Part shown: positions 1 to 64,000 of the stretch, one piece after another | How positions within the stretch are numbered: the first letter of the stretch is position 1 | How the letters are laid out: each line of letters begins with the position of its first letter | Assembly (NCBI GenBank): GCA_965655895.1 | Contig: CBFHID010000002.1 | Location: forward strand, 6,339-70,338 | Reading direction: 5' to 3' | Length of the DNA: 64,000 nt | Source of the DNA: Candidatus Pelagibacteraceae bacterium | GTDB lineage: Bacteria > Pseudomonadota > Alphaproteobacteria > Pelagibacterales > Pelagibacteraceae | Program-made: the position numbers and the translations under genes | Notes under the pieces: model-generated | Database searches by the model: none | Told to the model about the DNA's origin: nothing | Seen by the model: only the letters and a program-made list of their open reading frames with translations

Positions 1-1406
1 TCTTTCACTCCAGATTTTAATATTTTTTTAGGTATTGGAAGGTAACCAGCTTCTGGCATTCCATAAACTGTCTTAGGGCCAATATTTTTTAAAACTAAAA
101 TATCATCTTTTGATATATTTAAATTGGGATCATCAATTTTTTTAGTCATTTCTTTTATATCCTCAAATACAAAAGCTTTACCAGTTTTTTCAAATAGCTT
201 TTTATCTGCAGCTGACCTTTTAAGTATTGCTCCTTTTGGACAAATATTACCAAATAAAGAAACTAAGCCACCTTGTTTTTCAAAAGGTTTATTTTTGGTT
301 CTAATTACATCTTTATCATGAAAGCAATTTGAATTTTCTTTAATAACTGAACTTAATTTTTTGCCTTCAATGTTATATGTTTCTTTTTTAAGTAAACTTT
401 GTAATTCCTTTAGTACAACTTTCATCGCTCCAGCATGATAAAAATCTTCCATGTAATAACTACCGGTCGGTTTTAAATTTACAAGAACTGGAGTTTTGTT
501 GCTTATTTGATTAAACTTCTTTAAATCAATTTTAATATTTGCCCTTCCGGCTATAGCTGTCAAATGTACAATGGCATTTGTTGATCCGCCTAAAGCTAAC
601 AATACAACCATAGCATTATAAATATCTTTCTCTGTAATTTTTTTTATTTTTTTAATTTTTTTATTTGCAATTTTTGCTGCTATCTCACCAGTTTGCTCTG
701 CAAGTTTTAACCTTTCAGAATAAACGGCTGGAACGCTTGCCGCATCTGGTAGGCATAAGCCCATAGTTTCAACTAAGCACGCAACCGTACTCGCTGTCCC
801 CATGACAGCACATGTTCCTGAACTTGCAGCTAATTTACCTTCTACTTCCTTAATTTTTTTATCTGATATTTCTCCGCCTCTATATTTTCCCCAATATCTT
901 CTGCAATCTGTGCAAGCACCCAAACGTTCATTTTCATATTTATTTGTAATCATTGGTCCAGCCGGCATTACTACATAAGGTTTTCCAGCAGATATCGCTC
1001 CCATGATCATTGCTGGTAGAGTTTTGTCACATCCACCAAGTAACACAACCACATCCACGGGCTGAGCTCTAATCATTTCTTCTACATCCATAGACATTAG
1101 GTTTCTAAACATCATGCTTGTTGGAGATAGATATACTTCACCTAAAGAAATTACTGGAAAATCAACTCCTAAACAGTTTTGACTTTGAATTCCTCTCTTA
1201 AGTGCCTCAATCATTTCTGGAAAATGTCGATGACAACTATTTAATCCACTTGCAGTATTTACTATTCCCACAATTGGTTTGTTAAGTGAGTCCGTTGTAT
1301 AACCCATTGATCTTGCGAATGAACGTCTTAGATATGATGAAAATTCCTTGTCACCATAATTTGTTAGACTCTTATCTATTCCTTGATCTTTAATTTTTTT
1401 TGCCAT
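1..1406 (-). CDS. IlvD/Edd-family dehydratase (sugar-acid / dihydroxy-acid dehydratase-like); 3' end runs off the window
   Basis: Absent from the supplied ORF track because it has no stop in the window. My translation from the ATG at 1406-1404 reads MAKKIKDQGIDKSLTNYGDKEFSSYLRRSFARSMGYT...PIVGIVNTASGLNSCHRHF...LLGGCDKTLPAMIMG...SSGTCAVMGTASTVACLVE...LALGGSTNAIVHLTAIAG... These are the conserved IlvD/Edd blocks. The start overlaps the upstream stop (TAATG). Confidence 0.85.
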   Translation of the reverse strand, partial: MAKKIKDQGIDKSLTNYGDKEFSSYLRRSFARSMGYTTDSLNKPIVGIVNTASGLNSCHRHFPEMIEALKRGIQSQNCLGVDFPVISLGEVYLSPTSMMFRNLMSMDVEEMIRAQPVDVVVLLGGCDKTLPAMIMGAISAGKPYVVMPAGPMITNKYENERLGACTDCRRYWGKYRGGEISDKKIKEVEGKLAASSGTCAVMGTASTVACLVETMGLCLPDAASVPAVYSERLKLAEQTGEIAAKIANKKIKKIKKITEKDIYNAMVVLLALGGSTNAIVHLTAIAGRANIKIDLKKFNQISNKTPVLVNLKPTGSYYMEDFYHAGAMKVVLKELQSLLKKETYNIEGKKLSSVIKENSNCFHDKDVIRTKNKPFEKQGGLVSLFGNICPKGAILKRSAADKKLFEKTGKAFVFEDIKEMTKKIDDPNLNISKDDILVLKNIGPKTVYGMPEAGYLPIPKKILKSGVK

Positions 1407-2842
1407 TAATAAATTTTAAACTTTGTGTATTTGGGAACTAGGTAATCTAATATTCCTAATGATCCACCTTCTCTACCAAACCCTGATTCTTTCACTCCTC
1501 CAAAAGGTATTTCAGCAGATGCTAACAACATATCATTAACACCGACCATACCCACTTCTAGATTTTCTGATGCTACATGAGCTCTTTTTAATGAAGAGGT
1601 AAAAACATAACCTGCTAGGCCAAAATCTGTACTATTTGCCATTTCAAAAATTTTACTTTCATCAGTAACTTTTATAATAGGTGCCACAGGTCCAAAAGGC
1701 TCAACAGTTAAAATATTTGCGTTCTCTGGAACATTTTTTAAAACAGTTGGTTCATAAAAAAAACCTTTATTAAATTTTTTACTAGGAGATCCTCCAGTTA
1801 AAATGTCAGCGCCTTTTTTTTCTGCGTCCCTAACTAATTTGTCAATATGATCCAATCCTCTCTTATTAGCTAAAGGACCAACATTACTATCTGGATCGAA
1901 TCCATTTCCTAGTTTTAATTTTTTTGTGTTTGCTGTAAATTTTTCACAAAATTCATCATAAATTTTTTCCTGAACATAAAAACGTGTAGGCGAAATACAT
2001 ACTTGACCGCAATTTCTAAATTTAGTGTTTGAGCAAGTAGTAGCGGCGTAATCTACATCTGTATCATCATAAACTAAAACTGGAGCATGACCTCCAAGTT
2101 CCATTGAAACTTTCTTGATACCCTCTGCTGCCATTTTTAAAATTTCTTTACCAACTTCTACAGAACCAGTAAGAGAAACTTTTTTGATTATAGGAGATTG
2201 AATTAAATATTTCGAAATAAAACTAGATTTTCCAGTAACAAAGTTAACAACCCCTTCTGGTATACCTGCGTCTTGGCAAGCTTTAATTATTTCCATGCAA
2301 GTTCCTGGAGTTTCACTGGCAGGTTTAATAATGATTGAACAGCCAGCTGCAATAGAGGCCGCAATTTTTCTTGCAGGTAGTAAAGCTGGGAAATTCCAAG
2401 CACTAAATGCAGCTACAACACCAACAGGCTCATACCTAACTTGTAAACGAGTATCTTGTGTTCTAGATTCAATTAATTGACCATAAATTCTTTTTGTTTC
2501 TTCAGAATACCATTCAAACTGATCAGCGGAAGCTAGAGTTTCTCCTTTTGCCTCAGCTAGCGGCTTCCCAGTTTCAAGCGTCATTGTGTTTGCAATTTGA
2601 TCTACTCGCTCTCTAATTAAATCTGCAGTTTTTTTGATAATTTTGGATCTTTCCCAGGGAGAAGTTTTTTTCCATGTATCCATTGCTTTTTTTGCAGACA
2701 ATAAAGCTTCATCTAGCTCTTTTTCAGTTGATGATGGAATTAATCCTAATACTTCTTCATTAAAAGGATTAAATACTTCAACTTTATCTTGAGTGGAATT
2801 TGACCACTTTCCATTAATAAAATTTCCTAAATTTTCGTACAT
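1406..2842 (-). CDS. NAD(P)+-dependent aldehyde dehydrogenase (GabD / 2-oxoglutarate-semialdehyde dehydrogenase-like)
   Basis: 478 aa. ALDH superfamily blocks FSAWNFPALL, VSMELGGHAPVLV (catalytic Glu context) and FRNCGQVCISPTRFYV (catalytic Cys context). The substrate cannot be assigned. Confidence 0.9.
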   Translation of the reverse strand: MYENLGNFINGKWSNSTQDKVEVFNPFNEEVLGLIPSSTEKELDEALLSAKKAMDTWKKTSPWERSKIIKKTADLIRERVDQIANTMTLETGKPLAEAKGETLASADQFEWYSEETKRIYGQLIESRTQDTRLQVRYEPVGVVAAFSAWNFPALLPARKIAASIAAGCSIIIKPASETPGTCMEIIKACQDAGIPEGVVNFVTGKSSFISKYLIQSPIIKKVSLTGSVEVGKEILKMAAEGIKKVSMELGGHAPVLVYDDTDVDYAATTCSNTKFRNCGQVCISPTRFYVQEKIYDEFCEKFTANTKKLKLGNGFDPDSNVGPLANKRGLDHIDKLVRDAEKKGADILTGGSPSKKFNKGFFYEPTVLKNVPENANILTVEPFGPVAPIIKVTDESKIFEMANSTDFGLAGYVFTSSLKRAHVASENLEVGMVGVNDMLLASAEIPFGGVKESGFGREGGSLGILDYLVPKYTKFKIY

Positions 2843-2860
2843 TTCAACCCTTTCTATAAT

Positions 2861-4744
2861 TTATATTTTTTGTTTAGCGTATTCTGATTGAACATTCTCA
2901 CACCAGTTACCTACATTCCAAGAGCCATATGCTCCCATACCACCTAGCTCGTCTGTTCCACTGTAAACTGGTACATGCACCACAGACAAACCTTTATATT
3001 TAAAAGCTTCTTCTAATGTATTTTTAAAATCTTTTGAATTGTAGCCTCCAAAAAAACCTTTAACTCCTTTTACTGAGTTCGCCATTTGAACATAATCAAC
3101 CTCTACACCATCATTGGTTTTAAATTCCTTGTCATATTGAGCGTATTGTAATCCAGTAATGGCTGCCATTCTTCTATTATCAAAAATTACCACCATCCCT
3201 TTTAAACCAAGGTAAACAGCATCGATTAATACCTGTGGATTCATCATAAAAGATCCATCACCAGTAAAGCTAATAGGATATTTAGGCTTATCAGCTATAG
3301 CTGAAGCTAGAATAGCGCTTGATGAAAAGCCCATATATGATGCTCCTGTTTCAGTAAAAGTATCAAAAGGATCCTGGTCTTCTGCAATTTGAAAACCATT
3401 CGCCTGAACATCTCCGGCATCAAAAAATTTTACACATTTATTTTTATTTGAAAAATCAACAGCTAACTTGATAGCAGCAGGCTGTGTTAGAACATCTCTA
3501 CCGAACGCTTCATCCTTAAGAACCTCGTTTGTATAAATTCTATTCTTAAAATCAGACCACTCTTTCTTCTTTTTTCTACAATCTTCAATCCAGCTTTGCT
3601 TTGTATTAGATCTGTTAATTTTCTTAGTCTCGATTGCTGTATTTAATTGATTTAATATAACTCCAATGTCACCATTTAATCCAAGAGTATTATTGTAATG
3701 CATCATATCGGCTAGATCGGCATTGATATTAATGACTGCTTCAGCATTTGGATACCCTATGCCTGAACAATCAGATTGACAGACAGATCGAGATCCAATG
3801 GAAATTAATAGTTTAGCATTCTGCATGGCAAAATTTCCAGAAATTGAACCTTTGCTTCCACCAACATGCATATTGTTTTCATGAACATCAGGCAAAACAC
3901 CTAGGCTACCTGGAGCTAGAACTACAGGTACATTAAGATGTTCAGAAAATTTAGTAAGTTCTTTTGAAAATTTAATACTTCCACCACCGGCTTTAACAAC
4001 AATATTATCATATTTATTTATTAATTTTTCAAATTCTTTAATTTGATCTACATTTAAATTATTTTTAACCTCCAAACTGTCTTTGCCAGGTAGAGTTAAT
4101 AGATTTAAACCTTTAATTATTTTTGGCTGAGTATTAATTGGTAGCATAAAATAAAAAGGTCCAGCTTTATAAGGGTGTTTAGTTTTGAGATACCCTTTTC
4201 TCATCCCATCTCTTATAGACTCAGGGGTATGAAAAACATGAGACTCGGACATTAACGCAGTTATTTTTCCATAGATATCTTGTTCTCTTTTGGGAACTTG
4301 CTGCATATTATAACCTTCACCATATGTCGTCTCATCTCCATATATATGATAAAGCCCCACCCCGTTTGAAGAAGCTGCCAAAGAACCTGCCATCGCTTGC
4401 AAGGCTCCTGGACCAATAGAAGTGACAACCGCTGAAACCTCATCATATTGCCATCTCAATGCTGTTGCAGCGTGGGCCATTTCAACTTCATTTCTAAAAT
4501 TATAAGTTTTGGTAACTCCTTGTTCTTCATAAATTCTTAATATTTCTGCAAAATCAGTTGATCCATGTCCAAAAATTGCAAAATACTTTCTTACATTTTG
4601 TTTTAATAAACCAAGGATAATTCCCTCGGACAGAGAAACATCTATATTATTTGGTAATACATTTTTATCGATACATTGATTTAAATCATTATTATTTTTT
4701 GCAATAATTTTTGCTCTCTGCTCAACTGCTTTTAATGAAGTCAT
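2861..4744 (-). CDS. Thiamine-diphosphate enzyme, IolD-like (3D-(3,5/4)-trihydroxycyclohexane-1,2-dione hydrolase family)
   Basis: 627 aa. Blocks AIFGHGSTDF, NEVEMAHAATALRW, TSIGPGALQAMAGSLAA, TPP-binding FTGDGSFMMNPQVL...VIFDNRRMAAI, and the C-terminal tail GSWNVGNW. These fit my recollection of B. subtilis IolD better than Xsc or acetolactate synthase. Confidence 0.7.
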   Translation of the reverse strand: MTSLKAVEQRAKIIAKNNNDLNQCIDKNVLPNNIDVSLSEGIILGLLKQNVRKYFAIFGHGSTDFAEILRIYEEQGVTKTYNFRNEVEMAHAATALRWQYDEVSAVVTSIGPGALQAMAGSLAASSNGVGLYHIYGDETTYGEGYNMQQVPKREQDIYGKITALMSESHVFHTPESIRDGMRKGYLKTKHPYKAGPFYFMLPINTQPKIIKGLNLLTLPGKDSLEVKNNLNVDQIKEFEKLINKYDNIVVKAGGGSIKFSKELTKFSEHLNVPVVLAPGSLGVLPDVHENNMHVGGSKGSISGNFAMQNAKLLISIGSRSVCQSDCSGIGYPNAEAVININADLADMMHYNNTLGLNGDIGVILNQLNTAIETKKINRSNTKQSWIEDCRKKKKEWSDFKNRIYTNEVLKDEAFGRDVLTQPAAIKLAVDFSNKNKCVKFFDAGDVQANGFQIAEDQDPFDTFTETGASYMGFSSSAILASAIADKPKYPISFTGDGSFMMNPQVLIDAVYLGLKGMVVIFDNRRMAAITGLQYAQYDKEFKTNDGVEVDYVQMANSVKGVKGFFGGYNSKDFKNTLEEAFKYKGLSVVHVPVYSGTDELGGMGAYGSWNVGNWCENVQSEYAKQKI

Positions 4745-6267
4745 AACTGTGCCTGCTCCTTAAGTTTTTTTTGTTTTTTTACATCTAACATTCTTTTTCT
4801 AATTTGAAGGGCTATTGTTAAAATAATTAATGAAAAAAACATTAAACTAACAATAGAACTAAAAAATATTGTTGGATCGCCTGCAGACAGTGACATAGCG
4901 GTTCTATATTCACTTTCAATCGTTTTGCCCAAAACCATTCCTAAGACTATTGGGGTAACCGGTAATTGGATACGATTAAAAAAATATCCAATTAGACCCA
5001 TCAGTATCATGACGTTAACGTCTAAAAAAGAATTACGAATTGCATAAGACCCAACTATAACCATTACCAATATACCAACGCCTAAATGATGGGGTTTTAC
5101 TTTTAAAATTTTAACAATGTGTTTAATAAAATTAACCTGAAATATAAAAACAACTATATAGGCAATTAAAATAGCTAGATAAATTGAGTATACTTGAGGG
5201 GCATTTTCAATGAAAAGCATTGGTCCAGGAGACAAACCATGTATTAACAAACCACCTAAAATAATTGCAGTCGCAGGGTCACCTGGAATTCCTAATGATA
5301 ATAAGGGCACCATTGCACCACCAGTTACTGCATTATTTGCAGTTTCAGGTGCTACCACGCCTCCTATATGCCCTTTGCCATACATTTCTTTTTCTTCTGG
5401 ATTTTTTTCAGAATTTTTTGCATGCGAATATGCTAAAAAGGCTGCGATAGGTCCTCCGGAACCAGGGATAGCTCCGATAGAGGTTCCTAAACCAACGCAT
5501 CTTAACATTAAATTAAAATATTTTTTTAAAAGTGAAAAACTTGGCAATTTTGTTTTGACAATATCTACATCAAAATTAGTTTTATCTTCCTTATTTAATC
5601 TAAAATGAAATACCTCTAGAATATGCGGAACAGCAAACAATCCTATCATTGCCACTAGCAAATTAACTCCTTGCAACATTTGAGTATTATCAAATGTAAA
5701 ACGTGAAATACCCTCTATTTCATCCGTACCAATTGTCATTAACATCAGTCCAAGTACTCCTGCAACTAAACCTCTAAACAAAGATCTTTCGGAAAGACCA
5801 CAGATTGTTGAAAACCCAAATAGCACAAGCATAAAAATTTCAGCAGGTCCAAATTTAATTGCAAATTGTGAAATAAAATCAACCAAGACAATCATAATAA
5901 CTAAACTTACAAAACCACCAATTGTTGAAACAATAACAGCAGTGCCAAGTGCAATGCTAGCATCACCTTTTTTTGTTAATGCATAACCATCTGCAACTGT
6001 TGCAGCTGCTGAAGGGGTTCCTGGTATACCAATTAAAATTGCTGAGATAGAGCCACCTGTCATACCTCCAATATAAGTTGCTAATAACAGTGAAATTCCA
6101 GTTACAGGCTCCATCGTAAATGTAAATGGCAACATCAAAGCCAAAGCCATTGAATAAGTTAGACCTGGAATTGCTCCAAAAATAATACCAGCGAATGAAC
6201 CAATCGCAATTGCAATCATAACTTCATAGGTTCCAATTAAACCAAGTGCTGTAATTAAATTTTCCAT
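4741..6267 (-). CDS. tctA: Tripartite tricarboxylate transporter large permease TctA
   Basis: 508 aa polytopic Gly/Ala/Ile-rich membrane protein of typical TctA size. It directly follows the tctC and tctB homologues and overlaps the next gene by 4 nt. Confidence 0.88.
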   Translation of the reverse strand: MENLITALGLIGTYEVMIAIAIGSFAGIIFGAIPGLTYSMALALMLPFTFTMEPVTGISLLLATYIGGMTGGSISAILIGIPGTPSAAATVADGYALTKKGDASIALGTAVIVSTIGGFVSLVIMIVLVDFISQFAIKFGPAEIFMLVLFGFSTICGLSERSLFRGLVAGVLGLMLMTIGTDEIEGISRFTFDNTQMLQGVNLLVAMIGLFAVPHILEVFHFRLNKEDKTNFDVDIVKTKLPSFSLLKKYFNLMLRCVGLGTSIGAIPGSGGPIAAFLAYSHAKNSEKNPEEKEMYGKGHIGGVVAPETANNAVTGGAMVPLLSLGIPGDPATAIILGGLLIHGLSPGPMLFIENAPQVYSIYLAILIAYIVVFIFQVNFIKHIVKILKVKPHHLGVGILVMVIVGSYAIRNSFLDVNVMILMGLIGYFFNRIQLPVTPIVLGMVLGKTIESEYRTAMSLSAGDPTIFFSSIVSLMFFSLIILTIALQIRKRMLDVKKQKKLKEQAQL

Positions 6268-6734
6268 TAAAAAAGCTCACCTCTTGGTAAAGAAGATTTT
6301 AAAAGAATGATAAATATAAAATAAATCATTCCAGTAATTGTTACTGGAAATAAAAAATTTAACTTCCAGCTTTTTTCATTCAGTAAAAATCTAGTAATAA
6401 AAAAAACAATTATTGGTGTAGAAATTAAAAAACCAAAATATCTTAACAAGTATGAATAAGAGACAAAAACAACTATACAAAAAAAAATATTTCTAAATTC
6501 ATTTTTTTGTAAAGGTTCAGCTTTATTTTTTGGAACATAACCAACTTTATATTGATATAAAAAAACCATTCCTAAAATACTCATGCATATCCCTAAAAAA
6601 AGTGGAATTGTTCTTGGAGTGTTTGCAAAGCTACCAAGATCACCCTCTATTTGTAAAAAAACTAAAACTAACCAAATGAGTGAGAAAGCAAGAACACCTA
6701 AACCGAGGTATAGATAAAACTTGCTTTCTCTCAT
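6267..6734 (-). CDS. tctB: Tripartite tricarboxylate transporter small membrane subunit TctB
   Basis: 155 aa with about 4 TM helices, lying between tctC and tctA with a 1-nt overlap. The call rests on size, topology and position. Confidence 0.7.
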   Translation of the reverse strand: MRESKFYLYLGLGVLAFSLIWLVLVFLQIEGDLGSFANTPRTIPLFLGICMSILGMVFLYQYKVGYVPKNKAEPLQKNEFRNIFFCIVVFVSYSYLLRYFGFLISTPIIVFFITRFLLNEKSWKLNFLFPVTITGMIYFIFIILLKSSLPRGELF

Positions 6735-6742
6735 TTGAAAAT

Positions 6743-7720
6743 TTATTTAGCTTTTTTTGCTAAACCAAGATCTTTCATAAGTTTCTTGATTTTTTTATCG
6801 TCCTTAGCAATTTGCTTACCAAAATCTTTAGAATTTAAGTAATTAATTGTAAAACCGATTTTTTGAGATGCAGCTTTAAATTCTGCACTCTTTGCATAAG
6901 CTTCAGCTGCTTTTTCTAAAGCTGCAATTTGAGCTTTAGGAGTTCCTTTTTTAGCTGCTAAACCTCTCCACATAGTTACATCAACTTTTTTGTAACCAAG
7001 TTCCTTCATTGTAGGAATGCTAGAGTCTGAAGCAATTCTTTCCTGACTAGTAACAGCTAACATTTTTAACTGTCCAGCTTTATGGAAAGATCTAAATTGA
7101 CCAGGCCATTGAACAGCCGCATCAATTCTTCCAGCTAAAAGTTCTGCAGGTGCTTTACCTTTTCCATAAGGAATATAAGTAACTTTAGCGCCTAAAGCAT
7201 CAAAGATAATAGCAGATGTAAGGTGTGTAAACGCACCTTTACCACTGATACCAACTTTTAATTTTCCAGGGTTCTTTTTTGCGTAATCAGCTAAGTCTTT
7301 TATAGAGTTAAAAGTTCCTGATTTCACAGCAAGTACTGGTACTTCAATTGACATTGCTGCAATTGGAGTGAATGCTTTATAATTGAATGCAGTTCTACCT
7401 CTATAGTGAGATGTGCTCACAGAGTTAGAATTCCAAACAATATCATATCCAGATGCAGGTCTAGATTGAATATATTTATATCCAACAGCTCCTCCACCAC
7501 CTGGTCTAGAAACTGGTACAACAGCTCCACCTAGTTCTTTTTCAAGACCTTGTGCAACTAATTGACCAACGCTTTTTGCAGTTCCACCAAATAAAACAGT
7601 CATTTCGATAGTTTTACTTGGAAACTTTGAATGGCTTCCTGCAAATGAATTTGTAGAAGCGCCTGCGAACAATAATGTAATCGCTGCTAACGCACCTACA
7701 ATTTTTTTTGTTATTTTCAT
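6743..7720 (-). CDS. tctC: TTT periplasmic substrate-binding protein (TctC/Bug family)
   Basis: 325 aa. Signal peptide MKITKKIVGALAAITLLFAGAS, Bug-type PGGGGAVGY block, and a strong SD (AGGGGG) 4-5 nt before the ATG. Confidence 0.9.
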   Translation of the reverse strand: MKITKKIVGALAAITLLFAGASTNSFAGSHSKFPSKTIEMTVLFGGTAKSVGQLVAQGLEKELGGAVVPVSRPGGGGAVGYKYIQSRPASGYDIVWNSNSVSTSHYRGRTAFNYKAFTPIAAMSIEVPVLAVKSGTFNSIKDLADYAKKNPGKLKVGISGKGAFTHLTSAIIFDALGAKVTYIPYGKGKAPAELLAGRIDAAVQWPGQFRSFHKAGQLKMLAVTSQERIASDSSIPTMKELGYKKVDVTMWRGLAAKKGTPKAQIAALEKAAEAYAKSAEFKAASQKIGFTINYLNSKDFGKQIAKDDKKIKKLMKDLGLAKKAK

Positions 7721-7764
7721 TTTTCCCCCTTGTGTTTAGTGCAAATCATTTAATAATTTTTTTA

Positions 7765-8781
7765 TTAATTGATATTGCGACTTCCGTTTTGTTTTTTCTC
7801 CTTAAGAGCATTTAAAATTTTTTCTGGTGTTGCCGGTAATGACTTAATCCTCACTCCAATGGCATCATAAATAGCGTTCATGATTGCAGGAGAAGTTGGC
7901 ACCATAGCTGGCTCACCTATTCCTTTAGCTCCTAAAGGACTTAGAGGATCTGGATCCTCAACAATTTTTGATGTAACTTTTGGAACATCTAAAGAAGTTG
8001 GTAAAATATATTTTGCAAAACTTCCTGATTTTGTTCTTCCTTTATCTAACTCATAATTTTCCATTAAAGCTTGTCCTACAGCCTGAACAACACCGCCCTC
8101 AATTTGTCCCTCAACACCTTTTGGGTTAATTGCTTTTCCAACATCATGACAAGCCCAAATACCTAAAAGTTGAACTTCACCAGTTGCAGTATCAACCTCA
8201 ACTTCTGCCACTTGACCACCAAACACATATGCTTGCCAAGGTCGTCCTGAGCCATCAACTGGATCTAAGCCAGTATGATGAGAAGTATAATTTTCACCAG
8301 CTACAGGAATAACGCCATATTTTTTTTTGCAAATATGGATAGCTTCACTCATTTCCATTTTGTAATTTGTTCCTTCGCTCCATATTTCACCATTGTGAGC
8401 TTTAATAGTGTTTGCATCGACTTTCCATTCTTTAGCCATTACATCAAATAACTTTTGTCTTGCTCCTCGACAGGCTAACGCAACTGCGTTACCAATCATG
8501 TAAGTTTGTCTTGTGGCACCTGCGTGTGCAGCCTCTGGACTTCTTGAGGTATCGTTTTCACCAATCATCACGTTTTCAGGTTTAACTCCTAATTCATCTG
8601 CAGCTACCTGAGCTAAAACAGTTAAAATGCCCTCTCCAATTTCAGTAACACCAGTAGATATCTTTGCTGATCCACCATCGTCAATTTCTGCCCATGCACC
8701 AGCTTGATCCATTGCAGCAGTTCTAGCTATACCGTACCAAGACGCAGCTATTCCTCTTCCTCTTTTTTTTGTTAAACTCAT
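7765..8781 (-). CDS. XDH/aldehyde-oxidase family molybdopterin-binding subunit, C-terminal part (separate 'M'-type subunit)
   Basis: 338 aa. Blocks KKRGRGIAASWYG, GATRQTYM and GIGEPAMVPTSPAIMNAIYDAIG (the catalytic-Glu block of XDH/CoxL large subunits). The start overlaps the upstream stop as ATGA. Confidence 0.85.
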   Translation of the reverse strand: MSLTKKRGRGIAASWYGIARTAAMDQAGAWAEIDDGGSAKISTGVTEIGEGILTVLAQVAADELGVKPENVMIGENDTSRSPEAAHAGATRQTYMIGNAVALACRGARQKLFDVMAKEWKVDANTIKAHNGEIWSEGTNYKMEMSEAIHICKKKYGVIPVAGENYTSHHTGLDPVDGSGRPWQAYVFGGQVAEVEVDTATGEVQLLGIWACHDVGKAINPKGVEGQIEGGVVQAVGQALMENYELDKGRTKSGSFAKYILPTSLDVPKVTSKIVEDPDPLSPLGAKGIGEPAMVPTSPAIMNAIYDAIGVRIKSLPATPEKILNALKEKKQNGSRNIN

Positions 8782-10661
8782 CTTATTGCCCTCTTGCCAT
8801 TTCCATTTGTTTTTAATCTAGCTCCAAGTTCACAAGCGTCTCTATTATCTTTGCTAAAAGTATCTTTTCTTGAATTACCTCTTGATTGAGGTGAGCCTTT
8901 TTCCCAGCTTGCTAATTTTTCTAATTCATTAAGAACAGTATTAATGCTTGCTGAATTTAATTCTTGTTTAGTATGAGTTAAATTTCCTTTTACAAAAGCA
9001 TTAATTCTTCTAATTTCAAAAGGATCCATATTTAGTTTCTCTGCCGCAATATCTAACATGGACTCAGTTGCAAATTCAGTTTGTAAAGCGCCGAAACTTC
9101 TAAATGCACCGCTAGGAGTATTATTGGTATAAACTCCACGAGTATCCATTTTTAAATTTTCAATATTATATGGACCAGCTCCTAAAATAGCTGCCTTTCT
9201 CATCACACCTTCAGTTGAACAACCATACGCTCCGCCGTCTGCTAACATACTAATCTCTACTGCAAGAATTTTTCCTTCTTTAGTTAAACCCATTTTATAT
9301 TTAGTTCGACTTGGATGTCTTTTGGCTGTTGAGACAATGTCTTCTTCTCTAGTCATTACATATTTAATTGGCTGTCTTGTTTTAGTTGCTAGCAAGGCTA
9401 ACATTCCTTGGTAAATCATATCCTCTTTACCGCCAAAACCTCCACCAACTGGTGACATGATGAAACGTACTTTATGAATTGGAAGATTCATAATTTTTGC
9501 CATCATATGTCTGTGGTGAGTAATATTTTGACTTGGAGAAACAATTGTTAAAACTCCATCTTGATCAACATAAGAAACTCCAGCCATTGGTTCTAGATAG
9601 GCATGCTCAACAGGCTGAGTTGAAAACTCATCTTCAATAATTAAATCAGATTTTTTAAATGCTTCTTCAGTATTTCCTTTTCTAATTGGAATATGTTTTA
9701 CTAAATTCGTTTTATAATGTTCGTGAATTAAAATTTTTTCCTTTAAAGCTTCTTCTGGATCGTAAAGAGCTGGAAGATCCTTGTATTTAATTTTAATTGC
9801 ATTTACAGCATCCTTCGCTTGCTCCAAAGTATCGGCTGCAACTGCAACTATTGCTTCACCAACATATCTAACTTTATCTTTTGCTAATACAGGTTGGTCT
9901 TCAATAAATACTCCAAAATTATCAACTCCTGGAACATCATCGCATGTTACAATTCCTCTTACACCTTCTATTTTTTTTGCTTTTGATAAATCAATACTTA
10001 ATATTTTTGCATGAGGCCTATCGCTTCTTAATACCTGCATATGAAGCATGTTTGGCATCTTCATATCCGCAGCATATTTTAATCTTCCAGTAACTTTGCT
10101 TGGGGCATCAATTCTTTTAACGTTCGCACCAATAAAAGAGTTTGCTGGTTTCTCATACTCATCAAAAACCTTTTCGGGCTTTTCTTTATTAATTACATCC
10201 CTTGCCATTTCAACTGCATCAAAGATTTTTTGGTAACCAGTGCATCTACAAATGTTACCTCCCATTTCCTCTTTGATTTGCTCAATGTTAGCCTTTGGAT
10301 TATTTCTCAAAGTTGATGTTGCAGCCATCACCATTCCTGGAATACAAAATCCACACTGACTAGCGCCAGTAGCACAAAATGCTTTTTGGATTTCTGACAT
10401 TTTTTCGGGGTTTCCCATGCCTTCAACGGTCTCTATTTTTGCTCCATCAGCTTTTGCAGCTGGGACAAGGCAACTCTTAACTAATTTTCCATTAATAAAA
10501 ACAGAGCATGTTCCGCACTCACCAGCTCCGCACCCTTCCTTGGTACCAGTTAAATCTAAATCCTCTCTTAGAAAATCTAATAATCGGTAATGAGATTGTG
10601 TTGATTTTTTAATTTTTTTCCCATTTACTACTAAATTTAACTCCATATTAGGCATGTACAC
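8778..10661 (-). CDS. Fusion of a [2Fe-2S] small subunit with the N-terminal half of an XDH-family molybdopterin-binding subunit
   Basis: 627 aa. Two [2Fe-2S] modules (CGAGECGTC..C, then CGFCIPG...CRCTGY) are followed by the a/b-hammerhead and first Mo-binding domain (IGANVKRIDAPSKVTGRLKYAADM...). An alternative start at ATG 10646 (MELNLVVNGK) would remove the 14-nt overlap. Confidence 0.85.
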   Translation of the reverse strand: MYMPNMELNLVVNGKKIKKSTQSHYRLLDFLREDLDLTGTKEGCGAGECGTCSVFINGKLVKSCLVPAAKADGAKIETVEGMGNPEKMSEIQKAFCATGASQCGFCIPGMVMAATSTLRNNPKANIEQIKEEMGGNICRCTGYQKIFDAVEMARDVINKEKPEKVFDEYEKPANSFIGANVKRIDAPSKVTGRLKYAADMKMPNMLHMQVLRSDRPHAKILSIDLSKAKKIEGVRGIVTCDDVPGVDNFGVFIEDQPVLAKDKVRYVGEAIVAVAADTLEQAKDAVNAIKIKYKDLPALYDPEEALKEKILIHEHYKTNLVKHIPIRKGNTEEAFKKSDLIIEDEFSTQPVEHAYLEPMAGVSYVDQDGVLTIVSPSQNITHHRHMMAKIMNLPIHKVRFIMSPVGGGFGGKEDMIYQGMLALLATKTRQPIKYVMTREEDIVSTAKRHPSRTKYKMGLTKEGKILAVEISMLADGGAYGCSTEGVMRKAAILGAGPYNIENLKMDTRGVYTNNTPSGAFRSFGALQTEFATESMLDIAAEKLNMDPFEIRRINAFVKGNLTHTKQELNSASINTVLNELEKLASWEKGSPQSRGNSRKDTFSKDNRDACELGARLKTNGNGKRAIR

Positions 10662-11577
10662 TCTCCATTTCTAGTTCTACTTTATTGTCAAATTTTTGTA
10701 TTACTTCTTCAACATTATTTTTTCCTAAAGATTTTAAAATTGATCGAATAATAAAATTTTGCAAAACTTCTTTTCTATATTCTCTTCGTGATCTTGATTG
10801 AATAACATCTAAATCCAACATGGATGCTGCATAAATATTATTTTCATCAATAGATTTACCTTTTAAAAACTTCTCAGTTTTAGTTAATCTTGTTGGAACC
10901 TCACAAACACCTCCAACTGCAATTCTTACATCTTGAAATTTATTTTTATTTAATTTAACCAATGAAGAAACACACACGGTTGAAATTACTAAAGATCTTC
11001 TATGTCCAACTTTTTCAAAACATGCTCCATAACCATCTGTATTTTCAACTTCTAAATCCACTAATAGATCGTTATTCTTAAGGGCAACTTTGTTTCGGCC
11101 TTTTACAAATTTTTCTAAAGGCATTTTTTGTTTAATAATTTTTTTATTTTTCAAAGAGGCAACTGTAACTTTTGTATTTAAAGTTAAAAATGCCGGCATA
11201 CCATCTCCTGCAGGGGAAGCATTAACAATATTACCGCCAATGGTAGCGAGTTCCCTAATTTGATCATCTGCGAACCATACTGAAACTTGGGGTAAAACTT
11301 TTAAACTTTTCCTAATTTTTTTATCTAAAAAAAGCTTTTGATAATTTATTGCAGCTCCTAGTAAAACTTTTTTTGAGCCAAATTTAAATACATTAAGCTC
11401 TTTAATTCTACTCACATCGACTACATTTTTTAAAAATACATCGCCACCACGACCTTCTCTTGCCCATGGAAGGATATCGGTACACCCTGCTACGATACGA
11501 CAATCTTTAATCTTTGAAGTTAAATCAAAGTATTCTTTGAGTGTCTTTGGAATAAAATAATTGTCGTATCTAAGCAT
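10648..11577 (-). CDS. XDH-family FAD-binding (medium, CoxM/NdhF-like) subunit
   Basis: 309 aa with the IVAGCTDILPW and ATIGGNIVNASPAGD motifs of FAD-binding molybdopterin dehydrogenase subunits. Confidence 0.85.
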   Translation of the reverse strand: MLRYDNYFIPKTLKEYFDLTSKIKDCRIVAGCTDILPWAREGRGGDVFLKNVVDVSRIKELNVFKFGSKKVLLGAAINYQKLFLDKKIRKSLKVLPQVSVWFADDQIRELATIGGNIVNASPAGDGMPAFLTLNTKVTVASLKNKKIIKQKMPLEKFVKGRNKVALKNNDLLVDLEVENTDGYGACFEKVGHRRSLVISTVCVSSLVKLNKNKFQDVRIAVGGVCEVPTRLTKTEKFLKGKSIDENNIYAASMLDLDVIQSRSRREYRKEVLQNFIIRSILKSLGKNNVEEVIQKFDNKVELEMESVHA

Positions 11578-11583
11578 AAATTA

Positions 11584-12717
11584 CTAAGCTAATCTTTGAT
11601 CGTTTCTAACTACAACCTTGATTGCGTCTTCGATCCTTTCTTTGGTATACTTCAATCCAGTTTCCAAATCTTTCATTGGAAAAGTATGGGTATGAATCAA
11701 CTTTGCATCGAATCTTTTTTGAGCCATTAAAGCCATAGCTCTATGACATGCAGATTTACCTTCTCCGCGCGTTGCAAAAATATATGCGTTATTTCTAACT
11801 AAGTTTGCTATATCAACGGTTACTGGTTTTGATGGAAAAGCAGCTAAACCGATTTTACCACCTCTTCTAATCATTGAAGATGCGTCGTTAATTGCATTTT
11901 CTGCACCTGAGCATTCCAGGACATAATGTGCTCCAACTCCACCCGTTAACTCTTTTACTTTTTTTACTGCGTCTTCGTTTCTCACATTTATTACGTGAGA
12001 TGCACCGAGTTTTTTTCCTATTTCCAATCTATTATCTCTAGTACCTGTTAAAATAACTTCAGCACCAAGTGAACTAGCTACTCCAACTGCGCATAAACCG
12101 ATTGGTCCTGGTCCTGTAATAACTATAGTTTGACCGGCATATAAACCACCCATCACATCTAAAGTGTACATACTGGTACCTGCGGTTACACACAATGTTG
12201 CTTCTTCATCAGACATGTCATCAGGAACTTTAACTAATGTTTGAGTTCGATTTGTCATATACTCTGCAAAGGCACCGTCTGTCGTAAAACCATTAGCTTT
12301 ATGTCCTCTGTCAGTATAGCTATAATTTAAACAAGAAGTGTACCAACCTTTTCTACACATTTCACATCTACTACAACCTGCATGAATTTCTACACAAACT
12401 CTATCACCAGGTTTAAATTCGTGAACACCTTCTCCTAACTTCACCACTGTACCCATTGCTTCATGGCCAAAAGTAAAATCTTTATTAAAAGGTAACTCTC
12501 CATTTATCATTGCAGGTAAACCGTGAGACATAATTTCTAAATCAGTTGCACATATTGCTACTGCATCAATTTTTAAAAGAACCTCACCTTCTTTTGGTTC
12601 TGGTATAGGTTTTTTCTTTATTGAAATATTATTAGGATCATTCAGTACCCAAGCACCCATTTCCTTTGGTATTTCAAATTTTTGGTTGTGACCCATCATA
12701 CTCTCATCACGCGGCAT
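11584..12717 (-). CDS. Zn-dependent medium-chain alcohol/polyol dehydrogenase
   Basis: I moved the start to ATG 12717 (MPRDESMMGHN...) because AAGGAG lies 7 nt upstream. Motifs: AVAICATDLE, GHEAMGTV, the Cys cluster CSRCEMCRKG and the Rossmann block ITGPGPIGL. Confidence 0.85.
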   Translation of the reverse strand: MPRDESMMGHNQKFEIPKEMGAWVLNDPNNISIKKKPIPEPKEGEVLLKIDAVAICATDLEIMSHGLPAMINGELPFNKDFTFGHEAMGTVVKLGEGVHEFKPGDRVCVEIHAGCSRCEMCRKGWYTSCLNYSYTDRGHKANGFTTDGAFAEYMTNRTQTLVKVPDDMSDEEATLCVTAGTSMYTLDVMGGLYAGQTIVITGPGPIGLCAVGVASSLGAEVILTGTRDNRLEIGKKLGASHVINVRNEDAVKKVKELTGGVGAHYVLECSGAENAINDASSMIRRGGKIGLAAFPSKPVTVDIANLVRNNAYIFATRGEGKSACHRAMALMAQKRFDAKLIHTHTFPMKDLETGLKYTKERIEDAIKVVVRNDQRLA

Positions 12718-13501
12718 GTTTATCTCCTTTTTTTCTAGTTTTTTTAAAGTATTTTCCAATTTCAAGGGCAGAAAATTTCACAGAATTTTTAATTTTTTCT
12801 AAATATTTTTTATCAGTTATTATTTTAAATTTTGGAGACGAACAGCTAATAGAAGCAAAAGGTCTTTGCTCATCATCAAAAATAGGATAGCCAACACAAA
12901 AAACACCTGGCTGAAACTCTTCATCATCAGTAGCAAATCCATTTTTTTTAATTTTTTTTAATTCATTAGTCAAAAGATTAATATTCGTAATTGTATGATT
13001 GGTAAATTTCTCTAATTTTGCTTTTAAGATTTTTTTTTGACTTACTTCACTCATATAAGCTAACATCGCTTTACCTGATGCCGTTGCATGAAATGCATTA
13101 TCTTTGTTTAAGAAACCATGGTCAACTCTAACTGGATGGACAGACTCTAGCATACTTAAAGTTATTAGTTTTGTTCCTTCAAATGAAGCAAGGTGAACAG
13201 CTTCGCCAGTAGTATCATTAATTTTTTTAATAAAAGGTTCAGCAAAATTTATAAAAGAGTTTGCATTTAAATCTATAACTTCGCCAAACTTCTTTAATTT
13301 AGATCCAAGAAAATATTTTTTTGATTTTAAATCTTGATACAAATAACCTTGATCACATATAGTTGATAGCATGTGATGAGCAGCAGATTTTTTAAACCCT
13401 AAATGATCACATATTTCTTTTAGACTAATTCCTTTTCTAGAATCAGACTCCAAAAAATAATCCAAAGTATTTAAAGTTTTAGATATAGATTTAACCGACA
13501 T
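12707..13501 (-). CDS. IclR-family transcriptional regulator
   Basis: 264 aa. N-terminal winged HTH (LKEICDHLGFKKSAAHHMLSTI) plus an IclR-type effector domain. It is the first gene of the operon. Confidence 0.9.
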   Translation of the reverse strand: MSVKSISKTLNTLDYFLESDSRKGISLKEICDHLGFKKSAAHHMLSTICDQGYLYQDLKSKKYFLGSKLKKFGEVIDLNANSFINFAEPFIKKINDTTGEAVHLASFEGTKLITLSMLESVHPVRVDHGFLNKDNAFHATASGKAMLAYMSEVSQKKILKAKLEKFTNHTITNINLLTNELKKIKKNGFATDDEEFQPGVFCVGYPIFDDEQRPFASISCSSPKFKIITDKKYLEKIKNSVKFSALEIGKYFKKTRKKGDKHAA

Positions 13502-13507
13502 GCAAAC

Positions 13508-13560
13508 AAAATAAGTAGAGATCTACAGTTTGTCAATGATAAATATAAGTTTATTATTGA
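13508..13560 (-). promoter_or_regulatory. Candidate sigma70-type promoter (TTGACA-17-TATTTT) giving a leaderless or near-leaderless iclR mRNA, with an overlapping imperfect inverted repeat
   Basis: On the minus strand, TTGACA (13536-13531), a 17-nt spacer and TATTTT (13513-13508) are followed by 6 nt and then the ATG. The inverted repeat TCAATGATAAA-N6-TTTATTATTGA (13533-13560) matches 10 of 11 positions per arm. Found by pattern only. Confidence 0.3.
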
Positions 13561-13634
13561 TGAACATTAAAGTTTGTTAATAAAAAACTTAAATTCACAA
13601 TAAATAAATGAAAAAAAATAAACCAACGGTTGTA

Positions 13635-14468
13635 TTAAAAATTTAAAAATTCAATAAATGCGCGAATTGAAATAACTATTAAAAAAATACCAAATATCTT
13701 ACTTAATAAATCTTTATTAATAGAATGTACAAGTCTTGCCCCAATGGGTGCCATAGTCATAGTAACTGGCACAAAGACTAGAAAACCAGGAATGTTTACA
13801 TATCCAATAGATAATGGTGCGGAAAAATTTGAAAACATAAATCCGCTAAATGCCATTGATGATGCTCCAAAAATTGAAATAATAAAGCCAATTGCTGCAG
13901 ATGTACCAATTGCTTCTCTAATTGGGTATCCAAATAATCTCATGAAGGGGACCCCTAAAGACCCTCCCCCAATTCCAAGGGGTACGGACATAAAACCCAT
14001 AAACAAACCTGTTAAGCTTTTAATTAGAGGTCCAACATTTTTTGGTTTTTCTCCCATTTTTTCTCTAATGAAAATAAAGAATAGACCAACGCAGAATGAG
14101 AAAATTGAAAATATCAATAATAGTTGAATAGTTTTTAATTGGGTTGCCATAAAAGTTCCAATAAAAATTCCAATCACAACAGAAATACCAAAAGATTTAA
14201 TTAAATTAAAATTTACAGCTTTAAATTTATAATGGGTTTTAGCAGACATAATCGAAGTGGGTATTATAATTGCTAAAGATGTTCCTAAAGATAAATGCAT
14301 AATAATATTTGGGTCAAACTCTAAAATTGAAAAGGCATAATATAAAGCAGGCACCATTAAAATTCCTCCACCCACTCCTAAAAGTCCAGCAATAAAACCT
14401 GATGCCGTTGCTGCAATAGCTAAAACGATCATCAAGGTAGCTAACTGGTTAAAATCTAAACTTACCAA
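13635..14468 (-). CDS. TSUP/TauE-SafE family anion (sulfite/sulfonate-type) exporter
   Basis: 277 aa with about 8 TM helices. The two halves carry GGGILMVPAL and GIGGGSLGVPF motifs typical of DUF81/TauE. Confidence 0.8.
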   Translation of the reverse strand: MVSLDFNQLATLMIVLAIAATASGFIAGLLGVGGGILMVPALYYAFSILEFDPNIIMHLSLGTSLAIIIPTSIMSAKTHYKFKAVNFNLIKSFGISVVIGIFIGTFMATQLKTIQLLLIFSIFSFCVGLFFIFIREKMGEKPKNVGPLIKSLTGLFMGFMSVPLGIGGGSLGVPFMRLFGYPIREAIGTSAAIGFIISIFGASSMAFSGFMFSNFSAPLSIGYVNIPGFLVFVPVTMTMAPIGARLVHSINKDLLSKIFGIFLIVISIRAFIEFLNF

Positions 14469-14469
14469 T

Positions 14470-15462
14470 TTAGTTTACCATTTCAACTTTTTCATTATTT
14501 TGAATAACTTCGAGAATATGTTTAACTTTTTGAAAGTCAGAGTCTCTTGCCATCATATTATCAGATAAATATCTTTTCCATTTTCCAGCACCTCTTTGTC
14601 CATGATATAAACCAACCGTATGTCTCATTATTTGATTTACTCTAGTACCGTTTTCAACTTCTTTATGAACATATTCGACTAACTTTTCTACAATTTCTTC
14701 TCTTGATAAAATATTATGATTATTAAAAATTTCTTTTTCAATTTCTGCCAAGAAATAAGGTGACTGATAAATTGCCCTACCTATCATAACACCATCAACT
14801 TCGTTTAAATGAGATTTAATTTCTTCTACATTTATAATCGCTCCGTTAATTATGATTTCAATTTCTGGGTTTGATTTTTTTATATCATATACCATTTGAT
14901 AATTTAATTTTGGGATTTTTAAATTTTCTTTAGGAGTTAATCCTTTTAGAATAGCTTTTCTTGCATGAAGAATAATTGTTTTTACTCCTGTATTTTTAAT
15001 TTTCTCAATAAAAGAATTGAGGTAATCAAAATTTTCTACATCATCATACCCAATACGAGTCTTTGCGGTTACTGGAAGAGTAGTTGAATTAACCATGGCA
15101 TGCAAACAATCTGCAACTAAATCTGGCTCCTTAATTAAACATGCGCCAAATTTATTTTTTTGTACTTTTTTACTGGGGCACCCTAAATTTAAATTTACTT
15201 CGTCATAACCAAAATCTTCTACAATTTTACAACATTCAGCTAATTCTTTTGTATTAGAGCCGCCTAATTGCAATGAAACCGGTTTTTCAAATTCACTAAA
15301 CTCTAAAACTTTTTTACGATCACCGTTCATTATTGCCCCAGTTGCAATCATTTCTGAATATAAAAAAATATTTTTACTAATTAACCTTAAAAAATATCGA
15401 TCATGACGATCAGTGCAATCCATCATAGGAGCCATGGAAATGGTTCGATTTAGGTTAGACAT
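14470..15462 (-). CDS. dusA: tRNA-dihydrouridine synthase A
   Basis: 330 aa with the MAPMMDCTDRHDRYFLRLIS N-terminus and the NLNLGCPSKKVQ catalytic block. Confidence 0.9.
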   Translation of the reverse strand: MSNLNRTISMAPMMDCTDRHDRYFLRLISKNIFLYSEMIATGAIMNGDRKKVLEFSEFEKPVSLQLGGSNTKELAECCKIVEDFGYDEVNLNLGCPSKKVQKNKFGACLIKEPDLVADCLHAMVNSTTLPVTAKTRIGYDDVENFDYLNSFIEKIKNTGVKTIILHARKAILKGLTPKENLKIPKLNYQMVYDIKKSNPEIEIIINGAIINVEEIKSHLNEVDGVMIGRAIYQSPYFLAEIEKEIFNNHNILSREEIVEKLVEYVHKEVENGTRVNQIMRHTVGLYHGQRGAGKWKRYLSDNMMARDSDFQKVKHILEVIQNNEKVEMVN

Positions 15463-16750
15463 ATTTCTTTATTTTATCAGAATAGGAAATAATACCTTTA
15501 GTAAAAAAATCTTCATGAATTTTTTCTAATTTATCTAGTTGGTATCCGTAATTAATCATAATTCCAAAAGATTCCTTGTAACCATAATCTGTTATATTTC
15601 CATTAATCAATATATTATGAATACTAGCGCCATTTCCAAGGTGAAATCTCGATACTTGATTAAGTGGCTTGTTATTAATTTTTTCATTAATTAAATAATG
15701 AGCAACTAATTTCTTAATTGCTGTTTTTTCCTCTAATATCCTTGGATCGCCAATTTTTAAATCAACCGATCTCAAAAAATCTAATTTAGAAATATCATAA
15801 TTTTTTAGTATGTTTTGAACTTTCTCTTTTTCTAAAGATAAAAACCAATCCGCAAACCCTGGTAGTGGAGATAGTGTACCAAAATTTTTAATTTTAGGGT
15901 TTTCTTCTTGAATTTCAAAAACAACTCTTTTTATCAAAAAGTTTCCAAGCGTGACTCTCATTAAACCTTCTTGACAATTACTAATAGAATAAAAAGTTGC
16001 AGTATCATAATCAATTATATCTTCTGTTTTAGGTTTAATTATCTCTTGAATTGAATTTCCTATTCCTTTAGTAAAAGCTACTTCAACAAAAATTAAAGGT
16101 TCATCAACTAAGATAGGATGAAAATAAGCAAAAAATCTTCTATCTTCTTGTTGCAATCTTCTTTTAAGATCATTCATATCTTTAATTGCGTGTACTTTTT
16201 CATATTTAATTATTTTTTCTAAAATAGCAGCTTTAGAGTCCCAGGTAATCTTTTCCAATCTTAAAAACCCTGGATTAAACCATGACTTAAAAAGATGCCT
16301 TATATCCTCGTCTAAAGTTATTAAATCTGGATTCGTTGTAGTAAACTTCAATAAATCTTCTCTCATAGATACCAAAAATTGCGTTCCATTAGGAGCCATG
16401 TTTAGTCTTCTAATAAACTCTTGTCGATTACCTTCTATGACCTCACCTAATTCATTAAGACTTTTTTGATCCTTTTTTTTTAAATAATTTTCGATTCTTT
16501 CTTCAACTTTAATTGAACTGGGCGAGAATTTTTTATTAAGTTGTTTGAAAAAATCTAATTTTTTATTACTATCAAACGAATTGTAGATTTCAGTAATCTC
16601 CCTTGCAATCGCAATTCCAGATGCTGCTCCTTTGAAAGAAATTAAATCATAACAAAGTTCTATGATATCTTTTTTTTTATAAGAAAAATTTTTTTCTAAC
16701 AGCTCTCTTCCAGCGTCTGCTATATTTTCAATTATTTTTTTTAAAAACAT
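15455..16750 (-). CDS. Malonyl-CoA decarboxylase (MatA/MLYCD family)
   Basis: 431 aa. FYSISNCQEGLMRVTLGNFLIKRV and VSRFHLGNGASI match the malonyl-CoA decarboxylase catalytic domain as I recall it. It lies 4 nt downstream of dctM. Confidence 0.85.
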   Translation of the reverse strand: MFLKKIIENIADAGRELLEKNFSYKKKDIIELCYDLISFKGAASGIAIAREITEIYNSFDSNKKLDFFKQLNKKFSPSSIKVEERIENYLKKKDQKSLNELGEVIEGNRQEFIRRLNMAPNGTQFLVSMREDLLKFTTTNPDLITLDEDIRHLFKSWFNPGFLRLEKITWDSKAAILEKIIKYEKVHAIKDMNDLKRRLQQEDRRFFAYFHPILVDEPLIFVEVAFTKGIGNSIQEIIKPKTEDIIDYDTATFYSISNCQEGLMRVTLGNFLIKRVVFEIQEENPKIKNFGTLSPLPGFADWFLSLEKEKVQNILKNYDISKLDFLRSVDLKIGDPRILEEKTAIKKLVAHYLINEKINNKPLNQVSRFHLGNGASIHNILINGNITDYGYKESFGIMINYGYQLDKLEKIHEDFFTKGIISYSDKIKKYV

Positions 16751-16754
16751 TTAA

Positions 16755-18083
16755 TTAGCTTTTAAAAAGCTGCTGCGGCAACCAAGTAGCAATCTCAGGA
16801 AAAATACAAAGGATGATTATTCCAAGAACCATACATAACATAAAAGGAAATGACCCCTTTAAAATTTGAGGTAGTGATATATCTGGAGATATCCCTTTTA
16901 TTACATACAAGTTAAGTCCGACAGGAGGTGTTATTAGTCCAATTTCCATATTGATTGTTAATATTACTGCAAACCACACCGGGTCAAAACCAGCTTGTTC
17001 AATTACTGGAAGTAAAATTGGAGCTGTCATTACTATAATTGCAACAGGAGGTAAGAAGAAACCAGCAATTAATAAGAAAATATTAATCATAAATAGCAAT
17101 ACCCACTTATTAACCTCCACGGAGGTCATGAGTTCAGCAACACTTTGTGTGATATAAAGATTTGAAAGTGTAAAACTAAATAAATATGATGCTGCTATGA
17201 TCATTAAAATCATAACACTTTCTTTCATTGACTCTGTAAGAATTCCCCAAATTCTTTTAGGATTATAAATTTTATAAATAACGGCTACTAAAATTATACA
17301 AAAGAATGCTCCAACTCCAGATGCTTCAGAAGGTGTAGCAATTCCTCCATACAAAACATATAAAACTCCAACAACAACGAGAAGAAAAGGTAAAATTCTA
17401 GGCATGACTTCAAATCTCTCTTTCCAAGAGAAGCTTCTTCCAAAAATTGCCGATCCTTCAATATTTTTATCATCTTTTGTAGAAATCCAAGTTTTAAATA
17501 TTGCCCATACCATGAATAAACCTGTGAGCATCAGACCAGGAAATATACCGGCCATAAATAACTGACCAATCGATGTTTCTGTAGAAATACCATATACAAT
17601 CATTGTAATGCTTGGAGGAATCAAAATCCCAAGCGTTCCGCCAGCAGCTATTGTTCCAGCAGAAATTTCTTTTGGGTAACCTCTTTCTCTCATTTCAGGA
17701 ATTCCCATTTTTCCAATCGCAGCACATGTTGCTGGAGATGAACCGCTTAATGCCGCAAATAAAGCGCAAGCTCCAAGATTGGATACTACTAGCCCACCTG
17801 GAACTCTATTTAACCATCTATCTAAAGCTGAATATAAGTCCTTTCCTGCGGGCGATGAGGCAACAGCGATACCCATCACAATAAACATGGGTATTGAAAC
17901 AATTGCAAACTCTTCTAGTCCAGAAAAAAAAGTTTCTGCAACAACTCTGGCCATTCCAAAACCTTCAAAAGTAAATAAAAACATTAGAGCGACAAAGCCC
18001 AGACCAAAAGCAACAGGTATACCAGTTGAAAAAACTAATAAAGTAATAACAACAACTAGTAATCCAATTTCTAATGGTGTCAT
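16755..18083 (-). CDS. dctM: TRAP transporter large permease (DctM family)
   Basis: 442 aa polytopic membrane protein. It overlaps the small subunit gene by 4 nt. Confidence 0.9.
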   Translation of the reverse strand: MTPLEIGLLVVVITLLVFSTGIPVAFGLGFVALMFLFTFEGFGMARVVAETFFSGLEEFAIVSIPMFIVMGIAVASSPAGKDLYSALDRWLNRVPGGLVVSNLGACALFAALSGSSPATCAAIGKMGIPEMRERGYPKEISAGTIAAGGTLGILIPPSITMIVYGISTETSIGQLFMAGIFPGLMLTGLFMVWAIFKTWISTKDDKNIEGSAIFGRSFSWKERFEVMPRILPFLLVVVGVLYVLYGGIATPSEASGVGAFFCIILVAVIYKIYNPKRIWGILTESMKESVMILMIIAASYLFSFTLSNLYITQSVAELMTSVEVNKWVLLFMINIFLLIAGFFLPPVAIIVMTAPILLPVIEQAGFDPVWFAVILTINMEIGLITPPVGLNLYVIKGISPDISLPQILKGSFPFMLCMVLGIIILCIFPEIATWLPQQLFKS

Positions 18084-18607
18084 GAATTAACTTCTTCTGT
18101 AACTTCAAGTCCTGGAAACGGCATTTCTCTTTTAGTTATCAAAGATATAATATCTGTGATGTATTGAAGTATGGTGATGAACATTCCAATTGGAAAAGAT
18201 AAATATAATTTCCACATCTTTGCATTCCAAATCGTTCCTGTTGTCCAATTTTCTGTATAAGATTTCCACCACATTTCCGCACCAAGAACAAATAAAACAA
18301 TAAAAAATAATAATGACATAAAAGAAGCTAATAATGCTAAGAATAACTTTCCTTTATAATCAAAATAATGAGGTAAAAGCTCAACATTGACATGCCCCTT
18401 AACTAATAAGACATAGGGACATCCAATAAAAGTTGCTGCTGCGAGCGAGTATATTACAAATTCAGTTTGCCAAGATGTTGAAAGATTAAAGACATACCTT
18501 TCTACAACCATATCAATTATAACCAAGATAGCGCTAGCAATAAGCGTAGTGGCGATAACGCCACAAAATTTCGAAATAAATTTTACAAAATTTATATATT
18601 TATCCAT
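18080..18607 (-). CDS. dctQ: TRAP transporter small permease (DctQ family)
   Basis: 175 aa with 4 TM helices, located between dctP and dctM. Confidence 0.8.
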   Translation of the reverse strand: MDKYINFVKFISKFCGVIATTLIASAILVIIDMVVERYVFNLSTSWQTEFVIYSLAAATFIGCPYVLLVKGHVNVELLPHYFDYKGKLFLALLASFMSLLFFIVLFVLGAEMWWKSYTENWTTGTIWNAKMWKLYLSFPIGMFITILQYITDIISLITKREMPFPGLEVTEEVNS

Positions 18608-18615
18608 AAATAAAA

Positions 18616-18641
18616 AACCCTAGGCAATTAAGCCTAGGGTT
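18616..18641 (-). terminator. GC-rich intercistronic hairpin (AACCCTAGGC-N6-GCCTAGGGTT) followed by a T-run, between dctP and dctQ
   Basis: A perfect 10-bp stem. On the minus strand it is followed by TTTTTTATTT and then the dctQ ATG. It looks like a partial terminator or mRNA-stabilising element that would raise the ratio of binding protein to permease. Confidence 0.5.
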
Positions 18642-18655
18642 AATTTGTATTATTT

Positions 18656-19669
18656 TTATTTTACTGACAAAGCTTGGTCTAATAATTTTTGACCACCCGG
18701 AACCTTTGTTGCAAAATCTTTGAATGATGTTTTCTTAGCTATTTCTAACCAAGCTTTATAATCACTCTCATTCATATAAGCTAATTTAACACCAGCTTTT
18801 TTGAACGTGTTTTCCATTTTTGAGTCTAGTCCAGCAACTTGCTCTAACATCCAATCTTCAGCTTTTTTTCCTGCTGCTTTCAAAGCTGCTTTTTGTTTAT
18901 CACTTAGCTTGTTGTAAGATTTTTTGGACATTAGGATTGGCTCATACATAAACCATAAGCCATATTTTCCTGGAGGAGTTAAACACTTCACTTGTTCATA
19001 GATTTTGTAAGAAACAAAACTACCTGAACTAGTATTCGCACCAGTTAAAACACCTGTTTGAAGCGCAGAATATATTTCTGAACTTGGCATAGATGCAATA
19101 GACGACCCAGCTCCTTCTAACATTTTGTTAAACATCGGACCCGCAGCTCTCATTGCTTGGCCTTTTGCTGATGCAGGACTTGTAATACATTGAGTTTTTG
19201 AAGCAAAAGCTCCACCTAACCATGCGTCAGCCACAACCATAACACCTGCATCATCCATAATTTTTCTGATAGAGTCCATGAATGCAGATTTATTAATTCT
19301 TTTTGAATGATCATGGTTTTTAACGATTCCTGGCATCAAAGTAATGCTGAATTCTGGATGGAATTTATTTGCATAATCCAAAGGAAATGCAGTCATATCC
19401 AAATCACCAGTTGTTAAAGGCTGCCACTGCTCTTTTGGCTTATATAGAGACTTACCAGGATAGATTTGAATTTTAAAACCTACATTAGCTTTCTCTACTT
19501 CTCTTTTAATTATCTGAACCATTTCATCTCTAGGATCACCTTTTCCGCCCGGCCATTGATGAGATGCTTTCCACGTAACTTGTTTTTCAGGTTTATCACA
19601 TTGAGTAATAAACAAAAAAGAAGTCAGTAAAAAAACACCAGATAAAAAATAAGTTGAAATTTTTTTCAT
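18656..19669 (-). CDS. dctP: TRAP periplasmic substrate-binding protein (DctP family), lipoprotein-type signal
   Basis: 337 aa. Signal/lipobox LFITQC and a DctP-type carboxylate-binding Arg context (GQAMRAAG). A strong SD (GGGGG) precedes the ATG. Confidence 0.9.
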   Translation of the reverse strand: MKKISTYFLSGVFLLTSFLFITQCDKPEKQVTWKASHQWPGGKGDPRDEMVQIIKREVEKANVGFKIQIYPGKSLYKPKEQWQPLTTGDLDMTAFPLDYANKFHPEFSITLMPGIVKNHDHSKRINKSAFMDSIRKIMDDAGVMVVADAWLGGAFASKTQCITSPASAKGQAMRAAGPMFNKMLEGAGSSIASMPSSEIYSALQTGVLTGANTSSGSFVSYKIYEQVKCLTPPGKYGLWFMYEPILMSKKSYNKLSDKQKAALKAAGKKAEDWMLEQVAGLDSKMENTFKKAGVKLAYMNESDYKAWLEIAKKTSFKDFATKVPGGQKLLDQALSVK

Positions 19670-19732
19670 TAGTTTTCCCCCTGTTAGTTAAATTATTGGC
19701 TATTAGACTATATTTTGATATCAAGATCAACA

Positions 19733-20878
19733 ATGAATAAAGGGCCATTATCAGGATTATTAGTATTAGATCTTACTAGAGTTTTAGTGGGACCATACTG
19801 CACTATGATTTTATCAGATTTAGGTGCAAGAATTATTAAAGTGGAGGCTCCAGAAATAGGTGATGACTCGAGAGGATTTGGTCCATTTATTCAAGATCAA
19901 TCTGCGTACTTCATGTCTTTGAATAGAAATAAAGAAAGTATTGCGCTAAATCTAAAGATTGATGAAGATAAAAAAATTTTCGAAAAAATTTTAGCTAAGG
20001 CAGATATTTTGGTTGAAAACTTTAAACCTGGCACTCTAACCAAGTGGGGTTACGGATGGGATAATCTAAAAGATAAATATCCAAAATTAATTTATGCGTC
20101 TGCATCAGGATTTGGACAAACTGGTCCATTAAAAGAATTGCCAGCATATGATATGGTTGTTCAAGGTATGGGTGGTTTAATGAGTGTAACAGGTCAGCCT
20201 GATAGCGAACCAACAAGAGTTGGAACTTCAATTGGAGATATTACTGCAGGATTATTTACTGCGATTGGAATTAATGCTGCATTATATGATAGACAAAAAA
20301 CAGGTAAAGGCATGTACATTGATGTTGCTATGCTAGATTGTCAAATTGCAATTTTAGAAAATGCAATTGCAAGATATTTGTCTAAAGGCGAAATTCCAAA
20401 ACCAATGGGATCAAGGCATCCATCTATTTCACCATTCGAAGCTTTTAAAACGAAAGATAGTTACATAATAATCGCAGCCGGAAATGACAAATTATTTGAA
20501 GGAATGTGCGGAGTGTTTGATTTGGATTTATATAATGATGAGAAATTTAACACAAATGCTAGTAGAAATAAAAATATTGAAGAGTTGAAGAAAATTTTAG
20601 AGAACAAACTCAAAGATAAAACAACTGAGGAATGGTGTAGGGTTTTAGAAGAAAAAAGAATTCCTTGTGGTCCAATAAATAATATTAAAGAAGCAGTGGA
20701 AAGTCCTCAAACTAAAGCTCGCAATATGATTGTCAGTGCTATGCATAATAAAATTGGAGAATTTAAAATGGCAGGAAACCCTATAAAAATGTCTTCATAT
20801 GAAGATCGGATCACCCGAGGTGAAATACCCGACCTTGATCAACATAGAAATAAAATTTTAAAAGAATTTGATATTTAA
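19733..20878 (+). CDS. Family III (CaiB/BaiF/Frc-type) CoA-transferase
   Basis: The track ORF opens with TTG at 19715. The first ATG at 19733 gives the canonical N-terminus MNKGPLSGLLVLDLTRVLVGPYCT. The conserved block VGTSIGDITAG is present. Divergent from dctP. Confidence 0.9.
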   Translation: MNKGPLSGLLVLDLTRVLVGPYCTMILSDLGARIIKVEAPEIGDDSRGFGPFIQDQSAYFMSLNRNKESIALNLKIDEDKKIFEKILAKADILVENFKPGTLTKWGYGWDNLKDKYPKLIYASASGFGQTGPLKELPAYDMVVQGMGGLMSVTGQPDSEPTRVGTSIGDITAGLFTAIGINAALYDRQKTGKGMYIDVAMLDCQIAILENAIARYLSKGEIPKPMGSRHPSISPFEAFKTKDSYIIIAAGNDKLFEGMCGVFDLDLYNDEKFNTNASRNKNIEELKKILENKLKDKTTEEWCRVLEEKRIPCGPINNIKEAVESPQTKARNMIVSAMHNKIGEFKMAGNPIKMSSYEDRITRGEIPDLDQHRNKILKEFDI

Positions 20879-21342
20879 GAACTTTGTTCTTCAGATGTTG
20901 TCTCGTTAACTTCTGTTTCCACTATTTCAGAACTTTCTTCAGAAAAATCATCATCGTCTTCGCTGTCCTCGCTCACCTTCATGTTTGGTGTAGGAACTTT
21001 TCTCGATCTTTTTGACGGTAAAATTGCTTGTCCAGATTTTGAAACTTCACCTTTGTAAATTTCTTCAAAAGCATCACCTTCTGATGAGTCAAAATCTTCT
21101 TGCTCCATCGCATCTTCAGGATGCTCTCTGGCTCTGTCAATAGTTTGATTTTCTAAAGTCTTTTGATCTAAAAATTTATCGCCAATTTCCCTTAAGGATA
21201 AAACTGTTTTTTTATCATTATCTTCTGGAACCATCGGCTTATCTCCAGCAGCAATCTGTAATGTTCTTTCTTTTGCCAGAATAACCAAATCGTATTGATT
21301 ATCTACAACTTCTAAACAGTCTTCAACAGTAACTCTTGCCAT
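20875..21342 (-). CDS. rpoZ: DNA-directed RNA polymerase subunit omega with a long acidic C-terminal tail
   Basis: 155 aa. MARVTVEDCLEVVDNQYDLVILAKERTLQI is a typical RpoZ core. The C-terminal ~60 aa are rich in Asp, Glu and Ser. Confidence 0.85.
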   Translation of the reverse strand: MARVTVEDCLEVVDNQYDLVILAKERTLQIAAGDKPMVPEDNDKKTVLSLREIGDKFLDQKTLENQTIDRAREHPEDAMEQEDFDSSEGDAFEEIYKGEVSKSGQAILPSKRSRKVPTPNMKVSEDSEDDDDFSEESSEIVETEVNETTSEEQSS

Positions 21343-21374
21343 GGTCGGGCTTATAATGATTTTAATTCAAGTTT

Positions 21375-22592
21375 TCAAGAGGTAATAATGGGTTTGTAAT
21401 TTTTAATTTTAATCAAAAGAAAAAAAATAGAAAATAGCCCGTAAACAAGCATTATACTTAGTATATCTTTTGACGATAGTCCTGAGTCAATTAAAAATCC
21501 AAATAAAATAGGCGACAAGGAGGTTGAAAAAACCATTAAAGAAACAGTGATAGATCTTATGGCACCAATATGCTTTGTTCCATATATTTCCGACCAAGTT
21601 GAGGTCATCAAAACGTTTGCGGTTCCGTTTGTGATAGCAATTAAGGAGAAGAATAATACTGGCGATAATGCAAATTTAAAAAGGATAGAAAAAATAAGAC
21701 CAATAATCATTGGAACTAAGTAGAACGGTAAAATTTTTATCGCACTAAATTTATCAATTAAATAACCAGAAACTTGTAACGATAAAACAGTAAAAATTGC
21801 ATATGCAGTAAAACTTGGTGCCAAATAACTTATACCCCAATTTATATTCTCAAATAAATAGATCTGATTAATAAAAATCCCTGTAATTAAAAAAGGCGGG
21901 CACAAAACTGCTGGTAATAAAAAATAAAATTTAATATCTCTTAAAACTTCACCCCTTGTCCAATTTTTAATATTATTACTTAAAATAAATTGACTTTTTT
22001 CAACTGAACTATCTTTAAAATCTTTTAATAAAATTAAAATTAAAGGCAGAATAATTAAAATTAAAAACCCTGTAATGAATAGCCATATATTTTTCCATAC
22101 TATGTAATTTAATAATAATATTACAAAACCTGGTAAAATACCCTCGCCTAAAGATAACCCTAGCCATGAAATACCAAGTGCTTTGCCTCTGTTTTTATTA
22201 AAAAATCTTGCCATAGCTGTACTTGAGGTATGGCTCATTAGTCCCTGACCAAATAACCTTAAAAAAAAAATTGCAATTAAAAGATGAATGAAACTAGACA
22301 TTTGGCTCATAAAAAGTGATGAACAAAATAATGCTAAACAAACAAATACTGCAAAATTCCTAAGCTTAAAATCATCAATCTTTTTTCCTATCCAAATAAT
22401 AGTGAAACTACTCACAAGTGTAGCGATTGAATAAATAGTTCCAAATTCTGAGTGGCTTAAATTCAAATCTTCCCTTATAAACGGATTGAAGATACCTAAA
22501 AAAAAAGTTTGTCCGAAGCTTGAACAAAAAGTCATTAGGAAACCAAAAAGTAGGTATTTAAAATTTGATTTTAAAAAATGAAAGTTAAACAT
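21375..22592 (-). CDS. MFS transporter
   Basis: 405 aa with about 12 TM helices and an MFS-type loop motif (GKKIDDFKLR) after TM2. Confidence 0.8.
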   Translation of the reverse strand: MFNFHFLKSNFKYLLFGFLMTFCSSFGQTFFLGIFNPFIREDLNLSHSEFGTIYSIATLVSSFTIIWIGKKIDDFKLRNFAVFVCLALFCSSLFMSQMSSFIHLLIAIFFLRLFGQGLMSHTSSTAMARFFNKNRGKALGISWLGLSLGEGILPGFVILLLNYIVWKNIWLFITGFLILIILPLILILLKDFKDSSVEKSQFILSNNIKNWTRGEVLRDIKFYFLLPAVLCPPFLITGIFINQIYLFENINWGISYLAPSFTAYAIFTVLSLQVSGYLIDKFSAIKILPFYLVPMIIGLIFSILFKFALSPVLFFSLIAITNGTANVLMTSTWSEIYGTKHIGAIRSITVSLMVFSTSLSPILFGFLIDSGLSSKDILSIMLVYGLFSIFFLLIKIKNYKPIITS

Positions 22593-22614
22593 AATTAAAA
22601 AAGGAGTTAATCAA

Positions 22615-23490
22615 ATGTCTCATAAAGTTGCTTTTATAGGTTTAGGTGTCATGGGATTTCCAATGGCAGGTTATATATCAAAAGCTGGTCATGATGTAAC
22701 AGTTTATAATCGTACATCTGCCAAAGCAAATAAATGGGTAGAGACCTATAAGGGTAAGGTCGCAAGTACACCGGCAGAAGCAGCAAAAGATGCTGACTTT
22801 ATTTTTACTTGTGTAGGAAATGATAATGACCTTAGAGAAGTAACTACTGGACAAAATGGTGCCTTTCAAAGTGTAAGAAAAGGTTCAGTATTTATTGACA
22901 ACACAACTGCCTCAGCAAAAGTTGCTCGAGAATTGTTTAATATTGCAACTGAAAAAGGTTTTGGTTTTCTTGATGCTCCAGTTTCAGGTGGTCAAGCTGG
23001 TGCAGAAAATGGTGCATTAACAGTTATGGTTGGTGGTGAACAAAGCGACTATGATAAGGCAGAAAATATAATCGACTGTTATAGTAAAAAAATTAAATTA
23101 TTAGGAAAATCAGGTAGTGGACAACTAGCAAAAATGGTTAATCAAATTTGCATAGCAGGTTTAGTGCAAGGGTTATCTGAAGGTTTAAGATTTGGACAGA
23201 ATGCAGGTCTAAATGTAGAAGACGTTGTCGAAGTTATCTCTAAAGGAGCCGCCCAATCGTGGCAAATGGAAAATAGATTTAAAACTATGCTAGATGACAA
23301 ATTTGATTATGGATTTGCAGTAGATTGGATGAGAAAAGATCTTGGTATTGCAATGGAAGAGGCAAAAATTAATGGTTCAAAACTGCCTATAACAGAGATC
23401 ATAGATGGTTATTATTCAAATGTTCAAAAAAATGGTGGAAATAGATTTGATACTTCTAGTTTAATAACCTTGTTACCTAAAAAAAATTAA
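22615..23490 (+). CDS. NAD(P)-dependent 3-hydroxyisobutyrate dehydrogenase family oxidoreductase (MmsB/GarR-like)
   Basis: 291 aa with the N-terminal Rossmann block VAFIGLGVMGFPMAG and a 6PGDH-like C-terminal domain. SD AAGGAG. Confidence 0.85.
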   Translation: MSHKVAFIGLGVMGFPMAGYISKAGHDVTVYNRTSAKANKWVETYKGKVASTPAEAAKDADFIFTCVGNDNDLREVTTGQNGAFQSVRKGSVFIDNTTASAKVARELFNIATEKGFGFLDAPVSGGQAGAENGALTVMVGGEQSDYDKAENIIDCYSKKIKLLGKSGSGQLAKMVNQICIAGLVQGLSEGLRFGQNAGLNVEDVVEVISKGAAQSWQMENRFKTMLDDKFDYGFAVDWMRKDLGIAMEEAKINGSKLPITEIIDGYYSNVQKNGGNRFDTSSLITLLPKKN

Positions 23491-24108
23491 GTGAACGAAA
23501 AAGTTCCAGAATATTATAATAATAAAGATTTAATTTTTGATGAGGTTTGGACACTATTAGCTCGTGGTGTTGTAGATAGATCTGAAGATTTTAGATTGCC
23601 AGTTGTTATTGTAAACAAAGATAATTTTTCTGATGGTAGAATTGTTGTTTTAAGAGGCGCTTTTAAAGAAAAAAATATTATTAGATTTCATACTGATTTA
23701 AGATCGTCAAAAATTGGTGCTTTAAAGAAAAATAATAATATCTACTTTCTTTTTTATAACAAAAAAAGAAAGATACAGTTAAGAATTAAAGCAAAAGCTA
23801 CAATTCATTATAATAACGATATTACAAAAGATGCTTGGAAAAAAACACAGGTTATTAGTAGAAAGTGCTATTTAGCCACTAACGCCCCTGGTTCTATTAG
23901 TAATGATCCGCACCCAGGTTATCCAAAAGAATTGGAGGGTAAAAATCCAAAAATAGAAGATACAGAAATTGGGTATGAAAATTTTTGTGTAGTTGAAAGT
24001 CAGGTGAGTGAAATGGAGTGGTTATATTTAGCTTCTCAAGGTCATCGCAGAGCAAGGATAACTATTGGTCATGATAGGGATGTAAAAACAGAATGGTTAA
24101 CGCCCTAA
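23491..24108 (+). CDS. Pyridoxamine 5'-phosphate oxidase-like FMN-binding protein
   Basis: 205 aa with a GTG start directly after the upstream stop. The pattern GRIVVLRG...IRFHTDLRSSK...IQLRIKAKA resembles the PNPOx split-barrel. Confidence 0.6.
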   Translation: MNEKVPEYYNNKDLIFDEVWTLLARGVVDRSEDFRLPVVIVNKDNFSDGRIVVLRGAFKEKNIIRFHTDLRSSKIGALKKNNNIYFLFYNKKRKIQLRIKAKATIHYNNDITKDAWKKTQVISRKCYLATNAPGSISNDPHPGYPKELEGKNPKIEDTEIGYENFCVVESQVSEMEWLYLASQGHRRARITIGHDRDVKTEWLTP

Positions 24109-24109
24109 T

Positions 24110-24622
24110 TTATTTATATCCTTTTTCGTAATTTTTCCAATTTGAAATATATCTTCTTGCATTTTCTTTGATAGCTTCAATCTCTTCATCGGTTACCTCT
24201 CTAATAACCTTACCAGGCGCGCCCATAACAAGCGATCTGTCTGGAATTTTTTTATTTTCTGTAATTAAAGAATTTGCTCCGATAATGCAATTCTTGCCCA
24301 CTACCGCATTATTTAAAACTACTGCACCAATTCCAATAAGGCTGTCATCTTTGATTGTGCAACCATGTAACATTACTAAATGACCAATCGTTACACCTGA
24401 ACCTACATTAACGCCGCATCCGTCATCAGTATGAATTACACTATTATCTTGAACATTAGATCCCTCGCCAATAGTAATATTTTCAATATCACCTCTGAGC
24501 ACAGCGCCAAACCAAATACTACACTCATTTTTTAAATGTATATCCCCTATTACTTTTGCGCTATCCGCAATCCAATTTTTACCCTCTCTTTTAACGCTTT
24601 TATCAGCAAGTTGATGAATCAT
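24110..24622 (-). CDS. Gamma-class carbonic anhydrase-like / hexapeptide-repeat (LbH) protein (YrdA/PaaY family)
   Basis: 170 aa with left-handed beta-helix hexapeptide repeats and the blocks SIWFGAVLRGD and HLVMLHGC. Confidence 0.85.
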   Translation of the reverse strand: MIHQLADKSVKREGKNWIADSAKVIGDIHLKNECSIWFGAVLRGDIENITIGEGSNVQDNSVIHTDDGCGVNVGSGVTIGHLVMLHGCTIKDDSLIGIGAVVLNNAVVGKNCIIGANSLITENKKIPDRSLVMGAPGKVIREVTDEEIEAIKENARRYISNWKNYEKGYK

Positions 24623-24652
24623 GATTAAGGTATATATATAATAATATTTAAT

Positions 24653-25204
24653 ATGGCACTCGAAAAAACACCAGTCTGTAACTTTGGGGAAAAAATTTAT
24701 GATTTTGATTTAAAGTCAGTGGATGAAAAAAATTATAAATTAAAAGATATTATAGGAGAAAATGGAACTTTAATTATGTTCATTTGTAATCACTGTCCCT
24801 ATGTGAAAGCAATAATAAAGGAACTCAGTTTTTCTGCCGATGAATTAAAGAAATACAAAATAGGCTCGGTAGCAATAATGTCTAATGATACGCTAAACTA
24901 TCCTGAGGATGGATTTGAAAAGATGAAGATTTTTGCAAAAGAAAATAATTTTCAATTCCCATATTTAATAGATGCTACACAAGAGGTTGCAAAAAAATTT
25001 GGGGCTGTATGCACTCCTGACTTTTTTGGATACAATTCAAATAATGAACTTCAATATCGAGGTAGATTAAGACCTATGAAAGATTTAGAGCCTGTATCGA
25101 ATGGTAAAAATGAATTACTGGAATCTATGATAAAAATATCAAAAACTGGAAAAGGTCCTAGTGAGCAATTTCCAAGTATGGGTTGTAATATTAAGTGGAA
25201 ATAA
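24653..25204 (+). CDS. Thioredoxin-fold thiol-disulfide oxidoreductase (AhpC/TSA-redoxin-like)
   Basis: 183 aa with a CxxC motif (CNHCPYV) in a redoxin context. Confidence 0.75.
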   Translation: MALEKTPVCNFGEKIYDFDLKSVDEKNYKLKDIIGENGTLIMFICNHCPYVKAIIKELSFSADELKKYKIGSVAIMSNDTLNYPEDGFEKMKIFAKENNFQFPYLIDATQEVAKKFGAVCTPDFFGYNSNNELQYRGRLRPMKDLEPVSNGKNELLESMIKISKTGKGPSEQFPSMGCNIKWK

Positions 25205-25205
25205 A

Positions 25206-26303
25206 GTGTTTATTATAACCACAAGAAATTTTCTTCCAGAGCTAGGTGGTATGCAAATATTAATGAGTGATATTGCAAGACACTTATCACAATTTAATTC
25301 TGTTAAGGTTTTTGCAGAATATCACAAACACTCAATCGAATTTGATAATAATCAAAAATATGAAATAGAAAGGGTTAAAGGTTTTAAATTTATCAGAAAA
25401 TTTAGAAAAGCTAATCAAATAGAGAAACTTTATCATAAAAATAAAAATATAACCGCTATCATATCTGATCATTGGAAAAGTATAGAAAAACTATCTAAAA
25501 ACTTATGTAATGAGGTGCCAACACTTTGCCTGATTCACGGAAAGGAAATTAATCATCAAATCAAATCACCACTAAATATAAGGATGATAAATTCATTAAA
25601 AAAATCAAAATATATAATATCTAATTCAGATTTCACAAAAAATTTAGCAATATCTAAAGGTCTACCAGAACAAAAAATTATCACGATTAATCCAGGCATA
25701 GATTTAAGTGATGATAATTTAGATGAAAGTGCTGCAATGAATATCTTTGACACAAATGGTCCTAAAATTATTACAGTTTGTAGATTAGAAAAAAGAAAAG
25801 GATTAGAGCAAACAATACTAGCTTTAAAAAATTTTCAATCAAAATATAAAAATTTTAAATTTGTAATTGTGGGTGATGGAGTAGAAAAATTGAATTTAGA
25901 AAATCAAGTTAGAGAGTTAAATTTAAACAAAAATGTTATTTTTTTAAACGATGTTTCTTTAAAATTAAAAAATTCATTAATTAAAGTTGCAGATTTTTTT
26001 ATTATGCCGTCTATACAAGTAGGCAAATCAGTGGAAGGCTTTGGAATATCTTTTTTAGAATCAGCAAAATATGGAACTCCGTCTATAGGTGGTGTAGTTG
26101 GGGGTGCTTCAGATATTATTAAACACAACGAAACGGGAATATTATGCGATGGTGAAAAACATGAAGAAATTTATCATAGCCTAATTAAGATGATGGAAGA
26201 TAATAATTACAAAATTTTTGGAGAAAACTCAAAAAAAATATCTAAAAATTTCTCTTGGGATATTCAAATTAAAAAATATTTAAATCTAATTGATAAAAGA
26301 TAA
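25206..26303 (+). CDS. Glycosyltransferase family 4 (GT-B, RfaG-like)
   Basis: An in-frame GTG at 25206 directly after the upstream stop is the likely start (VFIITTRNFLPELGGMQ). C-terminal EGFGISFLESAKYGTPSI motif. Confidence 0.85.
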   Translation: MFIITTRNFLPELGGMQILMSDIARHLSQFNSVKVFAEYHKHSIEFDNNQKYEIERVKGFKFIRKFRKANQIEKLYHKNKNITAIISDHWKSIEKLSKNLCNEVPTLCLIHGKEINHQIKSPLNIRMINSLKKSKYIISNSDFTKNLAISKGLPEQKIITINPGIDLSDDNLDESAAMNIFDTNGPKIITVCRLEKRKGLEQTILALKNFQSKYKNFKFVIVGDGVEKLNLENQVRELNLNKNVIFLNDVSLKLKNSLIKVADFFIMPSIQVGKSVEGFGISFLESAKYGTPSIGGVVGGASDIIKHNETGILCDGEKHEEIYHSLIKMMEDNNYKIFGENSKKISKNFSWDIQIKKYLNLIDKR

Positions 26304-26531
26304 ATGAATTTTATTAAAAAAAATTTAAAATGGCTAGGAACTATTTTAGTCTTTATTGGAATCTTGCTAATGTATTTAAACATTTATCCATTAAATATTT
26401 TTTTTCATGGTCCAGGTATTATTGCTTGGACTATACATGGCTACATCAATAAAGATAAAGCAGTATTGACTAATTTTGCTCTTCAAATCCCTTTTTCTAT
26501 AATTGGTTTTTATAAATATTTTTTTATGTAG
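26304..26531 (+). CDS. Small integral membrane protein, unknown function
   Basis: 75 aa with 2-3 TM helices. It starts immediately after the GT4 stop. No family recognised. Confidence 0.5.
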   Translation: MNFIKKNLKWLGTILVFIGILLMYLNIYPLNIFFHGPGIIAWTIHGYINKDKAVLTNFALQIPFSIIGFYKYFFM

Positions 26532-27447
26532 AAATCTGTCTCAACACTGCTTCCAAAACCTGCTCTGGTAATAAGTCTTTTAAATTAGTAACTTCTAAAA
26601 CTTTAAATTTATCTCTTTCTATGCTCACTTTTTTTGCAGATGTATGTGAACCAAATAATGCAATGCCTTTGCAACCAAGATGTGCAGCAATGTGTGCGGG
26701 CCCTGTATCATTTGCAATAACAAATGATGACTCATTAATAACTTTGGAAAGTTGATTTATATTAATTGGCTTATCATTATTTAATATCATTTTTAAATTT
26801 AAATCTTTACATTTACCGATCTCATTAGGTCCTGGGGCGGCTAAAAATTGATAATTTGGGATTTTATTTTTTAATAATTCTATTAATTCTTTAAAGTAAG
26901 GCCAAACTTTTTTTTGTAGTTTGGGAGAACAAAACGGTGCGATATAAATATATTTACCATTTACATTGCATTTAAAATCGTGATCTATTGCCCAAGAAAA
27001 ATCAGGGTACAATACATGATCCGTATTTGTAATATTGGACCTTTCTAACTGAATATTAAAACGTTCAATAACACCTTTTTCATCAAATTGTTTTTTACTT
27101 TCATCTTTTTTTAAAACTGTTCTCGAAGATGACCAATTTTTTATTTTAAAGTTTTTTCGATAAAATTCTGTTCTTGAGGAGTTCTGAAGATCGTAACAAA
27201 TATCAAAATTTAAACTTCGAATTTGTTTTATTAAATTTAATAAATAAAAAAAATTCCAACGGGGTAAACGTTTATCAATTATAACTTCATCAACATATGG
27301 ACATTTTTCAAATAAGTTTTTGAACTTTAAAGTTGTTAAAATATAAATTTTTTTACCAATGAAATGATTTCTAATATCTTTTAATGCACCAGATATCTGC
27401 ACAATATCACCTAATGATCCATGTTTAATAATTAGAATATTTGACAT
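26524..27447 (-). CDS. Glycosyltransferase family 9 (LPS heptosyltransferase-like)
   Basis: 307 aa with the ILIIKHGSLGDIV N-terminus and the C-terminal NDTGPAHIAA motif typical of GT9. Confidence 0.85.
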   Translation of the reverse strand: MSNILIIKHGSLGDIVQISGALKDIRNHFIGKKIYILTTLKFKNLFEKCPYVDEVIIDKRLPRWNFFYLLNLIKQIRSLNFDICYDLQNSSRTEFYRKNFKIKNWSSSRTVLKKDESKKQFDEKGVIERFNIQLERSNITNTDHVLYPDFSWAIDHDFKCNVNGKYIYIAPFCSPKLQKKVWPYFKELIELLKNKIPNYQFLAAPGPNEIGKCKDLNLKMILNNDKPININQLSKVINESSFVIANDTGPAHIAAHLGCKGIALFGSHTSAKKVSIERDKFKVLEVTNLKDLLPEQVLEAVLRQIST

Positions 27448-27474
27448 AAGTTATTTTACTATTATCAATACCAT

Positions 27475-27873
27475 ATGAATTCAGCTAATAAAATTTTTGC
27501 AGAAATATCGGTTGGTGAATTACTTGATAAGATAAGTATATTAGAAATTAAGCAAAATAACCTAAATGATAAGGAAAAAATTAAAATAGTTTCTAAGGAA
27601 TTAGAAAGCCTTAGAAATACTCTAGAAAAAAATGTTCAATTAACAGATGAAATAAAATCACTCTATAAAAATTTAAAGGATATTAATATCAAACTATGGG
27701 GCATAGAAGATGCCAAAAGAGATTGTGAAAGAAATAAAAATTTTGGAGAAAGTTTTGTTCAACTGGCAAGAAGTGTGTATTTAGAGAATGATAACAGAGC
27801 TAAAATTAAAAATAAAATCAATATACTATCTGGCTCTAATCTTTTAGAAGTGAAAAGTTACGAAAAATATTAA
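27475..27873 (+). CDS. Conserved hypothetical protein (possibly DUF6165-like), associated with a glycan locus
   Basis: 132 aa. The pattern GELLDKISILEIK...LWGIEDAKR...LARSVYLENDNRAKIK matches a family I recall next to glycosyltransferases. The family name is uncertain. Confidence 0.5.
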   Translation: MNSANKIFAEISVGELLDKISILEIKQNNLNDKEKIKIVSKELESLRNTLEKNVQLTDEIKSLYKNLKDINIKLWGIEDAKRDCERNKNFGESFVQLARSVYLENDNRAKIKNKINILSGSNLLEVKSYEKY

Positions 27874-28667
27874 TCTAAGCTGACACTTGGTATTTCTAAT
27901 CTTAATTTTCTAATACTTTCAGTATTAATTTCTGAAATTACAAAACCAATATCTTTTTTCTTTTCACACAAAACTTCTCCGTCAGGCGATATTATCATTG
28001 CGTGACCGTAGGTTGAACGATTATTAAAATGAATACCTGTTTGAGCTGGTGCGAATACATAACAAAAGTTCTCTATCGCTCTAGATCGCAGCAATATATG
28101 CCAATGACGTTCTCCGGTATTTTTTGTAAAGGCTGAAGGTACTGTTAAAAATTCTGCACCCTTTTTCATTAGTTCTCTATAATGATTTGGAAACCTCAAA
28201 TCATAACAAATTGAAAGACCTAAATTACCCCATGGTAATTTCGAAACAATCAAATCTTTTCCTGCTTTAAATTTTTTTGACTCTTCATAATTTTCACCAT
28301 TTGGCAAGTTAACATCAAACATATGTATCTTGTCATAAGTTGAAACTACTTCCCCATTTGGATTAATTAATATTGACCTATTATAAATAGAATTTTTTAC
28401 TTTTACTGGTGTTGCTCCTATTAAAAACCATATTTTTTTTGATTTAACGAATTTTATCGTCTCTTTAATACAATGACCATCAGCATAGTCTTCAGATTTT
28501 TCTAATAATTCATTTTGATCTAATGTGAATAAAAAAGTATTTTCTGGAGTTAAAATTATATCAGCTCCTTCACTAATAACTTTTTCAGACAAATCTATTA
28601 CTTGATAAAGATTATCTTTAGGACTGTTATTAGATGTTAGCTGCAAACATGCGGCATTGAATTTCAT
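27870..28667 (-). CDS. Carbon-nitrogen hydrolase (nitrilase superfamily, Nit/omega-amidase-like)
   Basis: 265 aa with Glu-Lys-Cys triad contexts (ILTPENTF, YDKIHMFD, GLSICYDLRFP). 1-nt overlap with the upstream speH-speE fusion. Confidence 0.85.
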   Translation of the reverse strand: MKFNAACLQLTSNNSPKDNLYQVIDLSEKVISEGADIILTPENTFLFTLDQNELLEKSEDYADGHCIKETIKFVKSKKIWFLIGATPVKVKNSIYNRSILINPNGEVVSTYDKIHMFDVNLPNGENYEESKKFKAGKDLIVSKLPWGNLGLSICYDLRFPNHYRELMKKGAEFLTVPSAFTKNTGERHWHILLRSRAIENFCYVFAPAQTGIHFNNRSTYGHAMIISPDGEVLCEKKKDIGFVISEINTESIRKLRLEIPSVSLD

Positions 28668-29707
28668 TATTTGTTTACTGAACTAATAAAATTCCAAGAA
28701 CAGTCAAAGCTTGGAATGTATACTTCTGCAACTTTTGAGTTTCCAAAAGCTTTTTCTAAAGTTTGATTCCAACTATTTACTTGCGCAGGTTTTTTATCCT
28801 TTGAACCAACCTGAGCAGTAATGACCCCGTTCTTTTTTGTTATTCTTTTAATATCCTTAATATTACTTGCCGCTAGATCGATGCAAAATTGATCATCATT
28901 TAAATCTATAAAAAGGTGATCATACTTATTGTCTTCACAAGAGACGATATTTTTAAAAGCATCCCCCCAAATACAATTTACATTATTGCTTTTGTGAATA
29001 TTTTTAAAAACATCAGGCAAGTATTGTTGGCAAGCTTCTACAACTTCTTTGTCCAGTTCAAACCAATCAATATAATCAAAATTATTTTTAACACACTCTC
29101 TGGCAACTCCACCATCTCCACCACCTATGATCGCAGCTGTAGAGTTTTGTTTTGATATTTGCAATCCTGACTTAACAAAAGTACTTGAGTATAGTTCTTC
29201 ATCTTTTTCAGCTACTTGGATTTCTCCATCGATAAATAACGCATTTCCAAATTCCTTGAGTTTCAGTATTTCAATATGTTGACCAGCTTGAGATTTAAAA
29301 TTTTTAATAACTTCTTCAACCATATAAAATTTCTTAATACCTTCTGAGCTATATATATCTTTGTAATGGTGTATAGTGTCTCTATCAAAGTCTTTTTTAA
29401 TAACAGATGTATGTGGTAATTCTTTTTTTAGTATATCTAGAGAAATGCTCGGACTAACTGACCCGCAAGTGAAAAAATCAAAACTCACTATCCCTTTCTC
29501 GGGAAACGTATGAAAACTCATGTGGCTCTCTTTTAATAAACACAAAAGAGTTACTCCCTGCGGAGCAAAAACATATTTAGAAATGTTTACTATTTCTACT
29601 TTTGCAACTTCAGCAATTTTTTTAAAAATATTTTCGTAAAATTCAGTTGGGTGATTTTCGTACACACCGAGAAAGTCTAAAGTTATATGCTCGCCTACTT
29701 TATTCAT
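28667..29707 (-). CDS. Fused S-adenosylmethionine decarboxylase (SpeH-type, pyruvoyl) and spermidine synthase (SpeE)
   Basis: 346 aa. The N-terminal ~115 aa carry the proenzyme cleavage motif LLKESHMSFHTFPEKG and FDFFTCGS. The C-terminal part has spermidine synthase blocks (FGNALFIDGEIQ, IIGGGDGGVARE, FIDLND). Strong SD GGGAGG. Confidence 0.85.
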   Translation of the reverse strand: MNKVGEHITLDFLGVYENHPTEFYENIFKKIAEVAKVEIVNISKYVFAPQGVTLLCLLKESHMSFHTFPEKGIVSFDFFTCGSVSPSISLDILKKELPHTSVIKKDFDRDTIHHYKDIYSSEGIKKFYMVEEVIKNFKSQAGQHIEILKLKEFGNALFIDGEIQVAEKDEELYSSTFVKSGLQISKQNSTAAIIGGGDGGVARECVKNNFDYIDWFELDKEVVEACQQYLPDVFKNIHKSNNVNCIWGDAFKNIVSCEDNKYDHLFIDLNDDQFCIDLAASNIKDIKRITKKNGVITAQVGSKDKKPAQVNSWNQTLEKAFGNSKVAEVYIPSFDCSWNFISSVNK

Positions 29708-29723
29708 TAGGCCTCCCTTCTTT

Positions 29724-29750
29724 CAAAAAAATTAAAGCTTGCTAAAGCTT
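29724..29750 (-). terminator. Short hairpin (AAGCTT-tagc-AAGCTT) plus a T7 run between the aldolase gene and speH-speE
   Basis: A 6-bp stem built from two HindIII-type palindromes. On the minus strand it is followed by TAATTTTTTTG and then the SD. It is either a weak terminator or an attenuator. Confidence 0.4.
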
Positions 29751-29846
29751 AAACTTCAAAACCCTGTTCATTAGAGATCTCGACAAGATTTTTAGCGTTC
29801 TTAAATTGCGGTATATATTGGCTGTCATTATTATCAACCTTTTTAA

Positions 29847-30482
29847 TTATTTTTTATAATTTTTTACTTTTGATAAAACTTTTTTCATCTCATAAATCGG
29901 TAAGATTTTTGGTTTACCAATCCTCAAACATTCGATGTATTGCTCTGATAAGTATTCAACCTCTTGAGCAAGTTCAAAAGCTGATTCTAAACTATTTGAA
30001 AATGATACCTGGCCGTGATTTTCAATTAAGCAAGCTGTTCTGTCTTTTAAAGCTGTGATAATATTTTTAGATAAATCACTAGTACCATAGGTTGCATATT
30101 TGGCACACTTAATATCTACGCCACCAGCAATTGCTACCATGTAATGAAAAGCTGGTATTTTTTTTCTCATGCACGAAAGCACTAAAGCATTTTTAGAATG
30201 GCAGTGAACAATTGAATTAGCGTCTTTTTTATTTTTGTAAATATCCTTGTGAAATCTCCACTCTGAAGATGGTTTATTTTTATTCATATTAAATTTTCCA
30301 TTCAAATTAACAAAAACAATATCGGTAGGTTTTAAAACATCATACTTCATGCCGCTTGGAGTGATCAAAAAACCATTCTTATATCTTACAGATATATTTC
30401 CTGATCGCATCGGCGATAAGTTTGTTTTGTTTAGTAGTTTAGCAAATTTAATGATTATTTTTTTAATTTTTAATTCGTTCAT
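29847..30482 (-). CDS. Class II aldolase, FucA-like; candidate 5-methylthioribulose-1-phosphate aldolase (Ald2) rather than MtnB dehydratase
   Basis: 211 aa. GNISVRY, PSSEWRFH, VHCHS and IENHG align with E. coli FucA (GNVSVRY, PSSEWRFH, VHNHA, LQHHG) as I recall it, and much less well with B. subtilis MtnB. It abuts the mtnA stop with no gap. Confidence 0.75.
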   Translation of the reverse strand: MNELKIKKIIIKFAKLLNKTNLSPMRSGNISVRYKNGFLITPSGMKYDVLKPTDIVFVNLNGKFNMNKNKPSSEWRFHKDIYKNKKDANSIVHCHSKNALVLSCMRKKIPAFHYMVAIAGGVDIKCAKYATYGTSDLSKNIITALKDRTACLIENHGQVSFSNSLESAFELAQEVEYLSEQYIECLRIGKPKILPIYEMKKVLSKVKNYKK

Positions 30483-31532
30483 CTAAAAAATATCTTTGAG
30501 TTCGCTGGGTTTAAAAATACCTTTTTCGGTAATAAATCCAGTCACAAGATCTGATGGTGTAATATCGAAACCATAATTAAGACCGGTTGAATTTTTTGGA
30601 TAAATATTAACCGTCTTAATTTTATCATGCTCATCAAGACCGGTTACAAACTTTAGTTCCTCATCTGACCTTTCTTCAATTGGTATATCATGCCCTTTTA
30701 AAATTTTTTTATCATAGGTAGTGCTGGGTAATGCCACATAAAAAGGGATACCATTGTCTTTTGCAGCTAAAGCTTTTAAATATGTTCCAATTTTATTTGC
30801 GACATCTCCATTTTTGCTAACTCTATCCGTACCAACAATGCAAATATCAACCATGCCTCTTTGCATTAATATACCTCCTGTATTGTCAGCGATAATTTTG
30901 TGATTAATGTTCTCATTTTGAAACTCATAGGCAGTTAGTGAAGATCCTTGATTTCTAGGTCTTGTTTCATCCACCCAAACATTAATATTAATCCCTGCAT
31001 CTCTTGCTTTATAAATTGGCGCTGTTGCTGTACCCCAATCGATAGTAGCAAGCCACCCAGCATTACAATGAGTAAGTATATTTATATTATCTTTATTAAT
31101 GGAGTTGATTAATTTTAGTCCTTCAACTCCTATATCTTCAGAAATTTTAATATCCTCTTCACAAATTTTTTTGCATTCTTTTAAAATAGAATTTTTAATA
31201 TCTTTCCTATCAAATGATTTTGAAATACGATCTGCTGCCCATGCTAAATTTACTGCAGTAGGCCGAGCAGTTTTAATATGCTCAATTTTTTTAATAATAT
31301 GATCAGGATCTTCATTATTTTTTGCAGCTAAAAACAATGAATATGCTGCAGTTGCACCAATTAACGGTGCTCCTCTAACTAACATATTTTGGATAGCATT
31401 AAATCCATCTTCATAAGTATTTAGTTTTTTTATTTCAAAGCTAAAAGGAAGCTTCGTTTGATCAATTATGCAAACATTATCCTCTTTATCATTGTACCAA
31501 ATAGTAAAATAATGTTTTCCTTTAATTTTCAT
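30483..31532 (-). CDS. mtnA: S-methyl-5-thioribose-1-phosphate isomerase
   Basis: 349 aa of the eIF-2B alpha/beta/delta-like family with VRGAPLIGATAA and CIVGTDRVSKNGDVANKIGTY blocks. Confidence 0.9.
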   Translation of the reverse strand: MKIKGKHYFTIWYNDKEDNVCIIDQTKLPFSFEIKKLNTYEDGFNAIQNMLVRGAPLIGATAAYSLFLAAKNNEDPDHIIKKIEHIKTARPTAVNLAWAADRISKSFDRKDIKNSILKECKKICEEDIKISEDIGVEGLKLINSINKDNINILTHCNAGWLATIDWGTATAPIYKARDAGININVWVDETRPRNQGSSLTAYEFQNENINHKIIADNTGGILMQRGMVDICIVGTDRVSKNGDVANKIGTYLKALAAKDNGIPFYVALPSTTYDKKILKGHDIPIEERSDEELKFVTGLDEHDKIKTVNIYPKNSTGLNYGFDITPSDLVTGFITEKGIFKPSELKDIF

Positions 31533-32398
31533 TTCTTTGAAAAAACTCTTCCAGCAATATTCTTAAGTTCTTTTTTTGTTTTTTCAGTCCAATGGGATTT
31601 GTCAGTGATTAAAGCTGTATCGAGGCAATTGTTTGCGGGATCCTTTGGGTCAATATAATCCTCAAAATTTTTTACAACTTCAACAATCATTTTTTTTGCA
31701 TTATCAGCGTTACCTATTAATGTTTTAATAACTTGATCAACGGAAACATCTTCATGATCTTCATGCCAACAATCATAATCTGTTACCATAGCGACAGAAG
31801 CATAACGAATTTCCGCTTCACGGGCTAATTTTGCCTCAGGCATATTAGTCATGCCAATAACATCGCAACCCCATGAACGATAGAGATTGGATTCTGCTAA
31901 TGATGAAAATTGTGGACCTTCCATGACAAGATAGGTTCCTCCAATTTTATAATTAAGCTTTAAATTTAACAAAGCCTTCTCACAGGCTTTAATTAATCCC
32001 GGACTTGTAGGCTTTGCCATTGAAACATGAGCAACAATTTCTTTATCAAAAAAAGTTTTAACCCTTGCAAATGTTCTATCGATAAATTGATCAACTAGTA
32101 CAAACCTTCCTGGCTCTAATTCGTTTTTTAAAGAACCGACTGCTGACATAGATAAAGCATCAGTTACTCCAAGTTGCTTTAATGCATCTATATTTGCTCT
32201 AAAATTTATATTTGACGGGTTAATTTTATGTCCACGGCCATGTCTTGGCAAAAAATATATATACTTATCATTAATTTTTGCTTCTAAAATCTGGTCGGAG
32301 GGTTTGCCCCATGGAGTATCTATTGTTAACCATTTTTCTTCTCTTATACCATCTATATTATACAAACCACTTCCGCCGATTATTGCTAATTTATTCAT
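31529..32398 (-). CDS. mtnP: S-methyl-5'-thioadenosine phosphorylase
   Basis: 289 aa of the PNP/MTAP family (IIGGSGLY, FLPRHGRGH, GMTNMPEAKLAREAE). Confidence 0.9.
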   Translation of the reverse strand: MNKLAIIGGSGLYNIDGIREEKWLTIDTPWGKPSDQILEAKINDKYIYFLPRHGRGHKINPSNINFRANIDALKQLGVTDALSMSAVGSLKNELEPGRFVLVDQFIDRTFARVKTFFDKEIVAHVSMAKPTSPGLIKACEKALLNLKLNYKIGGTYLVMEGPQFSSLAESNLYRSWGCDVIGMTNMPEAKLAREAEIRYASVAMVTDYDCWHEDHEDVSVDQVIKTLIGNADNAKKMIVEVVKNFEDYIDPKDPANNCLDTALITDKSHWTEKTKKELKNIAGRVFSKK

Positions 32399-32428
32399 AT
32401 TTGTTTAGTTATAATAAATAACTTAAAA

Positions 32429-32956
32429 ATGAAATTAGAAAAAACAATCAGAAGTATTCCTAACTATCCAAAAAAAGGAATATTGTTTAGAGATATCACT
32501 TCTTTATTAGAAAACAAAAAAGCTTTTAACTATACGGTTAAAAGAATGCTGTTTTTATCTAAAAATTTTAAATTTACAAAAATTGCAGCTATTGAATCAA
32601 GGGGCTTTGTTTTTGCATCAGTATTAAGTTATATTACAAAAAAACCACTTATTTTGCTAAGAAAGAAAAATAAACTCCCTGGAAAAACTTACTCGCAAAA
32701 ATTTAAGTTAGAGTATGGATATGATACAATAGAAGTTCATAAGTCATCCCTTAATAATAAAGATAAAGTTTTAATAATTGATGATCTTATAGCGACTGGG
32801 GGTACGGCTTTGGCAGCAACTAAGCTTGTTGAAAAAACAAAAGCAAAAGTTTTAGGATTTATTTTTCTAATCAATCTTTTTGATCTGCCGGGTAATAAAA
32901 AGTTAAATTCCAAAGGTTACAAAACTTTTAGCCTTATTAATTTTCCTGGACATTAA
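32429..32956 (+). CDS. apt: Adenine phosphoribosyltransferase
   Basis: 175 aa with the PRPP-binding motif VLIIDDLIATGGTA. Divergent from mtnP across a 30-nt spacer. Confidence 0.9.
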   Translation: MKLEKTIRSIPNYPKKGILFRDITSLLENKKAFNYTVKRMLFLSKNFKFTKIAAIESRGFVFASVLSYITKKPLILLRKKNKLPGKTYSQKFKLEYGYDTIEVHKSSLNNKDKVLIIDDLIATGGTALAATKLVEKTKAKVLGFIFLINLFDLPGNKKLNSKGYKTFSLINFPGH

Positions 32957-32990
32957 ATTAGAAACTTAACATCCAGGAAAAAAAATTTAA

Positions 32991-33227
32991 TCAGCCAAGG
33001 TCTTTAAGGGCTTGATTTAAAAGTTTTTCAGATTCAGAATGCTTTCCGTCATTATGTGCTTTTTCTCCACTGTCTCTTAAAGTTTTAATTGCTTTAAACT
33101 TATCTGCAGAAAGTTTTGACTCAGAAATTTTTGCATCAACCTGTTTTAATAAAACTGGGCAAGAACCAGCGTAAGAAGTTGATGAAATTAGTAAAAACGA
33201 AAAAAAAACGATCAATGTCTTTTTCAT
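32991..33227 (-). CDS. Small secreted protein, unknown function
   Basis: 78 aa with signal peptide MKKTLIVFFSFLLISSTSYA and a helical Lys/Glu-rich mature part. Confidence 0.5.
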   Translation of the reverse strand: MKKTLIVFFSFLLISSTSYAGSCPVLLKQVDAKISESKLSADKFKAIKTLRDSGEKAHNDGKHSESEKLLNQALKDLG

Positions 33228-33312
33228 TTGTGTCCTTTTGTTAATTGTTTTTTGCCTTTTATCAAACCTATTGGTTTGTCAATTGGTTATTAAATAAAGA
33301 ATAATTTGAAAA

Positions 33313-33603
33313 TTATTGTATATTGCAAGCTTTAAGTGCAAATCTAGAAGCTTCTGCTTTATGAATTAACTTTGATACTTGAGGTGAATTATTTTTTAAT
33401 TCAACATATTTCATCTTATAATTTTTATAATAGCACTTATCCTGTGCTGGAGTTGCAAAACAACTATAGATAATCGTAGCTAAAATTAACGATCCTCCAA
33501 TAACAAAATATTTAAAATTTTCGCAGATAAATTTAAATAAACATCCCCAATGTCCTTGCATAAATGGGCATGATTTATTTTTAGTATTTTTCATTATATT
33601 CAT
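33313..33603 (-). CDS. Hypothetical Cys-rich single-pass membrane protein
   Basis: 96 aa with one central TM helix and 7 Cys. No family recognised. Confidence 0.4.
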   Translation of the reverse strand: MNIMKNTKNKSCPFMQGHWGCLFKFICENFKYFVIGGSLILATIIYSCFATPAQDKCYYKNYKMKYVELKNNSPQVSKLIHKAEASRFALKACNIQ

Positions 33604-33639
33604 ATGATTTCTTTTTGAGCAATAGTCAAGAAAAGAAGC

Positions 33640-34032
33640 TTAGAATGATATAATTTTAGTCTCAATTTTAAATTTTGGATACAATTTTTTAAATTTTGAC
33701 TTTAAAGTTTTGAAAGATTTTAGATGAATATTTTTTTCAATAGTTTTATTGAACTTTCTTTTTCCATTTGCCATTTTAGCAGCACCGCAATCATAATGAT
33801 CGATTACGATAAGTTTTTTTATTCCATGAATTCTTGATGATATTGCAAAATTTTTCCAAAAAACATTATGCCAACTTTTAAATTTTTTATCTGAAACACC
33901 AATTGCTGCACCGGCAATTGAAAACAGGCTATATTTACCAGTAAGTTTTTTTTTCTTTAAAAGGCTGTTTATCTTTGGTTGACACCTTGGATCAATACAG
34001 CTCAATACCATTGCTTTATATTTTGATTGCAT
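33640..34032 (-). CDS. Minimal beta-carbonic-anhydrase-like protein
   Basis: 130 aa. It carries the beta-CA zinc-ligand contexts C-x-D-x-R (SCIDPRC) and H-x-x-C-G (DHYDCGA), plus an SIAGAA segment where beta-CAs have RN(V/A)(A/G)N. It is much shorter than canonical beta-CAs. Confidence 0.45.
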   Translation of the reverse strand: MQSKYKAMVLSCIDPRCQPKINSLLKKKKLTGKYSLFSIAGAAIGVSDKKFKSWHNVFWKNFAISSRIHGIKKLIVIDHYDCGAAKMANGKRKFNKTIEKNIHLKSFKTLKSKFKKLYPKFKIETKIISF

Positions 34033-34204
34033 TGATATTTTTTATTTTGATTCTCAAATAAAAATAAATTCTTTATTTATTTAAAAATTCTAGCTCTTCA
34101 TCATTATAAGGCCACATAAATTTGTCTTTAAATTAAGTTTACCCCTAAATAAAATGATTTGCTGAAGAATTTAATAACTTACACTCTCAATTTGGAGTAT
34201 TAAT

Positions 34205-34281
34205 TGGTAGCGGGAGGCAGATTTGAACTGCCGACCCCGGGCTTATGAGTCCCGTGCTCTAACCAACTGAGCTACCCCGCC
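34205..34281 (-). tRNA. tRNA with CAU anticodon (elongator Met or lysidine-modified Ile2), encoded CCA
   Basis: The minus-strand sequence GGCGGGGTAGCTCAGTTGGTTAGAGCACGGGACTCATAAGCCCGGGGTCGGCAGTTCAAATCTGCCTCCCGCTACCA folds as a 77-nt cloverleaf with anticodon loop CTCATAA and T-loop TTCAAAT. G1-U72 and G7-U66 are wobble pairs and A31/G39 is a mismatch. Confidence 0.9.
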
Positions 34282-34330
34282 ATTGCTGGATTATTTACAA
34301 TATTAATTATGACTTGTCACGCCTGTGTCA
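34229..34330. repeat. Direct repeat copy A (102 bp): tRNA positions 1-53 plus 49 bp of upstream promoter region
   Basis: Identical to 36311-36412 at 100 of 102 positions. The mismatches are at 34293/36375 and 34309/36391. The offset is 2082 bp. Confidence 0.95.
34292..34320 (-). promoter_or_regulatory. Candidate tRNA promoter (GTGACA-17-TAAATA)
   Basis: On the minus strand, GTGACA (34320-34315), a 17-nt spacer and TAAATA (34297-34292) lie about 10 nt before the tRNA 5' end. The same sequence is duplicated at 36374-36402. Confidence 0.35.
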
Positions 34331-34339
34331 CACAAAAAT

Positions 34340-34636
34340 TCATTTTTCTTTCTTATACTTATCTTCAATTTTTGTAGAAATTTCTCTTTTAACTCCCTTA
34401 AAAATTTTAGGTAATTTTTTACTTACTTCATTTAAAATATATGTTGCTTCAGTGTAAGTCATGTACTTAAGATCATTATTAACTATTGAGCTTACACATT
34501 TAGATTTACAATCACCGGATACTACTAATTGCAAAATATGAGCAACTGTAGCTTCATAATAGCTGAAAGATTTGTAGTTTTTATTTGAACAAGAAATTAA
34601 TAAAAGAAATAAAAAAATAGAAATTTTTTTCATCAA
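34340..34636 (-). CDS. Putative lipoprotein, unknown function
   Basis: 98 aa with a signal peptide and lipobox (LLLISC). Confidence 0.55.
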   Translation of the reverse strand: MMKKISIFLFLLLISCSNKNYKSFSYYEATVAHILQLVVSGDCKSKCVSSIVNNDLKYMTYTEATYILNEVSKKLPKIFKGVKREISTKIEDKYKKEK

Positions 34637-34642
34637 GAAAAG

Positions 34643-34885
34643 TTATTTTTTAACTTCTCTCCATCCTATTTTATTATAATGTTTACGCAGAATTGAGTAT
34701 GTAAAAAATGGGTATATTAAATGTGCTATACCAAAAGTTACTACCGCAAGGATTAAATGGACAACAGCATGCCTCCAAACACCTTTAACTGCCCAGTAAA
34801 TAGGACCAATTAACAAAACCCAGAGCCAAGATAGTTTACCGTAAATATCTTCAACGTAACCGTTTTCAGGATTTTTAAATTTCAT
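34643..34885 (-). CDS. Small two-TM membrane protein (DUF2628-like pattern)
   Basis: 80 aa. The WLWVLLIGPIYWAVKGVWRHA segment resembles DUF2628-type membrane proteins. Weak call. Confidence 0.5.
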   Translation of the reverse strand: MKFKNPENGYVEDIYGKLSWLWVLLIGPIYWAVKGVWRHAVVHLILAVVTFGIAHLIYPFFTYSILRKHYNKIGWREVKK

Positions 34886-34891
34886 TAGTTT

Positions 34892-36175
34892 TTAAAAATC
34901 TTTTTTTATTTTTGAACCACCAGATAATTTATTATGGATTCCGTCAAGAGCCATAAGTTGCAATTTGACATTTTGTGAAGCCTGATTTGTATAAGTCCCA
35001 GATGATTTATACATATTAATTACACTTTCCCATTGCTTCTTATATTCTGCTGTAGCCTTATTCCACGCCTTATCAGTGTCAACACCTTTACTTTTTATCA
35101 CACTTTCAATGGTCTTAATTTTTTTCTTTGAACTAGAAAATTGCGAACTGTTTACATAAACAACCTTGTAACCTTTTCTTGATTCATAAAAACCTTTAAT
35201 AATTAAATAATGCTGGTAAGCTTGTACTAAAGTTCCTTCAGGAGAGTCATTGTACTCTTGTTTTTCTCTTTGTTTTTTTTGATATGCCTCCTTTTTTTGC
35301 TGCTTGGCAGCTTTTTCGGCTATCTCTTTATTTTGTCTTTCAGTTTTAGTTAAAAAGCGACCGTATCCTGGTACACCAGCATCATCTGCACTAAAAGAAC
35401 CTTTAGAAACTGGTAAGGCAACCCAATAACTTGAATTTCTACATCTTACATCAATACTGTTATAATGCGGATTAGCAAATCTGACAGTTCCTATTTCTCC
35501 TTTTTCAGTAGCGCAATAGATTAGTAAATCTGATTTTTTTAACACCAAATCTTTAGATGTTGCTGTGTGAAATTGATTTGTTTTTATACCTTTAAAAACT
35601 AAAGTAACTTTACTACCAAATGGAAAATTTTTTTTGTATGTTTTTTGCTGCCATTCAATCATACTATTTACAATAAAATTTTCATATTTTTTTGGATCGG
35701 CTGGCTTTGCAGAAAGCACTTCAAGTCTACTTAAAGTAGATCTATTTAATGGTTTATAATTTGAGCAGTTTTTTAAATCTTCTTCAATATCTACAATAAT
35801 GAAATTTCTTTTAACTCTATCACCTTTTTTATTGTTTCTGAAATTTTGTAAATAAACTCTTTCAGCATTAATTTCACAGTAAATTAATTTTTTTTTATTT
35901 GTTGAGCTAATTTTTTGATTAAGTGGCTCTAAATCTTTAGTATTGTTTTGAACATTTTTATTTTTTTCTTTTATTAGTTCCTTTTTAGTATTTGATGTTT
36001 TGGAATTATTGCCCGACTGTTGATTGGCTTTGTTTAACTCCTTGTTTATACCTTTCTCTAAATCTTTTAAACCTTTTTTCAATTTATCGTGACTAAAGGA
36101 ATTGGCATTACCGTAGGACAAACACAGGACAAAAAGTGTTAAAATGAATTTTTTAAACATAAAATATTTCAACAT
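34892..36175 (-). CDS. Secreted protein of unknown function, Lys/Asn-rich, with paired Cys modules
   Basis: I trimmed the track ORF (GTG 36229) to ATG 36175, which gives the signal peptide MLKYFMFKKFILTLFVLCLSYG. No family recognised. The motif LIYC...C occurs twice. Confidence 0.55.
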   Translation of the reverse strand: MLKYFMFKKFILTLFVLCLSYGNANSFSHDKLKKGLKDLEKGINKELNKANQQSGNNSKTSNTKKELIKEKNKNVQNNTKDLEPLNQKISSTNKKKLIYCEINAERVYLQNFRNNKKGDRVKRNFIIVDIEEDLKNCSNYKPLNRSTLSRLEVLSAKPADPKKYENFIVNSMIEWQQKTYKKNFPFGSKVTLVFKGIKTNQFHTATSKDLVLKKSDLLIYCATEKGEIGTVRFANPHYNSIDVRCRNSSYWVALPVSKGSFSADDAGVPGYGRFLTKTERQNKEIAEKAAKQQKKEAYQKKQREKQEYNDSPEGTLVQAYQHYLIIKGFYESRKGYKVVYVNSSQFSSSKKKIKTIESVIKSKGVDTDKAWNKATAEYKKQWESVINMYKSSGTYTNQASQNVKLQLMALDGIHNKLSGGSKIKKDF

Positions 36176-36310
36176 AAATTTTATCTTAATTAAAGAAAAA
36201 AATAAATTTTCTTGCCACACACCTGTCACACAAAGGTTGTGATTTTTAGAAAATCTTATTAATATTAAATTAAATTAGGCTGATAAAGTAAGGATTTGTG
36301 GAGTTTAGTT

Positions 36311-36363
36311 TGCCGACCCCGGGCTTATGAGTCCCGTGCTCTAACCAACTGAGCTACCCCGCC
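36311..36363 (-). pseudogene. Truncated tRNA(CAU) copy (positions 1-53 only; T-loop and 3' acceptor strand missing)
   Basis: Identical to the 5' 53 nt of the tRNA at 34205-34281. The downstream sequence diverges and cannot complete a cloverleaf. Confidence 0.85.
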
Positions 36364-36412
36364 ATTGCTGGATTGTTTACAATATTAATTCTGACTTGTC
36401 ACGCCTGTGTCA
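36311..36412. repeat. Direct repeat copy B (102 bp)
   Basis: See copy A. Together the two copies bracket the 1980-bp three-gene cassette at 34331-36310. Confidence 0.95.
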
Positions 36413-36431
36413 TTAAAGTTTATGATTATTT

Positions 36432-37178
36432 TTAATCAGAACTTCTGCAGGCATAATTCGAAACAATTGCTCCAACAGACTTTGTGTTACTATAATATTT
36501 CCATTTTCCAGGTGTATTAATAATAGTATCGGGCTTTCCATTGCCTTTGGGTTGATTGTAATACGAATCTTTTAAATACCTGTACCTCAATGATGAACAC
36601 TTCACTTCCATATAAATTTTTGAAGATAAATTTCCTTGAGAATTTGGTCTTGCATAATCAGTCATTCTAAAAAAGAAAACTGTATCACCAATTCTTTTAA
36701 TTGAAGATGTATCAATATAATAAACTGATCCAGATGTATTAACTGTAATTTTTTTCCAATTTATGTCACGATTAGTATTTTTACATGCAAAATTATTTAC
36801 TCTTCTTCCAACAGATTTTTCATTTGCATACGTCCATTCACTTGATTTTGTAATAGTTGATGCCACTCTTCCATTTGCCATAGGTTCATTGTAATAAGAA
36901 TCTCTTAAATACCTAAATCGAGAAGTTGAACATTGAACCTCAACATAAATAGCTGATGATAAATTTCCCACTGAATTAGGTCGTGCATAGTCAGTAAGCA
37001 TGTAAAAAAATGCTGTATCACCAACTCTTTTTATAGATGATGTATCAATATAAAACACAGAACCAGATTTATTTTGAGCAATTTTTTTCCATTTAATTTC
37101 AGCAAAGCTGTCAGTTAAAAAAAAGATTAGGGCAAATAAAACTAAAAAATACTTAAAATAAAAATTAGTTTTGAGCAT
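36432..37178 (-). CDS. Secreted protein with two tandem ~110-aa domains (possibly surface-adhesin protein E-like)
   Basis: 248 aa with a signal peptide. The two halves (IKWKKIAQNKSGSVFYIDTSSIKRVGDTAFF... and INWKKITVNTSGSVYYIDTSSIKRIGDTVFF...) are about two-thirds identical over their first ~75 residues by eye. Each half carries a Cys pair. Confidence 0.7.
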   Translation of the reverse strand: MLKTNFYFKYFLVLFALIFFLTDSFAEIKWKKIAQNKSGSVFYIDTSSIKRVGDTAFFYMLTDYARPNSVGNLSSAIYVEVQCSTSRFRYLRDSYYNEPMANGRVASTITKSSEWTYANEKSVGRRVNNFACKNTNRDINWKKITVNTSGSVYYIDTSSIKRIGDTVFFFRMTDYARPNSQGNLSSKIYMEVKCSSLRYRYLKDSYYNQPKGNGKPDTIINTPGKWKYYSNTKSVGAIVSNYACRSSD

Positions 37179-37262
37179 AAATGTATTAAAATTTAATCAT
37201 ATATTAATATGTTCATTTTGTGAATAGGAAGTGTTGTAATAATGATTAGCTAAAATGCTAAT

Positions 37263-37505
37263 TTATTTACAATCAAGTTTCAAATTATCTTTTTGAGTGC
37301 AATCTTTATTTAAAACTTTTGATGAAATATGCTCTAACTTGTTTTTACCTGTTTCTTTTTTAATTAAATAATCAGTACCGGATGAAATAACTGCCTTGCC
37401 AAGAGATTGTGATGCACCTAATGAAAAAATACCGTTACCCATAAAAGCTGAAGGATTGACACATCCTAATAAGAAGAAAGGTAAGATATAAAATATTTTT
37501 TTCAT
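37263..37505 (-). CDS. Small lipoprotein, unknown function
   Basis: 80 aa with lipobox FFLLGC. Confidence 0.55.
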   Translation of the reverse strand: MKKIFYILPFFLLGCVNPSAFMGNGIFSLGASQSLGKAVISSGTDYLIKKETGKNKLEHISSKVLNKDCTQKDNLKLDCK

Positions 37506-37583
37506 TAATCACTTTATTTATAGTGATTTGATTAAATTTAGTACAAGTAAAAGAGTCCTAAAATGAGTTTATAAAAATGTTAT

Positions 37584-39746
37584 TTAGTTAGTAAGTTTTT
37601 TTTCTAATCTTTTTTTATGCAGAATTGGTTCAGTATAGCCTGAGGGTTGGAATTTTCCTTCAAATACAAGTTCGCAAGCAGCTTTAAAAGCAATCGAGTT
37701 GTCAAAGTTTCCATCCATAGGTTGGTAATTTTTATCTCCGATATTTTGACCGTCGACTACCTTGGCCATTTTTTTCATTGTTTGCATTACTTGATCTTTG
37801 GTGCATATCTCATGATGCAACCAATTTGCTATGTGTTGCGATGATATTCTAAGAGTTGCCCTATCTTCCATAAGACCTACATTGTTAATATCTGGAACCT
37901 TTGAACAGCCCACACCTTGATCAACCCATCTAACAACATAACCTAGTATTCCCTGGCAATTATTTTCAATTTCTTTTTCTATTTCCTCTGCTGACCAATT
38001 TGCTCTATCTGCAATTGGAATTGAAAGAATATTATCTAAATTAGCTCTACCTCTATTTTTTAATTCTTCTTGTTTTTCAAAAACATTAACTGCATGATAA
38101 TGCGTTGAATGTAATGTGGCAGCTGTTGGAGATGGTACCCATGCGCAATTTGCACCTGCCTTAGGGTGTGCAATTTTTTGCTCTAACATATTGCTCATTA
38201 GATCTGGCATCGCCCACATCCCTTTACCAATTTGAGCTTTACCTGAAAAACCACATTCTAATCCAATATCAACATTCCAATCCTCATAAGTATTTAACCA
38301 GCTTGATTTTTTCATTTCACCTTTAAAAATCATTGGACCAGCTTCAAAAGAAGTGTGCATTTCATCACCCGTTCTATCTAAGAAACCAGTGTTGATAAAA
38401 ACAATTCTGTTTTTTGCATTTCTAATTGCTTCTTTTAAATTAATTGTTGTTCTTCTTTCTTCATCCATTATTCCCATTTTAATTGTATTGGGTTCTAGCT
38501 TTAAAACCTCTTCAACTTTACTGAAAATTTGATCTGCAAAAGCTACTTCTTCAGGACCATGCATTTTAGGTTTCACAATATAAACCGAACCTGTTCTAGA
38601 GTTTTTCTTTATTTTAAAATCATGTTTTGCGCACAAAACTGTGACAAATGCATCCATAATTCCCTCTGGAATTTCTGAACCATCATCTAATTTAATTGCA
38701 GGATTAGTCATCAAATGCCCTACGTTTCTGACTAGTAAAAGTGATCTTCCATGAAGATGGGATTTATTATCTTCAGTATTAAAAAATTCTTTATCTGGGT
38801 TAAGCTTTCTAACGAATGACTTGTTACCTTTTTTCATTTGAGCTTCCAATGTCCCTTTCATGATACCAAGCCAATTTCTATAACATTTCACTTTATCTTC
38901 AGCATCAACTGCAGCCACTGAATCTTCCAGGTCCATAATTGTTGAAATTGCCGACTCTAAAATAATATCACTTATATTTGCCTTATCTTCTTTGCCTATT
39001 GGATGATTAGGATTAATTATGATTTCAATATGAAGATAATTATTTTTTAAAAATAGCGAATCTAGATTTTGTTTACTTCCAGTGTATCCAATAAATTTTT
39101 CTTTTTCTTTTAATCCAGTTTTAGTTCCATTATCTAAAATTATTTCTAATTCAGATCCACTTTTGGAGAAACTTTTTACATCAATCCAATTGCCATTTTC
39201 TAATTGAAAATTTTCATTTAAAAATTCTCTACCCTTAATTATAACTTTTTTTCCTCTACTAGGATTGTAGTCCTTAGATTTTTCACAACCATCATTTTCA
39301 CTTATTGCATCGGTACCATATAAGGCGTCATAAAAACTTCCCCATCTTGCATTAGCAGCATTGAGTGCATATCTTGCGTTATCAATGGGAACCACTAATT
39401 GTGGGCCAGCTATCTTAGCTATTTCATCATCAACATTGGAAGTCTCAATTTTAAAATCACCCTGCTCTTCAACTAAATAACCAATTTCTTTTAAATACTT
39501 TTTGTATTCATTAAATTCAAATTTGGTTCGATTAACTTTATGCCATTCATCTAATTTTTTTTGAATGACATCTCTTTTTTTTAATAACTCTTTGTTTATT
39601 ACCGCAAGATCATTAGCCGCTTTAACAAAACCGTCCCAAAAATCACTTACTGCAATATCAGTTTCAGAAATTACTTCTGAATTGATAAAATTATACAATA
39701 CTTCATCAATTTCAGTTTTGTTAATTTTGATTATATTTCTAGCCAT
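37584..39746 (-). CDS. glcB: Malate synthase G
   Basis: 720 aa, the typical GlcB length, with conserved blocks ([57 protein letters not shown]). Confidence 0.92.
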
Positions 39747-39823
39747 TGAAATCTGGAAATTGAACTAGCCTAGTCTAAAAGTCAAACTTAAATAATTATA
39801 AATTGTTAATTAAAAATAAAAAA

Positions 39824-40297
39824 TTATTTTTTTGAAGCTAAATATTCGTCGTAGGATATAGCTTTGTCATTATTTTTATCAATTGATTTGAATTTTTTTC
39901 TTCCAGCCGCTTTGTCTTTAAAATAATAAAGATATTCCTTTATCGAAATTTTCTTATTACTGTTATAATCAATTTCTGCAAATCTTATTCTAACTTCCCT
40001 CTCATTAAACTGCGTTTGATTTATCGCTTTTTTTTTAGCTGGAATATTTAAAGGCTTTACTTCTTTGGTAACTTTAATATCTGAAACTTTTTTTTCAGTT
40101 ACCTCTTGTTGTGGAACATTGGGAGTATCTGGTTTTTCAGTTTTTTTATTTCCAGTTGGAATCGCTAATACGACTACAGCAATTAACAAAGCTGCGCCCG
40201 CCGCAATTAAAAAAGTATTATTTTTCTTGATACCAGTTGAAGAATTTTTTGTTTTTCTTTTTCTAGAAACTTTTTTTGTTTTTTTTGACTTTGCCAT
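39824..40297 (-). CDS. Membrane-anchored protein with two canonical EF-hand Ca-binding loops
   Basis: 157 aa with a basic N-terminus, one TM helix, a Pro/Lys/Glu-rich linker, and then the EF loops DYNSNKKISIKE and DKNNDKAISYDE. Confidence 0.7.
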   Translation of the reverse strand: MAKSKKTKKVSRKRKTKNSSTGIKKNNTFLIAAGAALLIAVVVLAIPTGNKKTEKPDTPNVPQQEVTEKKVSDIKVTKEVKPLNIPAKKKAINQTQFNEREVRIRFAEIDYNSNKKISIKEYLYYFKDKAAGRKKFKSIDKNNDKAISYDEYLASKK

Positions 40298-40336
40298 AAT
40301 GGCAAGGTTTAGTGTAATGATTTAATTTGGTCAATA

Positions 40337-40756
40337 CTAATTACCTAATATATGCGCCAAAATAGTTCTATTTTGAGTATTTAGTCTATGTTCAAACAAG
40401 TATATTCCTTGCCAAGTACCTAATATGATTTTTTTTTCCTTAATACTAAATGTTAAATGTGTATTTGTTAAAGCTGTTTTAATGTGAGCTGGCATATCAT
40501 CTTTACCTTCAGATTTGTGAATATATAAATCTAAATCCATAGGTGAGATTTTATCAAAAAAATTAAGTAAATCTTTCTGAACATCTGAGTCTGCATTTTC
40601 TTGAACTATTAGTGATGCACTAGTATGCAAAATACTTAAATTAATTATTCCTTGGTCTATTTTTGAATAATTAACAAAGTTACAAACTTCATTTGTAAAT
40701 TCAAATAATTTTTGTCCGTTAGTTTTAATATTAATATTTTTAAAAAATTGCTTCAT
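40337..40756 (-). CDS. YjbQ/UPF0047 family protein (secondary thiamine-phosphate synthase-type)
   Basis: 139 aa with the blocks ILHTSASLIVQENAD, DDMPAHIK and GTWQGIYLFEHR. Confidence 0.85.
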   Translation of the reverse strand: MKQFFKNINIKTNGQKLFEFTNEVCNFVNYSKIDQGIINLSILHTSASLIVQENADSDVQKDLLNFFDKISPMDLDLYIHKSEGKDDMPAHIKTALTNTHLTFSIKEKKIILGTWQGIYLFEHRLNTQNRTILAHILGN

Positions 40757-41355
40757 ATCAAAATAAATAATGCAGTCAAAGCTAAAAGAATAGCCATTAA
40801 AATTTCAATAAACTTTTTTATTTTTTGATTAGAAATAAAAATTCTTATAGAAGATCCAAATCCAGCCCAAGTAATTACAGAAAAAAAACAAACTAAGGGT
40901 GCTGATAAAGATACGAATAAAATAGCTTTAATAAAATTTTCCTCATTCGGAAAGAAAACAGTTACAACGGTTAGTGCAACAACCCATGCTTTTGGATTTA
41001 AAAATTGAAACAATAGAGCTTCATAAACTTTCATCGGACGACCTGATATATCGTTTTGTTCTTTAAAGGATAATGAACCAAACATTTTATAAGCAAGAAA
41101 AAATAAATATGCGCATCCCAAAAATTTTAAAGCCTGTTGAATTTCTGGATATTTTTGAAATAAAGCACCAAGACCAAGACATGCTGAAATAATTTGAATT
41201 GAATGACCAATGGGTATTCCAACCATATGAGGTATTGTTTTTTTAAAACCAAACTTAATTCCCGAAATTGTAAGCATCGCGTTGTTTGGTCCAGGTGTCA
41301 TAAACATGATAAAATAATACGTTATTAACCCGACAAACAGTTCGGTTGTAATCAT
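40753..41355 (-). CDS. LysE/RhtB family amino-acid exporter
   Basis: 200 aa with about 6 TM helices and the N-terminal motif MTPGPNNAM. Confidence 0.85.
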   Translation of the reverse strand: MITTELFVGLITYYFIMFMTPGPNNAMLTISGIKFGFKKTIPHMVGIPIGHSIQIISACLGLGALFQKYPEIQQALKFLGCAYLFFLAYKMFGSLSFKEQNDISGRPMKVYEALLFQFLNPKAWVVALTVVTVFFPNEENFIKAILFVSLSAPLVCFFSVITWAGFGSSIRIFISNQKIKKFIEILMAILLALTALFILI

Positions 41356-41375
41356 TATGTAAATTTATAAATGAT

Positions 41376-41576
41376 TTAAGAATAAAGAATAGCAACAAAT
41401 CCTATTACAAATGCTGCTGCAGCTGATACAAAAATAAAATTCTGAAATTTTTCTTGTTTATCTTCTTTGGCTCTGTCTTCTTTTAAATTAAAGTAATCAA
41501 TATTACTTTTTGATTGTTTCTCATCTTTTGTAAAATCTAGTTGTTTATTTTTTTGAAAAAGATAACCCATAATCAC
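41376..41576 (-). CDS. Small C-terminally anchored membrane protein, unknown
   Basis: 66 aa with a charged N-terminal part and one C-terminal TM helix. Confidence 0.4.
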   Translation of the reverse strand: MIMGYLFQKNKQLDFTKDEKQSKSNIDYFNLKEDRAKEDKQEKFQNFIFVSAAAAFVIGFVAILYS

Positions 41577-41720
41577 TATGGTAAATAAATCAAATATCTG
41601 ATAGATACAACTTCTAATTTAATAAAAAAACTAAAATGGGATATCCAAAAAAACACAGGGGCAGAAGAAAAATCGGATCTAAACGAAGAAGAAATAGAAG
41701 AAAAAATAAAAAGAAATAAA

Positions 41721-42854
41721 TTACTTTTCTGCTCTATCTATCCACCCTCCTCCAAATACTCGAATTCCTGTTTCATCACTCTTGTAAAAAACACACGCTT
41801 GTCCAGGAGATATACCAGCTTCGCCGTGATTCAAGGTAACCACAGCCCCTCCATTTGAAACCGTACATGGTAATAAATTGCCAGTCGACCTCACTTTGAC
41901 AAAGAAATCTCCTTTCAAGTCACTTGGGTCACATAGATAATTTATCTCTCTCAAATGAATTTTTTTTACCAAAAGATCCTCTCTTGAACCGATTACTACC
42001 TCATTGTTGATTGCATCAATTTTAACTACAAAATAAGGATCAAGAGAAGAAACCCTTATCCCTTTTCTTTGTCCAATGGTAAAATTTGCAATACCGTTAT
42101 GTCTACCTAATATTTTACCGTTTATATCGACGATATTTCCATCCTTGAACGATTCAGGTCTGAGTTTTTCTACAATAGATTTATAATTTCCATTAGGAAC
42201 AAAGCAAATGTCTTGGCTATCCGGCTTATTGGCAACCTGTAAATTTAAATTCTTTGCAATGTTTCTTGTTTCCTTTTTTGGCAAAGATCCCAAAGGAAAC
42301 CTTAAATAATCAAGCTGTTCTTGTGTCGTATTAAATAAAAAATAACTTTGGTCTCTATTTGTATCTATCGGCCTATACATCTTTGCACCCTTATCAAATA
42401 TTCTTTTAACATAATGACCAGTAGCTAATGCATCCGCATCAAGATTCCTAGCCGATTTAAATAAGTCTCTAAATTTAACAGTTTGATTACAATCTACACA
42501 CGGAATTGGCGTTTCTCCTTTGACATAACTGTCAGCAAATTTCTCCATAACCTCTTCTTTAAAGATAGACTCATAATTAAATACTTCATGCTTAATATCT
42601 AGCTGATCACAAACTTTTTTAGCATCATAGATATCTTTTCCGGCACAACACGTTCCTTTAGTCTTTCCAATTTTTCCATAATCAAATAATTGGAGGGTGA
42701 TTCCAATCACCTCATACCCTTCTTGCTTCAAAAGTGCCGCAACGACTGAAGAATCAACCCCGCCAGACATTGCAACAACTACTTTTGTTTTTGATTTTTC
42801 TTTATCAAAGCCAAGTGGATTTCCACTGATAATATCTGAAGTTGATAAACTCAT
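41721..42854 (-). CDS. mnmA: tRNA 2-thiouridine(34) synthase
   Basis: 377 aa with the PP-loop VVAMSGGVDSSV and the blocks CCAGKD and GHYV. Confidence 0.92.
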   Translation of the reverse strand: MSLSTSDIISGNPLGFDKEKSKTKVVVAMSGGVDSSVVAALLKQEGYEVIGITLQLFDYGKIGKTKGTCCAGKDIYDAKKVCDQLDIKHEVFNYESIFKEEVMEKFADSYVKGETPIPCVDCNQTVKFRDLFKSARNLDADALATGHYVKRIFDKGAKMYRPIDTNRDQSYFLFNTTQEQLDYLRFPLGSLPKKETRNIAKNLNLQVANKPDSQDICFVPNGNYKSIVEKLRPESFKDGNIVDINGKILGRHNGIANFTIGQRKGIRVSSLDPYFVVKIDAINNEVVIGSREDLLVKKIHLREINYLCDPSDLKGDFFVKVRSTGNLLPCTVSNGGAVVTLNHGEAGISPGQACVFYKSDETGIRVFGGGWIDRAEK

Positions 42855-42887
42855 AACATGGGTATATCACGATAATAATATTTTAAA

Positions 42888-43067
42888 ATGCATGTATATG
42901 ACTTTGACCCAGGTGATTTTGTCATTAACCCTGAAAATAAAGATTGGGGTATTGGACAGGTTCAATCTATTATAGATTATAAAGTCACCGTTAATTTTCA
43001 AAATGTTGGAAAAAAAACCATAAATACCAAAGAAATAAATTTAGAAAAATATAATGAAAAAAATTAG
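42888..43067 (+). CDS. DUF3553-family small protein (below the ORF-track size cutoff)
   Basis: My translation gives 59 aa: MHVYDFDPGDFVINPENKDWGIGQVQSIIDYKVTVNFQNVGKKTINTKEINLEKYNEKN. The WG-x-GQVQS...VTVNF pattern is the DUF3553 hallmark as I recall it, and this family is common in alphaproteobacteria. Confidence 0.7.
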   Translation: MHVYDFDPGDFVINPENKDWGIGQVQSIIDYKVTVNFQNVGKKTINTKEINLEKYNEKN

Positions 43068-43824
43068 TCCAGAATCTCTAATTAAAAAACTAATACCAGT
43101 TTTTTATCAAGCTGGTGCACAATCAATAAAGTGCTCAAAAAAATTAAAGATTCACATTAAAGAAGATGGTACGCCAGTTTCAAATGGCGATCTAGAAGTG
43201 GACGCTATAATTCAAAGTTTTATAAAAAAGATCACTCCTAATATAGAAATTGTGTCAGAAGAAACGATTCAAGAAACAAAAAATAAAACTAGGGATACGT
43301 TTTGGCTAATTGATCCAATAGATGGAACCAGCTCTTATATAAAAGGGGGATCTGAATATACAATCAATGTTGGGCTTATAATAAAAAAAAAGGCTGTTGC
43401 TGGTATTGTTTATGCCCCAAAAAAAAAGAGGCTCTTTTATAGCTATGGAAAAAATAAATCTTATGAAATTTACAACAAAAAGAAAAAAATTAAACTTGAC
43501 TGTACAAGAAAACTAAACCGAGAAAAAATTGCCTTGACCAACTCATCAAATCCTTCGCTTACAATTAAGAAAATTTTAAATAAGCATAAAATTAATAAAT
43601 TTGTGAGTATGAGAAGTTCTTTAAAATTTTGTATGATTGCCAATAACACATTTGATTTATACGCAGCCAAAGCTAGAGCAAGAGAGTGGGATTATGCAGC
43701 AGGTCATGCTGTAGCGGAAGGGGCTGGTGCCATTATTAGAAACCATCAAAATAAGCCAATAACTTATGGAAAAAAAGGTTTTAAAAATGCATCATTATTA
43801 GTTAGAAGAAATTCTAAAATTTAA
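43054..43824 (+). CDS. Inositol monophosphatase family protein (CysQ-like 3'(2'),5'-bisphosphate nucleotidase)
   Basis: 256 aa with the blocks SEE, WLIDPIDGTSSY and WDYAAGHAV. Confidence 0.8.
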   Translation: MKKISPESLIKKLIPVFYQAGAQSIKCSKKLKIHIKEDGTPVSNGDLEVDAIIQSFIKKITPNIEIVSEETIQETKNKTRDTFWLIDPIDGTSSYIKGGSEYTINVGLIIKKKAVAGIVYAPKKKRLFYSYGKNKSYEIYNKKKKIKLDCTRKLNREKIALTNSSNPSLTIKKILNKHKINKFVSMRSSLKFCMIANNTFDLYAAKARAREWDYAAGHAVAEGAGAIIRNHQNKPITYGKKGFKNASLLVRRNSKI

Positions 43825-43961
43825 TGATAAAAACTATCTTAATTATTGTTATTAGCGTATCAATTTTTGGAATTTTAATTTTTAGCGTTGTTAGACAGTT
43901 AATGCAAAAAAAAATTAATGAACTAGTTGAAGAAGAAAAAAAGAAAAAAAGAAAAAAATAA
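43824..43961 (+). CDS. Small single-TM protein (45 aa), unknown
   Basis: MIKTILIIVISVSIFGILIFSVVRQLMQKKINELVEEEKKKKRKK. The start overlaps the upstream stop (TAATG), and the stop abuts the convergent recX-like gene, so it exactly fills an otherwise empty 137-nt gap. Confidence 0.45.
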   Translation: MIKTILIIVISVSIFGILIFSVVRQLMQKKINELVEEEKKKKRKK

Positions 43962-44543
43962 TTACAATTTTTTTTCGTAAATCTTTAATTGTTTTTGATC
44001 TAATGCCAATACCTCTTTGGAAAGATCGTAACTAAAACCTGATCTGGCCAAAACACCCATATCCTTTTTATAAAAAATTTCTTTATTTGCTTCAGGACGG
44101 TAAGGCCCTATTCTTCTTTTTTTGCATATACGAATTGCAGAATAAAAATCAGCATTTTCATGATCCTCTTGAATTTTTTCAATAGTTTTTTTTAATAGAT
44201 CGCTACCAATACCCTTTTGAGATAAATGCTGCTTAATTTTATTTAAAGAATATCCTCTTTTTAAAAAGTTTTTTGATTTTAATTCCGAATAAAGACTGTC
44301 ATTAAGAATACCTTTTTCTTCAAGATCATTCAAAACAATTTCAATTTTGTTTAAAACTTCACTCTTTTCAACTGTATTACTCTGACCATCAATAGCCTTT
44401 CTAAAAAGGTAAACCTGCAAACTTTTTTTAGAAGGTTGGTATTTATCAAGATACTTTAATGCTAATTCCTTGATTTCCTCTACAGTTTCAAGACTTTGAT
44501 ACGTTGATTTAGAACGATTCATATATAAACTACTAGTTATCAT
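43962..44543 (-). CDS. recX: RecX-like regulatory protein
   Basis: 193 aa, all-helical repeat pattern with LEEKGILNDSLY, FLKRGYS and LARSGFS segments typical of RecX. Confidence 0.65.
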   Translation of the reverse strand: MITSSLYMNRSKSTYQSLETVEEIKELALKYLDKYQPSKKSLQVYLFRKAIDGQSNTVEKSEVLNKIEIVLNDLEEKGILNDSLYSELKSKNFLKRGYSLNKIKQHLSQKGIGSDLLKKTIEKIQEDHENADFYSAIRICKKRRIGPYRPEANKEIFYKKDMGVLARSGFSYDLSKEVLALDQKQLKIYEKKL

Positions 44544-45083
44544 ATGTTGGAAACGATCAAAGAATTTTTTAGTTTAGAGATGATTTACCAATTTGCAAAC
44601 ATTGGCGTTATACCTTTGTGGCTATTAATTATTCTTGCCCCAAGTTCAAAAATTACTCAAGGCTTAGTGAACAATCTTTTTATCCCGTTTATAATGGCAC
44701 TTACCTACGGTTATTTAGCTTTTGAACAAATCTATCCATCTGGAGCGTTTGATAATTTTATAAAAAAAGATCCAACCGGTGTTCTAAATGGCTTAAAACA
44801 AGATCCGCTCGATGTGCTCAATAATTTTAAATTATATCTTGGATTAGACGAGTTGATGTCATTAATGGATAATACGCTTTTTGTTTTAATTTTCTGGATA
44901 CATTTTTTAGCTATAAGCTTATTTCTGGGCATCTGGATTGCAAACGATGCCATTAAACAAGGTATCAATAAGTTTATTGTTATATTTCCGCTAATCTTAA
45001 CTTATTTTAGTGGGCCCGTTGGTTTATTTTTATATTTATTTTTGAGACTATTAATTGCGCAAAAATTTAGATTACACGATTAA
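44544..45083 (+). CDS. DUF4281 (ABA4-like) membrane protein
   Basis: 179 aa. The N-terminal FANIGVIPLWLLIILAP pattern is typical of DUF4281. A ~35-aa insertion lies between the helices. Confidence 0.55.
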   Translation: MLETIKEFFSLEMIYQFANIGVIPLWLLIILAPSSKITQGLVNNLFIPFIMALTYGYLAFEQIYPSGAFDNFIKKDPTGVLNGLKQDPLDVLNNFKLYLGLDELMSLMDNTLFVLIFWIHFLAISLFLGIWIANDAIKQGINKFIVIFPLILTYFSGPVGLFLYLFLRLLIAQKFRLHD

Positions 45084-45667
45084 TGAAAAAAATTGATTTT
45101 TACTTTGATATTAGCAGTCCATACTCATATTTAGCGCATGAGCAAATTAAGCTTTTTGAAAAAGAAAATAAATGTAAATCAAATTATATGCCTGTCTTCC
45201 TTGGTGGTTTGCACCAAATGGCAAATATAACTGCTCCAGGATTGAATCCATCAAGGGCAAAACATATGATTAAAGATCTAAAAATTTGTGCTGACTGGTA
45301 TAAAATTAAATTTCAATTCAACAGATACTTTCCTTTAAAAACCATAAATATCATGAGAGGTGCCATTGTTGCTCAAAACGAAGGTTTCCTTAATAATTAT
45401 ATAGATAAACTCTTTAAAGCAGCATGGGTGGATTCTTTAAATTTGAATGATGAAAAAATTTTAGAAAAATTTATAAAAAATATGGATATAAATCCAAAAA
45501 ACTTTTTTGAAAAAATTAAAAATCAGACAGTTAAAGAAGATTTAAAAAATAGAACCGATACAGCGTTTAAAAAAGGTGTTTTCGGTGCGCCAACTTTTAT
45601 AGTTGGGTCTAAAATATTTTTTGGACAAGATAGATTGGAATTTGTTTACCGCGAAGCTAAAAAATAA
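45083..45667 (+). CDS. 2-hydroxychromene-2-carboxylate isomerase family protein (DsbA-like fold)
   Basis: 194 aa with the IDFYFDISSPYSYLA N-terminus and a C-terminal GVFGAPTF block. Confidence 0.8.
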   Translation: MKKIDFYFDISSPYSYLAHEQIKLFEKENKCKSNYMPVFLGGLHQMANITAPGLNPSRAKHMIKDLKICADWYKIKFQFNRYFPLKTINIMRGAIVAQNEGFLNNYIDKLFKAAWVDSLNLNDEKILEKFIKNMDINPKNFFEKIKNQTVKEDLKNRTDTAFKKGVFGAPTFIVGSKIFFGQDRLEFVYREAKK

Positions 45668-45669
45668 AT

Positions 45670-46062
45670 TTAATCTATTTTTTCAACTTCAAATCCCGCA
45701 TCAACCAAAGCTTGAAAACCACCTTTAATATGATAAATATTATTAAAACCCATTTCTTGAATAGCTTTAGTAGCTAAAGCACTTCTCCAATTCGATGCAC
45801 AGTATAAAACTTTAGTTTTATTGGGAGTAATATCTTTTTTGTAATATGGACTTTCAGGATCTAGCCAAAATTCTAGCATTCCTCGTGGCATATGCTTTGC
45901 AATTTTAATTTTTCCAGTCTTACTTAGTTCACGTATATCTCTTATATCAATCAATATAGTATCTGGTTTTTTTTCTAATAAAGATTTTAAGTCGGATGGT
46001 TCTATGGTTTTTATCTTATCCATAGCTTCTTCCACTAATTGTTTTGAAGTTTTTAAATTCAT
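45670..46062 (-). CDS. Rhodanese-domain sulfurtransferase
   Basis: 130 aa with the active-site loop CASNWRS in a rhodanese context. Confidence 0.85.
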   Translation of the reverse strand: MNLKTSKQLVEEAMDKIKTIEPSDLKSLLEKKPDTILIDIRDIRELSKTGKIKIAKHMPRGMLEFWLDPESPYYKKDITPNKTKVLYCASNWRSALATKAIQEMGFNNIYHIKGGFQALVDAGFEVEKID

Positions 46063-46090
46063 AATATAGGCATTATAAAAGTTTATAATT

Positions 46091-46552
46091 ATGATTAAAG
46101 AAAATAAACTCCTTAAAGACTTTAAATTACCTTCAACTAGCGGAAAGGAATTTCACTTAAAAAAAGATTTAAAACAAAATTTAGTTATCTATGTTTATCC
46201 AAAAGATAATACGCCAGGGTGTACAACAGAATCTATAGAATTTGCCAAAGATTACAAAAATTTCAAAAAACTCAAAACAGATATTGTTGGTGTTTCTAAG
46301 GATTCAATTGAAAGTCATTTAAAGTTTAAAAATAAATTTGAGTTTCCTTTCGAGCTTCTTTCTGATGAAAACGTTAAAGTTATTAAAGAGCTAGGTGCTT
46401 GGGGTGAAAAATCAATGTATGGTAAAAAATTTATGGGTATAAAAAGAACAACTATTTTAATTGGTAAAGATCAAAAAATTATAAAAATTTGGAACAATGT
46501 AAAAGTAAAAAAACATGTAAGCGATGTTCTAAATTTTATTAAACAATATTAA
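46091..46552 (+). CDS. bcp: Peroxiredoxin Bcp (thioredoxin-dependent thiol peroxidase)
   Basis: 153 aa with the motif YPKDNTPGCTTE. Confidence 0.9.
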   Translation: MIKENKLLKDFKLPSTSGKEFHLKKDLKQNLVIYVYPKDNTPGCTTESIEFAKDYKNFKKLKTDIVGVSKDSIESHLKFKNKFEFPFELLSDENVKVIKELGAWGEKSMYGKKFMGIKRTTILIGKDQKIIKIWNNVKVKKHVSDVLNFIKQY

Positions 46553-47547
46553 GTTATTTTATTTAAGATATGATTATAAACTCTATCCACGGTTAAGGTT
46601 CTCATTATCTCTCTTTTTTTTATAAATTGATCCGTATAGTTTTCAGGTAAGATAGGATCAATTTTAGTATTTTTTAATTCGCTAACTTTTGCATTTGTAA
46701 TTAAACCAAATGCCATAGTGTTTACAGCAGATGCTATATTTAATGGAGCTGAATTATTACCAACAAAAAAAATTGAATTTTTAATCACCTTAATAATTTG
46801 CAATAAATTTAGACTAGAGCAATCATGAAAGATATTCATTTTTGATAAGCTAATAATTTTTTTAACTATGTGCTGATTATTTTGTGAAGAAATCAAAAAG
46901 AAATTTTCACATAAATTTTTACTAAAAAGTCTTTCTGCTAAATCAGCAAATTGATCTTCATACCAAATTTTATATAATTCAAAAGAATCAACACCGAATG
47001 AAATAATTTTTTTATTATTTAATTTAGGCTCAATACTATCTAAACTTTGACTAGTTAAATTAATCTTAGGTACTCGGTCAAATATCAGAATATTGTTTAA
47101 TTTTAAAAATTTTTCAGATTGATCAGAATAATTTAAATTTTTGTAATCATCATAACTCAGATAGTTTTCACAAGTCAGCCAAAATTTTTGGTTTTTGATA
47201 CCTGGGCCAATTATATTTTTTACTCCAGCTAATTTAGCTGCTATCGCTGGTCTTGAAATTTTATCTAAAATATAGATGTGTGAAAAATTTTTTTTTTTAA
47301 AAAAAAAATATAATTTTATTATTTCGATAAAATACCATATTTTTTTTCTAAATTCACAATAAAAAAAATCCTTTATAAAATTTTCATCTTTAAATATATC
47401 TTTAGCTTGTGTTTTAGATCTTGTTATTAATGTAATTTTTAATTTATGAAAATTACTAATAGATTTGATGTAGGGTAGTTGCCAAATCAAATCTCCAGCT
47501 TTATGGTGAGAATATACAACGGCAATATTTTTTTTATTTTCTATCAA
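46549..47547 (-). CDS. Glycosyltransferase family 9-like protein
   Basis: 332 aa with N-terminal IAVVYSHHKAGDLIW and C-terminal FFVGNNSAPLNIA resembling the GT9 GDxx / NDSGPxH blocks. Divergent sequence. Confidence 0.65.
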   Translation of the reverse strand: MIENKKNIAVVYSHHKAGDLIWQLPYIKSISNFHKLKITLITRSKTQAKDIFKDENFIKDFFYCEFRKKIWYFIEIIKLYFFFKKKNFSHIYILDKISRPAIAAKLAGVKNIIGPGIKNQKFWLTCENYLSYDDYKNLNYSDQSEKFLKLNNILIFDRVPKINLTSQSLDSIEPKLNNKKIISFGVDSFELYKIWYEDQFADLAERLFSKNLCENFFLISSQNNQHIVKKIISLSKMNIFHDCSSLNLLQIIKVIKNSIFFVGNNSAPLNIASAVNTMAFGLITNAKVSELKNTKIDPILPENYTDQFIKKREIMRTLTVDRVYNHILNKIT

Positions 47548-48322
47548 AGCTTATATTAATATCTTTAACTCTTTTATTATTTGGATAGTCTAATTTATCA
47601 AGAGGATAATTAAAATTAGAATATTTATTTGGCACGCTGATAATATTTTTGTTCACAAATGTCAACTCTATGCATGTTGGATCACAATTTCTATCTAAAG
47701 GAGAAAAATTATTACCATGAATATGAATTAATTTAAAAAATTTATTTTTTTGTATAAAGTTTTTGATTTTTTCTAAATTTCTTTTGTTATTTATATTATG
47801 AAATTCTATTATGATGGAATTGATTTTTTTTTCAAATTGTCTTATTTGACTTAGTATTTCGTACTCACTTCCTTCTATATCAATTTTTAAGAATACAGAA
47901 AAATTATTTAGTGGTTTTTGAAATACCCTATTTAATGATATAGAGTTTTTTTTATTGCCAATTTTTTGCTTATAATGTTTATGTTTATTAAAAAATAAAA
48001 AATAGTCTATATATTTAAAAATATCTAAAATTTTTTTTAATCTTAATTTTTTCAAAATCAATAATTGAAAAAAATCTTTAATAAATCTTTTTAACCAAAA
48101 CCCATTGGTGATTGTATGGTCATAAGCATATATTTTAATTTGATTATTAAATTTTAAAAAACCTTTTTCAAAACTCCAATCATCATTTAATCCTAAAGTA
48201 ATTAATTTTTTTGTTAATTTAATAGACTCTTTATGTATTATATAACCTCCATCTCCCATTTGACCTAATCTTAAAAGTTTTTTTTTATCTATATTTAATG
48301 GCCTAAAAAAAATGGGTAACAT
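47534..48322 (-). CDS. FkbM-family methyltransferase-like protein
   Basis: 262 aa. FLKIDIEGSEYEIL...IIIEFH resembles the FkbM signature (KiDvEG.E..vL...iE.H). Confidence 0.55.
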   Translation of the reverse strand: MLPIFFRPLNIDKKKLLRLGQMGDGGYIIHKESIKLTKKLITLGLNDDWSFEKGFLKFNNQIKIYAYDHTITNGFWLKRFIKDFFQLLILKKLRLKKILDIFKYIDYFLFFNKHKHYKQKIGNKKNSISLNRVFQKPLNNFSVFLKIDIEGSEYEILSQIRQFEKKINSIIIEFHNINNKRNLEKIKNFIQKNKFFKLIHIHGNNFSPLDRNCDPTCIELTFVNKNIISVPNKYSNFNYPLDKLDYPNNKRVKDINISFDRK

Positions 48323-49207
48323 TTAATTTATAAATTTATCTTTTTTAATTCCCAAAAAATATAAAACTGTCGTCAAATCTGTATATTGAATTTGAGTTTT
48401 AATATTATCTTTAATGATTTGATGAGCGTGATAGCCTATTCCAAGTCCAGAATGTTTTAGCATTTGTAAATCATTGGAACCATCTCCAACAGAAACCATT
48501 TCTGAAAAATCTACTTTATTATCATTTGATAACTTTTCCATATACTTATATTTGGAGTTTTTCTCACCAGTAATGGGAATATAATCTCCTGTAAAACAAT
48601 CATTTTTATCAAAATTAAATTCGTTACTAATAACATTTTTAAAACCAAAATATTTGCCAACATAAGTTGAGATTGGCTTAAATCCACCTGTAATTAAATT
48701 TGTCTCTAACCCCAGTTGGTTACATGTCTGAACCAATGTTTTTCCTCCAGAGTTAAACTGTATTCCGTTTAAAACTTTATCGATTAAACTTTTTGACTTT
48801 CCTTTTAAAATTTCTACACGTGTTTTTAATGTAGTTCTCAAATCAATTTTACCTTCCATTGCAAGCTTACTTGTTTCATCAACATTAAAATCTGATCCTG
48901 AAATTTTTACTAGATCATCTAATGTTTCGTTTGCAATCATAGTAGCATCCATATCGCACAATAAAATTTTAAAATTTTTAAGACTTTCATCCTTCAGACA
49001 AAAATCAATTTTTTTATCATTCAACTCTTTATGTAAATTTTGATATTTTTCATCTTCAAAATCTTGAATATAAAATTCTGTGGAATGTACAGATAATTGA
49101 TTTTGTTGAATTATATTTAAATTTAAATTTCCTTTCAAAAATTTAAGTATCTCATTAATTGCAAGTATTTCGCTTGTAACTAAAGTTAATATTTTATTTT
49201 GCATCAA
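48323..49207 (-). CDS. serB: Phosphoserine phosphatase
   Basis: 294 aa with the HAD motifs LCDMDATMI and GDGSNDLQML and an N-terminal ACT-like extension. Confidence 0.85.
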   Translation of the reverse strand: MMQNKILTLVTSEILAINEILKFLKGNLNLNIIQQNQLSVHSTEFYIQDFEDEKYQNLHKELNDKKIDFCLKDESLKNFKILLCDMDATMIANETLDDLVKISGSDFNVDETSKLAMEGKIDLRTTLKTRVEILKGKSKSLIDKVLNGIQFNSGGKTLVQTCNQLGLETNLITGGFKPISTYVGKYFGFKNVISNEFNFDKNDCFTGDYIPITGEKNSKYKYMEKLSNDNKVDFSEMVSVGDGSNDLQMLKHSGLGIGYHAHQIIKDNIKTQIQYTDLTTVLYFLGIKKDKFIN

Positions 49208-50777
49208 AAACTAAAGGCTTAGCTTGAATCACTAAAGGAATTTTTTTAATACTTTCAATTACACTTTCCTGAATTGGACTGTCGACTGATATTAAGGCGA
49301 TTGCCTCCCCGCCTGAGTTTTTCCTACCAAGATTAAAAGTTGCAATATTAATATTATGATCAGCTAATATTTTAGATAAATTGCTTACAAAACCAGGTTT
49401 ATCTTCGTTAGAAATGTATAAATTGTATTGAGATAATTCAGCTTCAATTTTGATCCCTTTAATATTTACTATTCTTGGTTTGCCACCAAATAAAGTTCCT
49501 GATACTGATCTTTTTTGCTTGTCTGTTTCAACTGTAAGAGTAACGCAAGATTGATATTCGCAAATTTTTTCATGTTTAGTTTCTGAAATCTGAATAGATT
49601 TATTTTTGGCTACAGAGACAGAATTAATTACATTCACTCCATCAAAATTAGATTTTAATAAAGCGCATAACATGGTTTGCATTAAAGGCTGAGTATTGAT
49701 TTGAGAAACCTGGCCCTCAAATTCAACTTCGATTTTTTTAATCGCATTTTCTGTTAATTGTCCTGCAAATCCCCCAAGTTGTTCGGATAGTGTTAAATAA
49801 GGTTTTACAGAGTTATATTCTTTTGCGGTTAATGAAAATGTATTTACAGCGTTTGTAATTGCTCCCGTTTTTAAATAATCTGAAATTTGCTCAGCTATTT
49901 GGAGTGCTACTTTTTCCTGAGCTTCGGTTGTTGATGCACCAAGGTGAGGAGTTAAAATTAAATTTTTTGTTCCAAGTAATGGGCTATTCTTTGGTGGCTC
50001 ATTAACAAAAACATCTAAAGCTGCACTTGCAACATGTCCATTTTCTAAATTTTCTTTAAGAGCATCTTCATCTATCAACCCGCCTCTTGCGCAATTAACT
50101 ATGCGAACACCTTTTTTCATAATTGAAAAAGCATCTTGGTTAATAATATTTTTTGTTTTTTCTGTTAAGGGGGTGTGTAATGTTATAAAATCTGATCTTT
50201 TAAATAAGTCTTGTAACTCAACTTTTTCAACTCCCATTTCATTTGCTTTACCATCTTGTAAAAAAGGGTCAAAAACAATAACTTTAAAATGTAGTCCTAA
50301 AGCTCTATTAGCAACAATTGATCCAATATTACCACAACCAATTATTCCTAGTGTTTTTCCAGTTACTTCCACTCCTTTAATTGCAGATTTTTCCCACTTA
50401 CCTTCATGAGTAGTTTTGTCAGCGTAAGGAATTTGTCTAGCTGTAGACAAAATTAAAGTGATTGCATGCTCTGCAGTTGTAATTGAATTTCCAAAAGGTG
50501 TATTCATTACAACTTTTCCATTACTAGTAGCTGCTTCTAAATCAATATTGTCAACACCAATACCTGCTCTTCCTATAACTTTTAATCTTTTAGACTTTTC
50601 AATAATATTTTTATTAGGTTTTGTAGCAGATCTAACCACAAGACCATCGCAAGTTTCTAATTCTTTGATTAAATCCTCTTCGTTCAGACCGGTTTTAACA
50701 ACAGTCTCTATTCCATTATCTGTAAATATTTTGACTGCTTCCTCGCTTAATTTGTCTGCAATTAATACTTTGTACAT
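49194..50777 (-). CDS. serA: D-3-phosphoglycerate dehydrogenase (long form with ASB and ACT domains)
   Basis: 527 aa with GIIGCGNIGS, the catalytic RGG...D...H context (NCARGGLIDE, TPHLGAST) and a C-terminal ACT domain. Confidence 0.92.
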   Translation of the reverse strand: MYKVLIADKLSEEAVKIFTDNGIETVVKTGLNEEDLIKELETCDGLVVRSATKPNKNIIEKSKRLKVIGRAGIGVDNIDLEAATSNGKVVMNTPFGNSITTAEHAITLILSTARQIPYADKTTHEGKWEKSAIKGVEVTGKTLGIIGCGNIGSIVANRALGLHFKVIVFDPFLQDGKANEMGVEKVELQDLFKRSDFITLHTPLTEKTKNIINQDAFSIMKKGVRIVNCARGGLIDEDALKENLENGHVASAALDVFVNEPPKNSPLLGTKNLILTPHLGASTTEAQEKVALQIAEQISDYLKTGAITNAVNTFSLTAKEYNSVKPYLTLSEQLGGFAGQLTENAIKKIEVEFEGQVSQINTQPLMQTMLCALLKSNFDGVNVINSVSVAKNKSIQISETKHEKICEYQSCVTLTVETDKQKRSVSGTLFGGKPRIVNIKGIKIEAELSQYNLYISNEDKPGFVSNLSKILADHNINIATFNLGRKNSGGEAIALISVDSPIQESVIESIKKIPLVIQAKPLVFDAK

Positions 50778-51926
50778 TTAATCGTTTACTACAATATATG
50801 CCCAATCTAACCAAGGTAATAAATTTTCTATATCAGAGGTATCAACTGTTGAGCCTCCCCAAATTCTAAACCCAGGGGGTGCTGTTCGGTAAGAATTGAT
50901 GTCAAATGCAACTTGCTCTTTATCTAAAATATCATTTATTTCTTTAATTCTACCTTTTTGTAAATCATCACTTAATTTAAGAAAGTTAGTATCTTTAACC
51001 TTTAAACATATGCTGGTTGACGACAAATTTTCTTCCTTTTCACATAAGAAATCAGCCCAGCTACTTTTTTTAACCCAATCCTTAACCGCTTGAAGATTTT
51101 TACTCGATCGATCGATTGCACTTTTTATACCTCCAATAGAATCTATCCATTCCAGTGAATCTAAAGCATCTTCAACACAAAACATCGAAGGAGTATTGAT
51201 TGTAGCTCCTTTAAAAATTCCATCAACTAACTTGCCCTTGGATGTTAATCTGTAAATCTTTGGTATTGGCCATTTTGGAATATAGCTTTCTAAACGCTTA
51301 ACTGCTTTAGGTGAAAGTGCAATCATGCCATGAGCTCCTTCTCCACCTAAAACTTTTTGCCAGGACCATGTTATTACATCAAGTTTTTTAAAATCAAGAT
51401 CCATAGCAAATACCGCTGAAGTTGCATCGCATACAACGAGGCCTTTTCTGTTATCCGGTATCCAATCTGCATTTGGAACTTTAACTCCTGATGTCGTGCC
51501 ATTCCAATTAAATAAAATATCATTATCAAAATTTATTTTGGTTAGATCTGGTAATTTGCCATAGTCTGCTTTGTGGACTCTGTTTCCTTCAATTTTCAAT
51601 TGATCGGTGATTGTTTTCGCCCAATCTAAACCAAAGCTTTCCCAAGCTAAAACTTCAGCTCCATTTGGTCCTAAAAGATTCCACATAGCTGCTTCAACAG
51701 CGCCAGTATCTGATCCTGCCAAAATTCCTACTTGGTAATCATCAGGTAGATTCAATATCTTTTTTGATTGCTGAATTACTTTTAATAATTTTTCTTTCGC
51801 AGGTTTTGCTCTGTGAGATCTGCCAAGACTTTCAAAATCAAATTTTGAAACATCCCAACCGGGTCTTTTTTTGCATGGACCGGAAGAGAAATAGGGACTA
51901 CGAGGTTTAACAATTGGTTTTGGCAT
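50778..51926 (-). CDS. serC: Phosphoserine aminotransferase (alphaproteobacterial/methylotroph-type SerC)
   Basis: 382 aa with the FSSGPCKKRPGW N-terminus and the WSWQKVLGGEGAHG block (PLP Lys context). Confidence 0.88.
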   Translation of the reverse strand: MPKPIVKPRSPYFSSGPCKKRPGWDVSKFDFESLGRSHRAKPAKEKLLKVIQQSKKILNLPDDYQVGILAGSDTGAVEAAMWNLLGPNGAEVLAWESFGLDWAKTITDQLKIEGNRVHKADYGKLPDLTKINFDNDILFNWNGTTSGVKVPNADWIPDNRKGLVVCDATSAVFAMDLDFKKLDVITWSWQKVLGGEGAHGMIALSPKAVKRLESYIPKWPIPKIYRLTSKGKLVDGIFKGATINTPSMFCVEDALDSLEWIDSIGGIKSAIDRSSKNLQAVKDWVKKSSWADFLCEKEENLSSTSICLKVKDTNFLKLSDDLQKGRIKEINDILDKEQVAFDINSYRTAPPGFRIWGGSTVDTSDIENLLPWLDWAYIVVND

Positions 51927-51938
51927 CTTTAGATTTAT

Positions 51939-51961
51939 AGCGCAGTCTTAAAGACTGCGCT
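51939..51961. terminator. GC-rich perfect palindrome AGCGCAGTCTT-a-AAGACTGCGCT between the CADD-like gene and serC
   Basis: Arms of 11 nt around a single central base. No clear U-tract on either strand. It stands out in AT-rich DNA. It could be a terminator, an RNA processing or stability element, or a protein-binding site. Confidence 0.45.
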
Positions 51962-51974
51962 TAGAAAAAATTAT

Positions 51975-52646
51975 TTACGCTGCACACTCCAAAGGTAATT
52001 TGTGCTTCAACGCTACGCCTGATAAAAAGTTCCACATAAACTTGGCAGTTGTTAACGCAGCTTTTTCAGCTTTAACTTGCTCTTCTGGAGTAAGTTCATC
52101 TAAAAGTTTTTCGCACTCTGCTCTATGAATTACATCCGCATCTTTATGCACTTCAAAAAATTGGAGACCTTCTTTTGTATTAACTCCGTAATGCTGTTTT
52201 AATCCAGAAATTTTTACATCCGCAATTTCCGGCACTTGTCTTTCATATGTATAAAATGATCCTAGACCTTCTGCATAACTAGATCTTGCTTGCTTAAAGA
52301 AATTATCAATCATATCTCTTGTAAAACTCTCTTGAGATTTTGTTTCAATTTCATTTTTATCGGCACCAAGCGCTAAAGCGAATTGCTTCCACAATTTTGG
52401 ATGATCGTTATCTCTATCTTCTTCTTCTTGTAAATTTTCCAATAAAATTTTTCTTTTCGAAATATCTTCACATAATGAATGTGTAGCACTAATATACCTT
52501 GGAAAGGCTTTTACATGCTGATAATATTGCTCAGCATAGTCTTTAATAATTTCTCTATTTAATTTCCCTTCATTCCACGCTTGATAAAAAGGATGCTTTA
52601 ATAAATGGTACTCATCTAATTTATCTGCTAATTTTTTTGAAAACAT
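51975..52646 (-). CDS. CADD/PqqC/TenA-like heme-oxygenase-fold di-iron protein
   Basis: I moved the start to ATG 52646 (MFSKKLADKL), which has AGGAG 6 nt upstream. The blocks HPFYQAWNEGKL, YAEQYYQHVKAFPRYISATHSLC, LLENLQEEE, HPKLWKQFALALG and FFEVHKDADVIHR match my recollection of Chlamydia CADD (CT610). Confidence 0.7.
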   Translation of the reverse strand: MFSKKLADKLDEYHLLKHPFYQAWNEGKLNREIIKDYAEQYYQHVKAFPRYISATHSLCEDISKRKILLENLQEEEDRDNDHPKLWKQFALALGADKNEIETKSQESFTRDMIDNFFKQARSSYAEGLGSFYTYERQVPEIADVKISGLKQHYGVNTKEGLQFFEVHKDADVIHRAECEKLLDELTPEEQVKAEKAALTTAKFMWNFLSGVALKHKLPLECAA

Positions 52647-52743
52647 ATCGACTCCTGTAAATAATTTATTAAACAACATTATTAGGATTGATTAATAATT
52701 CAATCTATAAAATTTATTAATTTTGAATAACTTGGTAAAATTT

Positions 52744-52775
52744 AAACAGCCTTATTTTTTAAAATAAGGCTGTTT
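52744..52775 (-). terminator. Rho-independent terminator downstream of the HU gene
   Basis: Inverted repeat AAACAGCCTTATTTT / AAAATAAGGCTGTTT. On the minus strand it is followed by TTTAAATTTT. Confidence 0.6.
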
Positions 52776-52781
52776 TAAAGA

Positions 52782-53057
52782 CTATTTATTGAACATGTCT
52801 TTTAAAGCTTTTGCAGGTAAAAACTTTACTTTTTGAGAAGCTGAGATTTGAATAGTTTCACCCGTTCTTGGATTTCTACCTTGTCTAGCTTTTCTTTTTG
52901 CTACTTTGTAAGTACCAAAACCTGCAATTTTTACTGAATCATCATCTTTTAGCGCATCTAATATAATATTAGTTATGCTATCAAATGTTCTTTCTGCATC
53001 AGCTTTACTTAGATTTAATGTGCTAGAAATTTTAGCAACAAGCTGTTTTTTGTTCAT
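52782..53057 (-). CDS. hup: HU-family nucleoid-associated DNA-binding protein
   Basis: 91 aa with GFGTYKVAKRKARQGRNPRTGETIQI, the canonical HU/IHF arm. Confidence 0.9.
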   Translation of the reverse strand: MNKKQLVAKISSTLNLSKADAERTFDSITNIILDALKDDDSVKIAGFGTYKVAKRKARQGRNPRTGETIQISASQKVKFLPAKALKDMFNK

Positions 53058-53179
53058 TTTGGTCCTTTCGAATCGTTATAAGAATACAATCATTCAAAAA
53101 CTCAATAAAATCAACGAAAAATCATTTTGGGGGACTATTTAACCACAGATTTCAACTAAAAATCTAATATTTTCGCTTT

Positions 53180-54283
53180 TTAAAACAAACCAAGGCTTTT
53201 TAAATCATTAAAAGTAGCAAAAAACATCAAAGAAAAGAGTGCAGCCATACCAAACTTATAAAAATAAATTTGAACATTTTCGCTCAAAGGTTTGCCTCTT
53301 ATAAACTCAATTAAATAAAAAAACAAATGACCCCCATCAAGTAATGGAATTGGGAAGAGATTAATTAATCCTAAACTTATGGAGATATACGCCATGATAG
53401 ATAAAAAAGGTACTAATCCGTGTTCAGCAACTTTGCCTGATATTTGTGCAATCTTTATCGGTCCACCCAACTGATCTGTACTTTCTTTTCCTGTAATCAT
53501 TTTTCCAATATAGGATAGCGTCATCGCAATTGCATTGTACGTTTCTTTGATCGCCAAATATAAAGCTTGGGAAGGACCATACTTTTGTCTTTCTATCTTT
53601 CCTTTCAAGGGAGATATTTTTATTCCTATTAATTTACGCTGAATATTATTTCCAAAATTATCTTTAATAATTTTTTTTTCAGGTTTAACCAAATAAGAAA
53701 AGGGCTGTTGATTTCTTAAAACTTCAATCTTCACGTGCTCATTTTCACTTGTCGATATAAACAAAGCTACGTCATTAATACTTTGAATTTTCTTGTCATC
53801 AATAAAAGTAATTTGATCATTATTTTTCAGGCCAGCTTTAGACGCAGGTGAATTTTGTTGAACCTCTGTTATTACTGGAACGGTTGTGTCTTTGCCCGTA
53901 GTCATAAATATAATAGAAAAAATAATGATTGCTAAAATAAAATTTGCAAAAGGACCGGCAGAAACAATAATTGCTCTTTGATAAAGCGGTTTTGTAGTTA
54001 AAAGTTTGGAGTGATATTTAGTATCAATTTTATCTAAACTGACAGGTTGAGATGCAGAATTGCTATCGCCAAAAAACTTTACATAACCTCCAAGTGGAAT
54101 TGCACATATTTTCCATCTGGTTCCATCTTTATCATTAAAACCAAATAATTCTTTACCAAATCCAATGGAAAAATCAGTTACACCAACTTTATATTTTTTT
54201 GCAAAATAGTAATGACCATATTCATGAATAAACACGACTATTGAAATCAATATGATAAATGAGAGTATATACTGTAACATCAA
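53180..54283 (-). CDS. rseP: RIP zinc metalloprotease RseP (site-2 protease)
   Basis: 367 aa with HEYGHYYFA (HExxH), a PDZ domain and the C-terminal NLFPIPLLDGGH motif. Confidence 0.9.
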   Translation of the reverse strand: MMLQYILSFIILISIVVFIHEYGHYYFAKKYKVGVTDFSIGFGKELFGFNDKDGTRWKICAIPLGGYVKFFGDSNSASQPVSLDKIDTKYHSKLLTTKPLYQRAIIVSAGPFANFILAIIIFSIIFMTTGKDTTVPVITEVQQNSPASKAGLKNNDQITFIDDKKIQSINDVALFISTSENEHVKIEVLRNQQPFSYLVKPEKKIIKDNFGNNIQRKLIGIKISPLKGKIERQKYGPSQALYLAIKETYNAIAMTLSYIGKMITGKESTDQLGGPIKIAQISGKVAEHGLVPFLSIMAYISISLGLINLFPIPLLDGGHLFFYLIEFIRGKPLSENVQIYFYKFGMAALFSLMFFATFNDLKSLGLF

Positions 54284-54894
54284 AAATTTTTAATACTTAA
54301 AACTAGTATTATACCAAAAATAAATACCAATGAACCTGAAAATAAATTAATTTTTCTCATAAAATTTGGTGTTAATCTTTCTTTTAATTTAACCGAGATA
54401 AAACACAGTATTAACCACCATGCAAGTGAACCAAAAAATATACCAATTACGATCAAGGTTGAGTCGAGATAGTTAATTTTCTCCATCAAATAATTGACGT
54501 ACGAAAGCGCAGCTATAAAGGCAATAATTGTTATTGGGTTGCTAATTGTAACTAAAAATCCAGTTAGTATATCTTTTGATATATTTTCATGAATCACCTT
54601 TTGATTTGTAGCATCTGTAGTTTTTAACATCATTCTAATGCCTATAAACATAACGCAAAATGCACCCGCTAATCTCAAAACTGGTTGACTTTCTAGAGTT
54701 TCCTCGGATATTGCAAATAAACCAAAAACTGCCAACGTTCCATAGACCAAATCAGCCAATGCAATACCTATGCCAGTCCAAAAACCAGCATTAAAGCTAT
54801 ACTGGATAGATCGACTTATGCACATCACGGCGGCAGCTCCTACTGGCAAAGCTACAAAAAAACCTATTATGAGACCCGTTAAAAGGTATAGCAT
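54280..54894 (-). CDS. LysE-family translocator
   Basis: 204 aa with about 6 TM helices and a LysE-type N-terminal LPVGAAAVMCI segment. Confidence 0.75.
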   Translation of the reverse strand: MLYLLTGLIIGFFVALPVGAAAVMCISRSIQYSFNAGFWTGIGIALADLVYGTLAVFGLFAISEETLESQPVLRLAGAFCVMFIGIRMMLKTTDATNQKVIHENISKDILTGFLVTISNPITIIAFIAALSYVNYLMEKINYLDSTLIVIGIFFGSLAWWLILCFISVKLKERLTPNFMRKINLFSGSLVFIFGIILVLSIKNF

Positions 54895-54980
54895 TTAAAA
54901 AGGTTAATTATTACAATATAAAATAGCTAGATTCTACTGATATGTTGATCTATAACTATAACAAATAAAGGAATTTAAAC

Positions 54981-55493
54981 ATGGCAATATTTGACGACGA
55001 AAATAACAATAGTAATAATAACAGTCCTTTTTCAAGATCTACACCAACAAGATCTTCATCAATGGACTCTACAAAAGAAGGTAATATCCATATTGGATCT
55101 GGAGTTTCCGTTAATGGTGAAATCAATGCTCCAAATGAAGTTATAGTGAATGGTAAACATACCGGAAAAGTTGCTGCTGGAAAAATGAGTGTTAAGAACG
55201 GTGGTGGAGTAGATGGAGAGACTGCAGTAGAAACTGCTGAGATTGATGGTAATTATGACGGTAACCTTCAAGTAGCTGGTACACTTTCCGTTTCATCTTC
55301 TGGCGTAGCTAAAGGTGAAATTAGATACAAAGATTTAGAAATTGCTCTTGGTGGAAAAATTAGTGGAACGATTGCAGAAATGTCTGATGAAGACTTTCAA
55401 AAATCAAAAATAAAACTAGTTAAAGATGACGAAGAGACGGGTAAAAAATCTGGTGGCGGTTTCTTTGGTACAGCTAAAGAAGAAGATAATTAA
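54981..55493 (+). CDS. Bactofilin (DUF583) cytoskeletal protein with disordered N- and C-terminal tails
   Basis: 170 aa with a beta-helical repeat core (IGSGVSVNGEINAPNEVIVNGKHTGKVAAGKMSV...GGKISGTI). The N-tail is rich in Asn and Ser, and the C-tail is acidic or Gly-rich. Confidence 0.8.
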   Translation: MAIFDDENNNSNNNSPFSRSTPTRSSSMDSTKEGNIHIGSGVSVNGEINAPNEVIVNGKHTGKVAAGKMSVKNGGGVDGETAVETAEIDGNYDGNLQVAGTLSVSSSGVAKGEIRYKDLEIALGGKISGTIAEMSDEDFQKSKIKLVKDDEETGKKSGGGFFGTAKEEDN

Positions 55494-55516
55494 AAATTAT
55501 AAAAACTATTTAACCT

Positions 55517-55837
55517 ATGGAATCATCTAATTCTGTTTTACTATCTGATGTTGAGTTAAAAGGTAAAATTACCGAAAAAGACGACATCATTTTAGGATGT
55601 AAGTTTGATGGAAACATAGTGGCTAGTAAAGTTAACTTATCAAATACTTCAGATATAAATGGCGATATCAACGCCAATGAGATTATCGTTGAAGGAAAAG
55701 TAAAAGGCTCTTTAGCTGCAAAAAAAATCTCTATTAAAAAAGGTTGTAACTTTGAAGGAGATGCTGTTGGTGAGAGCATTGCCATTGAAGAAGGATCAAA
55801 TATCAAAATTCAAGCTTTAACTAAAAAAGCATTATAA
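55517..55837 (+). CDS. Bactofilin (DUF583), short paralogue
   Basis: 106 aa consisting of the core repeat only (VELKGKITEKDDIILGCKFDGNIVASKVNL...GKVKGSLAAKKISIKKGCNFEGD). Confidence 0.8.
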   Translation: MESSNSVLLSDVELKGKITEKDDIILGCKFDGNIVASKVNLSNTSDINGDINANEIIVEGKVKGSLAAKKISIKKGCNFEGDAVGESIAIEEGSNIKIQALTKKAL

Positions 55838-56077
55838 ATGAGTTCTTGGGTTACCCAAGGTATAATAATCTTATCAATCTATTTCTTGATATTGGTATTT
55901 TGGCAATTAAGGTCAAGATCTACAGGTAATGATTTAAATCATGAGTATAAAATGAAAAAATTAGAACTTGAAAAGAAAAGCAAAAGACTCAAAGAATGGG
56001 AAACTCAATTAAAAATAAAAAGTACTCTTGTTAAAAGAACAAAAAGATTTTCAAAAAAGAGAACGAAGAAAAAGTAG
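55838..56077 (+). CDS. Small N-terminally anchored membrane protein with a coiled, very basic tail
   Basis: 79 aa with one TM helix followed by a Lys/Glu-rich helix ending in KRTKRFSKKRTKKK. It starts directly after the second bactofilin stop. Confidence 0.5.
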   Translation: MSSWVTQGIIILSIYFLILVFWQLRSRSTGNDLNHEYKMKKLELEKKSKRLKEWETQLKIKSTLVKRTKRFSKKRTKKK

Positions 56078-56962
56078 TTAAAAATTCCACTCAGCGACTT
56101 TATTAAATATAAAATCTCTAAACGCTTTAACGCGTGTTACATTTTTTAATGATTGAGGGTAGACAAAATGAGCTTCATACTTTGGACCTTTCATGTCTGG
56201 CAAAACTCTAACTAAACCCTTATTATCCCCAACCATATAGTCAGGTAATGCAGCTAAGCCTGCACCTGCATCAACGGCCAACATTAAAGAGTAAATATTA
56301 TTTACTTTCATAACTGGCTTTCTTTTCTGTTTAGTGCCTAATTTTAAAATCCATTCTTTTTCAGATAATGGTGAAGGAGTACCTTTTCCATAAGCAATTA
56401 AATCATGTTTATCTAAATCTTTTGTAGTTTTAGGCGCTCCTTTTTTTGCAATATATTTTGACGACCCATATATATGATAATTAATATCCACTAGTTTTCT
56501 TTGAATATAATTTAACTGCTTTGGTTGCCTCATCCAAATTGCAATATCAGCTTCTCTTAAGCTCAGATCCAGTTCATCATTAGTGACTATAAGCTCGACT
56601 TCAATATCGGGGTTTTTATCTCTAAATTCTTTAATTCTTGGCGTTAACCATATTCCTCCAAAACCAACAACTGTCGTTACGGTCAATTTTCCAGATGGCT
56701 TATCTTTTCTTTCGATTAAATCAGTTTCAACTTCTTTAATTTTCGAAATAACTTCATTTGCAGTTTTATAGAGCGTTTCACCATTTTCAGTTAGGGACAG
56801 TCCTCTTGCGTGTCTTTGGAATAAACTACACTTTAATTCATATTCTAATGATTGTATTTGCCTGCTAATAGCTGACTGACTCAGGTTTAATGTTTCTCCT
56901 GCCTTCGTAAAACTACCGGCTTGGGTAACTGCATGAAAAATTTTTAACTTATCCCAATCCAT
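56078..56962 (-). CDS. LysR-family transcriptional regulator
   Basis: 294 aa with the N-terminal HTH FHAVTQAGSFTKAGETLNLSQSAISRQIQSLE and a LysR substrate-binding domain. Confidence 0.9.
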   Translation of the reverse strand: MDWDKLKIFHAVTQAGSFTKAGETLNLSQSAISRQIQSLEYELKCSLFQRHARGLSLTENGETLYKTANEVISKIKEVETDLIERKDKPSGKLTVTTVVGFGGIWLTPRIKEFRDKNPDIEVELIVTNDELDLSLREADIAIWMRQPKQLNYIQRKLVDINYHIYGSSKYIAKKGAPKTTKDLDKHDLIAYGKGTPSPLSEKEWILKLGTKQKRKPVMKVNNIYSLMLAVDAGAGLAALPDYMVGDNKGLVRVLPDMKGPKYEAHFVYPQSLKNVTRVKAFRDFIFNKVAEWNF

Positions 56963-56970
56963 CTATTTAT

Positions 56971-57966
56971 CTATTTATTGACGTTAACAATAACTCTTCC
57001 AGAAACTTCACCTTTTAAGATTTTTGAAGAATTTTGAACTACATCGTTAAGACTCCATTCCTCAACACCTTTAGAAAGTTTTGAAAAATCAATGTAAGAA
57101 TTAGCTTGAGACCATAAAAATTCTCGCCTTTTAAATGGCGCAGATACAGAGTCTATGCCCCATAACTTAACACCCCTTATAATAAATGGCATTACAGTTG
57201 TTTCCAATTTATAACTACTGGCTAAACCGCAGGCTGCCACTATTCCATTCGGCCTGGTATGTGAAAGAGCTTTTGCTAATATTTTACCACCAGTAGTGTC
57301 TACAACACCGTCATACAAACCTTTATCAATGGGTCTAGCGTCTTGATCCATTTCCTCTCGACTTACAATAGTTTTTGCACCTAATGATTTTAAAAAATCT
57401 TCTTTATCTTTTTTTCCAGTAAGAGTCGCTACATTATAACCAAGCTTACTTAATGCTAGAACCGCAACACTTCCAACACCACCGGTTGCTCCAGTAACTA
57501 ATACGTCTTTTACAGGCTCGCCTAAAAGAATAGTTTCTCTAGCTTGTATCGCAAGAACACACATTAATGCTGTCAAACCTGCTGTACCAAGAATCATCGC
57601 TTTTCTACTATCTAAATCATTTGGCATTTTAACTAAAAAATCATCTTGAACTTTTGCATACTGAGAATAACCACCAAAAAAAATCTCACCAACTCTCCAA
57701 CCTGTCAGTATTACTTTATCACCTTGTTTAAATTTATCACTTTCACTTTCTTCAACTGTTCCAGCAAAATCAATGCCGGGCACATGCGGATATTCTTTAA
57801 CTAAACTTCCACCGTTTTTTAAAATCATTCCATCCTTATAATTTAAAGATGAATAATCAATCTTAACTAGAACATTTCCATGTTTTAGAAATTCTTTATC
57901 AATGTCTTTTACATCTCTAGTAAAATTTTCACCTTCTTTATTAATAACTACAGCTTTGAAACTCAA
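56971..57966 (-). CDS. acuI: YhdH/AcuI-family NADPH-dependent acrylyl-CoA reductase (MDR superfamily)
   Basis: 331 aa with close block-wise similarity to E. coli YhdH as recalled (SSLNYKDGMILKNGG, PGIDFAGTV, TGATGGVGS, ACGLA). Confidence 0.8.
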   Translation of the reverse strand: MSFKAVVINKEGENFTRDVKDIDKEFLKHGNVLVKIDYSSLNYKDGMILKNGGSLVKEYPHVPGIDFAGTVEESESDKFKQGDKVILTGWRVGEIFFGGYSQYAKVQDDFLVKMPNDLDSRKAMILGTAGLTALMCVLAIQARETILLGEPVKDVLVTGATGGVGSVAVLALSKLGYNVATLTGKKDKEDFLKSLGAKTIVSREEMDQDARPIDKGLYDGVVDTTGGKILAKALSHTRPNGIVAACGLASSYKLETTVMPFIIRGVKLWGIDSVSAPFKRREFLWSQANSYIDFSKLSKGVEEWSLNDVVQNSSKILKGEVSGRVIVNVNK

Positions 57967-57967
57967 A

Positions 57968-58222
57968 TTATACCTTTTCTTTCTGCAAATTCATTTGTTC
58001 TTCAATTTTACTTTGTCTTTCATTATAAAAGTAGACTCTATCAGTATCTAAATCCGCATCCTCTTTTAAAACAAAACAAATATTACAATAGCCACAAACT
58101 ACATAACCCTCATTAGGTTTTATTTTGTAATAAACTTTAGGGCTGTCAATTTGAGTTGCTACATGTGTTGTATCAACGTAAACTCTTTTTAAAGCTTTAT
58201 ACTTATCGGGTATATTAATCAT
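57968..58222 (-). CDS. Small conserved protein, degenerate zf-CHCC-like
   Basis: 84 aa. SPKVYYKIKPNEGYVVCGYCNICFV resembles the C-terminal half of the zf-CHCC motif (HP.VYL......CPYC...F) but lacks the first ligand pair. Confidence 0.4.
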   Translation of the reverse strand: MINIPDKYKALKRVYVDTTHVATQIDSPKVYYKIKPNEGYVVCGYCNICFVLKEDADLDTDRVYFYNERQSKIEEQMNLQKEKV

Positions 58223-58836
58223 TATTTACTATGGTTAATGTATGACAAAAATCTTTGTTGCAAAGAATGACTATCGCGAAACGAGCCAGTAAAATAATTG
58301 GTTACCGTTGTTGCGTCTTCTTTCATTACTCCTCGAGTTGTCATGCACTGATGAGTTGCATCAATACAAACTGCTGTTCCATGAGCCTTTAATCCTTTAT
58401 TGATTGCATTGGCTATTTGCATTGTTAATCTTTCCTGTGTTTGCAATCTTCTTGAATAAGCCTCTACAACCCTAGCTAATTTACTTAATCCAACTACTTT
58501 CTCGGACGGGATATAAGCAACATGAGCTGTACCAATAATGGGTGCCATATGATGCTCACAATGACTTTGTATAGATATATTTTTTTGAATAACCATATCA
58601 TCATATCCTTCCACATCGCCAAATGTTTTCTCTAAATAAACTTGTGGATCCTCAGCATATCCGGAAAAATATTCATCAAAAGCTTTTATTACTCTCTTTG
58701 GGGTTTCTACTAATCCTTCACGGTCGGGGTTTTCGCCAATATATTTTAAAATTACTTGAATGGCTTTTTTTGCCTCTTCTTTACTAATTTTTTCTTCTAA
58801 TTTAGCTCTAAATTCTGTTACGTTTTTATTTGTCAT
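58222..58836 (-). CDS. folE: GTP cyclohydrolase I
   Basis: 204 aa with the SHCEHHMAPIIGTAHVAYIP and QERLT blocks. Confidence 0.92.
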   Translation of the reverse strand: MTNKNVTEFRAKLEEKISKEEAKKAIQVILKYIGENPDREGLVETPKRVIKAFDEYFSGYAEDPQVYLEKTFGDVEGYDDMVIQKNISIQSHCEHHMAPIIGTAHVAYIPSEKVVGLSKLARVVEAYSRRLQTQERLTMQIANAINKGLKAHGTAVCIDATHQCMTTRGVMKEDATTVTNYFTGSFRDSHSLQQRFLSYINHSK

Positions 58837-58895
58837 GAATTCCTATATATTTAAATTTGATTAAAGTAATATACAAATATAGATACATTATAACA

Positions 58896-59357
58896 ATGTT
58901 TAAAAAAAGAATTACAGTTGAGCAAGTTGAAGAAGGTAAAGATTTATGCCCAAAGTTTGATGAAAATGGGTTAATACCAGTCATTACCACTGATCATAGA
59001 TCAGGTGAAATATTAATGCATGGTTATATGAATGAAGAAGCTTTTATTAAAACAATTCAAACTAAAGAGGCTCATTATTTCAGTAGGTCAAGGAATTCTA
59101 TTTGGCATAAAGGAAAAACGAGCGGGTGGGTTCAGAAAGTAAAATTCATTAAAATTGATGATGACCAAGATTCAGTATGGATATCTGTAGATATAGGCGA
59201 TGGTGCAAGTTGTCATGTTGGATATTATTCATGTTTTTATAGATCGGTACCACTTGATGAAAAATCTAATGAGATCAGTTTAAAGTTTGAAGAAAAAGAA
59301 AAAAAATTTGATCCCAATATAGTATATAAGGGTCAGCCCAATCCAACGAAGTTATAA
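58896..59357 (+). CDS. hisI: Phosphoribosyl-AMP cyclohydrolase (monofunctional HisI) with a C-terminal extension
   Basis: The track ORF opens with TTG at 58857. ATG 58896 (MFKKRITVEQ) is more plausible. Blocks: GLIPVITTD, LMHGYMNEEA, YFSRSRNSIWHKGKTSG and DCDQD-like DDDQDSVW. Confidence 0.88.
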   Translation: MFKKRITVEQVEEGKDLCPKFDENGLIPVITTDHRSGEILMHGYMNEEAFIKTIQTKEAHYFSRSRNSIWHKGKTSGWVQKVKFIKIDDDQDSVWISVDIGDGASCHVGYYSCFYRSVPLDEKSNEISLKFEEKEKKFDPNIVYKGQPNPTKL

Positions 59358-59361
59358 ATTT

Positions 59362-60003
59362 ATGAATAATAGATTGTTTCTTAAACCATTTGGACCATCA
59401 ATAGCAAAAGTTTCGATGGGAAAAGATTTAGTTAAAAAATTGAATGCTTACGTCGATAGTACAATAAAAAATTCAAATAAAACTAAAGAACTTAATCATG
59501 GTCCAAAATTAGCAGGGAATGTCCAGCAAGAATTTAAATTGGAAATAGATTTTATTAAAAGCAGTGGTTGGTTAGATTTTTTAGGTACTGAAGCTCAAAA
59601 GTGGATTAAGTCAGAATCTGGAAGAACAATTACTACATTCGACTTAATTGATTCTTGGATAGTGAGACAATTTGAAAACGACTATAACCCCCTACATGTC
59701 CACGGGGGTCATATATCAGGTGTTGGATATTTAAAGGTTCCCAGTTCATACGGAGAGTACACTCAAGATGGAAAAAAAGTAAATCAAAATGGTAAACTTT
59801 GTTTAGTGCATGGAACAAGACAATTTATGGCGGACTCTACATATAATATTGAACCCAAGGTTGGTGATTTCTATTTTTTTCCAAACTATTTAATGCATCT
59901 GGTGTATCCCTTTGTTTGTCCAAATGAAGAGAGGAGATCAATTTCATTTAATGCTTATATAGATCAAGATATTTACAATGTGTATGGAGGTTCAAAAAAA
60001 TAA
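59362..60003 (+). CDS. Putative 2OG-Fe(II) oxygenase-like protein (TIGR02466-type conserved hypothetical)
   Basis: 213 aa. NPLHVHGGHISGVGYL ... GDFYFFPNYLMHLVYPF ... RRSISFN fits the His-x-(His/Asp)...His jelly-roll pattern of that family. Confidence 0.55.
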   Translation: MNNRLFLKPFGPSIAKVSMGKDLVKKLNAYVDSTIKNSNKTKELNHGPKLAGNVQQEFKLEIDFIKSSGWLDFLGTEAQKWIKSESGRTITTFDLIDSWIVRQFENDYNPLHVHGGHISGVGYLKVPSSYGEYTQDGKKVNQNGKLCLVHGTRQFMADSTYNIEPKVGDFYFFPNYLMHLVYPFVCPNEERRSISFNAYIDQDIYNVYGGSKK

Positions 60004-60057
60004 ATTTTTTATTTTTTATAACCAAATATAGCAAAAAAAAAATTTATATTTTTATCA

Positions 60058-60432
60058 ATGAATGAAAATCAACTAAACGTTTTAGGAGAAAAATTAGAAA
60101 ACTGCTCACTAGATCCTTTGACGGGATGGTATAGAGACGGTTGCTGTAATACAGGTGAAAATGACATCGGAACACATACTGTGTGCGCAAAAGTAAATGA
60201 TGATTTTTTAAAATTTTGTAAAGAAAATGGAAATGATCTTATCACTCCAAGACCAGAATATAATTTTGAAGGTCTGAAAGATGGAGACAGCTGGTGTGTA
60301 TGTGCAGTTTGGTTCAAAAAAGCTATAGAGGCTGGGCACCCTTGTAAAATCTATATTAAAAGTACAAATAAAAAAACATTGGAAATAATTGACCTCAAGA
60401 TATTAAAAAAATATGCAATTGACTTATCATGA
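60058..60432 (+). CDS. DUF2237 family protein
   Basis: 124 aa. The pattern CSLDPLTGWYRDGCCNTGENDIGTHTVC is the DUF2237 Cys signature. Confidence 0.75.
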   Translation: MNENQLNVLGEKLENCSLDPLTGWYRDGCCNTGENDIGTHTVCAKVNDDFLKFCKENGNDLITPRPEYNFEGLKDGDSWCVCAVWFKKAIEAGHPCKIYIKSTNKKTLEIIDLKILKKYAIDLS

Positions 60433-60476
60433 AAAAAAAAATTTTTTTAATATTTTAAATTTAATAAAAAAACTTA

Positions 60477-61079
60477 ATGAAAATCACTAAAGTTATATTT
60501 GATCTTGGAAAAGTCCTTGTTAAATTTAATCCAAATAATTTATACAAAAAAATTTTTGAAAGCGAGGAAGAAATAAAATATTTTTTTAAAAATATATGTC
60601 CTTGGGAATGGCATATACAACAAGATATAGTTTACGATACAAAACCCGCAACTTTAAGTAAAATTAAAGAATTTCCAGAATATCGAGTTGCAATTGAAGC
60701 TTTTTATGGAAGATTTCAGGAGATGATAATTGGTGTTTATGAGGACAATGTAAAAATAGCTTTAGACTTAAAGAAAAAAAATATTCCGATTTATATTCTG
60801 AGCAACTTTCCTGGTGATCAGTTTGATATTTATGCAGAAAATAATAGATTTATTGAACAATTCGATGACATGATCATTTCAGGAAAAGTTGGCTTAAAAA
60901 AACCAGATGAAAAAATATATGAATTAGCAAAAAAAAAATTTGATTGTATTCCAAAAAATACTCTTTTTATTGATGATAGACCTGAAAATACTGAGTCGGC
61001 AAATAAACTTGGGTTTCAAACAATTACATTAGATAAACCAGAAAAACTTAAAGATTACTTAAAAAACTTTACTTTTTAA
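60477..61079 (+). CDS. HAD-superfamily hydrolase (subfamily IA-like)
   Basis: 200 aa with VIFDLGKVL (motif I), SNF (II) and K...FIDDRPEN (III/IV). Confidence 0.8.
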   Translation: MKITKVIFDLGKVLVKFNPNNLYKKIFESEEEIKYFFKNICPWEWHIQQDIVYDTKPATLSKIKEFPEYRVAIEAFYGRFQEMIIGVYEDNVKIALDLKKKNIPIYILSNFPGDQFDIYAENNRFIEQFDDMIISGKVGLKKPDEKIYELAKKKFDCIPKNTLFIDDRPENTESANKLGFQTITLDKPEKLKDYLKNFTF

Positions 61080-61638
61080 AATCAAATTTTTTATCAAAAT
61101 CAATTAATATAGAATTTGAATTTATAAAAATCTTATTAAATTTATTATTTTTAAGTATATTTTTTGCTCCTCGATCACCCTTTAAACTTTTGAGTTTCAA
61201 TTTATAATTGATGGGAAAGCAAACTGGATTTCCGCTCGTAGACTTAAAAAAGGGAACCATAGGAATATCATTTTTTTTTTTAAAAGAATTGATAATCTTA
61301 TTATACGTAGATGATTTAATTTTTGGCATATCTGACAAGCAAATTAAAAAGCCTGTGGAATCTTTGTTTAAATTTTTAATTCCTGTTAAGATTGTAGAAG
61401 ACATTCCTTTTTTAAAATTTTTGTTGTAAACAATTTTAATTTTTGAGAAATTGGAAATTTCATCTATCATTTTCTCTTGATCAGATCCTAAAACAACAAT
61501 TATTTCACCTACCTTGCTATTAATTAAATTTTTTAAACAATAAGATATTAAACTTTTGCTTTTATACTTTGCTAAAAGTTTATTTTGTTTTCCAAAACGC
61601 TGTGAAGTTCCAGCAGCTAACAAAATTGCTGAAATCAC
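61069..61638 (-). CDS. MobA-like nucleotidyltransferase (candidate molybdenum cofactor cytidylyltransferase MocA)
   Basis: 189 aa with the ILLAAGTSQRFGKQNKLL N-terminus. It is last in the cox-like cluster. Confidence 0.8.
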   Translation of the reverse strand: MISAILLAAGTSQRFGKQNKLLAKYKSKSLISYCLKNLINSKVGEIIVVLGSDQEKMIDEISNFSKIKIVYNKNFKKGMSSTILTGIKNLNKDSTGFLICLSDMPKIKSSTYNKIINSFKKKNDIPMVPFFKSTSGNPVCFPINYKLKLKSLKGDRGAKNILKNNKFNKIFINSNSILIDFDKKFDFKK

Positions 61639-62315
61639 TGCTTATAAATTTCCGTCATTAGTTGAAAGATTATTGATAAGGCAATTTCAGGTGCAGATTT
61701 TCCTCCAAACTTGATACCAATTGGTCCAAATATTTTTTTTATCTGGGTTTCTTTAAAGCCATTCTCCAATAACCTTTTGCATCTATTCTCGTGTGTTTTT
61801 TTACTACCCAAGGCGCCAATATAAAAACAATTTTGTTTCAGTGCCTCTTGAATTGCTGGATCATCAATTTTTGGATCATGCGTCAATGCTATTAAAGCAG
61901 TTTTGCTATCTATTGGACAATGTTGAAATGCTTCTTGTGGCCAAAGGTTAATAATATTTGCAAATGGAAATCTTTTTTCAGAGGCAAAATAGCCTCGAGG
62001 ATCAATAACATAAATATCAAGATTTAATGATTTTGCATATTCTACAAAGAACTGCGTGATATGTACTGCTCCAACTATAACAACTTTAATTGGACGATGA
62101 TAATTTTTTACAAATAAGTTTGTATTTTTAATCATTCCATCTTTTCTAGAATTATACGATTGATTAATTTGTTCTTTAAAATCTTTTAATTTTTTGGGAG
62201 TCTCTTGATCAACAAAAAAAATAAAGCTTTCAGATGTTGTGATATCTGTAATCACAGAAAACTCTTTTTTAGAGTTTTTGTAGTTAATAATTTCTTTTAA
62301 TATCTTAAGCTGCAT
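61635..62315 (-). CDS. XdhC/CoxI-family Mo-cofactor insertion chaperone, Rossmann (C-terminal) domain protein
   Basis: 226 aa with VVIVGAVHITQ and ALTHDPKIDDPA blocks. Confidence 0.8.
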   Translation of the reverse strand: MQLKILKEIINYKNSKKEFSVITDITTSESFIFFVDQETPKKLKDFKEQINQSYNSRKDGMIKNTNLFVKNYHRPIKVVIVGAVHITQFFVEYAKSLNLDIYVIDPRGYFASEKRFPFANIINLWPQEAFQHCPIDSKTALIALTHDPKIDDPAIQEALKQNCFYIGALGSKKTHENRCKRLLENGFKETQIKKIFGPIGIKFGGKSAPEIALSIIFQLMTEIYKQ

Positions 62316-62643
62316 CTAAAAATTTTTCTAAAAAGATTGCAATTTCTCCTCCGCAAGCTAAGCCAACATTCCATGCACTTTCATTGGATACTTTAAATTC
62401 AATTTTCTTAAAATTGTCATTCTCATTAATCAAATCTAAGCATTGCCTTACGACTTCTCCTTCGACACATCCACCGGAAACAGAACCTGAAAAATCACCT
62501 GAGTCATTCACAATCATTAAGCTTCCAACTGGACGTGGTGATGACCCCCATGTTTGAATTACTGTTGCTAAAATTACTTTTTTATTTTGCTCAATCCACT
62601 GTTGAGCCTCATCTAGGATCTTTTCATCAAAGGTATTATTCAT
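62305..62643 (-). CDS. XdhC/CoxI-family N-terminal domain protein (separate polypeptide)
   Basis: 112 aa with VILATVIQTWGSSPRPVGSLM and GSVSGGCVE blocks. It overlaps the next gene by 11 nt. Confidence 0.8.
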   Translation of the reverse strand: MNNTFDEKILDEAQQWIEQNKKVILATVIQTWGSSPRPVGSLMIVNDSGDFSGSVSGGCVEGEVVRQCLDLINENDNFKKIEFKVSNESAWNVGLACGGEIAIFLEKFLDAA

Positions 62644-62684
62644 TGCTGCATAATACCTTATCAGAAAATGTTAATTTTTTTAAA

Positions 62685-63473
62685 TTATTTACAGTTCATT
62701 ACTGCTTTTTGCGCAGCAGATAATACTAGACTTGCTCTATATTCGGCAGAAGCATGTATATCAGAATTCATTTCACTAGAATCTAAGTTAATATTATTCA
62801 ATGCTTCAACATTGAAATTGTTATTCAGTTGTTTTTCAATTTCTGAGCAACGGTAAACTGAAGATTTTGCACCAGTAACTGCGCAAATTATCTCTTTTTT
62901 ATGTTTAGCTATGTAAACCCCTACCATGGCATATCGTGAAGCTGGGTTTGGAATTTTCACATAGCTTGAAAGTTCAGGAATATTAAACTCAACCGCTGTT
63001 ACTAATTCATCTTTTTTTAAAGCTGTTTCAAACATACCTTTAAAAAATTTTGTAGCTTCAATTTTTCGATCAGATGTATGAATAGTTGCGTTTAGAGCGA
63101 TACAAGCAGATGGATAACAAGCGCTTGGATCATTATTTGCAATTGATCCACCAATCGTTCCTTTGTTTCTTACTTGCATATCTCCAATTCCACCAGCTAA
63201 TGTAACTAGCGAAGGGATTGCTTTTTTAACATCTTTTGAAGCTGCAACTTCAGCATGTTTAGTGGCCGCACCAATTTTTACTGTTTTGCCACTAACCTTA
63301 ATACCTTGCAAATCTTTAATATTTTTTACATTTATAATATCATCAAAACTTGAAAGTCTCATTTTTAAAGATGGGATCAATGTTTGACCGCCAGATAAAA
63401 AAGTTGATTTTTTTGTTGCAGCTTTAACAGCCTCTTTTACACTTTTTGCCTCATGAAAATTAAATTGCTTCAT
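62685..63473 (-). CDS. CoxM-like FAD-binding medium subunit of an XDH/CODH-family enzyme
   Basis: 262 aa with FLSGGQTLIPSLKMRL and GTIGGSIANNDPSACYP motifs. Confidence 0.88.
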   Translation of the reverse strand: MKQFNFHEAKSVKEAVKAATKKSTFLSGGQTLIPSLKMRLSSFDDIINVKNIKDLQGIKVSGKTVKIGAATKHAEVAASKDVKKAIPSLVTLAGGIGDMQVRNKGTIGGSIANNDPSACYPSACIALNATIHTSDRKIEATKFFKGMFETALKKDELVTAVEFNIPELSSYVKIPNPASRYAMVGVYIAKHKKEIICAVTGAKSSVYRCSEIEKQLNNNFNVEALNNINLDSSEMNSDIHASAEYRASLVLSAAQKAVMNCK

Positions 63474-63491
63474 TTACTACTCCTTTTAAAA

Positions 63492-64000
63492 TTAAGCAGC
63501 TTTTTTTGCTGATTTAGTTTTTTCTTTTAACGCTCTCCAAACTTTTTCAGCAGTTGCTGGCATTGTAACTTCTGTACCAATTGCATCTACGACAGCATTC
63601 ATAACTGCTGGAGGTGATGCAATAGCACCAGCCTCGCCACATCCCTTAACTCCCAATGGGTTGGATGTTGCGGGTGTGCAGGTATAGTCAATTCTAAATT
63701 CAGGAAAATTATCTGCTCTTGGCATACAATAATCCATGTATGAAGCAGTAACTAATTGACCTGTTTCATCATAATATGCATTTTCGTATAATGCCTGCCC
63801 AATACCTTGGGCTAACCCTCCATGAATTTGACCTTCGACAATCATTGGATTTATTAAATTTCCAAAATCATCTACGCAAGTATAAGTATCTACTTTGGTC
63901 TCTCCAGTTGTAGGGTCAATTTCTACTTCACAAATATGAGATCCTGCTGGAAATGAAAAGTTAACAGGATCATAAAATGCAGTTTCTTTTAAACCTGGCT
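63492..64000 (-). CDS. CoxL-like molybdopterin-binding large subunit, C-terminal ~169 aa (5' part beyond the window)
   Basis: The reading frame is open to the window edge. My extension upstream of the track ORF reads ...[61 protein letters not shown]...[26 protein letters not shown]. The active-site loop that separates form I from form II CoxL lies outside the window. Confidence 0.88.

Follow-up and report, generated by a model that had tools for sequence, protein, structure and literature searches.

A widespread IclR-led operon of SAR11 subclade IIIa with an uncharacterised ThDP-dependent enzyme family at its hub, a candidate catabolic pathway for a small oxygen-rich organic acid

The window, a stretch of 64,000 nucleotides, comes from a host of SAR11 subclade IIIa whose proteins are 91-92% identical to those of HIMB114 and HIMB109, in line with the compact genome assumed earlier. 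Its minus strand carries, in the ORF listing, ten complete frames and an eleventh cut by the window edge (Table 1), the product of which has a full length of 569 aa on contig L001. The eleven co-directional genes run from 13501 to 1 with spacings of -14 to +44 nt. The junctions are -11 (IclR to ADH), +6 (ADH to FAD subunit), -8, or -14 counting from GTG (FAD subunit to fusion), -4 with ATGA (fusion to MoCoBD_2), +44 (MoCoBD_2 to TctC), +8 (TctC to TctB), -1 (TctB to TctA), -4 with ATGA (TctA to ThDP enzyme), +18 (ThDP enzyme to ALDH) and -1 (ALDH to IlvD/Edd). The original prediction had placed eleven minus-strand genes from 13501 past position 1, with the same junction range and with ATGA and TAATG couplings; the ORF listing and the recomputed values agree, and Pfam confirms every gene family that it named. 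For the ADH, the Shine-Dalgarno-preceded ATG at 12717 gives 377 aa, as called on metagenome contigs, and the TTG at 12765 of the mechanical ORF was set aside in its favor. The fusion gene probably begins at ATG 10655. Judged by this layout, the eleven genes are a real, tightly packed operon.

Table 1. Genes and regulatory region of the operon, with positions in the window.
Feature	Position	Strand	Basis
Promoter/operator region (putative), 133-nt gap 5' of IclR	13502-13634	-	Motifs; conservation in other SAR11
IclR-family transcriptional regulator, 264 aa	12707-13501	-	Pfam HTH_IclR + IclR_C
Zn-dependent medium-chain dehydrogenase (Zn-ADH), 377 aa	11584-12717	-	Pfam ADH_N + ADH_zinc_N
FAD-binding subunit of XDH-family molybdoenzyme, 309 aa	10648-11577	-	Pfam FAD_binding_5 + CO_deh_flav_C
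2Fe-2S + a/b hammerhead + MoCoBD_1 fusion, 625-627 aa	8778-10655/10661	-	Pfam
MoCoBD_2, C-terminal half of Mo subunit, 338 aa	7765-8781	-	Pfam; PDB NdhM match
TctC periplasmic binding protein, 325 aa	6743-7720	-	Pfam TctC
TctB small membrane subunit, 155 aa	6267-6734	-	Pfam TctB
TctA large permease, 508 aa	4741-6267	-	Pfam TctA, 460 bits
ThDP-dependent enzyme, 627 aa	2861-4744	-	Pfam, all three TPP_enzyme domains
NAD(P)-dependent aldehyde dehydrogenase (ALDH), 478 aa	1406-2842	-	NCBIfam/PDB: SSADH/KGSADH/sulfolactaldehyde-dehydrogenase clade
IlvD/Edd-family dehydratase, N-terminal 468 aa inside window	1-1406	-	NCBIfam, PDB

A single promoter candidate had been predicted 5' of the IclR gene, and the gap there contains TTGACA-17-TATTTT (-35 at 13536-13531, -10 at 13513-13508). 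Promoter-like hexamers are no commoner than in shuffled sequence (54 observed against 58 ± 7), so that a hexamer match by itself is weak evidence. Upstream of and adjacent to the -35 box lies the palindrome AGTTTAATAATnnTAAACT, of the type AGTTTA-N-TAAACT (window about 13567-13548). Intergenic DNA of HIMB114 and HIMB109, and of SAR11 genomes at greater distance, keeps both elements, a conservation that is better evidence for the putative promoter than the hexamer match. The strong Shine-Dalgarno sequences noted earlier at the ADH and TctC genes are present as AAAGGAGATAAAC-ATG and AAGGGGGAAAA-ATG.

A stretch encoding a relative of the ThDP enzyme is carried by 488 species genomes, and occurrence extends to hundreds of bacteria from soil, freshwater and sea. 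The gene order, with proteins about 60% identical, is met again in Hyphomicrobiales, Rhodospirillales, Rhodobacterales, Betaproteobacteria and SAR324. Microbaculum, Telmatospirillum, a 4.1-Mb alphaproteobacterial MAG and a plasmid of Phaeobacter piscinae each carry all eleven genes in this order, again with identities near 60%, whereas the contig from SAR324 preserves the order without genes for IclR and ALDH. In most loci of each operon variant examined the IclR gene comes first; a few, the SAR324 locus among them, have no such gene. That the eleven counterpart genes stand in one order in unrelated lineages argues against a chance arrangement. The operon was called an orphan, which is wrong if rarity was meant, as comparison of genomes finds the gene set conserved across classes. 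The statement that no named pathway fits has held: none of the operon's proteins reaches an NCBIfam equivalog cutoff (for IclR the best matches are BhcR, 132 bits, and KdgR, 114 bits, both far under theirs), and a full-text literature search found no description of this gene cluster.

The ThDP enzyme had been described as IolD-like. The score does little for that name (144 bits where the cutoff is 715, with AHAS at 129 bits), but in the tree IolD is the sister group of the family, the two being about 25% identical, and the FGHG (His60) and WNVG motifs are common to the two and not to IlvB. Orthologues are at least 52% identical, whereas the next relatives, IolD and AHAS, reach at most 28%. The AlphaFold model has an ordinary decarboxylase-superfamily fold (pLDDT 84, pTM 0.88). 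By sequence, then, the enzyme is assigned to a new, uncharacterised family, sister to IolD.

The closest relative of the Mo enzyme is Eubacterium barkeri nicotinate dehydrogenase, with which it shares the L/M split and Tyr13M. In the PDB the fusion subunit matches D. gigas aldehyde oxidoreductase (329 bits) and E. barkeri NdhL (325 bits), and the MoCoBD_2 subunit matches NdhM best (234 bits), end to end. The Glu of GGGFGGKED (XDH Glu802) and the Arg of AFRSFG (Arg880) are invariant in seven distant orthologues. Also invariant, in ten orthologues, is the WYGIARTA motif of the MoCoBD_2 subunit, in which Tyr16 corresponds to NDH Tyr13M and XDH Phe1005, Arg20 stands at the position of XDH Phe1009, and the Thr corresponds to Thr1010; this subunit also retains the catalytic Glu of the GEP motif. 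Tyr13M has been modelled as binding the ring nitrogen of nicotinate, and the Glu802 equivalent is never conserved in eukaryotic aldehyde oxidases (PMC5746545). That the nearest solved relative is a heterocycle hydroxylase, with Tyr13M and the Glu802 equivalent kept, counts against a sugar-acid substrate. Unlike XDH, the enzyme lacks the purine-stacking Phe914 and Phe1009, and AFRSFG replaces the active-site Cys loop of CODH. With the failed cutoffs, these differences rule out a xanthine or CO dehydrogenase. Putative coxSLM genes have nevertheless been reported for HIMB114 (PMC3448164), and the ThDP enzyme and dehydratase fall within the superfamilies of IlvB and IlvD, as would suit chance neighbors (coxSLM/xdhABC, a citrate-type TTT importer and the branched-chain genes ilvB-like and ilvD) that form no dedicated pathway. 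However, synteny of the entire block extends over several proteobacterial classes, its genes overlap or abut with ATGA and TAATG junctions, and the CoxL, XDH, AHAS and IlvD cutoffs are all missed by wide margins; together with the active-site differences, the synteny effectively refutes a chance juxtaposition, whose probability we consider minimal.

The Mo enzyme also bears on the main rival explanation, which takes up the route of the original prediction and which we regard as rather unlikely. The substrate would be a carboxylate with an N-heterocycle, or with nitrogen in another form, of pyridine, pyrimidine, pyrroline or imidazole type. Hydroxylation of the carbon beside the nitrogen by the Mo enzyme would give a lactam, the ADH would form the neighboring ketone, the ThDP enzyme would hydrolyse the α-keto-lactam or vicinal dione, and ALDH and IlvD/Edd would complete the chain, with the nitrogen lost spontaneously or retained in an amino-acid product. 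The similarity to NdhL and NdhM, the common split, Tyr13M and the invariant Glu and Arg favor this route, and the Arg standing in for Phe1009 could bind a carboxylate; against it, the purine-stacking residues are missing and no genes of the P. putida nic or E. barkeri nicotinate pathways are present. The ADH is nearly always found together with the Mo enzyme and is 60-67% identical in the majority of distant orthologues (55-70% overall). Its best NCBIfam matches, below cutoff, are IolM scyllo-inosose 3-dehydrogenase (204 bits) and L-threonine 3-dehydrogenase (203 bits), and in the PDB it lies nearest to Tdh, ketose reductase and sorbitol dehydrogenase.

Across loci, IclR, the ThDP enzyme, the SSADH-clade ALDH and IlvD/Edd make up a shared trunk, supplied by at least three interchangeable feeder modules: Zn-ADH and Mo enzyme with TTT (or an SDF symporter); TRAP with a β-hydroxyacid dehydrogenase and an isomerase; and a sugar ABC transporter with Gfo/Idh/MocA. 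A DctA-type SDF symporter replaces TTT at one metagenome locus. The TRAP variant (IclR-ThDP-βHADH-GlcG-like-isomerase-TRAP-ALDH-IlvD) occurs on a Salipiger plasmid and two marine contigs, and its ThDP enzyme is nested within the TTT-variant diversity in the tree. In Labrenzia and Sinorhizobium, a CUT1 sugar ABC transporter is followed by IclR-Gfo/Idh/MocA-ThDP-ALDH-IlvD. Among loci with enough downstream sequence, ALDH and IlvD are missing from 28 of 66 in genomes and 42 of 46 in metagenomes. Since about half of the loci lack the pair, the trunk is not universal; the ThDP enzyme is the universal hub, the sole component common to all operon variants. Mo-dependent hydroxylation had been proposed as one step of the route; it cannot be obligatory for the core chemistry, because orthologous ThDP-ALDH-IlvD clusters with other feeders lack both ADH and Mo enzyme. 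That such clusters stand behind TRAP or a sugar-type ABC transporter with Gfo/Idh/MocA also speaks against an N-heterocyclic substrate, as does the absence of amidase, amidohydrolase, deaminase and ring-reducing or ring-oxygenating genes from all operon variants. Accessory genes of the RidA-like and RutD-like kinds, present in some lineages, fit the N-heterocycle route, and their patchy presence would be explained by these families speeding steps that also occur spontaneously. They hint at imine or enamine intermediates and are counted against a sugar acid. Soil lineages have lactonase-like MBL and α/β-hydrolase genes inserted in the operon, and one genome has an RraA-like aldolase gene after IlvD. 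No C-N hydrolase gene was found at any in-operon position examined.

The solved structure nearest to TctC is the aspartate-binding protein BugD (131 bits). Its ligand and the SDF symporter are further points for an N-containing substrate, whereas the 2,3-dihydroxy acid that IlvD/Edd requires is a point against. Amino-acid-like substrates would also be compatible with a DAACS symporter and with a binding protein of BugD-like type. The ALDH scores 523 bits against the SSADH cutoff of 646, and in the PDB it matches GabD (421 bits) and KGSADH (411 bits). Both carboxylate-binding Arg positions of SSADH (PARK, FRN) are kept in all three operon variants, which argues for an anionic aldehyde intermediate. 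The same clade includes the R. leguminosarum sulfolactaldehyde dehydrogenase (8c54, 374 bits), and the SafD model scores 288 bits, which raises the case of an organosulfonate pathway. Here a carboxy- or hydroxy-sulfonate (e.g., sulfolactate) or a sulfoquinovose-derived acid would be decarboxylated or desulfonated by the ThDP enzyme, the ALDH would act on a sulfo-aldehyde, and a TauE/TSUP permease would export sulfite or a sulfonate product. Sulfolactate is imported by the TTT system SlcHFG, the sulfo-ED pathway uses an IlvD/Edd dehydratase and an SSADH-like ALDH, and sulfo-carbonyls are substrates of the ThDP enzymes Xsc and ComDE. A TauE-family permease gene adjoins the operon in three lineages that are unrelated, SAR11 (13635-14468), Telmatospirillum (L010) and metagenome locus L151, there in divergent orientation to IclR. 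However, most loci have no TauE, and that of SAR11 abuts a housekeeping Dus gene, with which it may share a transcription unit. The 25 best NCBIfam matches of the ThDP enzyme do not include Xsc, neither a sulfite dehydrogenase nor a Pta gene lies nearby, and the Mo enzyme belongs to the XDH and not the sulfite-oxidase family; we hold an organosulfonate substrate to be very improbable.

The explanation that we favor, tentatively, is that the genes form a catabolic operon under IclR control, with one promoter, for a small organic acid rich in oxygen. This would preferably be a polyhydroxy acid with one or two carboxylates, akin to sugar acids or hydroxy-dicarboxylates, and with no nitrogen in need of release. 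The acid would be imported by TctCBA, a transporter identified by family with the substrate assigned by inference. The Zn-dehydrogenase would oxidise a hydroxyl group, and the FAD/2Fe-2S/Mo enzyme would oxidise or hydroxylate an anionic intermediate held in a pocket lined by the invariant Arg, Glu and Tyr. Its family, shared motifs and context suggest that the ThDP enzyme would cut a C-C bond beside a carbonyl, by dicarbonyl hydrolysis or decarboxylation, leaving a short aldehyde with its anionic group retained. The ALDH would turn this aldehyde into a (di)carboxylate, and IlvD/Edd, as a sugar-acid dehydratase, would act on a 2,3-dihydroxy acid, giving a 2-oxo acid of the type of pyruvate, oxaloacetate or 2-oxoglutarate that enters central metabolism. 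Gene order and the ALDH Arg pair suggest this order of cleavage, anionic aldehyde oxidation and dehydration, the reverse of the dehydration before oxidation supposed at first. Specific routes were drawn up from hexonate or 5-keto-hexonate, KDG or DEH, aldarate, tetronate and tartrate; none accounted for every variant and every enzyme, which counts against this explanation.

Several observations lend the favored acid a sugar-acid flavor. IlvD/Edd exceeds the cutoff of the PRK06131 subfamily (616 against 539 bits) and, although under the cutoff of the L-arabinonate dehydratase model (512 against 882 bits), is nearest to L-arabinonate and related sugar-acid dehydratases, with PDB matches to 8ej0 (478 bits) and L-arabinonate dehydratase 5j84 (447 bits). 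The absence of a C-N hydrolase gene from the positions examined is counted for an acid with no nitrogen to release. The weak best matches of the ADH and accessory proteins (IolM, IolG, IolO) point the same way, as do the inserted lactonase-like and hydrolase genes, the RraA-like aldolase, and the TTT and IclR loci predicted for aldarates and galactonate (PMC5507952).

Eleven minus-strand genes lie between positions 1 and 13560 of the window, as the ORF listing confirms, and Pfam bears out every gene family assigned in the original prediction. From the 5' end these are an IclR regulator, a Zn-dependent medium-chain dehydrogenase (ADH), an XDH-family molybdoenzyme in three parts (an FAD subunit, a fusion of 2Fe-2S, hammerhead and MoCoBD_1 domains, and a MoCoBD_2 subunit), TctC, TctB, TctA, a three-domain ThDP enzyme, an aldehyde dehydrogenase (ALDH) and an IlvD/Edd dehydratase. 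The last gene passes beyond the window start and is complete, at 569 aa, on L001, a contig of the same population. The junctions measure -11, +6, -8/-14, -4, +44, +8, -1, -4, +18 and -1 nt, within the range predicted, and the Shine-Dalgarno sequences were found where they had been placed. The sole sizeable gap is the 133 nt 5' of the IclR gene. It holds TTGACA-17-TATTTT, promoter-like hexamers overall being no commoner than in shuffled sequence. HIMB114, HIMB109 and SAR11 genomes more distant than these have kept, between genes, both the -35 box and the palindrome beside it, AGTTTAATAAT..TAAACT, which is what an IclR operator-promoter would be expected to show. The Rfam scan found no riboswitch, including those for Moco and TPP.

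The G+C content of the window is about 33%. The ThDP enzyme is 91-92% identical to its counterparts in Alpha proteobacterium HIMB114 and Pelagibacter sp. HIMB109, and the window therefore comes from a genome of SAR11 subclade IIIa. Between the window and the SAR11 contigs L002-L004, which are otherwise 98-100% identical, the FAD subunit is 89-90% and the fusion protein 94% identical; the flanking ADH and MoCoBD_2 genes are again 99-100% identical. This divergent tract inside the molybdoenzyme genes looks like the product of local recombination or allelic replacement.

The operon had been called an orphan, a description that has to be given up, since the same order recurs widely at about 60% protein identity in unrelated hosts. 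All eleven genes are present on contigs with an identical ThDP protein and, at about 60% identity, in Microbaculum marinisediminis, Telmatospirillum sp. J64-1, a 4.1-Mb alphaproteobacterial MAG and many others, as well as on the Phaeobacter piscinae plasmid pS26_248. A SAR324 contig keeps the order without the IclR and ALDH genes. When one genome was scanned for each species, 488 stretches encoded a relative of the ThDP enzyme. That cox/xdh and ilv genes lie side by side by chance is excluded.

Three variants of the operon share IclR, the ThDP enzyme, ALDH and IlvD/Edd. In variant A, found in the window and most loci, these are joined by TctCBA (replaced in a single metagenome locus by an SDF symporter of DctA type), the Zn-ADH and the molybdoenzyme. 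Variant B, on a Salipiger plasmid and two marine contigs, has a TRAP transporter, a β-hydroxyacid dehydrogenase, a GlcG-like protein and an AP_endonuc_2 isomerase; variant C, on Labrenzia and Sinorhizobium plasmids, has a CUT1 sugar-type ABC transporter and a Gfo/Idh/MocA oxidoreductase. Neither has the ADH or the molybdoenzyme. In the tree of ThDP enzymes variant B is nested in the diversity of variant A, and variant C branches off at the base with an equal degree of divergence. ALDH and IlvD are frequently absent from variant A: 29 of 66 genome loci have both, 6 IlvD only, 3 ALDH only and 28 neither, the corresponding figures for 46 metagenome loci, drawn from among the matches listed, being 2, 0, 2 and 42. 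Soil lineages carry, inserted in their stead, genes for an MBL-fold lactonase-like protein, a Gfo/Idh/MocA oxidoreductase with an α/β-hydrolase, an AP_endonuc_2 protein, or RidA. β-Hydroxyacid dehydrogenase genes downstream of the ThDP gene in soil contigs were not counted as linked (2-8 kb away, about 30% identity). The variants and the losses together make the ThDP enzyme the universal hub. The ADH and molybdoenzyme, almost always together, are one feeder of several, and the product of the hub can be handled by either dedicated or housekeeping enzymes.

The ThDP enzyme was originally described as IolD-like, a description that is weak by score but has support from the tree and the motifs. In a neighbour-joining tree rooted on IlvB its family is sister to IolD, and the alignment reveals an IolD-type signature (AIFGHGST and WNVGNW here, IFGHGNV and WNVG/WRVG in IolD) that is absent from IlvB. 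Against this, the enzyme scores 143.8 bits with TIGR04377, the NCBIfam model for the IolD of myo-inositol catabolism, whose cutoff is 715, and is 25-29% identical to IolD of Priestia and Salmonella. Its neighbours are carboxylate transporters, and none of iolB, iolC, iolE, iolG and iolJ occurs in the operon or in about 160 related loci, some of which have weak IolG-like or IolO-like accessory genes. The score with the AHAS model is 129 bits (cutoff 538). Among PLSDB plasmids the orthologues are 52-57% identical; a gap follows, with IolD, AHAS and unnamed ThDP proteins at 26% or less. On sequence criteria, the enzyme is a family of its own.

IolD, the 3D-(3,5/4)-trihydroxycyclohexane-1,2-dione acylhydrolase, and the cyclohexane-1,2-dione hydrolase of Azoarcus (CDH) act on a 1,2-dione, one C-C bond of which they hydrolyse to form an aldehyde-acid. 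The present enzyme has in common with them the three-domain fold of the decarboxylase superfamily, the catalytic Glu, the GDG...N ThDP motif, the C-terminal WNVG motif and the FGHG His near standard position 28; this residue, His60, lies 26 residues before the catalytic Glu86. Position 28 of the superfamily is an active-site position, occupied by His28 in CDH (PMC3534367, PMC12247030). Because of the sister relationship to IolD, the shared signatures and the His28 position, cleavage of a dicarbonyl as in IolD and CDH would be the leading chemistry, with plain decarboxylation of a 2-oxo acid as the alternative. The AlphaFold model of the enzyme is confident (pLDDT 84, pTM 0.88), and a Foldseek search of the PDB with it returns AHAS, HACL, Gcl and OXC undifferentiated at TM 0.72-0.77, so that the chemistry is not discriminated by fold. 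The product expected from IolD/CDH-like cleavage, an aldehyde also bearing a carboxylate, would fit the ALDH of the succinate-semialdehyde dehydrogenase (SSADH) clade encoded downstream.

The allR-gcl-hyi-glxR genes of E. coli are the glyoxylate carboligase route to glycerate, and LtnD-OtnI is the L-threonate/D-erythronate module. Variant B resembles these in its IclR, ThDP enzyme, β-hydroxyacid dehydrogenase and AP_endonuc_2 isomerase. Unlike them it has no gene for glycerate kinase, OtnK or OtnC, and all matches are far below the cutoffs. The dehydrogenase matches tartronate-semialdehyde reductase (145 bits) and L-threonate dehydrogenase (137 bits) best, below the cutoffs; the best match of the isomerase, to hydroxypyruvate isomerase, is weak. 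The Gcl model is absent from the best 25 NCBIfam matches of the window's ThDP enzyme.

The best solved match of both Mo-domain halves is the nicotinate dehydrogenase (NDH) of Eubacterium barkeri (NdhF/S/L/M; PDB 3HRD), with 325 bits for NdhL and 234 bits for NdhM, and the likeness of the 2Fe-2S fusion is to the aldehyde oxidoreductase of D. gigas (329 bits). As in NDH, there are an FAD subunit and 2Fe-2S domains, the Mo subunit is divided into L and M parts at the same point, and the equivalent of Tyr13M is invariant. The enzyme departs from NDH in a fusion of the 2Fe-2S module with the L part, shared with the D. gigas enzyme, and in having Glu for Leu at XDH position 802 and Arg for Asn at 1009; the other nicotinate-fermentation genes of E. 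barkeri are all absent here. The Mo pocket was mapped on bovine XDH numbering, with the roles of the residues, including that of Tyr13M in NDH, taken from PMC5746545. Glu802 (in GGGFGGKED) and Arg880 are invariant, as are Thr in place of Phe914 and, at Phe1005 (NDH Tyr13M), Tyr16 of WYGI. Arg in place of Phe1009 is invariant in ten distant orthologues, and Thr1010 and the catalytic Glu1261 are kept. With all models of xanthine dehydrogenase (XdhABC / PucCDE) the score is below cutoff, and Phe914 and Phe1009, both replaced here, are the residues that sandwich the purine. The loop GAFRSFGALQ is without the Cys that CoxL of aerobic CO dehydrogenase (CoxSML) has there (AYxCSFR in form I), and CO_dehy_Mo_lg gives 177 bits against a cutoff of 991. 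The missing Cys loop and the pocket residues rule out a xanthine dehydrogenase and a CO dehydrogenase alike. Its predicted polar, cationic pocket would suit a small anionic substrate, heterocyclic acid or aldehyde-acid alike. Selenium dependence is unlikely in aerobic SAR11. On the Phaeobacter plasmid an XdhC-family maturation gene is found downstream of IlvD, further on than the PntAB genes.

TctC, TctB and TctA are adjacent and above the Pfam gathering scores (140, 62 and 460 bits). The best NCBIfam match of the ADH is IolM, at 204 bits with a cutoff of 450. The ALDH, which belongs to a clade of GabD, KGSADH and sulfolactaldehyde dehydrogenase, scores 522.6 bits with the SSADH model TIGR01780, below the subfamily cutoff of 646. 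Two Arg positions (PARK, FRN), which we take to be the carboxylate-binding Arg213 and Arg334 of human ALDH5A1, are kept in variants A, B and C; since both are kept, the substrate of the ALDH would be a short aldehyde with an anionic group. The dehydratase, though truncated in the window, exceeds the cutoff of the PRK06131 subfamily (615.7 bits against 539) and falls short of the L-arabinonate dehydratase equivalog (512 against 882) and of biosynthetic IlvD (311 against 618). In the PDB it is nearest to sugar-acid dehydratases, 8ej0 and the L-arabinonate dehydratase 5j84. No operon protein reaches an NCBIfam equivalog cutoff, in keeping with the earlier failure to place the operon in a named pathway.

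The Weimberg and oxidative uronate pathways use a Gfo-type aldose dehydrogenase, a lactonase, an IlvD/Edd aldonate dehydratase, KdaD or KdgD, and KGSA dehydrogenase. The operon resembles them in its dehydratase, in an ALDH as near to A. brasilense KGSADH (411 bits) as to GabD, in the sugar ABC transporter and Gfo/Idh/MocA oxidoreductase of the Labrenzia and Sinorhizobium variant, and in the lactonase-like genes of the soil variants. It differs in that the ThDP enzyme occupies the place of the 2-keto-3-deoxy-acid dehydratase (KdaD, KdxD, KdgD); no DHDPS- or FAH-family gene of that type is present in any operon variant. To our knowledge, a molybdoenzyme belongs to no described bacterial version of the non-phosphorylative sugar-acid pathways.

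We conclude that the genes probably form a regulated operon dedicated to the breakdown of an organic acid that is small and oxygenated. Cleavage by the ThDP enzyme would be followed by oxidation of the aldehyde-acid by the ALDH, and IlvD/Edd would then dehydrate a 2,3-dihydroxy (di)acid, yielding a 2-oxo acid, a sequence proposed because the gene order ThDP, ALDH, IlvD fits. In one genome IlvD is followed by a gene for an RraA-like aldolase of class II, which would agree with a 4-hydroxy-2-oxo-diacid as product. The substrate may be a nitrogen-free sugar acid or hydroxy-dicarboxylate, for which we see a little less than an even chance, because the shared genes are common to the sugar-ABC/Gfo and TRAP/β-hydroxyacid dehydrogenase variants, the dehydratase is one of the sugar-acid group, the accessory genes resemble those for lactonases, IolG and IolO, and a C-N hydrolase is seen in none of the operon variants. 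This last point bears on the N-heterocyclic acid originally proposed, or an amino-acid-like acid, a substrate that we consider rather unlikely; the NDH-like molybdoenzyme with its Tyr13M and Glu802 equivalents, the RidA/RutD-like genes of patchy occurrence, the binding protein resembling BugD and the SDF symporter of one locus speak for it. A sulfonate is suggested only by a TauE/TSUP-family permease adjoining the operon in three unrelated lineages and by the ALDH clade; the sulfolactate and sulfo-ED routes leave an enzyme or variant over, and we regard this substrate as very improbable.

The same fault was found in the other substrate schemes written out, none of which was adopted, because each leaves an enzyme or variant unexplained: hexonate to 5-keto-hexonate, then glycolaldehyde and tartrate semialdehyde, tartrate and oxaloacetate; KDG or DEH to 5-keto-4-deoxyglucarate, by decarboxylation to 2,3-dihydroxyglutarate and then 2-oxoglutarate; pentonate to 4-hydroxy-2-oxoglutarate, malate semialdehyde and malate; tetronate to 2-oxo-tetronate, glyceraldehyde, glycerate and pyruvate; tartrate to oxaloglycolate, tartronate semialdehyde and glycerate; and a glyoxylate carboligase-like route. 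Genes for the proton-translocating transhydrogenase PntAB directly follow IlvD in loci L026, L029, L037, L080 and L096, including the Phaeobacter plasmid; their presence in several distant lineages suggests that the pathway creates an NADH/NADPH imbalance.

Full-text literature searches gave no description of the gene cluster, nor is the operon mentioned in the genome papers on SAR11 IIIa and LD12. Putative 'coxSLM' genes and an 'additional divergent PR' have been mentioned for HIMB114 (Grote et al., 2012; PMC3448164); these are most probably the molybdoenzyme of the operon and the rhodopsin encoded just downstream. The parts come from known superfamilies; there is no description of their combination, of the ThDP family or of the Mo-enzyme pocket, and the module has a very wide distribution. 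Taken jointly, and tentatively, the IolD-sister ThDP enzyme could be a new C-C-cleaving family that, with an NDH-like molybdoenzyme of unique Arg/Glu/Tyr pocket, forms an undescribed, globally distributed route by which an abundant dissolved organic acid is oxidised in SAR11 IIIa, in SAR11 of fresh water, in SAR324 and in many Alphaproteobacteria and Betaproteobacteria of soils, the SAR11 operon perhaps being co-transcribed with a rhodopsin lacking the counter-ion (Thr for Asp85).

In SAR11 genomes of about 1.2-1.3 Mb, a 13.5-kb operon requiring Mo, FAD, Fe-S and ThDP is a large investment, which implies that the substrate matters in coastal and brackish water. Freshwater SAR11, SAR324, plasmids of roseobacters and a great many Hyphomicrobiales of soils have the module as well, which makes it probable that the substrate is commonly part of the organic matter dissolved in water or present in soil. 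Public annotation of the genes is only generic or wrong: the ThDP enzyme is labelled 'iolD', and the 'coxSLM' of HIMB114 is probably the molybdoenzyme, so that SAR11 metabolic reconstructions may miscount inositol use or CO oxidation. Once the pathway is assigned, a new ThDP family and a new specificity within the XDH family would have a function. Cultured carriers (HIMB114, HIMB109, Phaeobacter piscinae S26, Telmatospirillum sp. J64-1, Microbaculum marinisediminis, Labrenzia THAF strains and Salipiger CCB-MM3) make the operon directly testable.

Coordinates of the operon and of genes near it, in the window and on related contigs
Sequence	Position	Strand or orientation	Feature
Window	1-13560	minus	eleven-gene operon
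Window	8778-11577		FAD subunit and FeS-Mo1 fusion genes (divergent tract)
Window	13635-14468		TauE/TSUP-family anion permease
Window	15455-20878		malonate-utilisation-like cluster, directly upstream of operon
Window	15455-16750		malonyl-CoA decarboxylase (same cluster)
Window	16755-19669		TRAP DctM/Q/P (same cluster)
Window	19715-20878	divergent	family III CoA-transferase (same cluster)
Window	27870-32398		polyamine/methionine salvage genes
Window	28667-29707		S-adenosylmethionine decarboxylase-spermidine synthase fusion
Window	34205-34281		tRNA-Met
Window	34892-36229	minus	445-aa ORF, GTG start
L001 (same population)	15051-15958	same strand as IlvD	56-aa hydrophobic ORF and 244-aa rhodopsin gene, downstream of IlvD
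L010 (Telmatospirillum)	15344-16129		TauE/TSUP-family anion permease
L151 (metagenome contig, 61% GC)	508-1479	divergent from IclR	TauE/TSUP-family anion permease
L151 (metagenome contig, 61% GC)	7498-8889		SDF/DctA-type symporter replacing TctCBA

The hydrophobic ORF and the rhodopsin gene have 2-nt spacers and no convincing terminator, and all SAR11 loci are arranged in this way. In place of the RYxDW of proton pumps the rhodopsin has RYITWLIATP, with Thr for the Asp85/Asp97 counter-ion; the Lys that binds retinal (DLFNK) is retained. The protein is probably the 'additional divergent PR of unknown function' reported for HIMB114. The malonate-utilisation-like cluster accompanies the operon in no non-SAR11 locus. 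The 445-aa ORF near the tRNA-Met gene has no Pfam match at E <= 1e-4. Around the single ORF in which an S-adenosylmethionine decarboxylase domain is fused to spermidine synthase are genes for a CN hydrolase, a class II aldolase, an IF-2B-like isomerase and a PNP-type phosphorylase.

What the first reader, a model, noticed from the sequence alone, without database searches (positions are those of the whole stretch)
15455..20878. TRAP transporter + malonyl-CoA decarboxylase with a divergent family III CoA-transferase in place of a malonyl-CoA synthetase: possible ATP-independent malonate cycle
Seen in sequence: dctP, dctQ, dctM and the malonyl-CoA decarboxylase gene are co-oriented with 4-nt spacings or overlaps. 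A CaiB/Frc-type CoA-transferase is transcribed divergently, 63 nt from the dctP start. No AMP-forming acyl-CoA ligase is present in the neighbourhood.

Established knowledge: rhizobial malonate utilisation uses matA (decarboxylase) and matB (malonyl-CoA synthetase) with either MatC or, in Sinorhizobium meliloti, a TRAP system (matPQM).

Inference: here activation may proceed by CoA transfer (acetyl-CoA or succinyl-CoA + malonate -> malonyl-CoA). Decarboxylation would then regenerate acetyl-CoA. Net malonate -> acetate + CO2 would cost no ATP, which would be an economical design for an oligotroph. The TRAP ligand could equally be another short dicarboxylate or 3-oxo acid.
Basis: partly seen in the sequence, partly recalled or inferred. 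Interest (0 to 1): 0.6.

Follow-up and report, generated by a model that had tools for sequence, protein, structure and literature searches.

The report
Malonate operon with CoA-transferase replacing MatB
A SAR11 ocean bacterium carries the known malonate importer and malonyl-CoA decarboxylase, but the usual ATP-using activating enzyme (MatB) is missing from the genome and a CoA-transferase sits in its place; this probably marks an undescribed way of activating malonate, shared with many other Alphaproteobacteria, though no enzyme assay supports it yet.

Summary
dctP, dctQ, dctM and a malonyl-CoA decarboxylase (MCD) gene run together on the minus strand. A family III CoA-transferase (CoAT, true start 19733) diverges 63 nt from dctP.

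- **No matB.** The 99.99%-complete genome has four AMP-forming ligases and none is MatB.
- **The transporter is MatPQM-type.** The binding protein is 60% identical to that of the Sinorhizobium meliloti matPQMAB operon. Its best solved relative (4MCO) holds malonate.
- **CoAT sits in MatB's slot.** In four high-GC proteobacterial loci with 61-67% identical binding proteins, a bona fide MatB occupies the same divergent position.
- **CoAT is linked to MCD elsewhere.** They are directly adjacent in six non-SAR11 genomes. Among 131 MCD-bearing Alphaproteobacteria, CoAT homologues occur in 53 of 72 without MatB and 6 of 59 with it.

Three caveats apply. Tight spacing is normal in this genome. Some SAR11 keep CoAT without MCD or without the transporter. 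With acetyl-CoA as donor, the acetate must be re-activated, so assimilation saves no ATP.

First readers of this scan flagged the same module in four other genomes; none was followed up. I read it as a new variant of the mat system, supported by comparative evidence only.

The parts
15455..16750 (-). Malonyl-CoA decarboxylase (MatA-type MCD), 431 aa
   Evidence: Pfam MCD_N 1.4e-26 and MCD 3e-88. Solved bacterial MCDs 4ksf 4e-93 and 4ksa 1.5e-91. 42% identical to the MCD of the S. meliloti pSymA matPQMAB locus.
16755..18083 (-). TRAP large permease DctM (MatM-like), 442 aa
   Evidence: PF06808 3e-98; TIGR00786 373 bits, above the cut-off of 268. 61% identical to the S. meliloti counterpart and 64-72% to those in MatB-linked loci.
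18080..18607 (-). TRAP small permease DctQ (MatQ-like), 175 aa
   Evidence: PF04290 1.7e-22. 4-nt overlap with dctM.
18616..18641 (-). Terminator-like hairpin (10-bp stem, then a T-run) between dctP and dctQ; likely partial termination that yields excess binding-protein mRNA
   Evidence: The function is inferred.
18656..19669 (-). TRAP solute-binding protein, MatP-like (probable malonate binder), 337 aa with an N-terminal signal helix
   Evidence: PF03480. Best solved relative is 4MCO/4MEV, Rfer_1840: E 1.3e-59, Z 38 over 307 residues. 4MCO has malonate in its binding site (PMC4086125). 60% identical to the binding protein of S. meliloti matPQMAB. 61-67% identical to binding proteins encoded next to MatB and/or MCD.
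19670..19732 (.). 63-nt divergent control region shared by dctP and the CoA-transferase; contains the perfect palindrome TTGATATCAA at 19715-19724
   Evidence: Read directly. Nearly invariant among five related genomes whose flanking proteins are only 67-93% identical. Its function as an operator is inferred. The consensus scan found no sigma-70-like promoter in the spacer.
19733..20878 (+). Family III (CaiB/Frc) CoA-transferase, YfdE-like, 381 aa; proposed malonate-activating enzyme
   Evidence: PF02515 3.6e-125. Best NCBIfam model is CoA:oxalate CoA-transferase, 418 bits, below its cut-off of 522. YfdE 4hl6 5e-113, about 53% identity; catalytic Asp kept; YfdE's GNRH loop reads GSRH here. Adjacent to MCD in six non-SAR11 genomes. 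Distribution complementary to MatB.
13635..14468 (-). TauE/SafE-family anion exporter; possible accessory, membership uncertain
   Evidence: PF01925 9e-46. A TauE gene directly follows MCD in an unrelated high-GC matB/matPQM-matA locus, L273. It abuts MCD in SAR11 Ia-type loci. Separated from mcd here by dusA.

Best explanation
This is a mat-type malonate utilisation locus in which the ATP-dependent malonyl-CoA synthetase MatB has been replaced, in the same genomic slot, by a YfdE-like family III CoA-transferase.

**Proposed steps**
1. The periplasmic MatP-like protein binds malonate and DctQM imports it (inferred from orthology).
2. The CoA-transferase moves CoA from acetyl-CoA, or possibly succinyl-CoA, onto malonate to give malonyl-CoA (inferred, not shown).
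3. MCD decarboxylates malonyl-CoA to acetyl-CoA and CO2 (inferred from family membership).

With acetyl-CoA as donor, steps 2 and 3 form a self-priming cycle with net malonate -> acetate + CO2. This is the C3 counterpart of the formyl-CoA transferase / oxalyl-CoA decarboxylase cycle. It clears malonate, a succinate dehydrogenase inhibitor, without ATP. Assimilating the acetate still needs the genome's AMP-forming Acs.

The two divergent units share a conserved 63-nt control region. The same enzyme pairing appears to serve many MCD-bearing Alphaproteobacteria that lack MatB.
For: **Gene identities.**

**The transporter is a malonate system.**
- The binding protein is 60% identical, DctM 61% and MCD 42%, to the S. 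meliloti pSymA DctPQM-MCD-MatB locus. MatPQM of that organism is an experimentally used malonate importer with MatP as the binder (review PMC12799670).
- The best solved relative, 4MCO, holds malonate.
- In a sample of 401 Alphaproteobacteria, about 10 of 23 non-SAR11 homologues at 48% identity or more lie within about 5 kb of MatB and/or MCD.

**matB is not found in the genome.** All four AMP-binding genes were scanned. They are Acs, a PrpE-like ligase, acetoacetyl-CoA synthetase and a FadD-like ligase that scores 166 bits against the MatB model's cut-off of 558. Two complete same-genus genomes also gave no MatB hit. The genome has no family I CoA-transferase, no Ach1-type transferase and no MdcA; its only CoA-transferases are two family III paralogues.

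**Positional replacement.** Loci L270, L271, L273 and L274 (60-66% GC, binding protein 61-67% identical) have MatB (782-828 bits) divergent from dctPQM. L273 and L274 continue with MCD, which is the window's architecture with MatB where CoAT sits.

**Independent CoAT-MCD linkage.**
- They are directly adjacent in six genomes of two other alphaproteobacterial families. Three of these six are among the four best-scoring non-SAR11 homologues.
- MCD presence falls with decreasing similarity to the window's CoAT: 21/27, 18/27, 13/27 and 4/27 by quartile.

**Complementary distribution with MatB.**
- MCD+MatB-: 53 of 72 genomes have CoAT, spread over 31 families.
- MCD+MatB+: 6 of 59 genomes have CoAT.
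- Seven families contain both kinds of genome.

**Oxalate is unlikely.** The genome has no oxalyl-CoA decarboxylase (best hit 217 bits against a cut-off of 739). YfdE's GNxH specificity loop (PMC3720670) reads G[S/A/G]RH in this group.

**Co-occurrence within SAR11.** MCD and CoAT occur in the same three genera of the window's family and were not found in the 16 genomes searched from the other family in its order (f2).
Against: - No enzyme of this group has been assayed with malonate. YfdE itself was never tested with it.
- Of 80 SAR11 loci carrying this CoAT, about 28 with a full flank have the transporter but no MCD nearby. Four single-cell genomes had no MCD anywhere, though they are incomplete. 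Two loci (L142, L144) keep CoAT with neither transporter nor MCD.
- 46 of 230 genomes lacking both MCD and MatB carry a homologue, placed among housekeeping genes. The enzyme therefore has, or also has, another role.
- Two genomes (G166, G319) have both DctPQM-MatB and CoAT-MCD.
- In a FastTree, the SAR11 CoATs branch with other small AT-rich genomes rather than inside the MCD-rich crown. This could be a compositional artefact.
- Synteny inside SAR11 extends to rpoZ and dusA, so it is uninformative.
- The genome counts are not phylogenetically independent.
- The MatB scan scored only the top three candidates per genome.
Confidence: 0.55

Rival explanations
1. The CoA-transferase is merely a conserved neighbour with an unrelated role, for example a general dicarboxylate or short-acid CoA-transferase. 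Imported malonate would instead be activated by a promiscuous AMP-forming ligase (Acs, the PrpE-like enzyme, acetoacetyl-CoA synthetase or the unassigned FadD-like ligase) or by the paralogous family III transferase on contig C10.
For: - CoAT persists in SAR11 loci that lack MCD or the transporter.
- It occurs in 46 of 230 genomes without MCD or MatB, among housekeeping genes.
- SAR11 synteny is conserved across unrelated genes, and tight packing is normal in this genome.
- A 562-aa ligase has no confident family assignment.
- A paralogue with 41% identity exists.
Against: - CoAT sits exactly where MatB sits in four unrelated loci.
- CoAT and MCD are adjacent in six genomes outside SAR11.
- CoAT presence is strongly complementary to MatB among MCD-bearing genomes.
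- MCD presence tracks similarity to this CoAT.
- TRAP plus MatB without MCD is also common: 40 genomes have MatB but no MCD. Loss of MCD therefore does not argue against a malonate-activating role.
Confidence: 0.25
2. The module handles a different short dicarboxylate or analogue, such as methylmalonate, oxalate or sulfoacetate. The transporter, transferase and decarboxylase would all act on that compound rather than on malonate.
For: - The closest characterised transferase uses oxalate.
- Malonate in 4MCO could be a crystallisation additive (one search does not say otherwise).
- A TauE/SafE-type exporter lies two genes away.
- In one family the CoAT-MCD pair is preceded by an enoyl-CoA hydratase, which hints at a different pathway there.
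Against: - 60% identity to the binding protein of the characterised S. meliloti malonate system, and 61-67% to proteins encoded beside true MatB enzymes.
- The genome has no oxalyl-CoA decarboxylase.
- The oxalate-type GNxH loop is altered.
- MCD matches both Pfam MCD domains over their full length and aligns with solved bacterial MCDs.
Confidence: 0.1
3. MCD and the CoA-transferase serve only to clear endogenously formed malonate or malonyl-CoA (metabolite repair, as ACSF3 plus MLYCD do in mitochondria). The adjacent transporter would be functionally independent.
For: - CoAT-MCD pairs outside SAR11 have no transporter beside them.
- In one genome CoAT follows sdhCDA, and malonate is the classical inhibitor of succinate dehydrogenase (established knowledge).
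Against: - The transporter is a MatPQM orthologue that is found beside MatA and MatB in many lineages.
- In this window it is transcribed in one run with mcd.
Confidence: 0.07

Closest known systems
matPQMAB of Sinorhizobium meliloti (TRAP importer MatPQM, decarboxylase MatA, synthetase MatB); matABC of Rhizobium leguminosarum
   Same: The order dctP-dctQ-dctM-mcd is the same. Identities to the pSymA locus are binding protein 60%, DctM 61%, MCD 42%. The presumed substrate and end product (acetyl-CoA) are the same.
   Different: No MatB was found anywhere in the genome, and no GntR-type MatR is adjacent. A family III CoA-transferase is divergent from dctP, in the slot that MatB fills in L270, L271, L273 and L274.
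YfdE / UctC, acetyl-CoA:oxalate CoA-transferase (family III; PDB 4HL6)
   Same: About 53% identity over the full length. Same fold family, and the catalytic Asp and loop His are conserved. Acetyl-CoA as donor would fit the proposed cycle.
   Different: It scores below the NCBIfam cut-off, 418 against 522. The GNxH loop proposed to set specificity reads GSRH. There are no oxc or frc partners in the genome. E. coli YfdE falls in a separate GNRH clade drawn from genomes that mostly lack MCD.
Formyl-CoA transferase (Frc) plus oxalyl-CoA decarboxylase (Oxc) cycle of Oxalobacter formigenes and E. coli
   Same: Same logic. A family III CoA-transferase loads a dicarboxylate, and decarboxylation of the product regenerates the CoA donor for the next round. 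The resemblance is one of mechanism; it rests on established knowledge and PMC3720670.
   Different: The substrate is C3 rather than C2. The decarboxylase is a GNAT-fold MCD, not a thiamine enzyme. Import is by a TRAP system, not an oxalate/formate antiporter.
Malonate decarboxylase Mdc/Mad (MdcA acetyl-S-ACP:malonate ACP-transferase); orphan activity EC 2.8.3.3, malonate CoA-transferase
   Same: ATP-independent activation of malonate by thioester exchange with the acetyl thioester produced by decarboxylation.
   Different: Mdc works on a dedicated acyl carrier protein within a multi-subunit complex, and no MdcA is found here. Here the carrier would be free CoA and the two enzymes are separate. 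One review notes that EC 2.8.3.3 has no KEGG orthology number (PMC8307300).
ACSF3 plus MLYCD (mitochondrial malonate clearance)
   Same: Activation followed by MCD-type decarboxylation to remove an inhibitor of succinate dehydrogenase. MCD is homologous (4f0x 6e-47).
   Different: The activating enzyme there is an ATP-dependent ligase, and no importer is involved.

Membership tests
mat-type malonate utilisation locus (matPQMAB / matABC) | MatP-like TRAP binding protein with DctQ and DctM | tested here: met
   60% (P) and 61% (M) identity to the S. meliloti pSymA locus. Pfam and NCBIfam hits. 4MCO relative with malonate bound.
mat-type malonate utilisation locus (matPQMAB / matABC) | MatA: MCD-family malonyl-CoA decarboxylase in the same transcription unit | tested here: met
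   PF17408 plus PF05292, 4 nt downstream of dctM. 4ksf 4e-93.
mat-type malonate utilisation locus (matPQMAB / matABC) | MatB: AMP-forming malonyl-CoA synthetase (NF005702, cut-off 558 bits) | tested here: not met
   Only four AMP-binding genes in a 99.99%-complete genome. The best MatB-model score among them is 166 bits. No hit at E<=1e-120 in G000, G002 or G010.
mat-type malonate utilisation locus (matPQMAB / matABC) | Adjacent GntR-type regulator (MatR) | tested here: not met
   Neighbours are DusA, TauE, RpoZ and an MFS transporter. The nearest regulator (IclR, 12707-13501) heads a different operon. Breoghania locus L028 has the GntR gene.
Acetyl-CoA:oxalate CoA-transferase (YfdE/UctC, NF008511) | Score above the curated equivalog cut-off | tested here: not met
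   418 bits against a cut-off of 522.
Acetyl-CoA:oxalate CoA-transferase (YfdE/UctC, NF008511) | Catalytic Asp (YfdE Asp173) | tested here: met
   The Asp in GTSIGDITAG aligns with that in YfdE's GTSLADLCGG. It is invariant in alignment A2.
Acetyl-CoA:oxalate CoA-transferase (YfdE/UctC, NF008511) | GNxH active-site loop (PMC3720670) | tested here: not met
   GSRH in the window and in all SAR11 copies examined. GARH, GSRH or GGRH in 97 of 118 aligned sequences. GNRH occurs in E. coli YfdE and a small clade.
Acetyl-CoA:oxalate CoA-transferase (YfdE/UctC, NF008511) | Partner oxalyl-CoA decarboxylase in the genome | tested here: not met
   Best TIGR03254 hit is 216.6 bits against a cut-off of 739.
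Acetyl-CoA:oxalate CoA-transferase (YfdE/UctC, NF008511) | Activity with oxalate compared with malonate | not testable with these tools
   Needs an enzyme assay. Malonate was not among the substrates tested for YfdE or UctC.
Succinate-glutarate / succinate-hydroxymethylglutarate CoA-transferase (NF052585; SUGCT) | Score above the curated cut-off | tested here: not met
   346.7 bits against 750. SUGCT 9br6 scores 1e-93, weaker than YfdE.
Malonate decarboxylase (Mdc/Mad) | MdcA alpha subunit (PF16957) | tested here: not met
   No match in the genome.
Malonyl-CoA decarboxylase family (PF05292/PF17408) | Both domains at full length | tested here: met
   MCD_N covers positions 1-85 of 85 and MCD 1-253 of 253.

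The most novel reading that the evidence does not exclude
The G[S/A/G]RH-loop branch of YfdE-like family III CoA-transferases is the missing gene for the orphan activity malonate CoA-transferase (EC 2.8.3.3). Together with MCD it forms a free-CoA, self-priming malonate decarboxylation cycle. That cycle, rather than MatB, would be the malonate route in about 40% of the sampled MCD-bearing Alphaproteobacteria (53 of 131; three-quarters of those without MatB) and in large SAR11 populations. In genomes without MCD it would feed imported malonate directly into fatty-acid synthesis as malonyl-CoA, bypassing acetyl-CoA carboxylase.
Probability: 0.4. Interest if true: 0.75.

Novelty: new variant of a known kind. 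Interest (0 to 1): 0.62.

Why it matters
- **Ocean carbon cycling.** Malonate is a small dicarboxylate produced by photo-oxidation of dissolved organic matter (my own knowledge, not checked here), and it inhibits succinate dehydrogenase. A dedicated high-affinity importer and breakdown route in SAR11 would add a substrate to the short list known for the ocean's most abundant heterotrophs. The library search for SAR11 with malonate returned no paper whose title or abstract addresses malonate use.
- **Enzymology.** The finding gives a testable candidate gene for an activity that has had no standalone gene. It also suggests a specificity-loop signature, GNxH versus G[S/A/G]RH, that separates oxalate-type enzymes from the proposed malonate-type ones.
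- **Biotechnology.** A 2026 review of routes to malonyl-CoA lists only ATP-consuming MatB-type synthetases for malonate assimilation and calls that route the most ATP-costly (PMC12799670). A CoA-transferase route would be cheaper.
- **Annotation.** Thousands of these genes are likely to be labelled as generic CaiB/BaiF or as oxalate CoA-transferase.

Tried and rejected
- **Primary paper for 4MCO.** I looked for Vetting et al. 2015 by DOI and by a remembered PMC id; it is not held. The ligand was confirmed instead from PMC4086125. The structure-search titles were cut off before the ligand name.
- **SAR11 binding-protein survey (PMC11485210).** It does not mention malonate, and its supplements are not held. 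Its two unexpressed proteins (SAR11_0266, SAR11_1290) are from strain HTCC1062. I could not relate them to this locus, and neither MCD nor this CoAT was found in the 16 genomes sampled from the other family in the window's order (f2).
- **The search for related loci with the CoAT alignment.** It returned only Pelagibacterales. That was useful for variation within SAR11 but gave no evidence from outside it.
- **Promoter scan.** It found no sigma-70-like site in the 63-nt spacer.
- **Intergenic alignment with SAR11 Ia-type loci.** I entered the window in the wrong orientation, and the aligned Ia spacers showed no sign of the IIIa palindrome. The conserved palindrome is therefore claimed only for the window's close relatives.
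- **First translation of fetched CoAT stretches.** Choosing the strand by stop-codon count picked wrong strands in high-GC genomes. I redid it by alignment score.
- **FastTree placement.** It did not put SAR11 CoATs inside the MCD-rich crown. I do not use the tree as support.
- **Contexts of CoAT in genomes without MCD.** They showed no recurrent partner.
- **Oxalate catabolism.** Considered and rejected, because the genome has no Oxc.
- **Mdc-type decarboxylase and family I transferases.** Considered and rejected.
- **Literature.** Searches found no paper linking family III CoA-transferases to malonate. This covers the held library only.

Full report
**What is there**

The window comes from a 1.16-Mb, 99.99%-complete, roughly 30% GC Pelagibacterales (SAR11) genome. 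By the CoA-transferase gene, its nearest named relatives are Candidatus Pelagibacter sp. HIMB109 and HIMB1517.

On the minus strand lie four genes:
- dctP, 18656-19669
- dctQ, 18080-18607
- dctM, 16755-18083
- an MCD-family malonyl-CoA decarboxylase, 15455-16750

A family III CoA-transferase (CoAT) runs the other way. Its real start is the ATG at 19733, where all relatives begin. The dctP-dctQ spacer holds a 10-bp hairpin followed by a T-run.

The reported tight spacings are real but carry no information here. mcd overlaps dusA by 8 nt, and dusA is 1 nt from tauE. About half of all same-strand gaps in the window are 10 nt or less.

**The transporter and decarboxylase are a mat-type malonate system**

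- *Structure.* The binding protein's best solved relative, by a wide margin, is 4MCO/4MEV, which is Rfer_1840 of Rhodoferax ferrireducens (E 1.3e-59). An AlphaFold model (pLDDT 89.6) aligns to it with Z 38 over 307 residues. 4MCO has malonate in its binding site (PMC4086125).
- *S. meliloti.* A tblastn search of plasmids hit S. meliloti pSymA at 60% identity. That locus reads DctP-DctQ-DctM-MCD-MatB, with 61% identity for DctM and 42% for MCD. This is the matPQMAB arrangement, and its MatPQM is used as a malonate importer with MatP as the binding subunit (PMC12799670).
- *Other named lineages.* Breoghania sp. has GntR / DctPQM-MCD-MatB, with a binding protein 67% identical and MatB scoring 840 bits against a cut-off of 558.
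- *Wider sample.* In an even sample of 401 alphaproteobacterial genomes, 23 non-SAR11 genomes have a homologue at 48% identity or more. About ten of these lie within about 5 kb of MatB and/or MCD.

**matB is not found in the genome**

The genome has only four AMP-binding genes:
- acetyl-CoA synthetase, 1074 bits
- a PrpE-like ligase
- acetoacetyl-CoA synthetase
- a 562-aa FadD-like ligase, which scores 166 bits on the MatB model against a cut-off of 558

The genome also lacks family I CoA-transferases, Ach1-type transferases and MdcA. Its only CoA-transferases are the window's gene and a 41%-identical paralogue on contig C10.

**The CoA-transferase sits in MatB's slot**

Four unrelated loci from 60-66% GC bacteria encode binding proteins 61-67% identical to the window's. 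In each, a true MatB (782-828 bits) is divergent from dctPQM. Two of them (L273, L274) continue dctPQM-mcd. That is the window's architecture with MatB where the SAR11 genome has CoAT.

**CoAT is linked to MCD outside SAR11**

- *Adjacency.* In the class sample, CoAT homologues at 57-61% identity are directly adjacent to MCD in six genomes of two families. In f43 the order is enoyl-CoA hydratase-CoAT-MCD on one strand. In f128 the pair is divergent. Three of these six are among the four best-scoring non-SAR11 homologues.
- *Gradient.* Ranking the 108 non-SAR11 genomes that carry a homologue by similarity to the window's CoAT, MCD is present in 21/27, 18/27, 13/27 and 4/27 per quartile. The base rate is about one third.
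- *Complementarity with MatB*:

| Genome class | Genomes | With CoAT homologue |
|---|---|---|
| MCD+ MatB- | 72 | 53 (31 families) |
| MCD+ MatB+ | 59 | 6 |
| MCD- MatB+ | 40 | 6 |
| MCD- MatB- | 230 | 46 |

Seven families contain both MatB-type and CoAT-type genomes, so the switch happened more than once. These genomes are related to one another, and the MatB scan scored only three candidates per genome. The counts are therefore suggestive rather than a formal test.

**What kind of CoA-transferase it is**

Its closest characterised relative is E. coli YfdE, an acetyl-CoA:oxalate CoA-transferase (5e-113, about 53% identity). It scores below NCBI's cut-off for that function, 418 against 522.

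The catalytic Asp is conserved. The GNxH loop, which the YfdE paper proposes as the specificity determinant (PMC3720670), reads GSRH here. Across the alphaproteobacterial homologues it reads GARH, GSRH or GGRH. GNRH is confined to E. coli YfdE and a small clade from genomes that mostly lack MCD.

The genome has no oxalyl-CoA decarboxylase, so oxalate catabolism is not the role. Malonate was never tested on YfdE or UctC.

**Mechanism proposed, and its energetics**

1. MatP-like binding and DctQM import of malonate.
2. CoA transfer to malonate.
3. Decarboxylation by MCD to acetyl-CoA.

Only the gene identities are shown. Every step is inferred.

With acetyl-CoA as donor, as in YfdE, the product of step 3 primes step 2. 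Net: malonate -> acetate + CO2. This is the C3 analogue of the Frc/Oxc oxalate cycle.

The cycle needs no ATP, but assimilating the acetate needs the AMP-forming Acs. The net cost per acetyl-CoA then equals the MatB route. A succinyl-CoA donor would cost one ATP equivalent instead of two. The clear benefit of the cycle is ATP-free removal of an inhibitor of succinate dehydrogenase.

**What weakens the reading**

- Within SAR11 the whole region is syntenic, including rpoZ and dusA, so conservation says nothing about function.
- Among 80 SAR11 loci with this CoAT, 23 have MCD between dusA and dctM, 18 have it beyond tauE, and 39 have none in the flank, about 28 of those with a full flank.
- Four single-cell genomes had no MCD anywhere, though they are incomplete. 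One complete genome has it 13 kb away.
- Two loci keep CoAT with neither transporter nor MCD.
- The absence of MCD is less damaging than it looks. 'TRAP plus MatB without MCD' is also common elsewhere: L270, L271, and 40 genomes with MatB but no MCD. In such genomes malonyl-CoA presumably enters fatty-acid synthesis.
- CoAT homologues in genomes without MCD or MatB sit among housekeeping genes with no recurrent partner. The enzyme family may therefore be broader in function.

**Literature**

Within the held library I found no paper on malonate use by SAR11. I found none linking a family III CoA-transferase to malonate. One review notes that EC 2.8.3.3 has no KEGG orthology number (PMC8307300). 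A 2026 review of routes to malonyl-CoA mentions no CoA-transferase route.

First readers of this scan flagged the same module in four other genomes. None was followed up.

**Verdict**

This is a new variant of the mat system, with a non-orthologous activating enzyme sitting in MatB's position, backed by several independent comparative lines but by no biochemistry.

- Confidence that the locus imports and decarboxylates malonate: about 0.8.
- Confidence that this CoA-transferase is the activating enzyme: about 0.55.

Noticed in passing
window 16755-19669 compared with L021-L027: Two very different TRAP alleles exist within one genus. The window's DctQ is only 37-40% identical (DctP 69%, DctM 64%) to that of same-genus genomes whose flanking CoAT, MCD and DusA are 81-93% identical. 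One relative, G009, shares the window's allele (DctM 92%, DctP 89%). The window's DctQ is closer to those of high-GC MatB-linked loci (43-51%). This suggests the transporter was replaced in place.
   Followed up: partly
L071-L150 (80 SAR11 loci): The position and presence of MCD vary within SAR11. It lies between dusA and dctM in 23 loci, beyond tauE in 18, and is absent from the flank in 39. In some loci (for example L122) a second TauE paralogue occupies its place.
   Followed up: partly
window 13635-14468; L273:11401-12189: A TauE/SafE-family exporter gene directly follows MCD in an unrelated 62% GC matB/matPQM-matA locus. It also abuts MCD in SAR11 Ia-type loci. An earlier scan note (e1-703562) also lists TauE inside a malonate cluster. 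TauE may be a recurrent accessory of malonate loci, with an unknown role, perhaps acetate or anion export.
   Followed up: partly
L142 and L144 (8001-10009); L276, L277; window 22615-23490: A HIBADH-like NAD-binding dehydrogenase (a homologue of the window ORF at 22615-23490) immediately follows CoAT in two SAR11 loci that lack the transporter and MCD. It also lies 2-3 kb from CoAT in two genomes of another small-genome family. This may be a second functional partner of the transferase.
   Followed up: no
L067:7141-10582; G000 contig C10 (L155:705-2679): In family f43 an enoyl-CoA hydratase (NF004635, 425 bits) precedes CoAT-MCD on the same strand. The window genome's paralogous family III transferase is likewise preceded by a crotonase-family gene.
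   Followed up: no
L278:6153-10552: In one small alphaproteobacterial genome without MCD, the CoAT homologue follows sdhC/D-like genes, sdhA and a GNAT gene. This is a curious neighbourhood, given that malonate inhibits succinate dehydrogenase.
   Followed up: no
window 19715-19724: A perfect palindrome, TTGATATCAA, lies in the 63-nt dctP/CoAT spacer. The surrounding roughly 50 nt are almost invariant in five related genomes. No regulator gene is adjacent.
   Followed up: partly
G014:C20:17992-19275 (L016): The MCD match lies in a 790-aa open frame in one same-genus genome. This could be a fusion or a lost stop codon joining it to a neighbouring gene.
   Followed up: no
L118 (Candidatus Pelagibacter sp. 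Uisw_094): MCD, DusA, DctP and the MFS gene each match in two or more pieces in this 'complete' genome. This suggests frameshifts from sequencing errors or real decay of the locus.
   Followed up: no

Follow-up and report, generated by a model that had tools for sequence, protein, structure and literature searches.

A three-gene cluster in the genome of a Pelagibacteraceae bacterium (SAR11) very probably encodes a phosphorylase-type DHAP shunt, a reading to which we assign a probability of about 0.8. The cluster comprises mtnP, mtnA and a gene for a 211-aa FucA-like class II aldolase, and it lies in a stretch of 64,000 nt (the window). The original prediction had taken these genes for a DHAP shunt rather than the universal methionine salvage pathway, and the FucA-like residues of the aldolase, the absence of MtnB, MtnC and MtnD, the lack of fucose genes and the conserved synteny all support that view. 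The shunt is already established, and so is the form of it that begins with a phosphorylase (PMC6079011, PMC13474568). In the proposed scheme, MtnP would phosphorolyse MTA supplied by the adjacent SpeD-SpeE, giving adenine and a 5-substituted ribose-1-phosphate, and it probably also takes 5'-deoxyadenosine from seven radical-SAM enzymes. The freed adenine would be recaptured by Apt. MtnA would convert the 5-substituted ribose-1-phosphate to its ribulose-1-phosphate form, which the FucA-like zinc aldolase would then split into DHAP and 2-(methylthio)acetaldehyde (or acetaldehyde). The scheme involves no methionine regeneration through the universal pathway; the sulfur product, we infer, could be volatile.

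The gene layout is confirmed (Table 1). The mtnP and mtnA genes overlap by 4 nt at their junction (...AAATGAAA), where the ATG of mtnA and the TGA of mtnP share ATGA, and mtnA is followed by the aldolase gene with a 0-nt gap (TAGATG). These junctions couple the three genes translationally and as an operon. The apt gene is divergent from mtnP across an intergenic region of 30 nt. The open reading frame list and the reading of the junctions thus bear out the arrangement originally described: contiguous genes with a 4-nt overlap and a 0-nt gap, and a divergent apt 30 nt away. Curated models support the gene identities. MtnP scores 302.4 bits against TIGR01694 (cut-off 274.85) and falls just under the cut-off of NF006492 (433 bits against 437); MtnA exceeds both of its models (TIGR00512, 399 bits against 279; NF004326, 421 against 271), and Apt passes TIGR01090 (201.7 bits against 185.85). 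At the gene level the components of a DHAP shunt are all present: a phosphorylase (MtnP), the MtnA isomerase within the cluster and a FucA-like aldolase beside mtnA.

Table 1. Genes and spacer of the mtnP-mtnA-aldolase region (positions in the window)
Feature	Position	Strand	Size and model matches
speD-speE fusion (AdoMet decarboxylase + spermidine synthase)	28667..29707	-	346 aa; PF02675 + PF17284 + PF01564
spacer between aldolase gene and speD-speE	29708..29846	-	139 nt; weak hairpin
ald2-type class II (FucA-like) aldolase	29847..30482	-	211 aa; PF00596
mtnA, 5-methylthioribose-1-phosphate isomerase	30483..31532	-	349 aa; TIGR00512, NF004326
mtnP, 5'-methylthioadenosine phosphorylase	31529..32398	-	289 aa; TIGR01694, PF01048
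apt, adenine phosphoribosyltransferase	32429..32956	+	175 aa; TIGR01090

The rest of the genome (1.16 Mb, 99.99% complete) offers no competing route. A whole-genome search found none of MtnB, MtnC, MtnD, a RuBisCO-like protein, MtnK or Pfs/MtnN, so that the absence of mtnC, mtnW/X and mtnD noted earlier for the window holds genome-wide and no full set of downstream salvage genes lies elsewhere. One MtnD candidate was rejected: the top ARD match (25 bits, below the cut-off) is a 135-aa generic cupin that matches no MtnD model. The pattern extends across the order: among 151 Pelagibacterales genomes, none was found to have MtnB or MtnD (ARD), and SAR11 therefore lacks universal methionine salvage. 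MtnA is present in 73 Pelagibacterales genomes, this one included. All of them carry an aldolase: 57 have the plain form and 16 have, in the same slot, a 677-aa fusion of an aldolase to an SDR domain; none has both and none has neither. In the wider class, 111 of 401 alphaproteobacterial genomes encode a FucA-like homologue. Of 71 homologue loci inspected, almost all of them alphaproteobacterial, 50 have mtnA or mtnP within 4 kb, often in the arrangement mtnP-apt-mtnA-ald. The order mtnP-(apt)-mtnA-ald is common to most alphaproteobacterial homologues, and in many Alphaproteobacteria apt is part of the mtnP-mtnA-ald2 cluster or adjoins it.

The neighbourhood also points to a source of substrate. 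The speD-speE fusion, a type of gene already known in SAR11 (PMC8437039), lies downstream of the aldolase gene on the same strand and has an orthologue in 84 of the 90 other genomes of the family. The gap between the two genes is only about 9-13 nt in the sister genus, and the spacer measures 143-148 nt in the three other genomes of the present genus. Here it contains a weak hairpin (AAGCTT-TAGC-AAGCTT) followed by T7, which is too poor in G-C pairs to be reported by the consensus terminator scan. In this genus, the hairpin spacer may partly uncouple the transcription units of the aldolase and speD-speE. Promoter and terminator scans otherwise gave matches at chance level, and an Rfam scan of 27000-34500 returned no riboswitch, leader or family match.

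It could be argued that the cluster chiefly detoxifies 5'-deoxyadenosine from radical-SAM enzymes, as in DrdA-type 5-deoxyribose salvage, with MTA as a side substrate. The seven radical-SAM genes are consistent with this, and MtnP is the sole candidate for 5'-deoxyadenosine removal because the genome lacks Pfs/MtnN. Characterised shunts, moreover, use both substrates about equally (PMC13474568), and three sister-family genomes carry an mtnP-mtnA-aldolase(fusion) cluster without the SpeD-SpeE fusion. The position of the cluster directly upstream of an MTA-producing gene argues the other way, as does the co-occurrence of the two systems: SpeD-SpeE is present in every one of the 69 other MtnA-positive genomes of the family, and the genus without SpeD-SpeE (0/5) is also without MtnA (0/5), although radical-SAM enzymes are expected to be near-universal there. 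The link between the shunt and spermidine synthesis is not obligatory, since SpeD-SpeE occurs without MtnA in about 15 genomes of the family and the three sister-family genomes show the reverse. A primary role in 5'-deoxyadenosine removal is unlikely, and one role would not preclude the other.

A further proposal would have the cluster scavenge MTA and 5'-deoxynucleosides from seawater for adenine and carbon, as in extraintestinal E. coli, and not only handle internal by-products. E. coli grows on such nucleosides via the shunt (PMC10986504), Prochlorococcus releases MTA to the medium (10.1101/2024.02.09.579562), and apt is a close neighbour of the cluster. The E. coli cluster, however, includes a GRP sugar transporter, whereas no nucleoside transporter is linked to the genes here, and the closest same-strand neighbour is an internal source of MTA. 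We consider this proposal improbable. The E. coli ATCC 25922 shunt (MtnK, MtnA, Ald2, Pfs) likewise combines MtnA with a FucA-like aldolase, and the catalytic residues are common to both; it differs in its entry through a nucleosidase and a kinase, in its linked sugar transporter and regulator, and in an Ald2 that is 36% identical to the SAR11 protein.

The aldolase is the product of the only PF00596 gene (166 bits) and is the only class II aldolase of the genome. The FucA sequence blocks recognised at the outset were all located: GNISVRY (residues 28-34), PSSEWRFH (71-78), HCH (93-95) and NHG (155-157). In an alignment with E. coli FucA and Ald2, residues N29, S72, S73, E74, H93, H95, H156, Y114 and Y209 are invariant, and the protein has the features of a FucA/Ald2-type enzyme: three His metal ligands, the catalytic Glu, the phosphate pocket (N29, S72, S73, T/G) and the Tyr113/Tyr209 equivalents. 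The closest solved structure is E. coli FucA (1fua, E = 2e-49), which is 44% identical and shares the zinc ligands and the catalytic Glu and Tyr residues; B. thuringiensis DrdA (6btd) matches at 1e-39 and human MtnB (4m6r) at 3e-4. By bit score, FucA (171) is the nearest of three, ahead of DrdA (139) and the biochemically defined Ald2 of E. coli ATCC 25922 (135), a point against the shunt reading. The stereochemistry of the FucA product (D-erythro) suits ribulose-1-phosphate derivatives. The aldolase is predicted to split both 5-methylthioribulose-1-phosphate and 5-deoxyribulose-1-phosphate (the EC 4.1.2.62 reaction).

A phylogeny of Ald2, FucA and MtnB sequences had been put forward as a check on the original prediction, and it settled one part of the question. 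Trees were built in quick and careful IQ-TREE runs with seven alphaproteobacterial MtnB sequences scoring above the TIGR03328 cut-off; the named R. rubrum Ald2, B. thuringiensis DrdA and B. subtilis MtnB were outside the set. A branch about 2.2 long, supported at 100/100, separates the MtnB sequences from every sequence of the FucA/Ald2 type, and of the tree results this exclusion of MtnB alone is solid. The SAR11 aldolases form a clade with support of 100/98. Their rows deviate in amino-acid composition, and the backbone within the FucA/Ald2 group lacks resolution in both runs. Ald2 and FucA could not be separated: the two E. coli proteins are sisters with 59% identity, and a constraint uniting SAR11, the E. 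coli pair and a clade from sugar contexts is not rejected (AU test, p = 0.80), the constrained tree even beating the quick free tree. Because phylogeny does not part FucA from Ald2, it is gene context and not the tree that supports calling the protein Ald2.

The same results bear on whether the 211-aa protein could instead serve sugar catabolism as a genuine aldolase of L-fuculose-1-phosphate (or D-ribulose-1-phosphate), its place beside mtnA being accidental. Its top matches are indeed FucA models and structures, and the tree cannot part it from the sugar-context clade. The protein nevertheless misses every FucA equivalog cut-off (TIGR01086, 193 bits against 400; NF005984, 202 against 264; NF005302, 201 against 264), and the sugar-context clade itself (with FGGY kinase and sugar ABC transporter genes) is a separate, well-supported group. 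The genome has no fuc operon and encodes neither a fucose isomerase (Fucose_iso_C) nor an FGGY sugar kinase (FGGY_N), so L-fuculose-1-phosphate could not be made by the usual route. The linkage to mtnA is kept across family and class, and fucI, fucO and fucP neighbours were found at 0 of the 71 inspected homologue loci. A sugar-catabolic role is thus very improbable. Finally, it is extremely improbable that the protein represents a diverged dehydratase of the MtnB type feeding an unrecognised methionine-regenerating route, for which one could cite the shared fold superfamily and a 2026 preprint in which Pelagibacter is scored as having kept KEGG "methionine salvage": as originally claimed the fit to MtnB is poor (TIGR03328, 74 bits against a cut-off of 137 and covering only residues 14-108, in the N-terminal half; PRK06754, 43.5 bits against 281), the tree separates the two, and neither the genome nor the order yielded an enolase-phosphatase, a dioxygenase or a RuBisCO-like protein.

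The DHAP shunt proposed here closely resembles that of R. rubrum and Rhodopseudomonas palustris (MtnP, MtnA, Ald2; EC 4.1.2.62), with the same three families, entry through a phosphorylase and an alphaproteobacterial type of cluster (PMC13474568). It differs from that system in lacking the nitrogenase-like MAR system that recovers methanethiol from 2-(methylthio)ethanol: no MAR-type enzyme and no sulfite reductase were found in the genome. The SAR11 host is also aerobic and streamlined, and its cluster shares a neighbourhood with speD-speE. The DrdK-DrdI-DrdA pathway of 5-deoxyribose salvage in B. thuringiensis (PDB 6BTD) relies on the same kind of aldol cleavage by an enzyme of the same fold, and a phosphorylase variant of a DrdA-type pathway has been predicted (PMC6079011). 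In B. thuringiensis, however, entry is through a kinase and a separate, full methionine salvage pathway exists, whereas the shunt is the only route in the SAR11 genome.

The three-gene shunt itself is already known, ordinary and widespread, and it is textbook knowledge for other Alphaproteobacteria. It has not previously been pointed out for the SAR11 lineage; a literature search pairing Pelagibacter with the DHAP shunt, which did not extend to North et al. 2020, gave no match. Where MTA recycling is present in SAR11, it would recover adenine and triose phosphate, while the sulfur would stay behind on an aldehyde of two carbons. In a cell reliant on reduced sulfur from outside, this would mean a minor yet genuine loss of sulfur, or it would hint at an aerobic recovery step that has yet to be recognised. 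Automated module calls that score Pelagibacter as having kept methionine salvage should be treated cautiously, and the shunt reading predicts a specific metabolite to seek in cultures and seawater.

SAR11 cells cannot reduce sulfate and rank with the most numerous cells of the ocean, and for these reasons they may discard the methylthio group of MTA. A tentative extension, possible but doubtful, is that they shed every such group as 2-(methylthio)acetaldehyde, 2-(methylthio)ethanol or methylthioacetate, or alternatively recover methanethiol through an unknown aerobic enzyme for MetY, which the genome encodes. If so, discard of methylthio groups by SAR11 would amount to an unrecognised dissolved or volatile organosulfur flux. 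No aldehyde reductase or dehydrogenase is linked to the cluster, no FucO-like Fe-ADH was found in the genome, and its four ALDH genes all lie away from the cluster. As part of the same tentative extension, genomes with the plain aldolase and those with the fusion might represent two fates of the aldehyde. The fusion (annotated "bifunctional aldolase/short-chain dehydrogenase", NF006192; a relative of RhaEW/YuxG) joins a distantly related aldolase domain to the SDR domain. It is absent from the present genome, whose closest match to the SDR domain shows 27% identity. Among Alphaproteobacteria, the fusion gene lies beside mtnA or mtnP at 21 of 30 loci. These counts take in two unpublished genomes, G109 (in the Pelagibacterales counts) and G356 (in the fusion loci), and the claims made here are independent of both.

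The window ORFs reproduce exactly the positions originally predicted for mtnP, mtnA, the class II aldolase gene and apt (see table). The first three genes are translationally coupled: mtnA starts in an ATGA that also contains the stop of mtnP, and the mtnA TAG is followed directly by the aldolase ATG. The divergent apt lies 30 nt from mtnP. Synteny with an MTA producer (speD-speE, a fusion of AdoMet decarboxylase and spermidine synthase) and an adenine salvager (apt) is conserved.

Features discussed in the text (window positions unless a genome, G, or extracted locus, L, is named; G000 carries the window)
Feature	Position	Strand	Remarks
mtnP	31529-32398	-	passes curated NCBIfam equivalog cut-off
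mtnA	30483-31532	-	passes curated NCBIfam equivalog cut-off
class II aldolase, 211 aa	29847-30482	-	Pfam Aldolase_II match, end to end
apt	32429-32956	+	passes curated NCBIfam equivalog cut-off
aldolase/speD-speE spacer	29708-29846	-	AAGCTT-TAGC-AAGCTT hairpin, then T7
Nit-family amidase (CN_hydrolase)	27870-28667	-	start overlaps speD-speE stop by 1 nt
135-aa cupin	G000:C2:116681-117088 (L002:1342-1749)	+	best ARD match in genome; generic cupin
aldolase-SDR fusion	L036:7047-9080	-	NF006192
aldolase-SDR fusion	L046:7092-9116	+	NF006192
aldolase-SDR fusion	14 further Pelagibacterales genomes; L209-L238		NF006192
agmatine deiminase (PF04371), sister family	L046:9144-10283	+	after mtnP-mtnA-aldolase/SDR
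SpeD-SpeE without MtnA	G039, G047, G049, G059, G079, G087, G099, G111, G128, G129, G133, G134, G139, G141, G142		

The models that score the aldolase best are those for FucA, yet it falls under every cut-off (193-202 bits versus 264-400), and MtnB models cover only its N-terminal half (74 bits versus a cut-off of 137). Compared with known structures, it gives E = 2e-49 for E. coli FucA, 1e-39 for B. thuringiensis DrdA (5-deoxyribulose-1-P aldolase) and 3e-4 for human MtnB (APIP). Alignment to E. coli FucA and to the Ald2 of E. coli ATCC 25922, an enzyme defined biochemically, shows an intact active site: the metal ligands (H93, H95 and H156) and the catalytic E74 are retained, as are Y114, Y209 and the phosphate-pocket residues N29, S72 and S73.

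That the aldolase is not MtnB-like, as originally predicted, is settled by the tree (a careful IQ-TREE run of 85 rows and 211 columns), in which MtnB splits from all other sequences with 100/100 support. SAR11 aldolases are monophyletic (100/98); their sisters, weakly placed (83/78), are two sequences linked to mtnP-mtnA. Eight genes form a separate supported clade (99/91), and those of them whose neighbours were inspected adjoin sugar ABC transporters and FGGY kinases. The two E. coli enzymes, FucA and Ald2, pair as sisters (100/99). The backbone is a polytomy, and an AU test does not reject a grouping of SAR11 with the sugar-context clade (p = 0.80). The phylogeny, an analysis proposed with the original prediction, thus separates the aldolase from MtnB and cannot separate FucA from Ald2, which are functions without reciprocal monophyly. 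Across Alphaproteobacteria, 111 of 401 sampled genomes encode FucA-like homologues (35-51% identity), and only 9 of 201 encode MtnB. Of the 71 loci whose neighbourhoods were inspected, nearly all of them from Alphaproteobacteria, 50 carry mtnA or mtnP no more than 4 kb from the homologue, frequently in the order mtnP-apt-mtnA-aldolase, and none has fucI, fucO or fucP beside it.

The genome with the window (1.16 Mb, 36 contigs, completeness 99.99%) encodes these enzyme families together with neither downstream methionine-salvage genes nor a fucose pathway. Its single PF00596 gene is the 211-aa aldolase. The predicted lack of downstream salvage genes holds genome-wide: ARD (MtnD) was not found, and enolase-phosphatase, RuBisCO-like protein, MtnK and Pfs/MtnN gave no significant match. 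A 135-aa cupin was rejected as ARD (25.3 bits versus a cut-off of 27, with only generic cupin models in NCBIfam); automated annotation could take it for MtnD. Neither a fucose isomerase nor an FGGY sugar kinase was found in the whole genome, which leaves it without the usual route to L-fuculose-1-P.

The distribution was followed in 151 Pelagibacterales genomes: this one, 90 others of Pelagibacteraceae and 60 of a sister family. MtnA is present in 73, this genome counted (69/90 and 3/60 in the two families). Besides this genome, 56 of the family have an orthologue of the 211-aa aldolase (60-81% identity); in the family's other 13 MtnA-positive genomes, and in the 3 of the sister family, its place is taken by a 677-aa class II aldolase-SDR fusion (16/73; NF006192, 894 bits versus a cut-off of 639). 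The fusion, not found in the window's genome, lies between mtnA and speD-speE in Pelagibacteraceae; in the sister family it comes directly after mtnA and overlaps it by 11 nt. Of 30 alphaproteobacterial loci with the fusion, 21 have mtnA or mtnP beside it, and it is likely a version of the DHAP shunt in which the aldolase is fused to an aldehyde reductase or dehydrogenase. Plain aldolase and fusion never occur together in an MtnA genome (0/73), and none lacks both (0/73), a complementarity that is the strongest comparative evidence for aldol cleavage after MtnA throughout the order.

The DHAP shunt, phosphorylase variant included, is established and common in Alphaproteobacteria; a literature search found no link to Pelagibacter or SAR11. 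KEGG 'methionine salvage' has been reported as complete or nearly so across 135 Pelagibacter genomes (bioRxiv 10.64898/2026.04.03.716430). MtnB and MtnD, each found in 0/151 of our genomes, do not support 'methionine salvage retained' for the universal pathway, and the reason for that module call is probably either the pathway's other steps or FucA-like aldolases assigned wrongly.

By analogy with characterised shunts (PMC6079011, PMC13474568), MTA and 5'-deoxyadenosine would yield adenine, which Apt would convert to AMP, and a 5-substituted ribose-1-P. MtnA would turn the latter into the ribulose-1-P, and the aldolase would cleave this to DHAP and 2-(methylthio)acetaldehyde or acetaldehyde. 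Seven radical-SAM genes and four ALDH genes are present in the genome; no aldehyde-converting gene linked to the cluster was found, nor, genome-wide, a FucO-like ADH or any protein closely related to the SDR domain of the fusion. The shunts of model organisms likewise have no assigned reductase (PMC13474568). MetY is present, above its cut-off, and neither sulfite reductase nor a component of the nitrogenase-like MAR system was found in the whole genome; if some enzyme released methanethiol, MetY could re-fix it.

Of the 90 other family genomes, 84 encode the SpeD-SpeE fusion, every MtnA-positive one among them, as against 0/60 in the sister family. About 15 Pelagibacteraceae genomes have it with neither MtnA nor either aldolase type; they make MTA, show no recognisable route for it past (at most) MtnP, and may excrete MTA or its sugar phosphate. 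Aldolase and speD-speE lie 139 nt apart here and 143-148 nt apart in the genus's three other genomes, against about 9-13 nt in the sister genus; no Rfam family matched the spacer. For the amidase on the other side of speD-speE, the best model is deaminated-glutathione amidase, at 219 bits far under the 500 cut-off, and N-carbamoylputrescine amidase was rejected (88 bits versus 410). The B. subtilis methionine-salvage cluster includes a Nit-type omega-amidase, MtnU, and by analogy this amidase may be tied to MTA or polyamine metabolism. In the sister family an agmatine deiminase gene (L046) follows the cluster; the shunt adjoins polyamine genes there too, despite the lack of a SpeD-SpeE fusion.
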